Shown: piece by piece, positions 1-64,000 of the stretch
Layout: each line of letters begins with the position of its first letter
Position numbering within the stretch: position 1 is the first letter of the stretch
Source of the DNA: Leucoraja erinacea
Lineage: Eukaryota
Length of the DNA: 64,000 bases
Assembly: GCF_028641065.1 (NCBI RefSeq)
Contig: NC_073400.1
Location: forward strand, 5,084,001 to 5,148,000
Direction of reading: 5' to 3'
The notes under the pieces: model-generated
Told to the model about the DNA's origin: nothing
What the model saw: the letters and a program-made list of their open reading frames with translations, nothing else
The model's database searches: none
Position numbers and translations under genes: made by a program

Positions 1-99
1 CAATATATAAATGTAAATACAATCTACATTTCTGAAATTTCTACTTATTTATTAATGAACAAACACAACAATTAAGTGAATTACACTCCAGTTTACATT

Positions 100-2243
100 A
101 CAAAATGTTCCATAATGGTATATAATCTCCATTTTTTTTTCTGTCACTTCCTCTTTCTTTCTGCATGCCGTTTCTTCAGCACACCTTCTGCCGCTAAGAA
201 GACATGTCCTCATATGCTTCGCAGTTGAATTTTGACAGAGGAGGTCCCACCAACTTAATAAATAGAAGAGATGATCAGTTTGAAGTCCTGCATGTTGCGG
301 TGACATGCAGAAATTCATGCCACTTCTTTCACAATCTGCTGTTGATACCGGAATTGTATTTACAGCCGGTAGCAGCTGCTGAAAATCTGCAGAAACTACC
401 TCCCTTTACATTCCTTGAATTCTCTGAAGGCTCTGATACAAAGCCAACCATTTACCCAAATTGTTCTGCCATTTCTTCTACATCATTATCCCCAAAGGTA
501 AAAAATGAATCTTCTGGAATATTGTTAATATCTAAATATTTTAACTGGTTAATTAACTTTTTACATTTATCATTGGAAGCTGTTGTAGATTCAAGCAGCC
601 AGGATTTCATATTATTGACCAAACTCTTCAAAAAACAGTTGTCTATGTATAGTAGGTACTTTACCATCTCTCAAATGTATTCCATTAAATATCACCTGGC
701 TTGTTGATTTCTCCACTTGAGTAAAACATTTTCCTGGCTTCTCTATTTGACATTCAAGAACCTTGCTAGTTTGTTTAATTTCCTCATGTGTTTTACTAAG
801 TGTACAATTTTGGTTCTGCAGTTCAAGTGACAGTTCAGACAACTCTCTAGCAAACTGTCCATCCACAAGCCCAAATTATTTATGAAAGGCTGATGATTCT
901 AATACATTTTCAGCCCCTCGTACTTTGCTCTCTGTGCACTAAATCTTGAAGCATCACAGCTTGTTTTTCCAAAATGCTCCTAAATAACTTTACAAGACGG
1001 CCACATTGCTTTTACAGTTTGGTGAGACGAACTAACACATCTCACACTGAAAACACGACCAATTTTCAACAGTTGACAGTGAAGAGCCTCAGCGCATGCT
1101 CATCCTGATTCTTAAGAGACCTATGATATAAAGAATATAATTTATCACAAAATATCCGAAAATGATTCAAACCTGCAACTTCATTTATAGCATCACCTAC
1201 ACTGAGTTCAAGCCTGTGACTGGCACACTGCCAAACAGTTGCATTGGGGAAATCATCAAGAAGTAGTTTCATTTTGTCCTAGCATTACTGATGCACCATC
1301 AGTTACAAGTGATATCACATTTCCTTTTAGGTACTGTTTTGAAAAACCACCTCTTTGTAAGCAACTTAGAAGCCCATATATAGATTTTGCATTTGCACAA
1401 AGTTTCATATGTCTAAGTCAAAATAGAATGATATAGGTTAGGAAGATTCACCAACTGCTGCTCTGAAGCAGCCTACTAGAACAGTTTTGCAATTAATAGT
1501 AGTAGATTCATCAATCATAATAGACATTTTAGATTGTTTTGAAATTGTATGTTTCACCAGTCTTTCGCATCTGGTTCTTTATGTGGTGAGTAACATCTGC
1601 ACATGACTTACGAGTGTAGAACGTACCCTAAGTCGATGCTGTTTCTTTCTCGCAGTTCAATATCAGAAGACATATCTGTGTATGGCCTACCTTTGTACAA
1701 TATTATATACAGTTCTAAAAACTCGACCTGTTTTTGCTTTGTCCTTTTTCAGTGACATATACACTGCATTTTTGATTGCTTTTTTTTCCCAGCTGTATCA
1801 TTGATTTTTTGGCATCTGACATGAGCTTCACTATTTTTGTGCTTCAAAATCTTTTTTCTTAAACTCGTTAACTGTTTTGCTTTGTCATCACTCACTCGTA
1901 CTACATTAACACTGCACCACTCATGAGACAAATTAATTCCTTGTGTTCGTTCAAGTCCAAGATGACCACACTTGCTGCATACACTACATCCTAGTTTTCT
2001 GTTTTTAACAATTAGCCAGGGATATTCTTTCTTTTTGTTTAAGTACATTTCTTGTGTCCAACAGTCTGGAAGATCACATTTTTCAATATATTTTGAAATG
2101 TCTTCACATGCAGCATCAGGCGAAACAGCTGCATCAGTTACATTATCATTTTCTAGTAATTTAGCTTTCTTTACTGGCTGAGTGTTCATTATCATTTATT
2201 TCTTCATCGAACGCTGTCTTTTAAAGTATCTCAGTATGCTCAT
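100..2243 (-). pseudogene. Degraded hAT transposase, KIAA1586-like
   Basis: Fragments: PWLIVKNRKLGCSVC...SLRKKILKHKNSEAH, WQCASHRLELSVGDAI (CxxH), ELSELSLELQ, C-terminal PVSTADCER; multiple frameshifts and stops. Confidence 0.8.
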
Positions 2244-2717
2244 TTTCACAGGGGTACACAAATCTGAAATGTATAGATATTTGATAGTGATATATAACAA
2301 AATATTTCCGCTTGAACTATTGCTTTGCTAAATAACACCAGCCACAATAAAATATTCACCACTCACGATTTAGGCTGGAAAAAACTACTGGTACTACTTA
2401 TTTAATTTTCTCCCCACCCATTCTAATTTAACTGAAACACTTAATCTGAAAATGCAGTTTCTTAGTGGGGGCAGATAATAGAAAAAGTATTGAATTATCA
2501 CCCGGGTCTCCGGCGCTTCATTCGCTGTAGGGCAGCAACTCTATCGCAGCACCACCGTTGCTTTTATGTATTCCTCAGCTCATTTGCCCAGCTAATAAAG
2601 ATCCTGCTACAATTTTTAACAATCATCTTTGCTCTCTACAATACCACCTACTTTACTGTTATCTGCAAAAAACTTACTAATCTATGAGACACGATCTCCC
2701 ACGTACAAAACTATGCT

Positions 2718-2853
2718 TCTTCTTCTTGGGTATGGCGTGCACAGCCTAACGTTGTAGGACAACTTGTTCTATTTGATCTTATTTGATTGTGCACACCGGG
2801 TTGATTGCATTTGTCGAAACAGGTTCCACATGAAGGTTGCAATCTCCCACCCC
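2718..2853 (-). mobile_element. Ribozyme-headed short retroposon, copy 1
   Basis: (GAA)n tail; TSD aaaactatgct (2707-2717) / aaaaccatgct (2855-2865). Confidence 0.85.
2803..2853 (-). ncRNA. Degenerate HDV-like ribozyme, copy 1 (P3'/P1' disrupted)
   Basis: Same motif, but GGUCCGCCCU is replaced by GGAACCU. Confidence 0.6.
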
Positions 2854-3439
2854 AAAAACCATGCTGATGATCCCTGATCAGCCGTTATCCATGTAAATGC
2901 AGAGTTGACTGCTTTGATACCGGAGGGGTCCTATTCTCTCACCGGTCACCCTTTTCACCTTAATGTACTTATAAAATCTCCTGGGATATTTTATACAAAA
3001 AAAGTCAAAGTGCTGGAGCATCTCTGGAGGACATGGATACGTGACGTTTTGAATCGGGGCCCTTATTCAGACTGATCGTAGTGATGGAGGGTGGAGAGCA
3101 GGACAGAGCCTGATGAATGATAGATTGATACAATTGAGGAGGGTTTTGATCAGCAGTTGGGTGGACAAAACCCAGAGACTGGAAGAAGACAAAATACCGT
3201 GAGATAAGGAGAGGCAAGGCTCAAAATGTGAAGACAGAGGAAGGGATACAAGGGGAGGGGGGAATGGGAAAGGATTTTGTTGGTTAATTACCAGAGATTG
3301 GAGAATTCAACATTCATACCAATGGGTTACAAGCCAACCAAGTATATTAAGACCAAGGGAGAGGATAGGGCCTCTAGAGCAACACAGTTATCTATGTGTG
3401 GATCCATAGGAGGTGGGTGAATTGTCAAATGAATATTTT

Positions 3440-4520
3440 GCATCTATTTTTTCATGGAGAAAGACATGGGCGATAGTGAACCCAGATAATTCAATAGTGA
3501 TGTTTGAAGAGTCCACTTTACAGAAGAGGAGGTGCTGGAGATCTTATAACACATAAAGGATACATTATTGGGCCCTGATCCTGCACTGTAGGATATTGTG
3601 GGAGCTGGTAAAGAAATTGTGGAGCCCTTGGCAGTGATATTTGGATCACTGATCGCCATGTGATGTGCTGGAATACTGCAGGAGGGTGAATGTGGTGCCT
3701 CTCTTTGAGAAAATCTGCAAGGAAAAGGTTGGGAATTGCAGACTGGTAAACCAAACATCAGCAGTGGGTAAGTTTTTGCAGGGGAGTCTGAGGAACAGGA
3801 TCTACATGCACTTGGAAAGGCAAGGACTGATGAGGGGGAGGGGGGGGGAGGAGGAGGGGGAAGTCAGCATGAGTTGCTGCATGGGAAGCATTTTCACATA
3901 GGTGTCCAAAAAGGTTGATGACAGTGCAGAAGACATTGTCCACATGTCCTTTAGCAAGGCCTTGGACAAAGTACCATATGGTAGCCTGGTCTGGAAGATT
4001 AGATCCTATGGATCCGGGATAAACCAGCCAACTGAATGCAAAGCTTGACTTGAAGGTAAGAAACCAAGGATAGAAGTCTGCATGTAACATGTGCTGTGCC
4101 ACAGGGACAGTATTAGGTCGTTCCACAATTCAATATTTATCTTAACCATTTGTATATTAATCAGGTAGCATGGATAGTAAGTTTGTAGATGACCCTAAAA
4201 TTGGTGGTAAAGAAGGTTACCTAAGATTACAACATGATCTTGGTCAATGGGCAAAGGAATGGCAGATGGAGTTTAATTTAGATATATGGAGAAGTATTAC
4301 ATTTGGATTTGACAAACCAGAGACCTGGAGGTACAGGTACATTGTCCCATATAATTGGTGACACAAGTGGATGAAGAAGGCACTGCATTGAGCTGGATAT
4401 TGAATACAGGAACTGGGGCATCATGTTACATCTGTACCACTATTGTGGTCCTGTGTATAGTTCTGGAGGCCCAGCTACAGTATATGAAGGATCTCTTTAA
4501 ACTGGAAAAATCTTTTTTCG
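3440..4520 (+). mobile_element. Old CR1 LINE ORF2 remnant
   Basis: NVVPLFEK, GNCRLVN, KFVDDPKIGG, WQMEFN motifs. Confidence 0.8.
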
Positions 4521-5280
4521 AGGAGAACTTCTTCAAAGTTGGTATCCCTGGAAGTGAGGTGGCAAGGAATTTAAGTTAGTGAAACCGGAAAAACTACAAA
4601 TCCCAGAAATCTGAAATAAAATCAGAAACCGAAAGATCTTGAACCTGAAGCATTAACTGTTTCTTTTGCAACACATGTTGACTACCTGTTGAATGTCTAT
4701 TGCATTTTCAATCTGTATTCCTATCTACATAACCCAAAACAAAATGCTGGAGTAACTCAATGGAACAGGCAGCATCTCAGGAGAGAAGGAATGGGTGATG
4801 GTTCTGGTCGAGACCCTTCTTCACTGAAGTCTGGTCTCGACCCGAAACGTCGAGCGAAGAAGTGTCTCATCCCGAAAGTCACCCATTCCTTCTCTCCAGA
4901 GATGCTGCATGTCCGGCTGAGTTACTCCAGCATTTTGCATCTATCTTGGGTGTAAACCAGCATCTGCAGTTCCTTCCTCCACATCTTCTCAACGAAAGGT
5001 GCTCTAAACTCAGTTTTCCTTGGTGCGTCTCAGTGGGAAGAAATGTTTGAGGTGAAAATGCTCCTCTAAAGAAGTGTTGACAGAGATACATCATGAGATC
5101 CGAATCACACTTTATTCTCCAAGAATGTTTTGCATCATATGAGGAATTTCATTGGCCAGGTCAGACATACAATTAAAAGTAACAGAACACTCAAGAACAC
5201 ATTTTAACGAACGCCCACCACAGTGACTCCAACACATTCCTCACTGTGATGGAAGGCAAAATAAAGTACAAGTCCTTCCC

Positions 5281-5700
5281 TTAGTTAGGGCTTTATTCTT
5301 TGGAGCGCAGAAGGTTAAGGGGGGACCTGATAGAGGTCTTTAAAATGATGAGAGGGATAGACAGAGTTGATGTGGACAAGCTTTTCCCTTTGAGAATAGG
5401 GAAGATTCAAACAAGAGGACATGACTTCAGAATTAAGGGACAGAAGTTTAGGGGTAATATGAGGGGGGACTTCTTTACGCAGAGAGTGGTAGCGGTGTGG
5501 AATGAGCTCCCAGTGGAAGTGGTGGAGGCAGGTTCATTGGTATCATTTAAAAATAAATTGGATAGGCATATGGATGAGAAGGGAATGGAGGGTTATGGTA
5601 TGAGTGCAGGCAGGTGGGACTAAGGGGAAAAAAAAAATTTGTTCGGCACGGACTTGTAGGGCCGAGATGGCCTGTTTCCGTGCTGTAATTGTTATATGGT
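5281..5700 (+). mobile_element. Young CR1 LINE 3' fragment
   Basis: ERRRLRGDLIEVFK...FFTQRVV; TSD ttagtt; inserted inside another retroposon. Confidence 0.9.
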
Positions 5701-6210
5701 TAGTTCTCCCGCAGTCGTGGGCCTCGAGCCCCCATTGACGGGATGATCTTGACTCCCATAGCCTGCGGCGTTCGGGCCATCCGCGTCGAGGCGATCAAGC
5801 TCCCGCATCAAGGGGGTGTCAGCTCCCCCGCGCTGGACGATCAAACCTCACGTCGGGACTGGTCGAACCTTCCACGATATTGGAGCTCCCGACTCGGCCT
5901 CACCCGAGACTGCAAGTGCTTGGTGTTGGGTCCGCAGTGGTCGCGGTGGGACCCATCCCAGGCCCCGCGGTGGGGCTCACGACAGTCCGAGGCGGCTTCC
6001 AGCTCTGTCGACGGTAGGCCGCAGAGCCTGGAGAATGTGATCCGAAAATCAATCACATCTCCGGGAAGGTAAGAACCTGAAAAACAGTTCCCCCCTTCCC
6101 CCCACATAAAACAAACCGAAGAACAATAAAACAAAAACTTTTAACAAACTAAGAAATAACAAAGAGAGTGAAAAGACGAACAGACTGCTGGCAGGGCAGC
6201 CATCGCCCCC

Positions 6211-6224
6211 GCGCCCCCTGGTGG
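6211..6224 (-). promoter_or_regulatory. CTCF consensus site
   Basis: CCACCAGGGGGCGC, exact match to the CTCF core consensus. Confidence 0.5.
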
Positions 6225-6464
6225 TGCGGCCACAAGTGGTTAGACCATGTGGTGAGGTTAACAGTGACCGTCAATTTCTAAGCCTCAGAAACTTTCCAAG
6301 CATCAGGGTTTAGGAGTTGCTTTCTATTCTGGGAGAGTAGAATCCATCTCTATCCTTTACAGGAAACACCAAGCAGAAAGATCGCATAGATTTTTGAGGG
6401 GTTTCTGATGTTTGTGGGTTTTGTTGAATGCATCATATTGAAAACAGCGCAATTAAATCCTGGA

Positions 6465-6680
6465 TAGATACAAAAGGCTGGAGTAACTCAGTGGGTCAGA
6501 CAGCACCTCTGGAGAAAAGTAATAGGTGACATTTCGGGTCAAGACCTTTCTTCAGACTGAAGTCTCGACTCGAAACATCACCTATTCCTTTTCTCCAGAG
6601 ATGCTGTCTGACTTGCTGAGTTACTCCAGCATTTTGTGTCTACCTTCAGTTTAAACCAGCATCTGCAGTTCCTTCCTACA
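6465..6680. repeat. Inverted pair of Penelope terminal repeats
   Basis: Arms ~6465-6556 and ~6557-6642 are reverse complements; same arrangement at ~4737-4982, ~16834-17064 and ~26575-26760. Confidence 0.85.
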
Positions 6681-7644
6681 ACATTGTTAGCTGTGGCCTA
6701 GGTGAGAACGAGAACAGGCATGACTCGCATGACTTTTAAGCTGGTTTGACTTGGGAAGTGGGGCAATAGAGAATGCATGGTTACTTGAGGCTCTCAGTTT
6801 GAAGGGTCTCAACCTGAAAGGTCACCTAATCCCAGAAATGCTGTCTGACCCCCTGAGTTACTACAGCTTTTTGGGTCTATTTTCGGTTTAAACTGCATGC
6901 CCTCCTGTCAGTTCTTTATTTGTCCACCACTATCAACTATTAGATATGGCAGGACTACAGGCCTTTGATCAGATCAACAGACAATCTATCAAAGGACCCG
7001 GTGGGATCTACAGCAGATTGTTTGTTGCTCCTGATTCCATGTCTCTTGTATCTCCTTCGATCAGATCCATTGGTTGTGAGATTGCTAAACGCTGCCTATT
7101 GCATGCTGCTTTCTGTTTGCCTGTATTGCAGCTTTGCCAGGTTGGTAACACTTCATTGTTAGTTTTGCATGGTGCTACTCCCAACATGTTATGAACTCGT
7201 CTTTAAATCATGGTTGATCACCCGGCTTAATATTGATGGTAAAATCAGGGAATGTGCCCGGGCCATGTTAGAAATTGTGGGGGGTGTAGATTTCTGCCTC
7301 TGCTGTTGATTCACAACAGCTTATGGATACCCAGTTATGAGTTGCCAACTTTGTTCTGAGTTTTCTCTATCAGTGTTCCTCAGCTGTAGTTCATAACAAC
7401 TGTCCTCAGTATAACTGCAATGCCACAATAGGATGGAAACTTTCAACAGAGTGAGGATGGGAATTGTGGATATGCATGGAATGGAGGAATGTGGATCATG
7501 TACAGGCAAGAGTTTTGTTTTTAACGGCATCATATTCTGCATGGATATTGTAGACAAACGGCTAGTTTATGTGTTGTACCATTGTATGCCACCACAGTGT
7601 CTGTGCATGGTAATTTCTACCAATGTTGCCATGGATTGATGCAT

Positions 7645-7815
7645 CTGTAATTTCTACATGATGAAGCCAAAATGTATAAAAATAGCCGTTATTAAAATCT
7701 GTCAATTTTCACTTTAATCACGTGATTTTTTCCCAATTAAACATCTCAAATTGTGGAGTACAGCGGCAAATAAATAATGATGGGTCTTTGTCCCAAACAT
7801 TATGGAGGGCACTGT
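7645..7815 (+). mobile_element. Isolated outer right TIR of the same Tc1 family
   Basis: Reverse complement of ~18986-19160; ends ...ggagggcactg followed by TA. Confidence 0.8.
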
Positions 7816-7867
7816 AGATGGTAGAAAGGGGTGGGGATAAACTGGTGAGCAATAGGTGGATCCAGGT

Positions 7868-8590
7868 AGTCTGAACAAGGATCTCAACCCGAAACGTCAC
7901 CCATTTCTTCTCTCCAGAGATGCTGCCTGTCCCGCTGAGTAACTCCTGTATTTTATGTCTGTCCAGGTACAGAGGGTTGATTGGCAGATGTCGGGGGGAG
8001 AGAAGGGTGGAGATAGTTGCAAAGGCTGGAAGTGATGTGGAGAATGCATTGGGTTGCAGATGGGGTAATCCAGTAAGAAAGGAAGGTGAGAGATGGAATG
8101 GAAAATAAAAGTCATTGCAGGTAGATGAGAGGGGGAGGGACAAAAGTAAGGGTGGAAGGGAAATAGGGGACCCAAAGGAATGGGGTGGGTGATGAGCAGG
8201 AGGCGGAGAAAGGAACTGAAGTGATGGGGTGTGGAGTTACTGAAGGGACAGGGAGGATAAAGAAAGGTGTTTGTGTGAGAACCTGGATAGATCTGAAAAG
8301 AGACAAGTGTTCTACATGAAATTGGAGAAATCAACGTTCACGGCGTTGGGTTGTCGGCTACCCAAGTGGAATGTGAGATGTTCTTCCAGTTTGCGTGTGC
8401 TTCACTTTGACAATTGATGCAAAGGGCAGTAATGTTGGTATGGGGATGAGAAGGGGAATTGAAATGGCTTGAAACCAAGAGCTCAGGCTGATGCTGTTGG
8501 ACTGAGCACCAGTGTTTGGCACAGCAGTTGCCTGGTCAATGCTTGGTCTCACTGATGTGGGGGCCACATCATGAGCATGAAATGCACTAG
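7868..8590. mobile_element. Penelope-like remnant: plus-strand terminal repeat joined to minus-strand endonuclease fragment
   Basis: Same repeat family as 42085-42700. Confidence 0.7.
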
Positions 8591-10865
8591 GAGAGGGTTG
8601 GATTGGTGTGGAGTGAGTGGATGGCTGTATGTTCTAGGGGTGGGTTTGCAGTAGGCGAGGGAAGTGGAGATCAAGACAGTCAACATCACATAAGCAGTTG
8701 GAAATGAAAGAGAAAAAACAGAAGGCTAGAAGAGGTTGCCCAAAAGCAAGATACATGTTGGAGACAGAAGAAAGGGTCATCAGTAGCGTCAAGGAGTTCT
8801 CACCGACGATAAAGGCATGGAGGCGATGGTTGGGCTCGACCTCATTAAGGTGTAGGCATATGGGTACCAGGTTTGGCCTCTGCTGGAGACTCAGCAGAGG
8901 GGGAGAAGTTCCGGGGAAATGGAGAAGACACAGCAGGTATTAGAGCTGGGACTAGACAGGGGATCAGCAGAGTCAAGGGTGGTGGGAGGAGGGGAGCTCA
9001 GAGGAGTGAGTGGAGTGTGGGATGGTTTTAGGCTTGGGGGTGGAGGATGCAATCAATGACAGGGGAAGTGGTGTGGCCCGCTGGTGTCAGGCATCACCCT
9101 GGCAGTAGGAAATGAAAACGAGAAAGAGTAGGACGGACGGAATCATGTGTCTCCAGCTTTTAGCTTTTGTATTCTCCTTTTAAAAACAATGAAGTTACAT
9201 TTGCCATTTCCAACGCAAAGACACTGCTTCATTATCTGTATAATTGGGGAAGATGATGATTAGTATAATCATAAGATACGTATTGTGAGTTGGTGAATCA
9301 CCTTTCAAAAGATTATAAGTCTTCTGGCAACTCTGAAGGATCAACAACCATAAATTATTTCATGATAGTATAATCAGAAATGCATTATAGATATTATCAG
9401 ACTAAAGGGGTTGGAATGCAAGCTGAAGATAAAACCCAAGAATCTTCCAGTGATATTTGGAACATTAATGAGTACACCAAAAGTTTGTTTCTATATTGGC
9501 TTTAGCGGCAGTCAGCAACAATATGGTCAACAGAAACATCAGTTGGCAAATGAAGCTCAATGCCGTGTACGTCATGAATGAATGACCGAATAAGTTTATT
9601 GGCCAGGTATTCACATACAAGGAATTTGCCTTGATGCACAAGGAGCAGTACAACGTGGCAGCCATCGTCGGCGCCAGCAGCAGCAGCTACACCGCAAAGT
9701 CATGTGGCATGTCATTTTGTTGACATATAAACAGCTGTTAGATGCTACACACGTTAGTGAGCAAACCAGCCAGAACAGAAAGGATAATTGAAAATACCAG
9801 ATAAAGAAACCAATTCAGTTCAGATAAGATTGAGGCATTTGCAGTAAATATGGACTTGTGTGCTGTGACAATGTGGCATGATTAGTAAACCTAACCAAAC
9901 CAGAAAAACAAGAATTTATAGAAAAGGAGAAATAGAAAATTAGTTAGATGACACTGTGGAAGATCAAGATTTAAATTCATACATCAATTAAGCGTCAAAT
10001 TTAGGTGGAAGAATAAAATAATACATTGTGAATAAATGATCGTATTCATGGGATGGGGGTCTGCTGGCAAGAGCAATGCACACTGGCCAAAACATGTAAA
10101 TGCAGCAAGTCTGAAATACAAGCCGAAAAATTAGCCACATCACTGCTTCAGCCGCATACATTTAGTACAAACTGCCTTACTCAGCCAACACGTATCAAAC
10201 CATAAATATTTACTTAATAATGCACATAACTCAATAAATGTTAAACATTCAACAATCACAAAACACGTTCTTTTCACTGAGCATTTTACCAACAAAGTCT
10301 GAAGTTCACATGCAAATGAATACCATGATCACATGCACAAGAACTTTCTAAAATGTATATGTTCGTGGGAAGTGAATGTCACTGGCAATATAGGCATATA
10401 TAATCCTTCTATATTTGCCCTTGAACTGTGCAGGCAGTCACTATTATAATCATATTTTATTCCAATTGAGATGAATTTGTAAATTAAGTACTCAAGTTAC
10501 TTTTTGAAAGAGTGAGTATTTCACAGCACAGGGAAGCCAAAAACATTTCTCTGTACAAGGAGTTGAACAAGCCAGTTTGAACCTTACAAAGTTCCACAAA
10601 TATCAAGAGATGTGGCTATAAATGAGGGATATAATGTTAGTTGGTGGGACTTTCTGGACTATTTACTTGATAGACAAACTATATTAATAAAACCAGGAAA
10701 TGCTGGAAACTCTCAGCAGGTCATGTAGTATCTATGGAAAGAGAAACGGGGTTAACATATCACATCATTAGGGCATACCAGGCTCCCTTCAAGCTGAAAC
10801 TTTTCCCAGGTGCTGCAGGGCTGACCTCCCAAAGGTTTTAGCCATCAATGTGCATTATTCGACAA

Positions 10866-11680
10866 ACGGATAGTGAAGATGATTGTGAAAGATTGCAGCA
10901 GGATCTGGATCGATTGGCCAGGTGGGCAGAGGAACGGTTGATAGAATTTAATACAGAGAAGTGTGAGGTGTTGCATTTTGGGATGTCGAACAAGGACATG
11001 ACCTACATAGTAAATGGTAGGCCTTTGGGTAGTGTTGTAGAGCAGAGAGGTCTAGGTGCACGGTTCCTTGTAGGTTGAGTCGCAGGTAGATAAGCTTTTG
11101 GCTTTTTGGTCTTCATCAGTCAGAGTATTGAGTATAGAAGTTGGGAGGTCATGTTGCGTTGGTGAGAATATTTTGTTCAGTTCTGGGTACCATGTTATAG
11201 GAAAGATATTGTCAACCTTGAAAGGATTCAGAAAAGATTTACGAGGATGTTGCCAGGACTAGAGGGTGTGAGCTATGGGGAGAGGTTAAGTAGGCTGGGT
11301 CTCTATTCCATCGATCGCAGGAGGATGAGGGGGGATTTTATAGAGGTGTACAAAATCATGTGAGGAATAGATCAGGTAGATGCACAGAATCTCTTGCCCA
11401 GAGTAGGGGAATCGAGGACCAGAGAACATAGGTTCAAGGTGAAGGGGAAAAGATTTAACAGGAATCCGAGGGGTAACTTTTTAACACAAAGGGTGGAGGT
11501 AGTTGAGGCAGGGACTATCCCATCGTTTAAGACACAGTTAGACAGGTACATGGATAGGACAGGTTTGGAGGGATTTGGACCAAGCGCATGCAAATGAGAC
11601 TAGTGTAGCTGGGACATTGGACGGTGTGGGCAAGTTGGGCCGAAGGGCCTGTTTCCACACTGTATCACACTATGACTCTA
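10866..11680 (+). mobile_element. CR1 LINE 3' fragment
   Basis: LQQDLDRLARWAE...FNTEKCEVLHFG; CR1-type 3' UTR. Confidence 0.9.
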
Positions 11681-12329
11681 AATCAAGTTTAACTTCCTTG
11701 GGAGCAATACCACAACCAGATCAATAGAGTGTCAGCCAAAGATCATACTGCAACCTGCATTAAATGTCAAATGCATGCAGTAGATCACTTTGAAAATGTT
11801 ACTGTCATAGCAGCTGACTGAAGCAGCTGAACTCTGTTGGTGAACAAAATTGAATTATTCCACAAATAACTCAGTAGGATTACAGATTCTCTTTTCTCTA
11901 CATTTGGAGAGAAAAGACAGGTTAGCATTCAACTAACTTGCTAACCGAGCTACAGAAAAGGAATTCTCTTTAACACCTTCCATTTCTGTAATCCTTTCCA
12001 AATTTCCTTCAATTATGTGCTCTTGCACATCCCCATGTATTCATTGTATCCATTCAGTTGAGCAGGCTCAAAGCTCTGGAATCCCTTCCCCTTTCAAGGC
12101 CTCGCTAAAGAAAATTTGACAAAGTTAGTCCCCGTGTGTCCATGATGTGACTTAGTATCAATTAAATGTTCCCGTAATGAAACCAGGGGTAGTTTACATT
12201 AAACAATTATATAAATGTGTTCCTGTCAGCTGAATAAAGTCAATGTGCACTCCTGAAGAGTGGGGTCAAATGTACCAGTCACCTACAAAAATAATAACAG
12301 TTATATCTGTGGTTACCACGAGGTGCTTC

Positions 12330-12745
12330 TCTGGGGATTGTCACCTTGTCATGTGGAGAAGCTTGTGTGGACCTGAGAGTGATGCCGTCTGGAGCTATGC
12401 TCCTGGTAGGGCCACCCTTGGCGATGCAGTCGAGGGGGAGATCTCTGACAAAGAGCAATCCAACCAAGATCTCAACGGTGGAACAGGCGGAGCACGTTGG
12501 CTGACCTTAGTGGAGCGTCACAACGGCTGGGAAGGTGGATGAAGAGTGCAGCAGAAAAGTGTCTCTGGTCGTCTTGGACTTCATGCCATTGGATCCCGAC
12601 CCAGATGTGTCAGGAGCGTGGGGTGGCTGCCTGTGCACCAGTCTCCCCACGTTAAACAAAGTCACGCACAGGCATTTTCCATATAGGGAATAGCACCCTG
12701 GAGACACTCATGGTCAGCCATGACCGAAGGTGGCCTAAGACCCTA
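12330..12745 (+). mobile_element. RTE-clade (BovB/Expander-like) 5' domain fragment
   Basis: Motifs caccttgtc...gagctatgc...ggtagggccaccc...tgacaaagagc resemble RTE 5' UTRs as I recall them. Confidence 0.55.
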
Positions 12746-13989
12746 AAGTTAGGCTACCTAGTTCAATAAATTGGGCGATTCAAAAAACGTCATGACCCGG
12801 AGACAGAGTTAGAGAAACATTGCTTTTCTTAGCTCTTTGCAGGCTCGTTCACATTTTTGGGATATTTCCTCACCATCAATGGTTACTACTGATGTATGAG
12901 AGATGCAAGTCATCTTCTCCATTTTTGTTTTCAACACGAATTTCAGAAACTATTGCAGGTGTGGATCATCCAGTTGTCATTTAATTTCACCCAGGCATTC
13001 CCTCTCAGGAAATAATTCATGCATTTCTTCCCTAACTAGGACTGGGGAGAAGGTCTGGTGTCCTTTCATCACTGTCAATGATGATTCAGATAAAGTCACA
13101 AGACTTGGTGAAGTTTCTGGTCTGTGTGGTTCAGAATGATTTAAAAAAAAAACACTCACCATTTAACACAAGCTCCCTCACAAATGACCAGATAAACAAC
13201 TGCATCTCAGTTATAGTCTTCAGGTTGCAAGTTTACATATACAATGTACAATATACATATGCAAGTATACAACTTCTACTGCGGACCCGGCGTGGACTTA
13301 ACATCACCCCTAAGAGGGGAGCTTCTACCGCCGGCCCTGCGGTCTGCGGTGCTTCTGACTGCGGCGGGGACTTTAAATCTACGACCGCCGGCCTGCGGCC
13401 TACACCAACCTAAAGCCGCGGTCTCCGGTGAGGAAGAGCCGATCCTGGACTGACTCTGGACTCTGGTCCCGACCACGGGGGGAAATGGAGGAGGACTGGC
13501 CAAATTTTGTGCCTTCCACCACAGTGATGAATGCTGTGGTGGATGTTTGTATTAAATTTTTATTGTGCATTGTGTGTTCTTTATCATTGTACCGCTGCTG
13601 ACAAATTCATTTCACTTGCATTTTATGTTCAATGTGGCGAATAAAACTGATTGTATTGTATTGTATATCACATGTTGAAGCAGCGTGCATTCTTCTCCAT
13701 ATCACCCTTTGTCTCATGACACATTTGAGATGCAAGAAATAAAACAGCTTGAGAAAATGACGAATGTAAGTAACTTTACTTGATTCAAAATCAATTTTTA
13801 AAAAATCGCTCCACTTTTTTTTGCGACTGCAATTACCCGTCAAGCAGAGATTTTGCTGATTACAATTTCATTTTGGAGATCTATTGAGTAATCTTCAAGC
13901 TCACCACCACTGTTTTATCTGATGCCCGCTACACCATTTGGATTACGAAATAGCCTCTGTTGATTTTGAAATTCCACTGGCAGTGTACG

Positions 13990-15821
13990 ACTAAAAAATT
14001 GCATTTTAAATTTAATAAAAGCAAAATACAGTACAAAACAATCCATTTTAAGATAAAAAGCAAAGCCTTTTTTGGAGATTAAGAGAAAGGGAGTTATATA
14101 ACAGTTTTTTCATTAAAAAAAAATCTTACCAGCATAAAACTCTGTAAAAATATTGGTGCAGATAATACTAGCCTGCCACTTGTCACATTGACATTGCTTT
14201 ACATTTGATCCTGCGCAAGTTAAAATGAACACCAAATAACTAGTTTATGTTGCAGTAACCTTCCTTAAGTGTCAATTTTGTATTCTCCTTCCCATCCAGG
14301 TATCCATATACTGATGATAAAAAGTAACGCAAATGGCCAATGGATGGAAGACCTGGAACTTAACTTTGCACCAGCCAGTCCAAGACAGAGCATGAACACT
14401 CAAACTCTCCACTTCCTGATACCAGTCAGTGCTTTACTGCTGGTGTGTGTGTGTCTCTCTCTCTCTCCCTCATCAGTAGTTTTCAGGAATGCAGCAGAAC
14501 TTGCTTCATCGCATGTTGCATTTCACTACCAGCACCTTATAAATGAAGCTTTAAAGTGTTATAGTGGACTGAGGCAAGTGGTCTGAAGGACTGAAGAAGT
14601 TGGCCTCTATACTTTGATTGCGTTATCATCCTGTTGGTTTCATCCTTCAACTGGTCAGTAAGGTTTGCTCCTTCAGTTACTGCATTTGAACCATTCCTGC
14701 CTAAACGAGCAAGGTATTATCCCTCTCTGCTGGTGCATTTTCAGCATTGGTTTAAGTTATTGTGTATCAAAAAATGAGGTAAAACAAGTGTGAGAGGAAG
14801 ATCAGAATGTTGAATTGTCCAATTTTCCACTCCTCTGCCTCTCTAATCCGTCTAACCAGAGCAATGTTCCAGTCTGAATTTCCAGTTCCTTGCTGAATGC
14901 AACTCCAGTTAGCCAATATACAGAAAAAGCACATTTCACTTAAAATGTCTTACACGACACGGTTTACATCATGGAACCGTCAATTGATTAAAAAAAGAAT
15001 GTACAATATAATGATTAAAGAGACAAATGATGGAGATTGGTTTAAGCAATTAGATGAGGAAGTAGAGCAGAAGAGAGGAATGACACCAAATGCTGTTGCT
15101 TCAAGCTTTCTTCAGACAAGCAGTACCTTTAAGCAGAGCCACCTTGGCTGATTTCTGAAATTTTGTTTTTAAAAAGGCGCTTGAACACTGCACCATCCTG
15201 CCTTGTTGGTGACAGAATGAGGTGTGGCCTCACAAAAGGTTAAAAACAAAGGGGAGCAAAGAAATACAAGCAGGTGCGGAGCAAGTCTGAGTTGAAATTA
15301 TAAAGCTGCAGTGCTCTGAGAATTATCAGCGGCGCTTTCAAAAACCTTTAACTTCAAAATGAATCCTAATTCTTACTCAGTTGCTGAGCATAGCTATTAT
15401 ATGTTTTCAAGATATTGACTGTTCTGCCAGCCGCACTTCCAAACAGCAACTGCATTTCAAACTACAAACCCAGAGGGGGAGAAATAAGTAGAACTTGACC
15501 CAACACATCAAAATATCCACAGACTTCATAAAAGCAACACCGAACTTCCACATTGATTGTTCATTCAGCCCCAGATCAATTTCTTTGCTTTCTGAAAGAC
15601 ATACAAATTAACTGACTGATATCTTACATATAGCCATTTGGCTGTAACTTGTCGGTCTAGTTCCACTGAATAACATGGTCAAGGTTTCTGAGGTTAGGAA
15701 AAGGAGGGTGGAGGCAGAGCAGGAGCAAGAGAGGTTAACTGGAAATCCTCAAATTTCATGAGACCACACCTTGCGCGGTTTTTTCTGCACATTGACATTA
15801 AGCCTCTTTTACATGTTTGTT
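13990..15821 (-). other. CAPZA1: Probable CAPZA 3' UTR (~1.8 kb)
   Basis: No recognisable transposon sequence, AU-rich stretch after the stop; ATTAAA at 14011-14016 (minus strand) preceded by U-rich/UGUA elements. Confidence 0.55.
14011..14016 (-). terminator. Candidate polyadenylation signal ATTAAA
   Basis: Minus strand reads ...tgtactgtattttgcttttATTAAAtttaaaatgc. Confidence 0.45.
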
Positions 15822-15962
15822 TTAAGCATTCTGCATCTCTTGGCCAATCCTGTAGCTCATGATCTTGTTCCAGTCGACTTTCGTGCGGGTTACTGGCAAG
15901 CTCCTGCGTAAGGCTTTGAAGGTGGTGTCAGACATGGCATTGTAATTTTCACAGATTGCAGT
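15822..15962 (-). CDS. CAPZA1: CAPZA exon 10, coding part (TAICENY...[32 protein letters not shown])
   Basis: 141 nt ending in TAA; ten exons sum to 861 nt = 286 aa; actin-binding residues K256/R260/R266/K268/W271 present. Confidence 0.97.
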
Positions 15963-16383
15963 CTGAAACAAAATACAACCATTAAAACTCACTGGAATAA
16001 CTTCAATATGAAAATACTTCTGAGGAAGGTGCAAGGAAAATAAAAACTTATTGAGTCCTTCAGAGCAACACTAACATTTTGGCAACATCCATTGCAATTG
16101 GATCTTCTCATTTTAATTTCTAAAGTAAAATTCTACCTGTTGCTTCCTGAACTTGCTCGCACTATAAACATTACAAACTCAATGTTCCTGAAAAGTCTCC
16201 TTCAGCCTTTATCATTCTCCAGGTGAGTTAAACAGATATTGTATCACGTGAGCTCCAATCATTTATGACAGAACTTGCAGCAGAGACCTCATTAACAGGC
16301 TCATTTCACATTCACAATGGATCAATTATTATTGAAACGCTTTTAAGTTTTTCAACAACCCACATACACTGGGGGCTACATAC

Positions 16384-16446
16384 CTGGTAATCACACTCAG
16401 CCGCTTCAATCAGTTTCACAAATTCCTTTGCAGTTTGGGTCTCGTT
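16384..16446 (-). CDS. CAPZA1: CAPZA exon 9 (NETQTAKEFVKLIEAAECDYQ)
   Basis: 63 nt, AG/GT flanks. Confidence 0.95.
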
Positions 16447-16833
16447 CTAAAGATGAAAGAACAAAGAAAAAGTCAGGAGTATTAATTCAGTTTGAACAGC
16501 CTAGCATCAAGCATAAATACACAGCTACTAGATTGCGCACATAACTTACATTGCAGTACTGACATCACACATCGACTTGGGAAATAGCATTATTTCAACT
16601 CCTGATTCATTATGCAAAATCCTGATCCCATTTATCCACCAGAATCACAATTACCGGTGCAGAGTCATCATCCACAACTTAGTCCACAAACCCAGCACCT
16701 ACCTGTTCAACTAGTTACTGCATAGTACAGGGCTTCTCAATCATAAATGGCACTGCATGGTGAAACTTAAACAAAATTGTTCTGATAGCAGTTATGCTTT
16801 TTCCCCCCAATGACAATTTTGGATGGTCATTAA

Positions 16834-17064
16834 ATAGACATAAAATGCTGGAGTAACTCAGCGGGACAGGCAGCATCTCTGGAGAGAAGTAATGGGTGAC
16901 GTTTCGCATCAAGACCGTTCTTTAGATTCCTTTGTCTCAAGAAGAGTCTTGACTCGAAACGTCACCCATTCCTTCTCTCCAGAGATGCTGCCAGTCCCGG
17001 TGAGTTACTCCAGCATTTTGCGTCCATCTTCGGTTTAAACCAGCATCTACAGTTCCTTCCTGCA
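16834..17064. repeat. Inverted pair of Penelope terminal repeats in CAPZA intron 8
   Basis: aaaatgctggagtaactcagcgggacaggcagcatctctggagagaag...reverse complement. Confidence 0.85.
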
Positions 17065-17218
17065 CACATGGTCAATAAATATTATTCTTTCCGGCAATGC
17101 CCACATCCCATGAAAGGATTGGGCAATGAAAGGAAACCTATTGAATCCCAATCAAAGCCAGTAACTTCTTTACATTGTTCTGAGGATCAGTATCTATTTA
17201 AAATCAATTTAGACTTAC

Positions 17219-17290
17219 TGAGATTTGCAAGGATTCTTGGATGTCCTTGTGGCTCATCAACTGAACATTGCCATCTTCATAATAATGAAC
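17219..17290 (-). CDS. CAPZA1: CAPZA exon 8 ([24 protein letters not shown])
   Basis: 72 nt, [10 protein letters not shown] capping-protein alpha signature. Confidence 0.97.
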
Positions 17291-17370
17291 CTTGAAAGAC
17301 ATGACAGGTTTAATATAGTTTGTTCTGTGTATAATGAAATTTGTACAATCATACAAGAAAGGAGGCAGAC

Positions 17371-17449
17371 CTGAATCTTCAGAACTCCAGTGAGCTGAAC
17401 TGATGGTGGGTTAATAGTGAATTTCCATTCTGATCTCCAACGTCCATTC
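17371..17449 (-). CDS. CAPZA1: CAPZA exon 7 ([26 protein letters not shown])
   Basis: 79 nt, NGRWRSEW signature; donor CAG|GTCTGC. Confidence 0.95.
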
Positions 17450-18985
17450 CTTTAAAAAGTGTTTTAAAAACAGGACATAATTTGCAACTAACAATATACT
17501 TGGAACAAACACTTATTTAGTCCAAATCAACACAATAAGATAAAGTTTATAAAGCTGCAGAAAATACAGTATGGGAGTAAACTAGCTAAAAATACAAAAA
17601 CAAACAGTATGAGTGCCTACTGGTATCTAAAAGGGCACATGGAGATGAGACTTGGAAATTAATCATGGGAAGTAGAGAAATAGCAGAGATTCTAATAAAA
17701 AGATTTTCAGCGGGCATTCTTGGTACAAACTTAAAAGTGTCCCAATAATAATGGATATTCAAAGTGCGATGAGGAGGAATTTAAACCAAATCTAAACAAA
17801 TACTATTGAGACACAAGGAACTGCAGATGTTGGAATCTCGAACACAACACAAAGTGCTGAAGGAACTCAGCAGGTCAGGCAAACATATAGTGAAAATGGA
17901 CAGGTGACAATTCGGGTTAGGACTCTAGATAAATTAATGTGGCTAAAGGCTAATGTCCATTGGATCTGATGACCTGCATCCTCGGGTCTGAAGGGAAGTG
18001 GTTGCCGAGATATAATGGTTGCAATCTGCCAACAGCTCCTGGATTTTGCATAGGTCCCAAAGAATTAGAATACCACAACGTTTAGTTCAGTTTATTACTG
18101 TCACATGTACAGTCTTTTCTTTGACTGAGTAGCATGCAATAAAAAACTTTTCACCGTACATGCAATGATACTGCTTGACTTCGCTTTGCAGCCAGTTGTG
18201 GTATTCAGGCCTTGCCACAATCGGCAGGTGTCCAAATGATTATGCTGGGACACAAGTTTGGATTCAAGGTAATACCACCATTCAGGAAAGAAGGAAGACA
18301 GAGAACAGGAAACTATAGGCCAGCTGGCCTAACATCTGTGGTTAGGAAATTTCTAGAATATATTATTGAGGTTATTTTGTCTTACAGCGTCAGAGACCCG
18401 GGTTTGATCCTGACTACGGGTGCAGTCTGTACAGAGTTTGTATGTTCTCCCTTGCCAGTTTTGACCCCGAGGGTTTTCTCTGGGTGCTCCAGTTTCCTCC
18501 CACACTCCAAAGATGTACAGGTTTGTAGGTTAATTGGCTTCTGTAAATTGTAAATCATCCCTAGTGTGTAGGATAGTGCTAGTGTATGGGGTGAGCGCTG
18601 GTCAGCACAGACACAGTGGGCCAAAGGGCCCGTTTTTACGCTGTATCTCTAAAGTCTAAAGATTATAACAGCATATTTAGAAATTATAGGACAATCAAGC
18701 AGAATCAACATGAATTTAGAAAAGAGAAGTGGAATTTGATAAATGTGCTTTTTATTATTTTATGATGTAACAAACAGTGAATAAGGGAAAACCAAGTGTT
18801 TGGATTTCCAGAAAGAATTATTTTAGCTGCTGCATAACTAGTAACTGCATAAGAGCACATGATGATGGGGGTAATGTATTCGCATTTACTCCTGTTTTTC
18901 ATGTTCTGAAGCAAACCCGAAACCTGATAGTTGTTCTATAACGTTTTTGCACAGACTGGCCTGCACCTTGTCCCTCCAAGTCCTG

Positions 18986-20262
18986 CAGTGGCCTCCACAA
19001 TGTTTGGGACAAAGACCCATCATTTATTTATTTGCCTCTGTACTCCACAATTTGAGATTTTTAATAGAAAAAGAATCATGTGTGGTTAAAGTGCACATTG
19101 TCAGATTTTATTAAACGGTATTTTTTATAGATTTTGGTTTCACCATGTAGAAATTACAGCTGTGTTTATACATAGTCCCCCCATTTCTGGGCACCATAAT
19201 GTTTGGGACACATGGCTTCACATGTGTTTGTAATTGCTCTTATTTGTTTAAATGCCTCCTTAATGCAGGTATAAGAGAGCTCTCAGCACCTAGTCTTTCC
19301 TCCAGTCATTCCATCACCTTTGGAAAGTTTTATTGCTGTTTATCAACATGAGGACCAAAGTTGTGCCAATGAAAGCCAAAGAAGCCATTATGAGACTGAG
19401 AAACACGAATAAAACTGTTAAGAGACATGGCCAAACCTTAGGCTTACCAAAATCAACTGTTTGGAACATCATGAACAAGAAAGAGCACTGGTGAGCTTAC
19501 TAATCGCAAAGCGCCTGTCAGGCCAAGGAAGACCTCCACAGCTGATGACAGAAGAATTCTCTCTATAACAATACAGAAAAATCCCCAAACACCTGTCCGA
19601 CAGATCAGAAACACTCTTCAGGAGTCACGTGTTGATGTGTCAATGACTACTGTCTGCGGAAGATTTCAAGAACAGAAATACAGAGGCTACAGTGCAAGAT
19701 GCAAACCACTGGTTAGCCGCAAAAATAGGATGACCAGGTTATAGTTTGCCAGGAAGTACTTAAAAGAGCAACCACAGTTCTGGAAAAAAAGCTCTTGTGG
19801 GCAGATGAGGCGAAGATTAACATATCAGAGTGATGGCAAGAGCAAAGTATGGAGGAGAGAAGGAACTGCCCAAGATCCAAAGCATACCACCTCATCTACA
19901 GAACACAGTGGTGGGGGTGTTATGGCCTCGGCATGTATGGCTGCTGAAGCTACTGGCTCACTTATCTTCATTGATGATACAACTGCTGATGTTAGAAACA
20001 TAATGGATTCAGAAGTGTATAGATACATCCTATCTGCTCAAGTTCAAACAAATGCCTCAAAATACATACACCGGCGGTTCATTCTACAGCAAGACAATAA
20101 TCCCAAACATACTACTAAAGCAACAAAGGAGTTCAAGCAGTCATTGCATGCAAAGGATATGCAACAGAATACTAAACATAACTACTTTCATTTACATGAC
20201 ATTGTTGTGTCCCAAACATTATGGTGCCCTGAAATGGAGGGACCATGTATAAACACTGCTGC
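18986..20262 (+). mobile_element. Tc1/mariner element (IR/DR type), degraded and internally deleted
   Basis: Left TIR CAGTGGCCTCCACAATGTTTGGGACA with inner repeat at ~19195-19210; transposase remnants HSGGGVMASACMAA and FILQQDNNPKHT; inner half of right TIR at ~20207-20262. Confidence 0.9.
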
Positions 20263-20961
20263 ATTGCCAGGAGGTGGTGGAGACTGCTACGATGGTGGTG
20301 TTTAAGAGACCTTTAGATAGATACATGGAAATTCAGGGAAAAGAGGGATATGGATCATGTGCAGGCAGATGAGATAATCTCGGCGAGGCATCATGTTCGA
20401 CACAAACATTGTGGACTAAAGGGTCTGTTCTGGTGCTGTACTGTTGTGTCCTCTGTTGATACTGGATCAGTGATAGGGCTAGCTAATCATAAAGCAAGTA
20501 TTCAAGAAGAGACCTCTCTCTGCAGAAGCAATCACAGTGGTTGGCAGCTTCAGATTCCTGAACTTTAACATCTCACATGACCTGACCTGGGCCCAGCACA
20601 TAGGTATAATCACAAAGAAGGCATGCCACAACCTCTAGTTTAAAAAGATTTGACACCTGTAGTAAGTATCCTCAAGTAACATGTCAATGAAGCAACTGTT
20701 CCAATAGAATTTAAATCCACGCTTTTGTTCATTGCCATAGTCTATGTGAGAGGCTGCTATAAAAAAATTGTCATTTGTACCTGTGCCTTATTGTACTTGT
20801 GCATAGAAAACAAGACAAGGTAAAGGGATCATTAGGAATGCTCTATACTGAATTGGAACATTTGCTCAATTATCATGTTACTTAACGCAGAGGCTGAAGT
20901 TCAGAGATTGGCATTAGACATTGGAACTTTATTTATTAACAGTTAAAAAAAAAAAACTTAC

Positions 20962-21041
20962 CAAAAATTATTTGGCTGAAACTGATGATTTTCGATGCAA
21001 GCTATAATAGTTTGCTGGCCATTAATTGTCTTACCATATAT
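20962..21041 (-). CDS. CAPZA1: CAPZA exon 6 (IYGKTINGQQTIIACIENHQFQPNNF)
   Basis: 80 nt, AG/GT flanks. Confidence 0.95.
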
Positions 21042-21253
21042 CTACAAAACAAAATAACAAGTCAGAAAAAAGACCATCAAGCTTCTGTGCAATAGCAATC
21101 ATCTTTTAATCAGTTTCTAGTGTTTGTGTGTGCACTGTGTACTGTGTGTGCATTGGCTGCCACTTTCATGGAGTCAGAGTTATACAGCAAGGAAACATGC
21201 CATTAATCCCAACTTGCCCATGTCAGGTTCCTTCTTGAGACTGATTGTATGTG

Positions 21254-21295
<42 letters not shown>

Positions 21296-21899
21296 GGAGA
21301 CTGGGACAGCGGCCTCCCTTCTCTCTGTCCTAGCTTTCTATCTCCTAATCCAAACAGTCTGGAGAAAGTCACGACCCAAAACGTCACCCATTCCTTCTCT
21401 CCAGAGATGATGCCTGACGCACTGAGATACTCCAGCACTTTGTGTTTATCTTTAGGATTACATTAGTGTCTGTATGCATAAATTGGCTGATGTGTTTCTT
21501 ATATTACAATGGTGACTGCTCTGCCTCACAGCGCCAGAGACCCAGGTTTGATCCTGACCTCAGGTGTTGTCTTTGTGGCATTTGCGCCTTCTTCCTGTGA
21601 GCACGTGGGTGTTCTCCAGATGTCCAGTTTTCCTCTCAAGCATGATTGTAGGTCAGTGTGGACTCAGTGTGCAGAAGGGCCTGTTTCCATCCCTAAACTA
21701 AACAGCAGTGAGGACTTTTTCCAAAATCAGCACGTTGGGTGGACTGCCTTCGCTTCTGTGATATATTTAGTGATTTTTACCATGAGAGTATAAATGTCAT
21801 CCTTGTTAAACATCTTGTCAATGGAAATGCCTGATGAAAGCAACCATTGATATCCTACTTAATTGCAAACATTGCCCACATTTATATTTGTTTTAATGG

Positions 21900-23540
21900 C
21901 CAGAGGATCTGGGGTGACAGAGGAAGGAAATCCACAATAGGCAGGAAATGGTGCTGGATAGACTGATGGGACTGAAGGCTGATAAATCCCCAGGGCCTGA
22001 TGGTCTGCATCCCAGGGTACTTAAGGAAGTGACTCTAGAAATTGTGGATGCATTGGTGATAATTTTCCAATGTTCTATAGACTCAGGATCAGTTCCTGGG
22101 GATTGGAGGGTAGCTAATGTTATCCCACTTTTTAAGAAAGGCGGGAGAGAGAGAAAACGGGGAATTATAGACCAGTTAGCCTGACATCGGTGGTGGGGAA
22201 GATGCTGGAGTCAATTATAAAAGATGAGATAGCCGCACATTTGGATAGCAGTAACAGGATCGGTCTGAGTCAGCATGGATTTACGAAGGGGAAATCTGGA
22301 ATTCTGGAATTTTTTGAAGATGTAACTAGGAAAATGGACAAGGGAGAGCCAGTGGATGTAGCATACCTGGACTTTCAGAAAGCATTTGATAAGGTCCCAC
22401 ATAGGAGATTAGTGGGCAAAATTAGGGCACATGGTATTGGGGATAGAGTGCTGACATGGATAGAGAAGTGGTTGGCAGACAGGAAACAAAGAGTAAGGAT
22501 TAACGGGTCCCTTTCAGAATGGCAGGCAGTGACTAGTGGGGTACCACAAGACTCGGTGCTGGGACCGCAGCTATTTACAATATACATCAATGACTTGGAT
22601 GAAGGGATTCAAAGTAACATTAACAAATTTGCAGATAACACAAAGCTGGGTGGCAGTGTGAACTGTGAGGAGGATGCTATGAGAATGCAGGGTGACTTGG
22701 ACAGGTTCAGGGAGTGGGCAGATGAAGTTTAATGTGGATAAATGTGAGGTTATCCACTTTGGTAGCAAAAACAGGAAGGCAGATTACTATCTAAATGGTG
22801 TCAAGTTGGGAAAAGGAGAAGTACAATGGAATCTGGGGGTCCTTGTACATCAGTCTATGAAAGTAAGCATGCAGGTACAGCAGGCAGTGAAGAAAGCAAA
22901 TGGCATGTTGGCCTTTATAACAAGAGGAATCAAATATAGGAGCATAGAGGTCCCTCTGCAGTTGTACAGAGCCCTAGTGAGACCACACCTGGAGTATTGT
23001 GTGCAGTTTCAGTCCCCTAATTTGAGGAAGGACATTCTTGCTATTGAGGGAGTACAGCGTAGGTTTACAAGGTTAATTCCCGGGATGGCGGGACTGTAAT
23101 ATGCTGAGAGAATGGAGCAGCTGGGCTTGTACACTCTGGAGTTTAGAAGGATGAGAGGGCATATCATTGAAACATAAGATTGTTCAGGGCTTGGACACGC
23201 TAGAGGCAGGAAACATGTTCCCGGTGTTGGGGGAGTCCAGAACCAGGGATAAGAACAGTTTAAGAATAAGGAGTAAGCCATTTAGAACGGAGGCGAGGAA
23301 ACACTTTTTTTCACAGAGAGTGGTGCGTCTGTGGAATTCTCTGCCTCAGTGGAGGCAGGTTCTCTGGATGCTTTCAAGAGAGAGCTAGATAGCGCTCTTA
23401 AAAATAGCGGAGTCAGAGGATATGGGGAGAAGGCAGGAATGGGGTAATTATTGGGGATGATCAGCCATGATCACATTGATTGGCGGTGCTGGCTCGAATG
23501 GCCAAATGGCCTGCTCCTGCACCAATTATCTATTGTCTAA
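21900..23540 (+). mobile_element. CR1 LINE, RT region to 3' end (young, frameshifted)
   Basis: KSPGPDGLHP, YLDFQKAFDKVPH, SGVPQDSVLGP, KFADNTKLGG. Confidence 0.95.
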
Positions 23541-23823
23541 TCCTTATTCTCCTTAGTTTCAACTTCACATGTTTTGATATTGAAAGAGTGTAAATTTTTC
23601 AATTGAGAGATTCGATATTGTCATGCCCATTCTTAATTTCATATGCATACATACAGCAGGTCAATGACTATTAGTAGGAAATCTACAGCAAGGTTTTGCC
23701 CCACATAAAGATAATCAATGCTATGACGTATTAACCCGCAGTCGTAAACTCTGCTTGAAACAAAGAGAGGTTTCCACCAAATGTTCAGTCACACAAATTG
23801 CGTTCTATATTCATAAACTTAAC

Positions 23824-24030
23824 TGTGCAGATGCCACAGGGATAGTGGTTTTTAATGTAGGCTCGCAGTGCGTTATCACAGGCACTCCGCCACGGTTCTA
23901 TCGCAGTCTCGCCTGTCGTGGGTTGAATATCACTGCTTTCTTTCCTCACATGATCAAATTTGAAGGAGACTTGGTTCTTTGGGTCTAGGAATCTTCCATT
24001 ACCCAAATCACCATGTTCTGTAATCAGGAC
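23824..24030 (-). CDS. CAPZA1: CAPZA exon 5 ([19 protein letters not shown]...HYPCGICT)
   Basis: 207 nt; overlaps ORF 23785..24006; donor ACA|GTTAAG. Confidence 0.95.
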
Positions 24031-24086
24031 CTAGGGACAAAAAAAAACCCCATACTTTAATACTCCCAACTTTTAAGGAACAACAC

Positions 24087-24335
24087 GTCACGGTGGCACA
24101 GCGGTAGTTGCTGCCTTACAGCGAATGCAGCGTCAGAGACCCGGGGTCCGATCCCGACTACAGGTGCTGTCTGTACAGGAGTTTGTACGTTCTCCCCGAT
24201 CTTCGGTTTCCTCCCACACTCCCAAGACATACGGGTTTGTAGGTTAATTGGTCTGGTAAATGTAAAAATTGTCCCTGGTGGGTGTCGGGTAGTGATGATG
24301 TGTGGACACGGTGGGCCGAAGGGTCTATCTCTAAA
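24087..24335 (+). mobile_element. tRNA-derived V-SINE (HE1-like)
   Basis: A-box ggtggcacagcggta, B-box-like gtccgatcc, V-domain ggagtttgtacgttctcccc...ttcctcccacactcc; further copies at ~18380-18660, 21505-21700, 25038-25332, 48035-48295 (+) and 28060-28200 (-). Confidence 0.85.
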
Positions 24336-26094
24336 CAATACAAGCATTTGTATTTACATGCACTGCTTATATATAAAAAATATTTCCGTACAAGCTTATT
24401 AAAATTCATATGTTCAAAATCAGTATAAATGTTTGGGTTTTGCTAAATGGCACCATATTTTAACATTGTGTAGTGCTCACTAAGTGAAGTATGCGCAGAT
24501 TGTGGATTATTGGTAACTTGTTTTACAGCCAGGTATCTGATATAAATGAAAACTCATCACTATATTTTAAATCTATCCACAACCACCTATGTAATTCATG
24601 CTTACAGAGTGCAGCCAAGGAGAGCAATCATTCTCCCAGTGCAATCCCACTATGACTTTCAGATGCCAGATTGAACTTTAATGAGCTAGAACTGAATAGT
24701 TCACCAGATCTCCTTATGTGTTCGACACAGCTACTTTGGAGCATAGAACAGTAAGCATAAGGCCAGGTCCTCGGCCCACAATGCCTGTGCCAAACATGTT
24801 GCCAAGGCCATCTTATCTGCCTGCACATAATACATATCCCTCCATGCCCTACATATCCATATGCCTATCTAAAAGTCTCTCAAATGCCACTATTGTATCT
24901 GCCTCAACCACCATCCACAGCAGCATGTTCCAGGCAATCACCACTCTCATTGTACAACAACTTGCCCCACCTTTCATCTTAAAGTTATGCCCTCTTGTAT
25001 TTGGTTTTTCCATCCTGGGAAACTGTTCATCCCATCTACGGTGGTGCTGCGGTAGAGTTGCTGCATTATCGCGCTTGCAGCACCGGAGACCCCGGTTCGA
25101 TCCCGACTACAGGTGCTGTCTGTATGGAGTTTGTATGGTCTCTCCATGGGTTTTCACCGAGATCTTCAGTTTCCTCCCACACTCCAAAGACATACAGGTA
25201 TGCAGGTTAATTGGCTTGGTGTATGTGTATATTGTCCCTAGTGTGTGTAGGGTAGTGTTAATGTGTGGGGATCGCTGGTCGGTGCCGACTCGGTCTTTAT
25301 CGGCACTTTATCTCTAAATTAAAAACTAAACTATGCCTCTCATAATCTTATATACTACTTCCACTATACCTCTTTCCACTCTATTACTGGGTAAGGACTC
25401 CTTTCCGTTCTCTCAATTTCTCCGTCTCCATCACATTCCCCAGAGCACTTCTGAAATGTCTCTCTACCTGAATAGTAGCTCCCACTCTCCAACAATGGAT
25501 GGAGCCCTTGATCTCACCTCATCTATTTGTTGAAATTCTTCCCTCACCCCCTCTCCTGGATAAAGTGAGTTCCACAGGATTCTTTCAATATTTTACAGGG
25601 AATGATCCTCTTAATTCCTAAATACCAACCACCCCCCCCAACGTCTTATGCAGGACTTGCAGCAAGGGTCCTTTTATTCCTTCCCTTTCAGGGACCTAAA
25701 CAAGCGTTCAGGTGAAGCAGTGAATGACTTGCACATTTTCCAATCAAGTGTATTGCATAGAGTGTTTACAAATGCCTCCTCTACAAGCACAGATTTAGCA
25801 ATAGCTTTGCAAAGAGCTTGTATTTAGTCCACAGGAATAACTGATTGCCTGCCTGCCACTTTAAGTCAACTCTCTCTTCAACATTTCTATGTTAGGCCTC
25901 CTGATCTGTTAAACCAAGATACAACACATTCTTAAGGAACAACACCTCATCTTCTGGCTAAGCATGTTGCAATCTTCTGAACTAGATATCAAATTCTTCA
26001 CTCTTCCGTTCTATCTGCATCAGAACTGACCATTTCTGTCTGATGTAGAGTCTGGGCTGTTGGACATGTCCCACTGCCGCATCATTTTCCATAT

Positions 26095-26495
26095 ATAGAA
26101 ACATAGAAAACAGGAGTAGGCCATTCGGCCCTTCGAACCTGCACCGCCATTCAATATGATCATGGCTGATCATCCAACTCAGTATCCCATCCCTGCCTTC
26201 TCTCCATACCCCCTGATCCCTTTAGCCACAAGGGCCACATCTAAATATAGCCAATGAACTGGCCTCAACTACCTTCTGTGGCAGAGAATTCCACAGATTC
26301 ACCACTCTCTGTGTAAAAAATGATTTTCTCATCTCGGTCCTAAAAGACTTCCCTCTTATCCTTAAAGTGTGACCCCTAGTTCTGGACTTCCCCAACATCG
26401 GGAATAATCTTCCTGCATCTAGCCTGTCCAACCCCTTAAGAATTTTGTAAGTTTCTATAAGATCCCCCCTCAATCTTCTAAATTCTAGCGTGTAC
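26095..26495 (-). mobile_element. CR1 LINE 3' fragment
   Basis: LEFRRLRGDLIETYK; near-identical to 51515-51892. Confidence 0.9.
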
Positions 26496-27146
26496 ATTAC
26501 AAATACATTACAAAGAAGCTTAATGTGCTGTTAACTTAAGCCATTTGGATTCACCCTAACAAAGATATTCTTCAGACAGCATCTCAGGTGAAAAGGTGAT
26601 GTTTCGGGTCGAGAATCTTCTTCAGAAGGGTCTGAAAAGTGTCTCGACCCGGAACATCACCTATTCCTTTTCTCCAGAGATGCTGTCTGACCCGCTGAGT
26701 TACTCCAGCTTTTTATGTGTCTATCTTCCAATTACACCAGCATGTGCAGTCCCTTCCAACACAAATATATCCCCTTTATTCTACAACGCCCCATCTTCTC
26801 TCCTACTGAAACCTAACTTCATTTTTCCCTTTTCTTGTTCTGACAGGGCGTCTCACATCTGAAACATTAACGTTCTAACAAGGATGCCAAGACTTGCTGA
26901 ATGTTCCTAGTATTTATGTTTTTGACCATTCGCCTATTTACAGTTTGGACATGCACAATACTTCATTGAAAGTGATATGCTGCCTAATTATTTTGGTATC
27001 ATTATCCTGATGCACGACCTAGCCTGGGGTACAATTCACCAGCACCAAATGTCTTTTGCTACCTTCACTACTACGCCTAAACAGATTGTCTATAAATCAT
27101 AATTACATTTACAAACCTTTCCACATTTAGCAAGTTATATCTTTAC

Positions 27147-27210
27147 CTGGTCCTCGTAGCCTTCTAACTTCACAGGAGTGAGCTGCTCCAAATTATACTG
27201 GGCAAAGGCT
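27147..27210 (-). CDS. CAPZA1: CAPZA exon 4 ([21 protein letters not shown])
   Basis: 64 nt, AG/GT flanks. Confidence 0.95.
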
Positions 27211-27574
27211 CTGTGAGAGAAAAAAAATCAATTTAATGTATTCATTACATTGACTAGTGACTTTTCACCACTTGCATTTTACATTGACTATGCGATCACC
27301 CTTGATACCCTATATATATCAAGCAGAACCCCAAACAAAATTTTCCAAGGAAGATCAACCAGGCTCCTGAATGACAATGCAGAATATTCACAGTGACTAA
27401 CTTTTAGAGTTATAAAAAGGCACAACATAAAATAGGTTCATCGGCTCAATGAGACTGGTCTAACCATTAACTGCCCATTATCACTAAAACCTACATTAAT
27501 TCTGTTCTCCCTATGTTCCATCAGCTCTCCCCAGATTCTGCTACTCATCTTTACGAGGTCACCTTTACTGTCAT

Positions 27575-28035
27575 TTATGAGAATGATGCCGGGACTAGAG
27601 GTTCTGAGCTACAGGGATAGGTTGAGTAGGCTGGGACTATTGCTTGGAACGCAGGAGTATGAGGGGGTGATTTTATAGAGATGTATAAAATCACGACAGG
27701 AATAGATCGGGTAGATGCACGGACTCTCTTGCTCAGAGTTTGCGAATCGAGGACAAGGGGACATAGGTTTAAAGTGAAGGGGAAAAGATGTAATGGAAAT
27801 CTGAAGGGTACCATTTTCACACAAAGGTTGTTGGGGGTATGGAACATGTTGCCAGAAGAGGTAGTTGAGGCAAGGACAATCCTAACATTTAAGAAACAGA
27901 TCGACAGGTACATGGAGGGGACAGATTTATAGGGATACGGGCTAAAAACAGGCAGGTGGGACTAGTGTAGCTGGGACATGTTAGCCGGTGTGGGGAAGAT
28001 GGGCCAAAGGGCCTGTTTCTATGCTGTATCTATGA
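27575..28035 (+). mobile_element. CR1 LINE 3' fragment
   Basis: GIDRVDA...TRGHRFKVKG. Confidence 0.85.
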
Positions 28036-28228
28036 CCTGCATGCCAGGACAATATACTGCGGTAAATTAACCAGTATATCTTTTGTATGTGGGAGGAAAC
28101 CAGAGCATCCAGGAGAAAACCATGCAGTCGCAGGGAGAATGTACAAACTGCCCAGAGACAGCAGCCAAGGTCAGGATTGCACACAGGTCTCTGGCAGCAT
28201 CTCTGTTGGATGCATAACTGTGGTTAAG

Positions 28229-28554
28229 NNNNNNNNNNNNNNNNNNNNNNNNNNNNNNNNNNNNNNNNNNNNNNNNNNNNNNNNNNNNNNNNNNNNNNNN
28301 NNNNNNNNNNNNNNNNNNNNNNNNNNNNNNNNNNNNNNNNNNNNNNNNNNNNNNNNNNNNNNNNNNNNNNNNNNNNNNNNNNNNNNNNNNNNNNNNNNNN
28401 NNNNNNNNNNNNNNNNNNNNNNNNNNNNNNNNNNNNNNNNNNNNNNNNNNNNNNNNNNNNNNNNNNNNNNNNNNNNNNNNNNNNNNNNNNNNNNNNNNNN
28501 NNNNNNNNNNNNNNNNNNNNNNNNNNNNNNNNNNNNNNNNNNNNNNNNNNNNNN
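28229..28554. other. Assembly gap (N run)
   Basis: Run of N. Confidence 0.99.
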
Positions 28555-29155
28555 TAACGGTAACATTTTTACATATTCCGGTAGAGTTATTTTCCCCTCG
28601 AGTCTAAAGTCTTCTTATCTGAAAAATTCTAGCTTTATTTCTCGAGTTATTCATGAAAATGTTAAAAATTCAGGTAAAGCTTTGAAAAAATACCGACTGC
28701 CTTTCGCTGATGACGTGACAATGGGAGTGCGCCATCTTGCTTGCGCTGCGTGATGTCACCCCCCTACCCCTCCCTCCTCCTTTGGTTGACGCTCCCGCTC
28801 CTCGGCTGCCCGCCCCGCTCCCCTCCTCCTCTCCCCCCCCCCCCCCCCCCCCCCAAGTCCCCCCTCTCCACCCCTCCTCTCCCCGCCTCCCTCTCTCTCT
28901 CTCTTCTCTCCTCCCTCTCTCTGCCCCCCCTCTCTCTCTCTATCCCCCCTCCCTCTCTAGACGCGCCTGCGGGTTGGGGGCTATGCGAGAGTGGATAGGG
29001 CGGGGATGGGGTAAAAGAAGCAAATGAATAATATTAATATAATATCAAGGTTAGTCCATGTGTTGGGGGGTGGTTAGTGTGTGTATATGACCCCGCAGAC
29101 CCCCCCCCCAACCGTGTTTTGTGGGGACGGGGCCCAAGTGGTCCCACTTGGTGTA
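28555..29155 (+). mobile_element. Non-autonomous Helitron-like element, copy A (5' part lost in gap)
   Basis: Homologous to 30180-30560; degenerate 3' hairpin followed by acttggtgta. Confidence 0.6.
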
Positions 29156-30560
29156 CACCTATTAAAAGCCTGATCTTGGATGTGTGTGTGTTTATTTGTT
29201 TGTGTATAATCACATCTTATACATCAATGATTTGGATGAAGGAATTCAAAATAACATTAGAAAATTTGCAGATGACACAAAGCTGGGTGGCAGTGTAATC
29301 CGTGAGAAGGGTGCTATGAGAATGCAGGGTGACTTGGACAGGTTGGGGGAGTGGGCAGATGCATGGCAGATGAAGTTTAATGCGGATAAATGTGAGGTTA
29401 TCCACTTTGGTATCAAAAACAGGAAGGCAGGTTACTATCTAAATGATGTCAAATTGGGAAAAGGGGAAGTACAACGGGATCTGGGGGTCCTTGTACATCA
29501 GTCTATGATAGTAAGCATGCAGGTACAGCAGGCAGTGAAGAAAGCGAATGGCATGTTGGCCTTTATAACAAGAGGAATAGGAGCAAAGAGGTCCTTCTGC
29601 AGTTGTACAGAGCCCTAGTGAGACCACACCTGGAGTATTGTGTGCAGTTTTGGTCCCCTAATTTGATGAAGGACATTCTTGCTATTGAGGGAGTACAGCG
29701 TAGGTTTACAAGGTTAATTCCCGGGATGGCGGAACTATCATATGATGAGAGAATGGAGTAGCTGGGCTTATACACTCTGGAGTTTAGAAGGATGAGAGAG
29801 GATCTCATTGAAACATATAAGATTGTTAAGGGCTTGGACACGCTAGAGGCAGGAAACATGTTCCCGATGTTAGGGAGTCCAGAACCAGGGGCCACAGTTT
29901 AAGAATAAGGAGTAAGCCATTTAGAACGGAGATGAGGAAACACTTTTTCTCACAGAGAGTGGTGAGTCTGTGGAATTCTCTGCCTCAGAGGGAGGTGGAG
30001 GCAGGTTCTCTGGATGCTTTCAAGAGAGAGCTAGATAGTGCTCTTAAAAATAGCAGAGTCAGGGGATATGGGGAGAAGGTAGGAACGGGGTACTGATTGG
30101 GGATGATCAGCCATGATCACATTGAATGGCGATGCTGGCATGAAGGGCCAAATGACCTACTCCTGCACCTATTGTCTATCTTCTCGAAAAAACGACGCGC
30201 CAACGGTAAAATTTTACATATTCCAGTAGAGATTCTTTCCGTGGAGTCCAAAGTCGCCTTATCTGAAATATTCATGCATTATTTCTCGTTATTAATGAAA
30301 ATGTTCAAAAATCTGAAAAAACTTTGGGGGGGTAAATAAGGCTGCCTTCTTGATCGCGCTGCGAGTGACGTCGCCCCCCCCCCCCCCCCCCCCCCCCCCA
30401 CCACTCCCCCCCCCCGTACTCGAGCCCTGCCTGGAGCATTGCATCTGGAAACCAGCCCTCCCCTGCCCTCCCTCTCTGCCCCCCATGCCTCCCATGGGGG
30501 CTACGTATAGGGGACGGGTGCTTTGGGGGAGCAGATCCAACGGGTCTGCACTTGGTCTAA
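29156..30560 (+). mobile_element. Non-autonomous Helitron-like element, copy B, split by a CR1 insertion
   Basis: 3' hairpin GCAGATCC-AAC-GGGTCTGC (30531-30549), then acttggtCTAA|T. Confidence 0.65.
29215..30180 (+). mobile_element. CR1 LINE 3' portion inserted into a Helitron-like element
   Basis: YINDLDEGI...KFADDTKLGG; flanked by atctt repeats. Confidence 0.92.
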
Positions 30561-33328
30561 TCAACTTTAATATTCCTCTGATCCTACAAAGTCTGAGGCA
30601 AATAGTTGGTGCATAGGGTTAGATAGTGACAATATCATGCTGTATATTCAAAAGCAATACGTAATTTGTTAGAATAAATGGGTAAATAAAGCAAATTTCT
30701 CATACAAAAGTTGATGCGATGAGGATGCTGACAGCAGCCAATTTCAATCCGCTGTCACACCCATAATTATTTCCTCAAACCTTGAAGCACAAATGGTGTG
30801 GGTTTTCAGAAAATAGCAATAATAGAATAATTGGAAAGTCAGCAAATCTAAAAAGAGTTTTGGTTACAACTGCTTGAGCACAAAGACATAAGCATGAAAG
30901 CATGGACAACATTTCGATGATAGTACACTTGCAACATTTCCAAATGTACTGTGACTGGGGTTGTCTGCTTTTTCTGAATGTGTACGGCTCTATATTTGAC
31001 TTTATATATACTTCACTATATATACTTTAGTTTAGTTTATTCTTCCTACTGAAGCCAGTGAAGAGAAATGTATTACTGCCATTCTCCACCTGCCCCCGAC
31101 TCCTGCACAAAGATGTACAGTATAGATGTACATCTATACAGTCCTCTGTCATTTTCACAACCTCCAACGTGACCCCACCACTCGCCACATCTTCCCATCT
31201 CCCCCCGTCTGCTTTCCGCAAAGTCCGCTCCTTCCGTAACTCCCTGGCCAATTCTTCCCTTCCCACCCGCACCACCACCTCCCCAGGCACTTTCCCTTGC
31301 AACCGCAAGAGATACAATACAATACAATACAATTTATTTGTGTCATTTGAACCTCATTGAGGTTCAAACGAAGTTTGGTTTCTGCAGTCATACACACAAG
31401 AAAAAGAACCAAGACACAGCACAATTTACACAAACATCCATCACAGTGAATCTCCTCCTCACTGTGATGGAAGGCAAAGTCTTATCTCTCTCCTGCACTC
31501 CTCATTCTCCTCCCGAGTCAAAGCCCCCGGCGGGCGATGGCAAGTGTCCAGCGGCCATTAAAGCCGCGCGGGGCGATGTAAGGCCCCGCTCCAGGTAATT
31601 TTCAACCCCACAACTCGGGCGGGAGAAGTCGCCGTTGCGGAAGCCCCGAAAAGCGGTCTCCCAGCAAGGACCCGCGGGCTCCCGGTGTCACCGTCCACCA
31701 GACCTGCGGTTGGAGCCTCCGAATCCCCGGGGAGAAGAAGGGTTTCGGCCCAAAACGTTGCCTATTTCCTTCGCTCCATAGATGCTGCTGCACCCGCTGA
31801 GTTTCTCCAGCTTTTTTGTGTACCTTTAATTGTACCTCTGTTTGATGCAATTTAATTAGATAACACACAAAAGTTTTTCGCTGGCCCTCGGTACATGTGA
31901 CAATAATCAACCAATACCAATCCTATCTACCACAACATGATAGAGGTTGCTAATCCATTTCAAAGGGAATTTAAGACCCTTAAATTAATTCAATCATTTG
32001 GAACATATCTGGAATCACATGTCGGCCAGATCAGGTGGGGATGCTAATTTCCTTCCCTGATGAACCAGATGGCCAATATTACCAAACATTCTGTTCCTCT
32101 ACTGCAACTTTTCTAATCTGCCATGTTATTCCTTCTACATTTTCATTAGAAACCAAAAGATCCAATATTAAAAAGAAATCCAAAATTACAATTTTCAATG
32201 TCTTGCAAACCTAACCTATCTGCTACACTTCAAACTATGGAATATGCACTATCCGAGTCTTGACACAAAGACATTAAGTCTTGACCTGTACTGTATTTGT
32301 AGTTAAAATGTTATACCTCAATGCCAACTTTTCTCACTTGAATATCTTACTCCATATTTATTATGAAACCTGCCTGATTACACATCACACTAATTACATC
32401 CTTTGACTTGTGATGGTCTTGCGATGCTCAATTTTGCATCTCCCATCTCCTATAAAATACGCATGAGAAACATTTGCACTGGGACCAACTCAACTCTTCT
32501 ACTTAATCAGGCATCAAGCCAAGTTTATTATCATATGCACAAGTACGGTTACATTGAAAATCAAATAAGGAGACCGAGAAAATAAAATGGAGACCAATTT
32601 AAATCTATACACCCCGAATTAACTGATTTCTGACCTCAGCAAAAAGAGACATGAATTGAAAACCATGAAAAATAAATGGTTCTAATTTGCAGACACAAAC
32701 GACATGTCAACCCAGAATGTTAACTATCTAATGTCCCCCCACAAATGGTACTTGACCTGCTGAGTTATCCCAGCAGATTGTTTGTTGCTCCAGTTCATAA
32801 TTGATGCATTAGTCATACCTTATGGAAATAGGCCCTTTGGCACAACTTGCCCATACTGACCAACATGCACTAGTCTCACCTGCCTGCATTTGGCCCATAT
32901 GCTTCGAAACCTATCCTATCCATGTAGCATCCAATGTTTTTTAATCATTGTGGTAATACCTGCCTGAACTACCTCCTTTGGCAGCTTCCATGTACCCTCC
33001 ACCCTTTGTGTAAAGTTCTTGATTCCCCTACTCTTGGTAAAAGACTGTGCATTTACCCTATCTATTCCTCTCATGATCTTAAACACCTCTAGAAGATCAC
33101 CTCTCATCCTCCTGCATTCCAGGGAATAAAGTCCTGGCCAGATCAACCTCTCCCTATAGCTCAGTCCCTCGAGCCCTGGCAACATCCTCGTAAATCTTCT
33201 CTGCACCCTTTCCAACTTAACAATAACCTTCATATAACAGAGTGAACACAATACTCTAAATGAGGCCTCACCAACGTCTTATACTTATGTACCATGACGT
33301 TCCAACTGTTATACTCAATACTTTGACT

Positions 33329-33467
33329 TCTTCTTCTTGCGTACGGCATGCACAGCCTAAAGTTGTCGGACAACTTGTTCTATTTGATCTTATTTGATTG
33401 TGCACACCAGATGGATTGCATTCGTCGAAACAGGGCGGACCAGGTGAAGGTTGCAATCTCCCACCCC
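33329..33467 (-). mobile_element. Ribozyme-headed short retroposon, copy 2, inserted in a CR1 remnant
   Basis: (GAA)n tail; TSD aatactttgact (33317-33328) / aataccttgact (33468-33479). Confidence 0.9.
33414..33467 (-). ncRNA. HDV/CPEB3-like ribozyme fold, copy 2 (L3 G->C variant)
   Basis: GGGGUGG GA GAUUGCA ACC UUCACCU GGU CCGCCCU GU UUCG A CGAA UGCAAUC. Confidence 0.8.
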
Positions 33468-33921
33468 AATACCTTGACTGAAGGTCTATGTGCCGAAAGC
33501 CTTCTTGTGATATCACTTTCAAGGATCCCACTGCTCTTCAACATTTCCTAGCCCTGCCATTCAGTATGTAGCTCCTGCCCAAGTCAGCCTTCCCAAAGTG
33601 CAACACACCAGATTTTTCTGCATCAAATTCCACCAACCATCCCTCAGCCCACCTGCCCAATCGATCAAGTAACTGCTGCAATTTTAAACGTCCATCTTTG
33701 CTATCAGCACCTCACCAGTCTTTAATGATAACTCATAAATCGCAGCCAGGACACCTGCAATTTCCCCTTCAGCTTCCCACAGTATCCTCGGATATATATG
33801 AACATGCCCGGGAGATTTGACTACCTTCATACATATTAGGACCTTCAGCACCACCTCGAGTTTTCCACTTTGACTCTTGAGGGTGCCCATTCTCTCTCTG
33901 CTTACCCTTTTTTTCCTTTAA

Positions 33922-34067
33922 TGTACGTAAAATCTCTTGGGATTATCCTTAATATTGTTTGCCAGACCTATCTCCGGTCCCCCTTTTACCCTCCTGACTT
34001 CCTTTTTTACACCGGAGATAGGTCTGGCAAATAATATTAAGGATAATCCCAAGAGATTTTACGTACA
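33922..34067. repeat. 57-bp inverted repeat, 1 mismatch, 32-nt spacer
   Basis: 33922-33978 is the reverse complement of 34011-34067. Confidence 0.95.
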
Positions 34068-34641
34068 CTTGATCCCAGCTGCCTATACCTGTCCATGCCT
34101 TCTCCCTATTCTTGACCAGAATCTCAAATTCTCTCGTCGTCCAAGCTTCCTTACGCCCATCTGCCTTGACCTGCACTCCAACTTTGCTGGGTCATCCATT
34201 GAGATACAAATCAAAGCAACACAAGATTCCTCCTGTCAAGATAAAAGCTGACTGTTGCACACAAAATTTAACCCAAAAGGGGTTTTTAGTCACAACTATC
34301 TATACCTCTACTACCGGAAAGATTTTTATATTGTGCACTAGAAATCAGAACATTGTTGATCTTGCATTGTAAGTGGTCCAAGTAGTGACCGCAAGTTTCT
34401 CCATTCACAGAATGACAGAGGCAGGTTAGATAAATGGAAAATCACCATAGGGCAGTGGAAATACTTCAGGTTGGGCAATGTATGTGCGCAATCTGTACTA
34501 TTTAAGCACCACAAAGAATACACTACGGATCACATAAACACAAGAAAATTGGAGCAGAGCAACAAAAATATTGGCATCATCTAGCACCTTGATGAGAACA
34601 CAATTTGAAAAACATTAAAAGGTATCTTATGACAGACTTAC

Positions 34642-34693
34642 TTTGCTGTTGCTTCCTTGAGAAGAGTGTCATTATTCATTAGAAGACGTACAT
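34642..34693 (-). CDS. CAPZA1: CAPZA exon 3 (DVRLLMNNDTLLKEATA)
   Basis: 52 nt, AG/GT flanks, phase-compatible with exons 2 and 4. Confidence 0.95.
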
Positions 34694-35539
34694 CTGGAAA
34701 ATGAAAACATGTTAATTTAAGTCAAATTAACTTTATTTCAAAAATATTTATTGGTATATCAATTAAGGATACAGTCAACACATGTCAATTCAAAATTGTC
34801 TTATTTAGAAGTACATTTAAATATCAAGGATTTAAGTTGCAATGATGCCTTGAAGTAACTGGTGACACCTTTGGCAATTAATATGCTGGAAAGCCACAAG
34901 AAAAATCTGAATATTTAAATTTAAAGAGGTTTGATTCTCTATCATTCTTAAACATTCGAATGAAACAATCCACAGTGGTAAAACTAAGAACCTGCCAATC
35001 AAGCACTATTCGAGTATTATTTCGATTATCGAGTACTGTGCACAAATACTGCAGATAACATTGCTATTTAATCATTTTAAAAAAATCAGTAAATCATGCA
35101 TCATGATAATTAGATTACAATTGCACAAAAAGGGAGAGTTAGATTTAGCTCTTAGGGCTAAAGGAATCAAGAGATATGGGGGAAAAAGCTGAAACGGGGT
35201 ATTGATTTTAGATGATCAGCATGATCATATTGAATGGAAGTGTTGGCTCTACTCCTGCATCTATTTTTCTATGTTTCTATGAAAGAGCTTGCACGCAACC
35301 TACAAAGAAATAAAATACACTTATGTTCAATTTATTCTTACGAGAAGTTGTTTCACCCCAAAATAATAACCAAATGCAATTTATGGGAATATATTTAAAT
35401 TACATGAAAATCATTTTTACATAATTAACAACAGGAATTCGTAAGGCACCGTAAATGTCCCAAGGAATTTCACAAGAGGGAAATCAAGCAAACATTTAAC
35501 ACTAAGCCACTTTATATTTCTGCGGAAGATGTGGGATAT

Positions 35540-35705
35540 TGATAATTTCTTAGTTTTTTTGCTATTCCAAATGAATCTAGAGATCATTTTATCCCAGACT
35601 ATGAATTTATCTCGGGGGACATTAATTGTGAGAGATTGGAATAAATATAGTAGTTTAGGTAGGATATTCATTTTTACCGTTTGTATTCTGGCACTGAAGT
35701 CTAGA
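35540..35705 (-). mobile_element. L1-clade LINE ORF2 fragment
   Basis: RIQTVKMNILPKLLYLFQSL...ISRFIWNSKK. Confidence 0.8.
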
Positions 35706-37178
35706 GGAACGGTAGAGCTCTTAGGGCTAGCGGAATCAAAGGATGTGGCGAGAAGGCAAGAACGGGGTACTGATTGTGGATGATCAGCCATGATCACATT
35801 GAATGGCTGTGCTGGCTCGAAGGGCATAATGGCCTACTCCTGCACCTATTTTCTATGTTTTCTATGTTTTAATGCAACAATAAAATCATATTTAGGATTT
35901 TGATCCCTAATTTAGGGAACAATATATCATCACTGATGGCAATTCAGAATGGATTCACCAAGATGGTCCCGGAAATGAAGGGATTATTTTTTGAAGAAAG
36001 GTTGAACAGGTTGGTTCTGCTCAGCTTGAAGTTTAGAATGAAAAGCAATGTTCTGAAACAGAAGAATTTTATAGGGTTTTCAGGGCAAATTATGGCAGGC
36101 TGTGCCCACTCACAGGAGGATCTAGGACCAGAGGGCACAGTCGCAGAATAGAGACCTTTAAAACGGTCAGGGGTTGCAGTGGGGGCAGATTAAATCATAG
36201 AATTCAGGAAACTGATAAGAATTTGCAGAGCTATTTGGAGAGCTGGACTGATATTACATGAATAGTACAGTGTAGAGATAATGGTCTAACCCTCGGCTGT
36301 GTCCTGTGACTCAATTGCTCATTTGGCCTCCTATGATAATAATTTCATGATTCCAATATTTCTTCATCAGCATTTAAGCAGATGGGAATGGAAAAGTGAT
36401 TTAACCAGTTCCTATCATCTACTTCAAAGACTTTAAACGCAGTTTCAATTGTACAATACATTGAACTATGGATTATATGTATTCTGCTTTAGCAGGGCAT
36501 TTTGTCAGTATCTGGGCCTAACCATTTGTCTGCTGAGTACAAGTTCAAGTGTTTGTGAAGAGCTGTGTAATGGTGCTGACCCATCTATAGAAGAGACTTG
36601 GCATGAAACATCACCTTTCCATGTTCTCCAGAGATGCTGCATGACCTGCTGAGTTACTCCGGCACTTTGTGCCTTTTTGTCTGCTGAGTAAGATCCATTA
36701 ATTCGATTGAAGCCACAGATTACCTGTAAATCATTGATTTACAGACAAGTGCGTTATAGTTATCGAACCATGAGTCATGGGCAACTGGCAGCCTCAATAA
36801 CCCAAGAAAGACAGGGCTATTTCTCTTTCACTGATTTGGCTGAACATATCCAGAATTGCCTCCTTAACAGACACATCCTACACATCCTGTATAATGAATA
36901 AAAACATTAATTCTAGATTCCATGATAAGCGATCCTTCAGCATTTGACTAATGAAGAGCAATTATTCACACTGCGTAGGAATGAACTGCAGATGCTGGTT
37001 TAAACCGAAGATAGACATAAAACGCTGGAGTAACTCAATGGAACAGGCAGCATCTCTGGAGAGAAGAAATGGGTGACGTTTCACATTGCCACTGGCATAC
37101 ATTTGAACATACCTTAAAATCAAATTCACAATTTAGAGATTCTAAAACATAAAAAAGACAATATTTCCAATCACTTAC

Positions 37179-37242
37179 CATTAAAAACTTCATTGAACTC
37201 TCCTGGTGGTGCATGCCTGATGAAATTGGTAACTACTTGCAC
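37179..37242 (-). CDS. CAPZA1: CAPZA exon 2 (VQVVTNFIRHAPPGEFNEVFN)
   Basis: 64 nt, AG/GT flanks, HAPPGEFNEVFND motif. Confidence 0.95.
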
Positions 37243-38684
37243 CTAAAATCAAACCAGAAATTCAGGTAGTTACAAATATGATTTTCACAATAAACAGGAT
37301 GAATGGATGTTTCAATAGCTTGTTTGTTCACATCCGAGCACATCAACCAAGTTACCAAGTTGGCAACAGAAAATGATGGAAACATTCAGCAGGATGAAGA
37401 TCTTTCATAAAGACTGGAAATGTTAACTCTTTCCACAAATGCTGCCTGACCTACTGAGTGCTTAGAATCTTTTTGTTTACTTTAAATCTCAGACTTTCAG
37501 CTCCTGCAGATTTCTAATTTTCATCAAGCAAACTACAGGAGAGATTCCTAGGATATGTTTGTCGACATTTATTATTGTCTCACAGATTTAGATTCTTCTT
37601 CCTGATTCGAGCTTGCCCTCTCACTCGGCAATCTCTGCACGGGCCTATCCAGTAAGTAGCATCATGGCAAAGTTGGGCAATCTGGGGTCACTTTTATTGA
37701 TCAGACATTTATACCTCACCTTCCCATTCCTTCAGAATAATCCAGAGATTCACAACTAATAAATGACTTAAGCAATGTACTCTATTGTAGAGTAAATGAT
37801 CAAGTATATATTTAGTTTCAACATCCAGTCAATAACCTGATGAGCTCACTGATCAAGCTAAAAACTGGCACAAGGACATTGACACTTTACTAGACAGAAT
37901 GTGATTGGAGAACAGTGTTCAAAATTGAATCAAGGGCAAAGTCTGTGACTAATTTCCTGTCGCAATCAGCTAGAAAATGTATTCACTGTGAAAAACGGGC
38001 GAGGTCGGAAAAGACAAAATCAGCTTGCAGCAATTTCTATCAAAGCAAAAAAAGGGGGCAAACGATGCTTAATGTCAAAGGATTTTAAATATTGTTGTAT
38101 ATCTTGTTAATGGAAGAGACCACCGGTACATCTGGAGAAGTGTGTATATACTGGCCTTCTCACCTGTAAAATGAAATACATGCAGATACAAGACACTGCA
38201 AATGGTAAAATTCTTAGCATGAAATTGCTGGATGAACTGAGTGGGTACAGCAACATTTATGGAGGGAAAAGATTGGTCTATATTTCAGGTGAAGACCCTG
38301 CTTTAAGACCGGGCGTGTATAGGGGAGATAGCTGGTATAAACAGGCAAGAAAGAGAGGCATGACAGCGATTGAAAATACTTCTTCAGAGAATGTGCAGTA
38401 AAGACAGGTCAGTCTAGTCCATAGAAAGGAACACCCTTCTTTTGAGGAACCTCTATTCTCTTGAGTTTCAAAAGTGAGATGTGAAACATTTAAGGGGCTT
38501 TTAAGGATGAGCAAGAAAGATGCTCATGGATGTTTGCCATGTTGATGCGAGTCTGGAATCAGGGGTTACGTCTCAAAATAAGGGGAAGTCAGTCAGGACT
38601 GAAACGCGGAGAAATCACTTCACTCAAGAATTGGAATCTCTGGAAATGTTTGCCTTGGAAAGCTGCGGTGATTCAATTTAAAAA

Positions 38685-39520
38685 CAAATAATTGCTGGAA
38701 GAATTCACCAGGTCAAGCAACCAGGGAGACAAAGAGATAGTCAAATTTCTGGATTGAAACTCTGCATCTGGGCTGAGAGTGTGGAGGATAGGTAGTCAGT
38801 ACATATAAGTGAGAGGATGGGAAGTGAGACAGAGGTTGGCAGGTAGAACCAGATTTTTTTGGGGGGTTGGGGGAGGAGAGATAATGAGCACATGGAGCCC
38901 CGTATTGGGGGGTGGGGTAAGAAAGAAACCCCAGTGGATGTAAATGTGGGTGATTGTCTGATGGAACCAGCTGGGGGAGGGATGGAAAAGGTAAACAAAG
39001 GCATAGAGAGACCCAGGATGAGCTAGTGGGAGAGGGAAAAGAATACAATGGGCGTGTTTTATCTGAAATTGAAAAATTCAATGTTCATACCATTCGGCTA
39101 TAGGTTACCCAAGCGGAACACGAGGTGCATCTCTTCAAATGTGTGTATGGGCCTCACATAGCAGTGGAGAAGGTTGGAGAAGGGGAGTAGAAATGCAGGC
39201 AATTTGATACTCTAGATGGCAGTTGTGGACAGAATGCAAGATGCGCAACGAAAAGATCACCTAGTCTTGCCGATCTATGAGAGGCCATGTTATGAGTACT
39301 GATTAAAGACCAGATTGGAGGAGGTGCGTGTGAATCTGTGCCTCGTCTGCATGGCCTGTTTAGCTCTCTGGATGATGGCGATTGAGGAAGTGAATGGCAA
39401 AATATTACATCTCCTACAGTTGTAGAGAAAAGTGCCAGGGAAGAGGGAGGGATGGGAGGCAAGGTATGAATGGATCACAGAGTCATGGAAGTAGCTCCTA
39501 CTCAGAGCAGAAAGGATGGG
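38685..39520 (-). mobile_element. Penelope-like element remnant
   Basis: CNILPFTSSIAIIQRAKQAMQTRHRFTRTSSNLVF and terminal repeat. Confidence 0.7.
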
Positions 39521-40934
39521 AGGATTTGAGGGGGGGGGTGTTAATATTATTACCGAGTCCTTAGCAACACCATATGCCTCAAAACAAATGTCATTATTGC
39601 AGAATAAACAAGACTTTGTCATAGACAAATACATCAAATGAGCCTCAATTGCCTCGACGCAGTGGGAGGACAAACAAGGAAGAGATAAGACTTTTTGCCT
39701 TCCACCACAGTGAGAAGGTGCCTGGAGACTCACTGCGATGGATGTTTGTGTTAAACTGTGTTCATTGTGTGTTTTGTTGCTTTTTTTTTGTCATGGTTGC
39801 AATGTAGGCAATTTCGTTCAAACTATTGTTTGAATGGCAATAAAGAATATTGTATTGTATTTCCTCCATGAAAGCAGTGATCATACTTCAAGGATACCTT
39901 AGTTGCCTGTAGAGAATTTTGGGATTTTGTTTAAGAAGGAACTGCAGATGCTGGAAAAATCGAAGGTAGACAAAAGTGCTGGAGAAACTCAGCGGGTGCA
40001 GCAACATCTATGGAGCAAAGGAAATAGGCATTGCTTCGGGCCGAAACCCTTCTTCAGACTGATTTTGGGATACCAGGATCAAGTAAGGCACTATTTAAAC
40101 AAATATTTTTTTTCCTCTAATTTATTAATTTCACAATATTTACTTTGTAAAACTGTGCTCACTTAAAATGGCAATCTTTAGTCCCACCAAAATATCAAAA
40201 AGTTAGGAAGGCTTCCTGCAGGCATTAATTAATGAGGATAGAGTGTACCAAATACTCCGTGCAGCTTCAGGTTGATTCAGCAGTGCAAATCTACAGGATA
40301 ATTACTACTTTCAACTTCCTAAGCACCTTCTCATTTTGTAGCGGTCCAATGTCCACTCTTGCCTCTCTTTTATTCTTTATATATCTGAAGAAACGTTTGA
40401 TACCGGCTTTTATGTTATTGGCTAGCTTACCTTCGTGATGCATCTTTTCTCCCCTAATTGCCTTCTGTTGGCCTTTAAAAGCTTCCAATCATATTGTATG
40501 GCTTCTGTCTTAATCCTACGCTGTCTTTGACTGCCTTTGTCAGCCACACCCACTTCAATTCTCTCTTTAGAATTTGTCTTCTTGTGGGATGAAAAGATCC
40601 CGTGTCTTCTGAATTACTCGCAGAAACTCCTACCATTGCTACTCCACCGTCAATATTGCTGGGGTCCCTTTCCAATCAATTTTAGCCAGCTCCTCCCTCA
40701 TGCCTCTGTAGTTACCTTTCCCACATACACATTTTCAGATTGTTGCTTTTTTAAATTTTTGGATGAAGTACATTGCTAAAAGGTTCTCTCTCCGTCCTGC
40801 AATGTCCTAAGTGTGGCGCTGCTGGTTCAACACTGGCGTTTCTCGTTGCCTGTTCAATGCTTAACCAAGAATACACATATCAGTCTGCCTGCGCTAACAT
40901 TTTTCTTCCAATAAATACAAAACTAAACATTTCG

Positions 40935-41235
40935 TACACGAAAATGCTAGAGAAATTCAGCGGGTGAGGCAGCATCTATGGAGAGAAGGAATAGGCAACG
41001 CTTTGGGTCGAGACCCTTCTTCAGACTGATGTCGGGGGGAGGGGGCGGGAAAAAGAAAGGAAGAGGCGGAGACAGTAGGCTTGTGGTAGAGCTGGAAAGG
41101 GGGAGGGGAAGGAGGGAGAAAGCAAGGACGATCTGAAATGAGAGCATTCAATGTTCATACTGCTGGGGTGTAAACTACCCAAGCACAATGAGGTGCTGTT
41201 CCTCCAATTTGTGCTGGGTCTCACTCTGGCAATGT
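40935..41235 (-). mobile_element. Penelope-like element 3' end
   Basis: LGSLHPSSMNIE plus terminal repeat. Confidence 0.8.
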
Positions 41236-42084
41236 AGGCCTAGGCTTGGTTAGATCATTTAGATCATTTTCTTCAATAGTAGTTGTATGACCTTAAATGC
41301 AAAATTATTGTAAAGCACATACATGGGCAAGACAAGTACCTTACACGATATTTCCATTTCTCCTTTATCCTGCCAGTGATGATTCACTAACCAAGCAGAA
41401 GGCTAGTTTATTTTTCAATGGGCCAACATTACTTTGTATTGGTTTATTATTTTCATATGTGCCAAGATACAGTGACAAACTTTGTTTCCATACTATCGAG
41501 TCAAAGCATACTATACGCAAGTACAAACAAGCCATACACAGGTACACCTGGTAGGGCAAAGAGAAAAATGTAACATGTAGTGTTACTGCATTATGGCCAG
41601 AGAGAAAGTGCAGAAAGTGCCACAATGACATAGGCTGGGATATCAAGGCTACTCTCTTTCCTTACGAGAGATCCGCTTAATAGTTGGAAAGCAGCGGAGA
41701 AGAACCTGTTCCTGAATCTGCCCGTACGGGCTTTCAAGATTAATTTTTTTTCCTATCCAATGGGAGAAGAGGAAATGGCCACGGTGTAAGTGATCCTTGA
41801 TTACGTTGGTTGTTTTCCCGAGGAAAATGAAGTGTAGAAGGAGTGATTGGGGTGGAGGCTGGTCTGTGTGACAGACCACAACTCTCTGCAACACCAGTAT
41901 TGAATATTGAAATCACAGGACGGGGCATAGATTTAGTTATAAAGTTATTCCATTATTAAACTCTGTATTGGACTTTAATCTTTTTGGACGTGTAATTAAT
42001 CAAGATTCAGACAATCCACAGGTATGCCAAAGTTTTGAAAAGAGTATGAATTCAACAAATCTAAATTCTTACTTGCATTATGTA

Positions 42085-42700
42085 GAAAACAAGGAACCGC
42101 AGATGCTGTTTACAAAAAAAAAAGACAAAGCACTGGAGCAACTCAGTGGGTCAGGCAGCATCCTTGGAGAACATGGATATATGACGTTTCACGTCGGGAC
42201 CTTTTTTTCAGACTGATCGTGAGGGGGGTGTGGGGCGGTGGGGAGATGCGTGGAGAAACAAAGCTAGGAGTGACAGGAGAAAGCACGGCAGACAAAAAGG
42301 CAAGGGGGGGGGGGGGGCTTGAAAGCCAGATGGGTGGACAAAGGCCAGAGATGAAAAAACAGGTGTGAGACAAAATGAGTGAAGAGTTACGAATTGTGAA
42401 GCCAGAGGAAGGAATGTCAGGGGAGGGGGAGAGTGGGTGCGAGTCCAGGTGGGGCACAGGGTGTAGGAGAGAAAGGGGATTGGGCTGGTTGTTAAGAAGT
42501 TATCTAAAATATGAGAATTCAATATTCATAGCACTGGGTTGTAAGCTACCCAAGTGGAATACGAGGTGCTGTTCCTCCATTTTGCATTTGGGCTCACTCT
42601 GGCAATGGAGGTGCCCCAGGACAGAATGGTCAGAATGGGAAGAGGAGTTAAAATGGTTAGCAACCAGGAAATCCTTAGCAGAGCGGGCGGAAGTCTTTGG
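42085..42700 (-). mobile_element. Penelope-like element 3' end (endonuclease C-terminus plus terminal repeat)
   Basis: VANHFNSSSHS...EEQHLVFHLGSLQPSAMNIEFS followed by the ctgaa...gaaacgtc repeat. Confidence 0.85.
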
Positions 42701-44529
42701 CAAAACTTGATTACTCAGTTATTCAGTGCAAAAACAACGTCAGGGTTCCATAGTACATCCAAAATAGAATGCTGCACTTACTGGGAATCTTTTTGTCATT
42801 TGATTTCCACTCTCAGAATATGATTGCACTTGAGCCACTAATGCCAGATTGATACAATTGAGAAAGTTTGTCGACAACTTTAATTTAACAATGGCCACTT
42901 AGACGTGAAATTTGTTTCACATACAGGCTGTGACAGTCAAGGCTAGCAAGTTTAATTTGATAAAGGTTGCTCGTACAATGGATAGAGATTTACAGTACTT
43001 GAAAGGCATCTTAATCATTTTGACAGACACTAGTTATGTTTTTTACATTTACTATTAATTAAAGAGTGATACAAGGTGAATTAAATTTCTCAGTGGGATT
43101 TGACTTCACCTTCCCTCCATTCTTCAGGCTTCAAGACCACAAATTCAATGTTAAAGACTTGAAACACTCTCAATTTGCACAACTCTTTAAAGAGCTTATG
43201 GCACTAAAACAGCTGTACTATGTTAGCATGCTATTTTCTGCTGACGAGTGCAGCTTCGCTTCCCCAAATGACACGGCTCATATCGGTCAGATTCTATTTC
43301 GATTGAATCTCACCCAAAGGCTGTATCCTCCAACTTGTAAACGGCATTAAAGTGGAATTTTTACTTAATCATGGGCATGTAGACTTCGGATAAAAGAGAG
43401 TCAGGGTACAAGTTTAGGTGCAATGACAAAACAACCCATTAAACATTGTGAGATTCCTCTGAACATAACCAATTACGTGTACAGGCTTACTGTAAAATTG
43501 CTAACAAACAACTGTGCACCCCAAGCTTCTGATCCTGTCTTGACATACTTTTCACAACAGAAGTGAATGTAGAGTTTGAGCTTGTTGACTAACTGGTACC
43601 AAAATATTTTCATTTATGTTGCATCAATGATCTCTGGCCTCCCAATACATTTTACAGGCAATAACATATGTTTGAAGTGCAGTATCAGTTGAACAGCAGG
43701 AAACGCACATTTGTGGACAGTAAACTGCTGCAGTCTGCAAAATAAGCTTTTGGTTGAGTGAAAACTGTTGTGCAAGTCAGCAAGGACAAATGCTTCATAG
43801 TTTTACAAAATATCGATAGATTATTCCTTTGGTTTAACAAAAAAAGCAGATGGGGCTACAACTTAATACAACTGAATGATATTCTCTGACTTTGTAGCAC
43901 CATTTCCAAGATGGAGCATTAACCGAGATGGTGGAATGGCCTTCGGCTGCTGGGATTTCCAACTCTTATAACCAAATTATTTGTGGCTGGTCAAATTGAG
44001 TTTCTGTTCAATGTTGACTCCCTGACATTGGTGCTGGGGTCTTGGTAATAGCAATGCCTTAGGACATCACGGGTAGGCTGGTAGATTCTCGTTGATACGG
44101 ATGATCATTACCTGGCACTTCTGTGGCATGAATGTTACTTGCGCAGGACTGGGATGATTGGCCTCTGACAAATATAGCCAACTTTCTATGTTTGACACCA
44201 GAATGTTGTCCCTTCTCTGCCCACTGACTTCAACCTTATCAGGGCACCTTGATGCCACATTAGTCTAATGCTGCTTTGACCTGAAGGACAGTCACTCACA
44301 TCTTTGGAATTCTGCTCTTTTATCCATGCTTCAACACAGACTGAGATGAGGTTTGTGGCTGCATTATCTGAGGGGGCACCAACCCCAAAGAGGGCATTGT
44401 TGAGTAAGAGTCACGTTAAAAACACTGCCAATAACTTTCATCACTTTTCCAATGATTGTGAACAGATTGGTCTGTAATAGGCCTAATTGTACTTTTCTTA
44501 AACAAGGCAGGACCTCATCCGCCTACACT

Positions 44530-45130
44530 TGCTAGTTCTCCCGGATACTGGCTATTTCAATTCCTCTTCCTCACTGACCTTTCTGGCTTGGGCCTTTGCC
44601 AGATTGAGGCCACAGACAAACTGAGGAACAGCGCCTCATATTCCCCATGGGTAGCTTTCAACCCAGCCGTATGAACACGGAAATCTCCAATTTTAGGTAA
44701 CTCCTCACAGCCAACTCTCCCACTCTGCCCAACACCCCCCACCCCACCCTTTTCCCCCGTGCCCCACCTGGACTACGACCTAATTCTCTCCTCCCTCCAC
44801 TTTCCCCTCTCTGGCTTTAGTCTGCAGCTCTTCAAACCTCTCACACCAACCTTCCTTTCTTTATCTCTAGCCTTTGTTTTAAACTATTTGCCTATCAACC
44901 CCCCCCCCCCCCCCCCCACCCCACCTATGTCAACCGACCACCTGCCAATTTGTTCTGCCTCTTCCCTTTTCCAGCTTTCTTCTTCACCTCCCTCCCCTAC
45001 AATCAGTCTGAAGAAGGGTCTCAACCCAAAACGTCATTTATCCATGTTCTCCAGGTATAGTGCCTGACCCACTGAGTTACTCCAGCAATTTGTGTCCTTT
45101 TGTGTATGAACCAGCATTCTGTTTCTACTT
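44530..45130 (+). mobile_element. Penelope-like element 3' end
   Basis: Endonuclease C-terminal remnant, then ctgaagaagggtctcaacccaaaacgtc at 45008-45035. Confidence 0.8.
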
Positions 45131-47421
45131 GCCTGAATAATTCCATGATATACTGTGGAGTGAATCCAATTGAATGAATGAATTTATTATCACATGTGAC
45201 ATGTCACAGAGTCACCACGTATAGGGCACCGATAAAGATACTAAGTATTCAATGCAGTCCCAATGGTTCCTCTTTGTTCTCGGGGACACCCCCCGGTCGG
45301 GTCCCTTTTTGATGTCTGCATCCCCCACCCCCCCCCCCCCCCCCCCCCACGGTGCCCACTGCAGCCCCATCCTCAGCAACCCGCCACCGGCAGCTTCATT
45401 CTGCGCTGCCGCGCTGCTGTGGATGGAGATTGGCTTCTGTGATGGTCGGGACCATGCAGTGCACTTTCCATGATATCTTCATTAAAAAATCATTACTTAT
45501 ATTTTGAACAGCATGTTTTTTAATCCTTTCAAAAAACATTGTGCCCCTGTATATATAGAAGTTGTGAATAACCAGTGCTCAATAATTTTACCTTCCTTTT
45601 CAAATCATTCAAAGGAGTGTTAACTCCCAAATCTATGGTTACGTATTATGGAAATCCCCAAATGGGTTTTCACACACCCGACTTAGCCCTGAAATTAAAT
45701 CAGTCACATATTTTCTTGATTGTGACCATGGCCCACTGAAAGCTTCTCAACATTACACAAGAACTAAGAACAGGTGTAATCCACTAGGACCTTCAAGCCT
45801 GCCCTGCCATTCGACATAATCATGGTCGATTTACCCGGGGCTTCAATTCCTCCTCTATGCCAGTTTCCATTAGCAGATGTCGCAATTTAAAAAATCTATT
45901 TCCACTTTAATTACACACACCTCTGGCGTAAAGAATTCCCTCTGCAAAAAATCTATACATTCTGCTGTTTAATAAGACCGGCCCTTTACCTTATACCTTT
46001 AACCCATGTCCTCTCATTTGAGACTCTCCCCCTGATGAAATCATCTCCATACCTATCCAGTTAAGTCCCCTCAGGATCTTATTATATATCACAACAGGTT
46101 AACCTTCATTCTTTTAAACTAAAAACAATACAGATTAAAACTGTTTTGCCTTTTTAGAGCAGATTTGGATTTTGAATCCACAGCAAATAGCTTGATCATA
46201 TTTTTGAAAAATGGAAACACTTGTTTATTGTTGCATTTTTCACCGGGTCCAGCAATATCCAGGTGCTTTGCAGATCATAGTGCCATTGTTGAACACTGAT
46301 ACCCACGCAGTGACAAAGCAGCCCCAATGTGTAAAACAGAAGATGTCTCTTTCCACCCACGTAATAGTTTTGCACATATTGTTTGCTGACTATTAGAATA
46401 TAAGTATGGTAAAATGCAGCAACGTTTGACATCTAGGGCCGTGTGACGGTTAAATGATTAGTACATTCAGGCCACACAGTTAATCCCCCCCCCATATCAT
46501 TTTTTGGAAAATTAATGATTCAATTGCCTCTGTGAACAAAGGATTCCTCAAAGTACTGCCAATAGTCAAGTGTCAAGACTAAAGTGATACATTAGTCTGG
46601 ATTTACCCAACGAAGAGAGCAGATTCTCTCAACTATCAACTCCTACAACCACTAAAAATCTCTTAATCGTCAAAACTGGAGCTGCACTAGGTCAAAGGAC
46701 AACACATGTTAATTGTACTGAGAGAAAAATAGCCACGGCCTTGTGTTGCAGACCTCCAAGCAGTAAGGACAGAGAAATACAATGATATGGAGCCATGGAA
46801 ATAAGGAAACGAGGATGAACAAATAATAAGAAAACATGAAAAACTTTGACCAACTATATTTTTTGTTCCGTGGCTAGATAAGCAGATGTTATAGCTGCTT
46901 TGCTCACTCAAACACATTTCACCATCTATAACATTTTTTTCTGCATTGAACTTCCTGCCATCTCTGGTGAAGCATTTGAATTTTACCATTTCAGGTAATA
47001 AACACATCACGCAGCAGAACCCAACTTCCTCTTGTTCATTTGTGCAAGTGACTGACTGCATTACTTGACTGCAATTCACAGCAAACAGCCAGTTTAAAAA
47101 CATCTAACAACAATCATACCAAAAACATGACGCAACTCAGAAAATGACAATTCAAATAATTGCAGAGTTTTCATGAGAGGTGTTGATTTTAATTCCCCAT
47201 AGCACTGTTCTTCATTGCAAACAGCACAAAGATTTTGTCAAAGCAGCTTCCCTTTATTTTATTTAATCCCTTCTTGTTTTTCAATACTATTATTAAACCT
47301 TGACTCCCTATGCTCTGAGAATAATTTCAAACATTTTAAAATCATTTCATCTAAATGGTCATACAAAAAACACATGCCAGGATATTTTTAAATTTCTAAA
47401 TATTGTTCGAACTTTAAAAAC

Positions 47422-47525
47422 CACTGGACCAAGTGGGACCCGTTGGGTCCCTGTCACACAGGAGGTCTGGTCCCCCAAGGCAACCCGTTCCCCAACGCAA
47501 TATTCCACCACTCACCCATAGCTAG
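47422..47525 (-). mobile_element. Helitron-like 3' end
   Basis: Minus strand reads gggacccaacgggtccc-acttggtccag. Confidence 0.55.
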
Positions 47526-48473
47526 CATTTTCAGCATAGAACTCTCTGAAACATAAGCAAATGGATGGTATGCTTGCCTTCATTGTTCGAGCATTGAATA
47601 TAAGAGACAGGAAGTCTTGATGCAGCTTTATAGGTCTTTGGTTGGGCTGCATTTGGAGTATTGTGTGTAGTTCTGGTCACCCCATTACAGGAATGATGTG
47701 GAGGCTTAGGAAAGGATGCCGTGGTGGTTGACCAGAATAATGCCTGGATTAGTGGGTGTTAGCTACAAGGAGAGGCTGGACAGGCCTAGATGGTTTTCTC
47801 TGGAATACTGGAGATTGTGGGGAGATCTGATAATACTTGAATATTGAATACTTGACTTCTTTAATACTTCAAATAAACAATCTAATTGCAAATATATGAA
47901 AATACCACCATTTTATTCCAACAGCTATACTCGACAATTAAGCTAACTTCAAACAACTGATTCTGAAATAAAATAGGAATATGCAGGATTTTCTCATTGT
48001 AACCTCCAGTCTCAGTTCTTCAAACAACAGCATGCTTACAGCGCCAGAGACTAGGGTTTGACCGTGACTACGGGTGATATCTGTATGGAGTTTGTACGTT
48101 TTCCCAGTGACCGCATGGGTTTTCTGCATGTGATCCGGTTTCCTCCCACACTCTAAAGACATACAGGTTTGTACGTTTATTGGCTTCAATAAGTTGTAAC
48201 TATGTCCCAAATGTGTGTAGGTTAGTGTATGGGATGATCACTAGTTAGTTGGTGTGCGGTCTCGGTGGCCGAAGCGCATGTATCTCTAGTCTAAATAGCC
48301 TTGGGACTTCAGTTGTACAAAGATTAACTCTGAGCCCAAGGAGGGGGGGGGGGTGGTTGTGACAGGAAAGAGTGTTGCTGAAACTTGAGTCTGCAAAATG
48401 GATCACAAGGATCATAAATATGTACAGAGATGAAGTAGGAAATAAAATATAAATATGTATGTATAATATATTT

Positions 48474-48636
48474 NNNNNNNNNNNNNNNNNNNNNNNNNNN
48501 NNNNNNNNNNNNNNNNNNNNNNNNNNNNNNNNNNNNNNNNNNNNNNNNNNNNNNNNNNNNNNNNNNNNNNNNNNNNNNNNNNNNNNNNNNNNNNNNNNNN
48601 NNNNNNNNNNNNNNNNNNNNNNNNNNNNNNNNNNNN
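48474..48636. other. Assembly gap (N run)
   Basis: Run of N. Confidence 0.99.
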
Positions 48637-50789
48637 GGAACTGAGCAGGCCAGGCAGCACCTCTGGAAACATGGAACAGATGACGTTTCAGAGCTGAAGA
48701 AAGGTTTCGACCAGAAACCTCCTCGATACCTTTACTCCAGAGATGCTGTCCAACCCGCAGCATAAACAATCTTTATATTTTGTATATAAATAATCTTTAA
48801 TGTGCAAGAATATTTGACAGTATGAATGGATGTAATAACTAATACTTGATGAAAAAGGATTTTTGAAGAATACAACAATTACACGTGAAAGTGGGGTGAA
48901 GAGAATGAGATTGAGACAAAGAAGGGGAATAAGAAAGACAGGGAGAACAAGCTAAAGTTATATAATAATAAATCTTTATACAATACTTAAGCAACTCAAT
49001 GAAATCCAACTTATCAAAATCACAGCTGAGAGCATCAAAACTTTTCCTGCACTTTAATTACATAGCAAGACATCTTTAGTGCCAATAAACGTATAAAGCC
49101 TTTTATAACAAGCAAAATGTCCAAGGCGCTTCACTAAAGAGAATAGACAAAATTGATATGACTTATTTGGTATTTCTGGGGAAATTAACAATATAAGAAG
49201 TCAGAAATAGGTTTAAAGAAACATCAAGGAAGAGAGAGATAAAGAGAAGAAATGAAATTCAAGGAGACAACTCTAGTACTTGAGCTGCAGACGTTTGAAG
49301 ATACAGCCATCACAGTTTGGGGAGTGCCAGGAAGATGTACAAAAGATCGGTGCAGGAGGAGCAAAGGATTTGTAGAGCAAGAGGAGGTTACCATGATAGG
49401 GAGCTGCAAGGCCATGGAAGAACTTGAAACCAAAGCCAATGATTTTAAAGGTATGCAAGCCAAATTTGTCATCAAGAACACAAATGATGAGTAAACATGG
49501 CAGTGTGACATGGGCAAAAATGTTTCAGATTAGCACACGTATATAGAGAGTGCAAATTGGAGGCCAGCAGAAAAACACTGGAATATCGTTCTAATTATTA
49601 GAAGTTTAAGACATAAAAAGAGCCTGGACTGCACAAAGGTATCCGTCAAATGAAATCACATCCTCTTAATAATTTCCTTACAAAGTCAGAGTAAGAAGCT
49701 TCACCATTCACTGAGCTCAACAACTCACTGAGGCACTGCACCAGAGGATGTACAATGTGATGCCACAATATACCCATGCAGTTTCCACCACAGTTACTTT
49801 ATTTGGAGGTTTACCTAAAATCACATTGTTGAAGAACAGTTTACTGCAGAAGATGGAAGACTAACCTACAAAAGGTGCACCTGTTTGGAGCTTTCATTTA
49901 GAGTTTCAAATTTTGTTCTAAAAGAAAGCAAGTCATTTACAAAGCTCTGCTCACACTGTCAAAAGCAGAAGTATTTGGAACTATATCGCCACTCCCCTCC
50001 CCAACATGACTTAAATTTCTAACTTCCCCAGTGTCGTGATTCCATATTACAGCACAAGGAAGTAACAAATTGTTAGACTGGAACATTTTGAAAAATCTAA
50101 AGGAAGAATAAATTAGTCACCACCCTACAAGGTTGGAAAATATCAGAGCAGTAAGGTTCCACCTGCTATCTCGTACGGAAGTCACTAAATTGAGGCAAGC
50201 TTAGGCCTTCATAAGTGAAATGGTATTGAGAGAAAAAAATTGACAGCAAGCAATTGCAATCCAAGTAAATGTCTTTGTGGCATCTTCACCAGGACTTACA
50301 AAACAACATCATGCTTTTTCATTACAGCTATATGACAGCAACAGTATGATATATGGAAGCTTAATCATCTCCAAAACATTCAGAGTAGACTTTCATAATT
50401 TTTGAATGGTAATAGTAATATAAACACCTGATTACAATGAAGACAATTTAACAGGAACATGAGGAAGTCACATTAATCCTTCTAGTTCAGTTTGAAAGCA
50501 GATAATACAGCAAAAAGGTGAAAATCGCAGGGAATGGGGCAGACCAGTTCCCAGTTCTCATCACCACCCCAAACACTATCCCCATCAAGCTAGCTATAAA
50601 ATTGAAAGCTAAGAATGGCAGCTACAAATTGAATGATAGCAACTAAAGGACAAGCAAAAGTAGATGTCAGAAATGAAAACCCATAAATGCAAGAATATTT
50701 TTTTATGATAATAAAATCAAGGCATTGATTGTGAACTTCCTTCTTTGAAAAGTACTTCATCAGTAAATGTCATCAATGTATAAAGTGAG

Positions 50790-53060
50790 CACATAACACA
50801 GAGTGGGTAAATGTGCACTGAACCATTCCAGAGCATGAGCAGGCATATAATCTCAGTGAAAGGACATGGTCTCTACTCTACAGTGTATGGCCGCCAGTGC
50901 ACAACAAATTCTTTGACAGAGCATACATGCCCTGCTTTCAGGTGCGGACACACAATGTCCTTATTCAGTTTCAGCATTCGGGCTAGGAGTAAATGCCATT
51001 CCTTGGCTGAGAGTGAGTATTGGTTCTTGGGTGAATGTAAGCAATGGGCATACACTGTCATGGCCATTTATTCAGCAAACATACACAGACTCAGGCAGAG
51101 CTTTATTGGTATGAGTGCATTGTCCTCAGGTAGACTGCAAGAACAGTGCATTACCCCAGGCTATGTGTGAATAACATGAATGCACTGCCTTCTGACTGTG
51201 AAATACCAACAGCCTGAATGTAAGCAACAAATGTGAATGTGCGCTGTGTTCATGCACTGTCCCGTACTGAATGCAAACAGCATGCGTTTGCCTGAAGACC
51301 AAGTGTGAGCAGTGAGCATATAGTGACTGGGCCAATGTGAGCAACAAGTGTGTACTGTCCCTAGATTAACTGCAAGCAGTCTATGTGAACTACCCTGTAT
51401 ACAGTCAATGAGCAATACACTGATCCACAGCAGAATGCAAGTGTGTACTGTCCCTGGGCTCAATTTGAACAGTGAGTGTGCACTGAGCTCATGAGAGCAG
51501 TGAGTGTGCACTGTCATAGAAACATAGAAAATAGGTGCAGGAGTAGGCCATTCGGCCCTTCGAGCCTGCACCGCCATTCAATATGATCATGGCTGATCAT
51601 CCAACTCAGTATCCCATCCCTGCCTTCTCTCCATACCCCCTGATCCCTTTAGCCACAAGGGCCACATCTAACTCCCTCTTAAATATAGCCAATGAACTGG
51701 CCTCAACTACCTTCTGTGGCAGAGAATTCCAGAGATTCACCACTCTCTGTGTAAAAAAATATTTTTCTCATCTCAGTCCTAAAAGACTTCCCTCTTATCC
51801 TTAAAGTGTGACCCCTAGTTCTGGACTTCCCCAACACCGGGAATAATCTTCCTGCATCTAGCCTGTCCAACCCCTTAAGAATTTTGTAAGTTCCTGGACA
51901 ATGTGAACAGTGAGTGTGCACTGTCCCTGGACTCAATGTGAACAGTGAATGTATACTGTCCCTGGGGTTAGTGTGAGTAGTAAGTGTACATTGTTCCTTA
52001 GCTCAGTCTGATCAGTGAGTGTGCACTGTCCTTGGGCTGTGTGAGTAGTGTGTGCATTGTCCCTGGGGTGGGTGAGAGCAGTGAATGCACACCGTCCCTG
52101 GGCTCATTGCGAGTGTGTACTGTTCCTGGGCTCAGTGTGAGCAATGAGTGTGCACTGGGCTCAGTGGGAGTGGGGAGTGTGCACTGTCCCTGGGCTCAGT
52201 GTCAGAACAAGCAACGTGTGCACACTGTCCTTGGGATGAACGTGTGTCTTGTATTCAGATCGAGTGTAAAAACAAGTTTGTGCTAACCACCGGCTGAGTG
52301 TAAGGAGAGTATGTATGTACTGTCAACTGACTGATGGTGAACAACAAGCATGTATTGTTTACGAAGGAACTGCAGATGCTGGTTTAAACCAAAGTGTGTC
52401 TTGTACCTGGGATGACTGTCAGCAACAAGTGTGCATCATCACTGGGCTGAATATGAGCGACAAGTGTGCACAGTCCATGAGTTGATTGTGAGCCACAGAT
52501 GTGTACTATCCCCAAGCTGCACGTGTTAACATGCACTGTCCTGAACTGAATGTGCACAAATTTTCACAATGTCCAACTCGAGTGCAAGAATCAAATTGGT
52601 ACTGACCACTGGCTGAGTGAGGGCAATGAGTGTGTGAGGAACAACCATTCAAAGTCATCAAGCATGAATAATACGTGAACTCTGTGGTCTATTTGAATGT
52701 AAGTAACAAGTGTGCATTGTCAACGAACTAAGTGTGAGCAATGAGTGTGCATTGTCCCCAAGCCTAGTAGCATAGCAAGCATGCTTTTCCCGAACTGAGT
52801 GTGAGCAATGAATATATACTGGTTGTAAGAGTAACAAACTTATACTGTCACTGGTTTGAGTGTGATCAATAAGTGTGCCCGGTGTTGAGTCCAGGCAACA
52901 AATGCTAAATGTGCGTGAGCCACGAATGGTCGTGTTCCTGGGCAGCGCAACGTGTGTTTACTATCCTTAAACTTAGTAGAAACAATGTGTGTGCATCGCT
53001 GGGGTTCAGTGCGTGTGTTATCCCTGGGGTTAAGGAGCAATGGATCATGTACTGTCCACA
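50790..53060. repeat. Degenerate ~37-39-bp tandem repeat (gtgtgcactgtccctgggctcagtgtgagcagtga-like), interrupted by a CR1 insertion
   Basis: Recurrent gtgtgcactgtccct/gtgagca motifs; best-preserved units at ~51430-52230. Confidence 0.75.
51515..51892 (-). mobile_element. Young CR1 3' fragment inserted in a tandem repeat
   Basis: TYKILKGLDRLDAGRLFP. Confidence 0.9.
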
Positions 53061-53177
53061 ATCTAGTGTGGAAGTTGTACTAATATTAATAACGGAGCAG
53101 GAAGTTGGGCGAAGGCCGGAAGTTTAAGGCGGAGGCGATGGGGCGCGGATTCCGCAAACCTTCCGGGGAAACAGGGG

Positions 53178-53366
53178 AGCGGGGCCGGGACAGCGGGGGC
53201 CGGGGCCGGGACAGCGGGGGGCCGGGGCCGGGACAGCGGGGGCCGGGACAGCGGGGGCCGGGGCCGGGACGGGAGCAGGGGGCCGGGGCCGGGGCGGGGG
53301 CCGGGGCCGGGACAGCGGGGGCCGGGGCCGGGACAGCGGGGGCCGGGGCCGGGACAGCGGGGGCCG
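53178..53366. repeat. G-rich minisatellite (~21-bp unit gggggccggggccgggacagc), G-quadruplex-prone on + strand
   Basis: Directly visible tandem units with G3-G5 runs. Confidence 0.9.
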
Positions 53367-53564
53367 ACAGACCCTCCCTCCCTCCCGGGGTGAGTGGGTG
53401 AGTGAGCGGGCGGGTGAATGAGCCGGGGCCGGGGAGCACCACACCCGGTCACCGAGTGCCCTGCACCAGACCCACGCTCCTCCCGGGCCACGGGCCTCAA
53501 GCCGCCGGTCTCTCCGCCAGTCTCCACGGGTTGGAGCGGGCAGCGGCGCCAGGGCGGTGCTCAC

Positions 53565-53603
53565 CTTCTCGCCGTCCGACAGCTGCTCTTCCGCGTCCGC
53601 CAT
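53565..53603 (-). CDS. CAPZA1: F-actin capping protein alpha, coding exon 1 (MADAEEQLSDGEK)
   Basis: 39-nt exon, ATG in AAGATGGCG context, donor AAG|GTGAG; matches the CAPZA N-terminus. Paralog assigned from head-to-head synteny with an ST7-family gene. Confidence 0.9.
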
Positions 53604-53713
53604 CTTCACCCCCGTCTTCACCGCCGGCCGCGCCGCATGCTGGGAGCGGCCGTAACATCGCCGCCCTGCCGGGCCCGGGTTGGAGCGGGCAGCGGCGCCA
53701 GGGCGGTGCTCAC

Positions 53714-53756
53714 CTTCTCGCCGTCCGACAGCTGCTCTTCCGCGCCAGTCCGCCAT
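53714..53756 (-). pseudogene. Duplicated CAPZA exon 1 with a 4-nt insertion (43 nt, frameshifted if spliced)
   Basis: Second copy of ATGGCGGAC...GAGAAG|GTGAG inside a tandem duplication (53527-53675 and 53676-53828). Confidence 0.85.
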
Positions 53757-53811
53757 CTTCACCCCCGTCTTCACCGCCGGCCGCGCCGCATGCTGGGAGC
53801 GGCCGCAACAT

Positions 53812-54172
53812 CGCCGCCCTGCCGGGCCCGGCCAGTACTGCAGCTCACAGGCGCCGCCCTGCCGGGCCCGGCCAGTACTGCAGCTCACAGGCGCCGCCCT
53901 GCCGGGCCCAGCCAGTACTGCAGCTCACAGGCGCCGCCCTGCCGGGCCCAGCCAGTACTGCAGCTCACAGGCGCCGCCCTGCCGGGCCCGGCCAGTACTG
54001 CAGCTCACAGGCGCCGCCCTGCCGGGCCCGGCCAGTACTGCAGCTCACAGGCGCCGCCCTGCCGGGCCCGGCCAGTACTGCAGCTCACAGGCGCCGCCCT
54101 GCCGGGCCCGGCCAGTACTACAGCCCCTCAGCGCCGCCCTGCCGGGCCCGGCCAGTACTGCAGTTCGCAGGC
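53812..54172. repeat. 40-bp minisatellite, ~9 copies (gccgggcccggccagtactgcagctcacaggcgccgccct)
   Basis: Exact 40-nt periodicity with few substitutions. Confidence 0.95.
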
Positions 54173-54529
54173 GAGAGAAACAATGAACTATGTAGGAAGG
54201 AACTGCAGATGCTGGTTTACACCAAAGATAGACAAAAATGCTGGAATAACTCAGCGCAATAGGCAGCATCTCTGGAGAGGAAAGGGTGATGTTTCTGGGT
54301 CGAGACCATGAGAGCAAATCTCGTTATAAAGTCAATTGTATCATTCGGGGAAAGGGGGTTAGGAGCTAGAGTTTCAACTCGCAATAACAAAGTAACCTTT
54401 CTTGCAGGATTCAAAATACATTTATTTTCAACACTGTGGAGTTTTGTTAGTGCATTTCCCAGGCTGTCCAGCAGCCCCGCCTCTCAAAGTACCCATCCAG
54501 CTATATCCCTTCCTCAGGCTTCATATTTC

Positions 54530-55035
54530 ACTCCTTTTCTTAGCTGACACTCTTTTGTATCCTTTTCATTTCTCGCCATGGACTCCCAGTCAGCTGAACT
54601 ACCCCTCCTTTCTCCCTGCCTCAAGTCCTTACCTTTCACGCCACCAACACATCAAGTCTCCGACATTTCTGCCATCAATGCAATCCCACCATCAGCCATA
54701 TTTTCCCATCCCTATCTACCCCTTTCTGCCTTCCAGAGACTGCTCCCTCCACAACTCCTTGGTTGACTCACCCTTCCCCACCCCTGCAATCACATGATAT
54801 GGAACACCTGTTCCGATATCCTCTCCCTCACATCCATTCAAGGACCCCAGCAGTTCTTCCAGGTGAGACAGAGGTTTACGTGCATCTCCTTTAACCTCAT
54901 CTACAACATTCGGTGCTCCTGTTGTGGCGTCCTTTACGTTGGGGAGACCAAAAGTAGACTAGGCAACGTTTCTGTTGTACACTTGCACTCAGTCCACTAA
55001 GACCTGCTAGATCTCCCAGTTGCTAAACATTTTAC
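54530..55035 (+). mobile_element. Penelope-like element, GIY-YIG endonuclease remnant
   Basis: FTCISFNLIYNIRCSCCGVLYVGETKSRLG. Confidence 0.85.
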
Positions 55036-55634
55036 TGCAAATTCAATAAAGGCCATGGCCCAAAAAAACAAAGAGAATAGCAATCCTTGCCGAGTGCCCT
55101 AAAGAATGTACAAGAATGCATGGAGGTTTGAAACTAAGAATAAAGGAAGAATGTTTCTTTCAGATTAAAGAAGGAAGTTTACTTTCTTTTCTACTTCTAC
55201 AATGTCCAAAGTCGATTTCTGTTTTGGTGTGGATCAGTAGCTTAGTAAGCAGCACTGGCACTTCTAGGTCAGAAGCTTGTAAGCTTGAGTCTTGCACTCT
55301 AAACTTGACCCCGTTAGGCATGAGAGAGTGCCGCACTTTTGGTGTGATGACTTTTCGATGTTGTTAATCCCTCAGCTGAGTGCTGCTGAATCTATGGCTC
55401 TGTCTAGAATCTACGACTACATGTTTTTCCCCAAAGTCCTGGCCAGTATTTATCCTTCAACTAAGATGACAGAAAAACCTTGCCTTGGCCTTTATCAAGG
55501 TGCCAAAGTGGGACCTGTATGCTGCATTACTAATTATACAACAGTAACTACATTTTAATGTGATGTGATGTGTAAAAGTCATGAAAGGTGCCAAATTTAA
55601 ACATTTATCTGCAACAGAGATGTAATGCTGAGGC

Positions 55635-55930
55635 TCTATAAGGCGCTGGTCAGGCTGCATTTGGAGTATTGTGAGCAAATTTGGGCCCCATAGCCGAGGA
55701 AAGGTGTGCTGGCTCTGGAGAGGGTCCAGAGGAGGTTTACAAGGATGATTCCAGGAATGAGTGGGTTAGCATATGATGAATGTTTGACGGCACTGGGACT
55801 ACACTTGCTGGAGTTTAGAAGGTTGAGGGGGAACCTCATTGAAACTTGTAGAATAATGAAAGGCATAGTTAGAGTGAATGTGGAAAGGATGTTTCCACTG
55901 GTGGGAGAGTCTAGGACCAGAGGTCATAGC
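55635..55930 (+). mobile_element. CR1 LINE fragment
   Basis: LALERVQRRFTRMIPGM. Confidence 0.85.
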
Positions 55931-56304
55931 CCCAATCTCTTTCTTGTATTTTGCAATTACATTTCAATAATAATAATAATAATACGAGACACAAAGTGCT
56001 GGAGTAACTCAGTGTAAAGCAGCATCTCTGGAGCCCTGTATGTGTGACTGTTTGGGTTGTACTCTTCCGCATAGACCCTTCTTCAATAATAAAACGTGGG
56101 TTCAATGACCAAGGAAAAAAACGTAACCTGATGAGATGAAACACAAAAGTGAAGCTGGTGTACTTTCCTTTTACACAGAATTCAACACAACCAGGCCCAC
56201 TATCGGTTTCTCAAATCCAGCTCTGACAATGTTTAAATAATTCCAATGGTGCTCCCATTCCACCCCCTAGTGGCTGCACGATGCAGTGTATGCACAGTTA
56301 AGAC

Positions 56305-56837
56305 CAGGAGTCACCAATCTTTTTCTGCATAGGGGTCAGGACCCATGTCTGTGAGTGGATGGCGGGCCACATATATAAATATTTATATAATTTGAGCAAT
56401 GATATGTCGACTGAATATTGCAGTTACTTTGAGACATTGGTATTGAAACTACCCTCACCCCTCTCTGTCCAAAACTTAATGCAGACCCTTTGTTACCCTC
56501 ACTTCCCCCTCCCTGTTCACTCTCTCTCCCCCCTCTCTCCTCCCCTTCCTGCCCCCTCCCCCTCTCCTCCACCTCCTCCCCCTCCCCACATCAGTAGAAC
56601 CGCGCCCACCGCTCCAACTAACCCTTTGCCCAGTTTGTGGGATTATATCAGTTCCGATTTGTTTTGTATCAGCAAACAGGATTGCTAGGAGCATTAAAGC
56701 AAGTCTTTATGTCGCTGGCCAACAGTATTAAACAGTCTAAAGAAGTCTAGATGATGGGAAAAAAATACGCCTGCGGGCCGGATGATTTCAGGTTACGGGA
56801 TGGATCCGTCTCGTAGGCCGCAGTTTGCCGACCCCTG
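56305..56837. mobile_element. Non-autonomous hAT (Charlie-type) MITE
   Basis: Termini CAGGAGTC...GACCCCTG; perfect 8-bp TSD GTTAAGAC (56297-56304 and 56838-56845). Confidence 0.9.
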
Positions 56838-58750
56838 GTTAAGACATTAGTTCAATGATTCTTTATTATCACGTACCAAGGAACAGTGAAATTATTTTAT
56901 TGCATATAAAAGTAAATAATTACCATACATAACTACAACCCCACATTAAATGCAAAATGTAAAGAAATAGCCCACTGAGGCCATATGCAAGAGGCGCCTG
57001 TTCATGGCGCCATTTTTAAAGTGCAAGTTTAATATATGCAGAAGATCTACCTTCCACCACAACCCTCTCTCTACAAGGCAGATCTGAATCCATTGTGGTG
57101 ACTGGGATGATGCCAGGTTGACAATGACCACACCGACACTCGCGGTTGGGTGAACTTGTGTAATATGGTTTATTTATAGTGACAACAAATTCAATTCTTG
57201 GGGCACTTGTCCCTTGTCTACAGCACGTGAGGAGGTACTGGCCATCTTGGGCTTGTCTCACTAATTCAGTCTTGGTCTCGAAGGAGGAGGCACTGTCGAT
57301 CTCAGACTTACTCCTGCAGTTTTCCTCGAGAGGAGATGCTGGTGGTCGCAGGCTTCCCCGTGGCAGCTCAACTTTGGGCTTGAAGAAGGAAGTGCGGCAA
57401 TCTCAGGCTTACCATGCATTTCACCCTTGCCTTGAGAGGCAGCACTGGGCTTCTCAATCTTAACCCATGGCTCAGTCTTTGCCTCTGTTTATGGTTGCAG
57501 TCCCTCATTGTCTGTGGGCAGGTAAGAGACACCGGCGGTCTCAGGCATGCCCTGACCACTCAGTTTTAGCCTCAGTGCAGGTGCTGGCTGTCTAGGGCTT
57601 CTCCCTGCAGCTCAGTCCTGACCACTAAACGGTGGTGCTGGTGGACTTGGGTTTGTCCCAGCGGCTCAGTCTTCCTCCCGACCTGCAACCGGGGGGCACA
57701 GCAAGTAGGGGGGCATTTAAAATGTTAAGAGGAAGAAAGCTAGAACAATCTTATAATGAGAGCCAGATAATTCATCATTAGTTAGCAGTATATTGGAGCA
57801 AGCCTAAACTTTATTCTCCAGCAGACCTGTTTATTTCAGTCAGTATTACTTCAAATTTGATTATTCTACAAGGATTATTGTAGTGCCAGAGCAGAGCTCT
57901 ATCCAGAATTCATGTTGGATTATCCTATCATGCGCTTCATCATCTTCACTTTAAATTATTTCAGCAATAATATATTTTCTTGCAAGTCTACCCCAAAAGA
58001 TATTCAACTAAAACAGTTCATCAGTCCTTAATCTCTCAACCTCTGGAAAGTAAAAAAAAATGGTGTTAAAAATTTCAAGAGCAAAGGACTTCAGCAAAGA
58101 ATGAAAGAACGTTGTAGGAGCTATGACTCCGTAGCTGGAGTAATTCAGCCTGTTGTATAGTGACGTTCACAATTAATAAAGTCATTCCTTCCATCACAAA
58201 GTCAAAAGTGGGAATGTTTATAGTTGTTTGCAGTGAAGCCGATCTATCCCAGCTTATAAAGGGAGGCAAGAGAGGAGATCGGGGAGGCCTTGATGAGGAT
58301 CAAAGCGTTGTAGTCAAAGGATGTTTGTTACTTTTAGCAATTAATTAATACTTCCATTAAAATAAAATCACATTTTGGCAGTTTCATATCAGGAATACCA
58401 CATTTTTAAAGGTTATGTCCCTCTGACATGACATGACTAAACAGGTAAACTCGTGTACTTTACACCGTATTCACCTGCTGACTTATTATCCAGGATTCAC
58501 ACACTTGTGAGTAATTGAGTATTCCTGCCATCATGCAGAAGATACAGAAGCTTGGAAGCACGCGCCACAAGATTCAGAAACATCTTCTTCTCCTCTGCTA
58601 TCAGGCTTCTGAACAGTCCTTCCAAAAGCTAGCGAACTGTCGGATTCATTGTGGATATTGGACTTTGGCTCTGGAATTGATGCACTAAAATGCTATATTC
58701 TGCACTCTTATTTTTTCCTTTGCTCGTTCTATTGTACTTGAGTTTGTCTT

Positions 58751-58804
58751 GGGGTGGGAGATTGCAACCTTCACGTGGTCTGCCCTGTTTCGACAAATGC
58801 AATC
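58751..58804 (+). ncRNA. Minimal HDV/CPEB3-like self-cleaving ribozyme fold, intact core
   Basis: P1 GGGGUGG/CUGCCCU, P2 GAUUGCA/UGCAAUC, P3 ACC/GGU, L3 UUCACGU, GU-UUCG-A, J4/2 CAAA (putative catalytic C58794). Confidence 0.85.
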
Positions 58805-58886
58805 AACCTGGTGTGCTCAATCAAATAAGATCAAGTAGAACAAGTTGTCCTACAACTTTAGGCTGTGCACGCCATACGCAAAAATA
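58751..58886 (+). mobile_element. Ribozyme-headed short retroposon, copy 3
   Basis: TSD agtttgtctt (58741-58750) / agttgtctt (58887-58895); eroded tail. Confidence 0.85.
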
Positions 58887-58955
58887 AGTTGTCTTGATTA
58901 TATCTATGTATAGAATTGTCTGATTTGATTGGATAGTATGCAATAAAACACATTT

Positions 58956-60216
58956 TTTGCATAAGTATTCAGACCCTTTACTCAGTACTTTGTTGAGGCA
59001 CCTTTGGCAGCGATTACAGCCTCAAGTCTTCTTGGGGATGACGTTACAAACTTGGCACACCTGTATTTGGGTAATTTCTCCCATTCTTCTCTGCAGATCC
59101 TCAAGCTCTAGGTTGGATGGGGAGCGTCGATGCACAGCTATTTTCAGGTTCCTCCAGAGATATTCGATCGGGTTCAAGTCCGGGCTCTGGCTGGGCCACT
59201 CAAGGACATTCACAGGCTTGTCACAAAGCTACTGCGTTGTCTTGGCTGTGTGCTTAGGGTCGTTGTCCTGTTGGAAGGCGAACCTCTGCCCCAGTCTGAG
59301 GTCCAGAACGCTCTGGAGCAGGTTTTCATCAAGGATCTCTCTGTACTTTGCTCCGTTCATCTTTCCCTCGATCTTGACTAGTCTCCCAGTTCCTACTGCT
59401 GAAAAACATCCCCACAGCAGGATGCTGCCACCACCATGCTTCACTGTAGGTTTGGTATTGGCCAGAGGATGAGCAGTGCCTGGTTTTCTCCAGTTGTGAT
59501 GCTTGACATTCAGGACAAAGAGTTCAATCTTGGTTTAATCAGCCCAGGGAATCTTGTTTCTCATGGTCTGAGAGTGCTTTAGGTGCCTTTTGGCAAACTC
59601 CAAGCGGGCTGTCATGTGCCTTTACTGAGGAGTGTCTTCCGTCTGGCCACTCTACCATAAAGGCCTGATTGGCGGAGTGCTGCAGATACAGTTGTCCTTC
59701 TGGAAGGTTTTCCCATCTCCACAGAGGAACTCTGGAGCTCTGTCAGAGTGACCATCAGGTTCTTGGTCACCTCCCTGATCAAGGCCCTCTCCCCCGATTA
59801 CTCAGTTTGGCCGGGCGGCCAGCTCTACGAAGAAACCTGGTGGTTTCAAAGTTCTTCCATTTAAGAATGACGGTGGCCAATATGCTCTTCGGGACCTGCA
59901 ATGCTGCGGAAATTGTTTCATACCATTCCCCAGATCTGTCTCAACACAATCCTGTTTTGGAGGTCTACGGACAATTTTGCTCCATTTTCAGTGTCATCGC
60001 AAAGGGTCTGAATACTCAAGTATATGTGATATTTCAGTTATTTATTTTTAATTACTTTGCAAACATTTCTAAACACCTGTTTTTGCTTCTTCATTCTGTG
60101 GTATTGTGCGTAGAAAGAAGATTAAAAAAAAAGAATTTAATCCATTTTAAAATAAGGCTGTAACGTAACAAAATGTGGAAAGGGTAAAGGGGTCTGAATA
60201 CTTTCTGAATGCACTG
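58956..60216 (-). mobile_element. Tc1-like element (second family), degraded
   Basis: [38 protein letters not shown] motifs; terminus ...gaatgcactg followed by TA; repeated gtattcagaccc motifs. Confidence 0.92.
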
Positions 60217-60634
60217 TACCTGTCCAGGTGTCTTTTAAATGTCATACCTGCACCTCCTCTACCACTTCCTTCAGCAGTTTTGTTCCCCATCTATGCAGCA
60301 CCTTTTGTGTGAAAACAGGGCCACTCGGATTACTTTTAAATCTTTCTCCTCTTGTCCTAATCCAATGCCCTCCAGATTTTCACTCCTACCCTGGGAAAAA
60401 ATATGGTAGTTATTCACCTTATCGATGTTCCTCATGATTTCATATACCTCCCCTTCATCCTCTCTAGCTCCAGGGAAAAAAGAATCCCACCAATCTAGTA
60501 ACTCAAAATTTCCACCTCCAGTAACATCCTCATGAATATTTTTTGCACCATTTCCATTTTAATGACATCCTGCCTACTACAAGGTGATCAGATTCTACAT
60601 AGTACTCCAAGTGTGGCAAAACCACGTTTTGTGT

Positions 60635-61210
60635 AAAGAGCAACAGAGATGGTTGAAAGGGTCAAGAGCTTCAAATTCCTGGGCGTGCACATCTCTGAAG
60701 ATCTTTCCTGGTCCGAGAACACTAATGCAATTATCAAGAAAGCTCATCAGCGCCTCTACTTCCTGAGAAGATTACGGAGAGTCAGTTTGTCAAGGAGGAC
60801 TCTAACTTCTACAGGCGCACAGTAGAGAGCATGCTGACCGGTTGCATCGTGGCTTGGTTCGGCAACTTGAGCGCCCTGGAAGTGAAAAGACTACAAAAAG
60901 TAGTAAATACTGCCCAGTCCATCATCGGCTCTGACCTTCCTTCCATCGAGGGGATTTATCGCAGTCACTGCCTCAAAAAAGCTGGCAGTATCATCAAAGA
61001 CCCACACCACCCTGGCCACACATTCAACTTCCTGTTATTTTCAGGTAGAAGGTACAGGAGCCTGAAGACTGCAACAACCAGGTTCAGGAATAACTACTTC
61101 CCCACAGCCATCAGGCTATTAAACCTGGCTCGGACAAAACTTTGATTATTAATAACCAATTATGTTATTTGCACTTTATCATTTTATTTATTCATGTGTG
61201 TATATATTTA
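60635..61210 (+). mobile_element. Rex1/Babar-type LINE 3' fragment
   Basis: FKFLGVHISEDLSW, ESMLTGCIVAWFGN, KDPHHPGH, RFRNNYFPTAIRLLN. Confidence 0.85.
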
Positions 61211-61215
61211 TATTA

Positions 61216-61715
61216 CAGTATCTCTAATGTAGTGACAGTCTGTACGATGTCTCAAGGCTTTATCTCTCAATAGTCACTTTAATTGATGACCGTGGATCGG
61301 CAGGTAATCTATATGCACCCACGAGCTCCCCACGAGACATTCAATACCGTCAAAAGATGAATATTCCAGAAACAGACTTGATTAATAGTTTCTTTATCGA
61401 AGTACAAAGCAATAAAATGATTCATCAAAGCTTCTTCTTGTATGAGTGTGTTTCAATCATACTCATGCTTGTGCATGATCGAAAACTATGTATCTCTCCC
61501 CCGATCTTCATCAAACTAAACTAAACTAAACTAAACTAAACTAAACTAAACTAAACTGCTTGGGAGCCTGTGCCAAAATCCTAGCCACAAACCACGCCCC
61601 AGATTATGTGAAAATCCCACCCACATAATTGCAGGCAGATAAAAATTTAAAGGTAACTAGTTATAATTATAATATACTGATAAGCTAAATGGCTACTACA
61701 TAACGGAGGGCACTG
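61216..61715. mobile_element. Probable Tc1/mariner-type MITE containing a (CTAAA)n microsatellite
   Basis: TA|CAGT...ACTG|TA with imperfect TIRs (cagtatctctaatgtagt vs cagtgccctccgttatgtagt). Confidence 0.5.
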
Positions 61716-61939
61716 TAAATGAGTATGTAGAGTTGTAGAGAGCTGGCCACCGTCTGGATCGGGCACCTTTCCACACCCAGATACATCTTTTAACCATTTC
61801 CAGTGTTTAATGTTGTTGGGTGAATATCAGTTAGAGAAGGCAGACTCGAGGTTTGAAAACGATATCTGTTGAAACGTAGCACCGTTTGGGCATCTTCACT
61901 CTGACTCTATGGGCATCTTCATTAAGATATATTAAAGCA

Positions 61940-62520
61940 GAGATACTGCCTGTCCCGCTAAGTTACAGCAGCATTTAGTGTCCGTCCACATTCCAGCTGT
62001 CAAAGAGTGTAAGTGAAATGTGTAAGTGAAATGTAGGAAGTAACTGCAAGATGCTGGTTCACTCCGAAGACGGACACAAAATGCTGGAGTAAACACTTTA
62101 ACTCCCACTCCCATTCCCACACTGACCGTTCTATCCTGGGCCTCATCCGTTGTCAGAATGAGGCCCAGCACAAATTGGAGGAGCAGCACCTCATATTTCG
62201 CTTGGGCAGCTTACACCCCAGCGATATGAACAATGACTTCTACAACTTCCCTGTCTCTCCATCCCTCCCCCTTCCTCCTTCTTCGACCAGTCTGACTGTC
62301 CCTCAGTTTACATTTTATCCTTGTTTGCTTCAATGTCACCTTTTCCGAGCTAACTAACAATGATCTATTCTACATTTTGCACCCCATTTGATGTCTCGTT
62401 TTCACACCTTACCCTTCCATATCTCTGCGCCTACCTACCTGTCCCCTGACTCTCAGTCTGAAGAAGGGTCTGGGCCCGACACGACCCCATTGCTTCCTTC
62501 TCTCCACAGATGCTGCGTGA
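61940..62520 (+). mobile_element. Penelope-like element 3' end with short inverted segment, abutting the ST7L exon
   Basis: EEQHLIFRLGSLHPSDMNNDF; ctgaagaagggtc at 62458. Confidence 0.8.
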
Positions 62521-62599
62521 CTCCAACATGCTGTGTCTCCCGCTGCCCGGTGGAGGACTCCTCCTGTATCCCACAATCCTCCAGGCGTGCCGGACAAAC

Positions 62600-62753
62600 A
62601 TGGCGGAGGGGGGCCCGGCGGGGTTCGTTGAGCGGCTGAAGCGATGTGTCAGTTGGTCGTGGACCTACCTGTGGGCGCTCTGGTTCGTCCTGGTGCTGGG
62701 CCTCCTCTACATCCTGCGGGCACCGCTCAAGCTGCAGGAGAACCTCAGCGCAG
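62600..62753 (+). CDS. ST7L: ST7-family (suppression of tumorigenicity 7-like) first coding exon; gene continues beyond the window
   Basis: [51 protein letters not shown], phase-1 donor G|GTAAG; homologous to the ST7/ST7L N-terminal transmembrane segment; ST7L rather than ST7 inferred from divergent orientation to CAPZA. Confidence 0.88.
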
Positions 62754-62949
62754 GTAAGCGGCTGATAGACCTCCCCCCCTCTGCCGCCGCGTCCCCTCCG
62801 GGCAGCTCCAGCACCAGCACCGGCCCCTCTCCCTCTCCCTCTCCTTCCTTCCCTCCCTCCCTCTCTCCAGCTGGTGGTGGCGCTGGGTACCGGCCTCTCC
62901 CAGCCGAGCGGCTGACAGTCTCGTCTAACCCACCCCGGCAATCCTGGCA

Positions 62950-63660
62950 AGCAATGACACACCGGGACATGTACTGACACACACTCCAGCACCTGGGCAT
63001 GAAATGGCACACACTTCGGGATCTGGGGATGTACTGACATACTCCAGGTCTTGGGCATTAGGTTATACACTAATATACAGTCCAGGATCAGGGCATGTAC
63101 TTGCACACACTCCAGCTCCGTGTATGTCCTGACACACACACACACTGGGATCTGGGTACCTACTGACACACTCTAGGATCTGGGCATGTACTGGACTTAC
63201 ACACTCCACGACCTGAGCCTACACTGACACACACTTCAGAACCGGGCAATGTACTGACACACACTCCAGGACCTGGGCAGCCATGATACATGCTGCCGCT
63301 ATGATCTGCGCATGCAATAGCACTCTTTGGTATCTGAGCGGGCACCGACATACTAGCATCTTAGCAAGCATTGGCACTTAACTGGGATGTAGGGATACAC
63401 CAGTATATGCTATCAGTTGGATCTGGGCATTGCTGTCACTGGGATGTGGGTAGACACTGAGATCTGTGCGCACAGCATCACTGGAATCTGGGTTCATGCT
63501 GCTATTGGGATCTGAGTAGACATAGGCATTACCCTCTCACTGGCACATACTCTCTCCCTGGGATCTGGGCAGGCAGTGATACATGCTGTCACTGGGATCT
63601 GGGCATATATTATCACTGGAGTTCGGCCATATGCTGTATAAGGATCTGAACAGGCACTAG
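62950..63660. repeat. Degenerate ~30-bp tandem repeat (actgacacacactccaggatctgggcatgt-like) at the start of ST7L intron 1
   Basis: Recurrent ggatctgggca / actgacacacact motifs. Confidence 0.7.
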
Positions 63661-64000
63661 CATCATAGTGTCATTGGAAGAAAGCGGAACAATGGACATG
63701 TCAATATAAAGGCCCGAGCACACACAACTCAACATAGTATAAACTCACATGGCACACATTGTCATTGTAGTATAGTTATAACATAGACTAAATTAAGCAA
63801 AACACTGGTTCACTTACTCAATGCATGGGGATGGATGATTACTTTACCACGCAGTCTTTACCACGTGTCTCAAGAGTTGCATGATGCAATGGGCAAGTGG
63901 GTAGCTTTGGACAGTGGTGCACACCTGTTATTTATGCGGTGTTTCTGTGTGTTCCCAAAAGATGAACTTGGGATTGTCAGAGTTACACAGCGTGGAAACA

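Follow-up and report, generated by a model that had tools for sequence, protein, structure and literature searches.

A short bipartite retroposon joining both ends of a Vingi-type LINE, with a predicted minimal HDV-like ribozyme at its head

Three copies of a short element near CAPZA and ST7

Three copies of a short dispersed element lie around the genes CAPZA and ST7 in the window, the whole 64-kb stretch of Leucoraja erinacea DNA that was analysed. Copy 3 is found between the first exons of CAPZA (minus strand) and ST7 (plus strand), copy 2 resides in a CAPZA intron with gene and element on one strand, and copy 1 is located approximately 13 kb downstream of the final CAPZA coding exon. When copy 3 was used as a blastn query against this 64-kb window, only these three copies were recovered, and their alignment (90.6-91.3% identity across 138 columns) places the same first G at positions 2853, 33467 and 58751. 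Both the coordinates and the common 5' start agree with the original prediction. The clear (GAA)n tails it described in two copies are present in copies 1 and 2, and the imperfect 9-12-bp target site duplications (TSDs) it proposed stand for these two copies but not for copy 3 (Table 1).

Table 1. Features of the short element in the window. Substructures refer to copy 3.
Feature	Position	Strand	Evidence or remark
Copy 1, clean (GAA)n tail	2718-2853	-	blastn
3' TSD of copy 1	2707-2717	-	11 bp, 1 mismatch vs 2855-2865
Copy 2, clean (GAA)n tail	33329-33467	-	blastn
3' TSD of copy 2	33317-33328	-	12 bp, 1 mismatch vs 33468-33479
Copy 3, whole element (131-nt body, degenerate tail)	58751-58888	+	blastn
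Left TSD of copy 3	58744-58750	+	7 bp exact; right partner 58889-58895
Segment common with LINE 5' end (nt 1-77)	58751-58827	+	19/30 LINE N-terminal loci, part or all, 78-92% identity
Predicted minimal HDV-like ribozyme, 54 nt	58751-58804	+	descriptor fit; same layout at phage loci
P1	58751-58757/58780-58786	+	descriptor fit
P2 (J1/2 = 2 nt)	58760-58766/58798-58804	+	descriptor fit
P3; L3	58767-58769/58777-58779; 58770-58776	+	descriptor fit
7-nt loop replacing P4	58787-58793	+	descriptor fit
J4/2, presumed catalytic C at 58794	58794-58797	+	descriptor fit
Junction of ~17 nt, absent from LINE	58828-58844	+	partly duplicates adjoining A-rich 10-mer
Segment common with LINE 3' end	58845-58881	+	7/30 loci, 87-97% identity over 37-46 nt
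Predicted long stem, LINE-5' part with LINE-3' part, around 7-bp hairpin (58842-58858)	58809-58873	+	

Architecture and genomic abundance of the short element

The element is approximately 135 nt long and consists of nucleotides 1-77 of a LINE present in the same genome, a junction of about 17 nt, and the last 37-45 nt or so of that LINE with its (GAA)n tail. Its 5' segment retains 23 nt of LINE leader past the predicted ribozyme, whereas the 3' segment includes the final codons of the LINE ORF, the stop codon (58859-58861) and a 20-nt 3' UTR. The original prediction proposed a fold for the 3' half, and this is indeed the predicted minimum-energy fold, with a 10-bp outer stem surrounding a 7-bp hairpin of which the junction provides one arm. 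The form in which it was written is a composite, from which every copy in the window departs at one or more letters. The z scores of this fold are -3.2, -1.8 and -1.6 for copies 1, 2 and 3, and L004, a copy with less decay, scores -3.3. In the full LINE, pairing of the 5' end with the 3' end does not exceed that of shuffled sequences (p ~0.3), and the long stem is therefore claimed for the short element alone.

As anticipated, no Pol III head was found. The window contains no tRNA and gave no Rfam match, the surroundings of copy 3 remained without one at E <= 10, and the short element has neither an A nor a B box within one mismatch of the box consensus sequences. These sequence comparisons identify the short element as a non-autonomous LINE of bipartite type, with an internal deletion, rather than a Pol III SINE. 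As originally supposed, the element is non-autonomous and was copied by target-primed reverse transcription (TPRT). The name 'SINE-like' undersells the family, since both halves derive from one LINE. The proposed SIDE-like design is borne out: a LINE contributes both ends, and the coding middle is missing.

This bipartite design is already known, so the family does not constitute a new class of mobile elements. Bipartite non-autonomous LINEs include derivatives of Vingi-1_EE, RIME (from ingi), NARTc (from L1Tc) and Bov-A, which likewise combine LINE 5' and 3' ends through internal deletion, and such derivatives are reported only from RTE, Ingi, Vingi and R2 (Kojima 2018, PMC5786205). The short element differs from these examples in family and host, in a body of only 131 nt, in lacking P4, and in outnumbering its parent by about 30:1. 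It also resembles R2 SIDEs in joining a 5' HDV-like ribozyme (predicted here) to a LINE 3' end and in its use of TPRT (Eickbush and Eickbush 2012, PMC3414825). In contrast to R2 SIDEs, which are rare and site-specific in rDNA (PMC3414825), the short family has thousands of scattered copies, its TSDs vary, and its parent is an APE-type LINE. No paper on the family was listed in the open literature searched.

Copies were counted genome-wide with junction patterns specific to the short element or to the LINE, and control patterns gave no matches. The short element yielded 4,867 matches versus 163 for the LINE, the source of the 30:1 ratio above. The family thus has no fewer than 4,867 copies, and a true number of 1-2 x 10^4 is probable, which upholds the expectation of a high genomic copy number. 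Among 49 unselected copies examined in detail, 44 start at G1 and five are 5'-truncated, and TSDs (median 11 bp) flank 37 of them versus 4 of 294 when flanks were swapped. The family thus carries marks of TPRT: the variable TSDs and simple-repeat tail pointed out originally, and occasional 5' truncation. The oldest subfamily (5 of the 49 copies) has the LINE's letters at diagnostic sites.

The reading of the family as a conventional Pol III SINE, or as random 5'-truncated ends of a LINE, might draw on the short length, the LINE-derived tail and the five truncated copies. It is already refuted, given that the 5' end of the LINE itself forms the head, that the tRNA, Rfam and A/B-box searches were negative, and that 44 of the 49 copies share a single start.

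A Vingi-type partner LINE

The original prediction called for an autonomous LINE sharing the 5' ribozyme and the 3' end, and a family with both ends was found. The partner is approximately 3.1 kb in length with a single ORF encoding an endonuclease and a reverse transcriptase (RT), and its natural frames match PF14529 and PF00078. Both ends in order together with a TSD are present in 5 of the 20 loci fetched, internally deleted copies included: L315 starts at G1 and has a TSD of 11/11, L312 starts at G1, L311 has a TSD of 12/13, and L316 and L318 are internally deleted. Piece by piece, partner copies are colinear (44-84% identity) with P0047, an intact relative of 1,019 aa. P0047 carries an endonuclease and an RT domain; RNase H was detected neither on it at E <= 1 nor on the C-terminal frame of one partner copy.

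The partner has the compact single ORF with APE endonuclease and RT that characterizes the Vingi clade (PMC13708176). In a tree of RT sequences, the partner falls in a clade with 100/98 support that includes a Vingi-2_Gav-like family, whose 5' end shares, by eye, a 19-nt exact stretch with Repbase Vingi-2_Gav (Kojima 2018 supplement). This tree includes neither named Vingi proteins nor Ingi or RTE sequences, and because no Ingi sequence is included, the choice of Vingi over Ingi rests on the missing RNase H. Judged by these sequence features, the partner is a Vingi-type LINE that is broken in this genome: no intact copy was found, and the longest open frame among 132 scored hits is at most 478 aa. 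The RTE clade had been considered a plausible partner, but the partner RT groups with Vingi-type proteins in this tree without an RTE row.

Several other LINEs were considered and rejected. The first Vingi-type family encountered (L149, with a TAAA tail) has different ends. The top endonuclease matches (30 loci) belong to a Nimb-type LINE without similarity to the short element. Patterns designed to exclude the short element near nt 51-68 gave 123 and 169 matches, but the 60 loci examined are short elements altered by deletions, insertions or truncations; these patterns found no LINE because the true junctions are at nt 77 and 95. No match was obtained with a back-translated RT motif carrying excluded letters, two metagenome contig scans found nothing, and related-locus searches gave no usable relative. 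In four DNA runs of other organisms, no internal loose end was present among those listed, the LINE being missed because it is 30-fold rarer than the short element. The LINE junction is visible in one RNA run.

Pairwise identities in the two families, short element and partner, lie at 88% and 90%, in an order not implied here. This similar degree of decay suggests one past burst that is now over. Near-identical short copies occur in only one case, an insertion riding within another amplified repeat. Because (GAA)n tails also occur in three families of Nimb type and in two or more further Vingi-type families, another enzyme could have served part of the spread. There is a slim chance that the short element arose from the partner LINE and was later copied by a different active (GAA)n LINE, either Nimb-type or another Vingi, given that some Nimb-type copies have both a (GAA)n tail and an open frame of 1,200 aa or more, while partner frames are short. 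However, Nimb 3' ends have no similarity to the short element beyond chance, short copies equal partner copies in decay, and the single case of near-identical copies reflects another repeat.

The predicted ribozyme head and its implications

The original prediction called the family ribozyme-headed but gave no ribozyme class. The 54-nt head fits the nested double pseudoknot of HDV-like ribozymes, with P1, P2, P3 and P1.1 beginning at a G. P1.1 is a single G-U pair and P4 is absent, leaving 7 nt with at most one pair between P1 and the putative catalytic C. This C is kept in all 17 LINE heads and in 41 of 45 short copies, both A's of the C-N-A-A J4/2 are invariant in LINE heads and short copies alike, and L3 is pyrimidine-rich. 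All three lineage-level changes preserve the fold (J1/2, a P1 change from U-A to U-G, and the variable J4/2 letter). The full descriptor is intact in 11 of the 49 sampled copies. In the window it is passed by copy 3 alone; copy 1 has lost 3 nt of the P3/P1 strand, and the conserved L3 G is C in copy 2. Counted against a ribozyme are the Rfam result, the one-pair P1.1, the small share of fully intact copies and the 2-nt J1/2; an HDV-like ribozyme studied elsewhere was barely active with a 1-nt linker and more active with 3 nt (PMC4908430). We predict a minimal HDV-like ribozyme at the head, which would cut just before G1, a cut to which the common start of 44 of the 49 copies points indirectly.

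The heads of Vingi-2_Gav and of sister Vingi-type families are also HDV-like, with the same or a nearly identical L3 and a G-U after P1, but have a long P4 and a GCG/CGC P3 where this head has ACC/GGU and no P4 (Kojima 2018 supplement). Since sister families in the same genome keep this long P4, the head is a deletion form. It might accordingly be a decayed, inactive remnant whose fixed 5' end arose only because RT ran to the terminus of a short RNA. We consider this improbable, because all 17 aligned heads of the partner LINE are of the short form, with which the LINE spread, lineage-level changes preserve the fold, and phage loci share the short layout.

Minimal HDV-like ribozymes are reported almost exclusively (~99%) from Caudoviricetes, and none was reported from the genomes of human, mouse or protists (Kienbeck et al. 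2024, PMC10879173). Like these minimal and theta ribozymes, the head lacks P4, has a short J1/2 and L4, and spans about 55 nt (PMC10879173). The published table contains its 13-nt P3-L3-P3 core in 410 rows, and those examined share with the partner LINE the 7/2/7 lengths of P1, J1/2 and P2 and a CUAA junction (PMC10879173). In contrast to the single G-U pair here, the published rows examined have a 2-bp P1.1 (GA or GG), and three G-U-type strings are absent from that table (PMC10879173). Phage theta ribozymes are usually located behind a tRNA, whereas this head lies in a vertebrate retroposon without a tRNA in the window.

Among distinct phage contexts with the identical 13-nt core, 17 of 57 fold alike with different P1 and P2 letters, and 13 of these 17 adjoin a tRNA; the same fold appeared in 0 of 1,140 shuffles. 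A 16-nt core matched 17 viral loci, which by a rough estimate is near chance level, and the phage comparison uses only folded, tRNA-adjacent loci. None of five contexts with the sister-Vingi P3 folded, and 9 of 17 with a third P3 did so, and thus the phage P3 is not fixed. The head matches the phage form rather than the sister Vingi form in P3 and L4. It is a long shot that the head shares ancestry with phage theta-like ribozymes and replaced the P4-bearing Vingi form, and that the one-fifth or so of copies still intact, thousands per genome, cut host transcripts today.

We propose that internal deletion of a Vingi-type LINE gave rise to the short element, which would be transcribed mostly within host transcripts. 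The head would then cleave the RNA immediately 5' of G1, and the LINE endonuclease and RT likely bound the common 3' end and (GAA)n tail and pasted copies; the common 3' end and similar age point to such mobilization in trans by the partner. In two probable RNA assemblies, the contigs extend past the element in both directions into unrelated sequence. Such contigs, which cannot show transcript starts, fit passenger transcription and are compatible with a promoter too.

An internal promoter is a live rival because in trypanosomes the Pr77 head of L1Tc and NARTc, elements of the sister Ingi clade, combines the functions of promoter and ribozyme (PMC3383444, PMC4035085). With the same origin and partner, the 77-nt head would act mainly as a promoter at or near G1, and the ribozyme would only trim or protect the end. 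Retention of 23 nt of leader past the ribozyme favours this arrangement, but according to a review (PMC6765202), those RTE and baggins elements that have HDV-like ribozymes possess no promoter and are carried along in host transcripts, and the two assemblies place the element within longer contigs. We regard it as possible but somewhat doubtful. The overall account, in which the joined ends of a Vingi-type LINE carry a minimal HDV-like head and the partner likely pasted the copies, has a probability of roughly 85%.

A P4-less ribozyme in an animal retrotransposon is unreported in the open literature searched. If the ribozyme holds, minimal P4-less HDV-like ribozymes, so far almost confined to phages, would extend to a vertebrate retrotransposon, and the family would supply thousands of natural variants of a 54-nt head. 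Vingi elements are under development for gene insertion together with their 5' and 3' UTRs (PMC13708176). For a Vingi-type enzyme, the short element may be a minimal template of natural origin (77 plus ~40 nt) that indicates which ends suffice. Moreover, with thousands of dispersed intact copies, one could ask across the whole genome whether genes are cleared of self-cleaving inserts on their sense strand.

Copies, abundance and genomic setting

Three copies of a retroposon with a predicted ribozyme head lie in the window where the original prediction had placed them, with 91% mutual identity and a single common 5ˊ start. The target-site duplications (TSDs) of copies 1, 2 and 3 are 11, 12 and 7 bp, respectively, and the (GAA)n tail is clean in two of the three. 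Two genes arranged head to head, CAPZA and ST7, are represented in the window by exons, ST7 by its first exon. Copy 2, whose predicted ribozyme core is damaged, lies within an intron of CAPZA in sense orientation, and the intact copy 3 is intergenic, although these cases are too few to carry meaning.

The host is a vertebrate with an assembly of 2.19 Gb. An exact 25-letter pattern spanning the short element's own junction has 4,867 genome matches (control, 0). Of 12 element copies encountered incidentally elsewhere in the genome, five fit this pattern, suggesting a total near 1.2 x 10^4; the margin, a binomial estimate, is wide at roughly 7,000-30,000. The first 50 pattern matches on contig C1, minus one duplicate, served as a sample (n=49), in which 44 copies reach position 1 and five are 5ˊ-truncated. 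TSDs of 7-17 bp (median 11) flank 37 of the 49, compared to 4 of 294 swapped-flank controls, and their first letter is A in 26 of the 37. The copies depart from the column majority by 5.2%. Sequencing runs from nine organisms contain 79-100% of the sampled element words, and four DNA runs carry the same two element ends with unrelated flanks, so the family is older than several species.

Features of the window, the predicted ribozyme head and inverted partner loci
Feature	Location or size	Strand or remark
Copy 1	window 2718-2853	(-)
Copy 2	window 33329-33467	(-)
Copy 3	window 58751-58888	(+)
CAPZA	window 15825-53700	(-)
40-bp GC-rich tandem array	window 53732-54251	just upstream of CAPZA first exon
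ST7	window 62650 onward	(+)
Predicted P1	7 bp, from G1 (first letter)	descriptor fit
Predicted J1/2	2 nt	descriptor fit
Predicted P2	7 bp	descriptor fit
Predicted P3 / L3	3 bp / 7 nt	descriptor fit
Predicted P1.1	one pair	descriptor fit
Predicted P4 site	7-nt loop instead, then C-N-A-A and P2 strand	descriptor fit
Inverted partner loci	L281, L284, L289, L292, L299, L300, L301, L303, L305, L307	

The partner LINE and the origin of the short element

The original prediction had proposed looking for an autonomous LINE that shares the 5ˊ head and 3ˊ end of the element, and a partner with both ends was found. The route to it began with an endonuclease family search of the genome. The first single-ORF LINE recovered, which has its own HDV-like head, is not the partner because its ends differ from those of the element. 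Database relatives of this first Vingi-type LINE mostly have the C-terminus W-x-x-x-L-D-x-x-L-stop, a pattern resembled by one reading frame in the 3ˊ half of the element (p = 0.02, post hoc). The partner emerged when the genome was searched with the C-terminal 80 residues of a single relative; the partner's family accounts for seven of the 30 loci examined, and its ORF ends in LDLQL-stop within the 37-46 nt that close the short element.

The partner's N-terminal region has 38 genome matches, and all or part of element positions 1-78 adjoins it at 19 of 30 such loci with 78-92% identity. Both element ends occur in order on five of 20 longer stretches; three of these have TSDs and are almost complete. 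An intact protein of 1,019 aa, with which the family is colinear (72% identity across the RT segment), has endonuclease and RT domains, and no RNase H domain was found on it. The partner's 3ˊ junction pattern has 163 genome matches. No open frame longer than 478 aa occurs among 132 scored hits, and thus the partner looks extinct. A twin-priming-like inversion of the 5ˊ part relative to the 3ˊ part is seen in 10 of the 30 N-terminal loci, two of which may be duplicates, and the junction frequently falls at the ribozyme head.

In a tree of 36 of the 39 segments (three were left out as short or without a hit), the partner's clade is separate from rows that we take to be Nimb-, CR1- and Crack-type. 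Another member of this 100/98 clade is a family that matches, at its 5ˊ end, the Vingi-2_Gav sequence given in Kojima 2018. The host genome holds at least five Vingi-type families with differing ends (L149, L231-L260, L474-L493), four of them with (GAA)n tails and one, represented by ~5,000 candidate fragments, with a (TAAA)n tail; two of the at least five have P4-bearing HDV-like heads. Also present are young LINEs, presumably Nimb-type (L191-L196, L204-L206), that have 3ˊ stem-loops, a (GAA)n tail and open frames of 1,200+ aa.

Judged by its sequence, the short element is LINE nucleotides 1-77 followed by a junction of ~17 nt and the LINE's last ~37-45 nt. The oldest subfamily, with LINE letters at diagnostic sites, comprises five of the 49 sampled copies, the second 10 and the third 31, leaving three unassigned; all window copies belong to the third. 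Later subfamily changes perfect a predicted 10-bp stem joining the two LINE-derived halves and, likewise, a predicted 7-bp inner hairpin. Pairwise identities of 88% for short copies and 90% for LINE heads are consistent with activity of both in a single period.

Six near-identical copies with identical flanks (L005, L013, L015, L019, L021, L042; e.g. G000:C1581:388791-391924), which vary solely in (GAA)n length, are one insertion riding in a >2.7-kb repeat that was amplified later. Three TSD-flanked copies (L083, L097, L099) consist of the ribozyme and almost only the tail, which suggests that they arose by template jumps in reverse transcription.

A predicted P4-less ribozyme head and its phage counterparts

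Element positions 1-54 fit an HDV-like fold by descriptor. Three lineage-level changes in this head affect J1/2, a P1 pair that is still paired, and the variable letter after the C. The intact descriptor is kept in 11 of the 49 sampled copies and, within the window, in copy 3 only. Because two sister Vingi-type families of the host genome and Vingi-2_Gav keep P4, the simplest reading is that P4 was lost within one Vingi lineage, convergent on the phage layout.

Viral contigs were searched by the 13-nt core of this head, a pattern that leaves P1 and P2 free and thus provides an independent test of the fold. Among 80 of the 91 matched loci there are 57 distinct viral contexts; seven satisfy the descriptor in its strict form and 17 in its relaxed form (0 of 1,140 flank shuffles each). 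A tRNA is directly upstream in 13 of the 17. Kienbeck 2024 (PMC10879173) describes such P4-less ribozymes, including four tRNA-linked examples shown to be active, and reports ~99% of them in phages, whereas the genomes of human, mouse and protists gave none. Unlike theta ribozymes, the element is neither next to a tRNA nor in a phage, and it departs in P1.1 from the published theta rows compared (PMC10879173); its assignment as a theta ribozyme was therefore set aside.

Predicted tRNA-adjacent minimal HDV-like ribozymes at several viral loci (L343, L348, L362, L398, L400, L404 and others) have G-U after P1, so that P1.1 is a single pair, and J4/2 is often longer in them. Two strings of this G-U type have no entry in the published theta table, so these ribozymes may be an unlisted subgroup. 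A recurring phage motif (L334, L335, L339, L345 and similar) shares the core and an apparent P1; its longer 3ˊ part falls outside the minimal descriptor, and it is possibly HDV-like with P4.

Proposed mobilization and standing of the family

An element copy would be transcribed, likely inside a host transcript, and its head would cut the RNA before G1. The LINE protein, acting in trans, would bind the common 3ˊ end and cut one strand of a target that begins with A, with priming on the (GAA)n tail. The short RNA would usually be reverse-copied to its end, in keeping with the uniform 5ˊ start and with short copies being 30-fold more numerous than the parent.

A P4-less head in a vertebrate element was not found in the accessible literature searched. 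Bipartite non-autonomous LINEs are an established kind, with parents among Vingi, Ingi, RTE and R2 elements (PMC5786205; PMC3414825), and the architecture of the element is therefore already known. The short element is a real, well-explained family.

What the first reader, a model, noticed from the sequence alone, without database searches (positions are those of the whole stretch)
58751..58804. Minimal 54-nt HDV/CPEB3-like ribozyme forming the exact 5' end of a short retroposon
Seen in sequence: GGGGUGG-GA-GAUUGCA-ACC-UUCACGU-GGU-CUGCCCU-GU-UUCG-A-CAAA-UGCAAUC. It folds into the HDV nested double pseudoknot: P1 58751-57/58780-86 (7 pairs, G1-U wobble at the predicted cleavage site), P2 58760-66/58798-804 (7 Watson-Crick pairs), P3 ACC/GGU, and J4/2 starting with the putative catalytic C58794. 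Established: L3 UUCACGU and the following GU match the mammalian CPEB3 ribozyme (single C-G P1.1); HDV-like ribozymes cleave 5' of G1 and process the 5' ends of R2, RTE and L1Tc retroelements. Here P4 is reduced to a UUCG loop. Inference: G1 is the first base after the TSD in all three copies, so self-cleavage probably generates the retroposed RNA's 5' end, with no Pol III promoter needed. I do not recognise this as a described chondrichthyan family, but I cannot check novelty without a search.
Basis: partly seen in the sequence, partly recalled or inferred. Interest (0 to 1): 0.92.

Follow-up and report, generated by a model that had tools for sequence, protein, structure and literature searches.

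The report
Minimal ribozyme heads a tiny retroposon
A roughly 130-letter jumping element, present in over ten thousand copies in this vertebrate genome, begins with a stripped-down hepatitis-delta-type self-cutting RNA fold that probably cuts the element out of longer transcripts in place of the usual promoter, although the cutting itself has not been shown.

Summary
Window 58751-58804 has every pairing and core base of an HDV/CPEB3-type nested pseudoknot, with P4 shrunk to 5 nt. It heads a 129-nt retroposon with an (AAG)n tail, ~11-nt target duplications and at least 12,010 genomic matches. G1, the predicted cut site, is the 5' end: 63 of 81 duplications end next to it, and 26 of 28 copies fished by the 3' half start within 5 nt of it. 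Two RTE LINE families and two related heads in this genome carry the same scaffold with a ~94-nt P4 and a different but still paired P1 and P1.1. That is family-level covariation and points to an RTE origin. The clearly amplified variants are structure-neutral. Not shown: cleavage, expression, or the partner LINE (none shares this head or 3' end). Most copies have decayed, this copy has a weakened P1, and Rfam scores fall below threshold. Ribozyme-headed non-autonomous retroposons are known, and so are P4-less HDV-like ribozymes, about 99% of them in phages. Nine literature searches did not turn up the combination; Repbase/Dfam could not be checked. New variant of a known kind.

The parts
58744..58750 (+). 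left target-site duplication (7 nt exact; 9-10 nt allowing one gap)
58751..58804 (+). 54-nt P4-less HDV/CPEB3-type ribozyme fold; predicted cut 5' of G58751
58751..58757 (+). P1 5' strand (pairs with 58780-58786; G1.U36 wobble; G6.U31 in this copy, G-C in the family)
58760..58766 (+). P2 5' strand (pairs with 58798-58804)
58767..58779 (+). P3 (3 bp) and 7-nt L3 with U20, C22, G25
58780..58788 (+). P1 3' strand and J1/4 (G37 pairs with C22 = P1.1)
58789..58793 (+). 5-nt L4 in place of the ~94-nt P4 region of RTE heads
58794..58797 (+). J4/2 with putative catalytic C44 (58794); the next base varies by subfamily (A/G/T)
58805..58879 (+). 3' domain of unknown origin: 10-bp stem (58810-19/58864-73) enclosing an A-rich linker and a 7-bp hairpin (58842-48/58852-58); candidate site for recognition by the LINE protein
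   Evidence: fold z = -2.99 for a near-consensus copy; no significant match to three RTE-type 3' ends
58880..58888 (+). degenerate (AAG)n tail
58889..58895 (+). right target-site duplication
33329..33467 (-). second window copy; G25C in L3; 12-nt duplication (1 mismatch) ending at G1
2719..2853 (-). third window copy; net 3-nt deletion in the P3/P1 3' strand; one extra T before G1

Best explanation
This is a non-autonomous retroposon whose head is a working, P4-less HDV-type ribozyme, homologous to the 5' heads of RTE-clade LINEs. Source copies are transcribed passively inside longer host transcripts (inferred). The head folds and cuts 5' of G1, releasing an uncapped RNA that starts at G1 (inferred from fold and boundary). 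The 3' stem-loop and (AAG)n tail are taken up by an RTE endonuclease/reverse transcriptase, which primes at a nick, runs to G1, sometimes adds one untemplated base and leaves a ~11-nt duplication (insertion anatomy shown, partner inferred). The likeliest partner is an RTE with the same (AAG)n tail: family RTE-A of this genome (about 0.5) or an extinct or undetected RTE (about 0.4). Inserted copies then decay neutrally; only source copies are under selection for the fold.
For: Complete fold, with 0 descriptor hits in 14.4 Mb of random sequence. 5' boundary at G1: 63 of 81 duplications of 8 nt or more end at G1-1 and 13 one base earlier (8 with an extra T); none found in 50 of 131; control 0 of 131. 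26 of 28 new loci fished by the 3' half start within 5 nt of G1, 2 are truncated, none is extended. Upstream identity is about 0.25 from -10 to -2. Loose ends pile up before G1 in 4 of 4 other runs laid (36, 75, 1, 199 contigs; agreement 0.36-0.38 in the three with many). Four long-P4 heads share the P3-L3 register and the GA-C-N-A-A junction. P1 pairs 7/7 within the short element, RTE-A, RTE-B and head C (6/7 in head D, 2 copies) but 1-2/7 when crossed with the short element; P1.1 is C-G here and G-C there; one clean P2 change U-A to C-G in RTE-A. RTE-A/B carry EN/RT/DUF6451, and Repbase RTE heads in the supplement of PMC5786205 show the same layout. Subfamily consensuses differ in the head only at J1/2 position 8 and at position 45. 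G32A (U.G to U-A) is in 35 of the first 100 of 5,241 matches, against 6-16 for the other CpG changes (hand count). No excess of G before G1 (23 of 131, p = 0.39), so no sign of a copied cap. RTE-A ends in (AAG)n.
Against: No cleavage assay and no usable RNA data. A sharp 5' end is also what a Pol III or internal Pol II start would give. Only 1 of 25 full-length copies fished by the 3' half fits the descriptor (49 of 131 in the head-biased set), and paired sites are no less mutated than free ones in those 25 (35/740 vs 2/99). For this copy the nested minimum-energy fold is an alternative pairing, and with 30 nt of flank P1/P2/P3 each fall below 0.1 probability (pseudoknots not modelled). No LINE with this head or 3' end was found, and the 3' domain does not align significantly to the RTE-A, RTE-B or head-C ends (104, 211, 415 of 1000 shuffles as good). 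The LINE heads begin with C1, and RTE-A has an A.A mismatch in P3, so their own activity is uncertain (C1 ribozymes are active in trypanosomatids, PMC4035085 passages). 5 of 21 T45/A32 copies carry C24U in L3, possibly a small amplified core variant.
Confidence: 0.74

Rival explanations
1. A Pol III-transcribed SINE. The head descends from an RTE ribozyme but is a relic or secondary, and G1 is the Pol III start.
For: G start; no run of four T in the consensus; an A-box-like stretch at 5-15 and a B-box-like stretch at 51-59 lie at tRNA-like spacing (box motifs recalled).
Against: The A box has 3 mismatches, against 0-1 in 7 of 11 control heads of a tRNA-type SINE from the same loci; 347 of 2000 shuffles do as well. 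No tRNA call. The B-like stretch has 2 mismatches in two of three subfamily consensuses. An active ribozyme and Pol III are not exclusive, but a relic fold should not keep every core base across subfamilies.
Confidence: 0.12
2. The head is an internal Pol II promoter or a protein-binding/protective structure (as Pr77 of L1Tc is both promoter and ribozyme). The pseudoknot is kept for RT binding or RNA stability, and cleavage is slow or dispensable.
For: Dual promoter/ribozyme heads are described (PMC3383444, listing and abstract start). Bipartite LINEs are thought to be Pol II-transcribed (PMC5786205). The RTE heads here have sharp 5' ends despite C1 and an imperfect P3.
Against: The short element has the canonical G1.U, U20/G25, C22-G37 and C44; C44U is not amplified (6 of 100, 5 in CpG context); no extra-G cap signature.
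Confidence: 0.11
3. The fold is a chance pattern in an ordinary repeat.
For: Rfam scores below gathering; the nested fold energy of the 54 nt is no better than shuffles (z 0.97); my descriptor was written after seeing the sequence.
Against: Cross-family compensatory P1, P1.1 and P2; the predicted cut site coincides with the element boundary; 0 hits in 14.4 Mb.
Confidence: 0.03

Closest known systems
Bipartite ORF-less non-autonomous LINEs of the RTE clade (RTE-N2_Lch, MAR4_MD, RTESINE2, Bov-A; Kojima 2018, PMC5786205, parts 1-4 of 5 read, supplement searched by six motifs)
   Same: Non-coding, LINE-type 5' head, microsatellite tail; the paper says such elements keep the extreme 5' end and cites predicted RTE ribozymes. 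Head C of this genome looks like a classical example.
   Different: Not a plain internal deletion of any LINE found here: P1 is strand-swapped, P4 is gone, the start is G1 not C1, and the 3' domain matches none of three RTE-type ends tested. At ~135 nt it is shorter than the examples listed (RTE-N1_ATr 195, RTE-N2_Lch 286).
R2 SIDEs and R2/R1 hybrid SIDEs (PMC3414825, passages); NARTc, RIME and SIDER of trypanosomatids (PMC4035085, passages)
   Same: Non-autonomous retroposons whose 5' end is an HDV-like ribozyme with shown self-cleavage; hybrid SIDEs join a ribozyme to the 3' end of another LINE.
   Different: Those keep P4. R2 SIDEs are confined to rDNA and are longer (529 bp for R2Dwi_SIDE). 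This element is dispersed, in over 12,000 copies in a vertebrate.
Minimal HDV-like ribozymes: drz-Mtgn and theta ribozymes (PMC10879173, passages and section 7; Riccitelli 2014 not held)
   Same: P4 replaced by a short loop, short J1/2, catalytic C first in J4/2, G1 at a processing boundary.
   Different: Nearly 99% were in Caudoviricetes phages, often beside tRNAs; their eukaryote set was human, mouse and protists. Here the context is an animal retroposon. Exact 20-mers gave 0 hits in viral and metagenome contigs.
Mammalian CPEB3 ribozyme (Rfam RF00622; PMC4836649 and PMC5984629, passages)
   Same: Same L3, J1/4 and (G45 subfamily) J4/2 letters, G1.U wobble, single G-C P1.1, and the same U20/C22/A23/G25 numbering.
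   Different: CPEB3 has a P4 hairpin and is a single-copy intronic element; P2, P3 and part of P1 differ; the Rfam score is 11.9 against a cut-off of 35. Common descent is not shown.

Membership tests
HDV-like ribozymes | Nested double pseudoknot P1, P1.1, P2, P3 in HDV order | tested here: met
HDV-like ribozymes | Core bases: pair at position 1, U20 and G25 in L3, catalytic C first in J4/2 | tested here: met
   G1.U36, U20, G25, C44 in this copy and in all subfamily consensuses
HDV-like ribozymes | Pairing supported by covariation | tested here: met
   across five families P1 7/7 (6/7 in head D) vs 1-2/7 crossed with the short element, P1.1 swap; within the short family almost no two-sided changes
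HDV-like ribozymes | Mg2+-dependent self-cleavage 5' of position 1, lost with C-to-U | not testable with these tools
   needs an in vitro assay
Rfam RF00622 / RF02682 | Score at or above gathering | tested here: not met
   11.9 vs 35 and 12.6 vs 44 bits
Minimal (P4-less) HDV-like ribozymes | P4 absent, short L4 | tested here: met
   5 nt between J1/4 and C44, against 93-95 in RTE heads
Theta ribozymes | Phage genome, cleavage site next to a tRNA | tested here: not met
   no tRNA in the window; 0 viral hits; flanks are target duplications
Non-LTR retroposon inserted by target-primed reverse transcription | Variable-length target duplications, short-repeat 3' tail, dispersed copies | tested here: met
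   81 of 131 with duplications of 8-17 nt, control 0 of 131; at least two AAG units in 94 of 131; 12,010 matches
Bipartite non-autonomous RTE LINE | 5' part homologous to an RTE 5' end | tested here: met
   shared P2-P3-L3 core and junction with RTE-A/B heads
Bipartite non-autonomous RTE LINE | 3' part homologous to an RTE 3' end | tested here: inconclusive
   only the (AAG)n tail is shared with RTE-A; no significant alignment to three ends; no LINE among 14 hits for the terminal motif; other RTE families were not covered
tRNA-derived (Pol III) SINE | tRNA-like head with A and B boxes | tested here: not met
   no ARAGORN or Rfam tRNA call; A box 3 mismatches; box match reached by 347 of 2000 shuffles
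tRNA-derived (Pol III) SINE | Transcription by Pol III | not testable with these tools
   needs 5'-end chemistry or ChIP

The most novel reading that the evidence does not exclude
A true 'ribozyme-headed SINE': a ~130-nt mobile unit made of a P4-less CPEB3-type ribozyme plus a stem-loop tail, no longer a deletion product of any resident LINE, that replaced the Pol III promoter by self-cleavage and seeded hundreds to thousands of potentially active cut sites through a vertebrate genome. It would be the first eukaryotic home of a natural minimal HDV-like ribozyme in the papers I could read, and a living model for how a CPEB3-type ribozyme lands in an intron.
Probability: 0.4. Interest if true: 0.8.

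Novelty: new variant of a known kind. Interest (0 to 1): 0.62.

Why it matters
Natural P4-less HDV-like ribozymes were reported almost only from gut phages, with unclear roles outside tRNA processing (PMC10879173). This would give one a eukaryotic job and show how small a retroposon can get when cleavage replaces a promoter. It bears on Kojima's open question of why only ribozyme-bearing LINE clades spawn bipartite elements. Over 12,000 copies make a natural mutational series and allow a genome-wide test of whether host genes purge sense-strand ribozymes from introns. The CPEB3-identical core makes the retroelement-origin idea for the mammalian ribozyme (recalled, not sourced here) easier to test.

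Tried and rejected
Partner LINE searches found none. Same head plus the long-P4 motif: 1 hit, a broken short copy. Head not followed by the short loop: 37 hits (control 16), none a LINE head by inspection of the matched letters. CPEB3-type L3/J1/4 plus long-P4 motif: 2 hits, control 2. Terminal 3' motif with different upstream: 14 hits, 9 of them fetched and 5 examined in full; the two that shared upstream letters were short copies interrupted by one DNA element. DUF6451 search: 144 matches among 150 scored of 717 candidates, 40 fetched, giving only RTE-A and RTE-B. P4-less heads with another L3: 110 matches (control 94), the 100 listed being mutated short copies, long-P4 heads or chance. Expression: no RNA holder listed among 24 runs; all 4 runs laid were contigs, so starts and levels cannot be read. 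Exact 20-mers in viral and metagenome contigs: 0. Rfam on four long-P4 head loci: no ribozyme family, so a recalled likeness of their P4 to twister variants is untested. A recalled likeness of drz-Spur-3 to CPEB3 was dropped after seeing its primers. A NOP56 host gene suggested by a weak SNORD110 match (24.4 vs 64 bits) was dropped: no such exons were recognised, and the flanking genes are CAPZA and ST7-family. In one search the pair indices for the inner 3' hairpin were off by one and those rows were not used; one search has the right ones. No earlier scan findings by sequence or in this genome. Papers not held: Ruminski 2011, Webb 2009, Webb and Luptak 2011, Jimenez 2015, Riccitelli 2014; their tables and supplements could list this family.

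Full report
Observation. All seven P1 pairs (G1.U36 first), seven Watson-Crick P2 pairs, three P3 pairs, a 7-nt L3, a single C22-G37 P1.1, a 5-nt loop where P4 would be, and C44 (58794) opening J4/2 are present. U20, C22, A23 and G25 carry the same numbers as in CPEB3, where G25.U20 positions the catalytic metal (PMC4836649, passages). L3 and J1/4 equal the CPEB3 letters in the Rfam consensus and in published primers (PMC5984629, passages); J4/2 does so in the G45 subfamily. A descriptor I wrote with this element in view hit only 58751 in the window and 0 times in 14.4 Mb of Markov sequence. Rfam lays its F. prausnitzii HDV model end to end on these 54 bases, but at 12.6 bits against 44, and CPEB3 at 11.9 against 35. 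The nested fold energy is no better than shuffles, as expected when pseudoknots are not modelled.

The element. The fold heads a 129-nt body, a degenerate (AAG)n tail (58880-88) and a 7-nt duplication (58744-50/58889-95). The genome holds 5,874 exact matches to a 20-nt head word (control 0) and 12,010 matches within two mismatches to a 22-nt 3' word (control 2). Among 131 near-full-length copies, chosen for length and biased by my queries, 81 have a duplication of 8-17 nt (median 11). Of these, 63 end at the base before G1, 13 one base earlier (8 with an extra T) and 5 further off; 50 copies have none; the control gave 0 of 131 (the search did not extend into the element). The 30 best loci fished with the 3' half alone (of 217 candidates) included 2 already held. 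Of the other 28, 26 start within 5 nt of G1 (2 of these internally broken), 2 are truncated, and none extends upstream. Upstream identity between copies is about 0.25 from -10 to -2, and 3 of 8,515 pairs share 14 or more of 20 bases, one being a local duplicate. In 4 of 24 listed runs, from four organism labels, loose ends pile up before G1 with unrelated flanks. The 3' domain folds into a 10-bp stem around a 7-bp hairpin (z -2.99).

Comparative evidence. A DUF6451 search led to two autonomous families, RTE-A and RTE-B, with endonuclease, RT and DUF6451. Relatives of RTE-B are ~1,000-residue single ORFs, and Repbase RTE heads in the supplement of PMC5786205 have the same layout. Both families start sharply with the same scaffold as the short element, as do two further heads. 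P3 and the L3 register are kept, the junction reads GA-C-N-A-A, and 93-95 nt separate J1/4 from the C, against 5 here (22 of 24, 20 of 25, 4 of 4 and 2 of 2 loci parsed). P1 is G-rich on the 5' strand here and C-rich there; each pairs 7/7 with its own 3' strand (6/7 for head D) and 1-2/7 when crossed with the short element. P1.1 is C-G here and G-C there. P2 differs but stays complementary, with one clean U-A to C-G change in RTE-A. This is in effect one deep contrast plus variation among related RTE heads, not five independent tests. Within the family, three subfamily consensuses differ in the head only at J1/2 position 8 and at position 45, the base after the catalytic C. In the first 100 of 5,241 matches, G32A, which turns U.G into U-A, occurs 35 times, while C24T, G25A, C31T, C41T, G42A and C44T occur 11, 7, 13, 7, 16 and 6 times (hand count).

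Against. Individual copies are not constrained: 1 of 25 copies fished by the 3' half fits the descriptor, and paired sites mutate no less than free ones. That is expected of dead insertions but gives no support. This copy's C31U costs 2.9 kcal/mol in P1 and favours an alternative nested fold, more so with its flank. The other two window copies are broken. No LINE with this head or this 3' end was found in four searches, and the 3' domain aligns no better than shuffles to three RTE-type ends; only the (AAG)n tail is shared with RTE-A. The LINE heads start with C1 and RTE-A has an imperfect P3, though trypanosomatid ribozymes cut before C1 (PMC4035085, passages). Five of 21 T45/A32 copies carry C24U. 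A Pol III reading is weak but not excluded: A box 3 mismatches, a B-like stretch with 1 mismatch at tRNA-like spacing, 347 of 2000 shuffles as good, and control SINE heads better on the A box in 9 of 11 (box motifs recalled).

Mechanism. Shown: anatomy, copy number, the boundary at G1, duplications, and homology to RTE heads with compensatory pairing. Inferred: passive transcription inside host RNAs, cleavage before G1, uptake by an RTE protein through the 3' stem-loop and tail, and run-off at an uncapped 5' end. The occasional extra T and the lack of extra G (23 of 131) fit the last step. Confidence 0.74; Pol III with a relic fold 0.12; internal promoter or binding role 0.11; chance 0.03.

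Comparison. It works like R2 SIDEs and the NARTc/SIDER elements, whose HDV-like heads were shown to cleave (PMC3414825; PMC4035085; review PMC6765202; all passages), and like bipartite RTE elements (PMC5786205, parts 1-4 of 5). It is not demonstrably a bipartite RTE, because the 3' test is inconclusive. It shares the missing P4 with drz-Mtgn and theta ribozymes, nearly 99% of which were in phages (PMC10879173, passages and section 7), but is not a theta ribozyme. Passages of PMC7761336, PMC8501958 and PMC4908430 gave background only. Nine full-text searches, judged from listings and the papers opened, showed no description of this family or of a P4-less ribozyme in a vertebrate retroposon; one search listed 30 of 218. 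Five key papers from the Luptak group were not held, and Repbase and Dfam could not be searched, so the family may already be named as a repeat. Unchecked notes of this scan report ribozyme-headed non-autonomous elements in other genomes, which fits a recurring kind and lends no support of its own.

Verdict. A real, well-supported candidate ribozyme defining the 5' end of an abundant ~130-nt retroposon; a new variant of a known kind; interest 0.62. One cheap cleavage assay on near-consensus copies would decide it.

Noticed in passing
L084/L127-L151 (RTE-A), L085/L102-L126 (RTE-B), L246/L249-L251 (head C), L247/L248 (head D): Four families with an HDV-like scaffold that starts at C1 and has a 93-95-nt P4 region; RTE-A has an A.A mismatch in P3. 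No Rfam ribozyme hit on four such loci. The P4 region recalls twister variants described for RTE elements (recalled, untested).
   Followed up: partly
L246, L249 (about 290-800): Head C appears to sit on ~460-520-nt non-coding elements with a shared 3' end, like classical bipartite RTE-N elements.
   Followed up: partly
L085:3599-4381: The RTE-B RT region is 74% identical to a snail protein, 71% to a sea-slug protein and 65-67% to teleost proteins, which suggests horizontal transfer among aquatic animals; no tree was built.
   Followed up: no
L192, L193: Two copies of the short element are interrupted at the same palindromic site of the 3' stem by the same inverted-repeat DNA element, with a ~9-nt duplication in L193.
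   Followed up: partly
window 33329-33467 (-): This copy lies in sense orientation between CAPZA exons at 15837-24030 and a probable first exon near 53.6 kb (recognised from memory, no Pfam hit), and has G25C in the core. One case only.
   Followed up: partly
window 53700-62650: The finding lies between divergent genes: CAPZA (- strand) and an ST7-family first exon at 62651-62752 (+). It is inserted in the end of an older LINE-like fragment (recalled likeness) and followed by a DDE transposase remnant at about 58950-60200 (DDE_3 hit).
   Followed up: partly
131 copies, base before G1: T in 66 of 131 against 31% in the flanks (p = 2e-6); part is an untemplated base (8 of 13), the rest suggests a target preference.
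   Followed up: partly
window 55339-55407 (+): Weak SNORD110-like match (24.4 bits, cut-off 64) with no host gene recognised.
   Followed up: no
L194; run X1: A copy with an inverted 5' part; two contigs of run X1 show nearly the same junction letters, possibly a shared orthologous insertion.
   Followed up: no
window 33922-34067: Long near-perfect hairpin that draws a sub-threshold miRNA model hit; probably a small inverted-repeat element.
   Followed up: no
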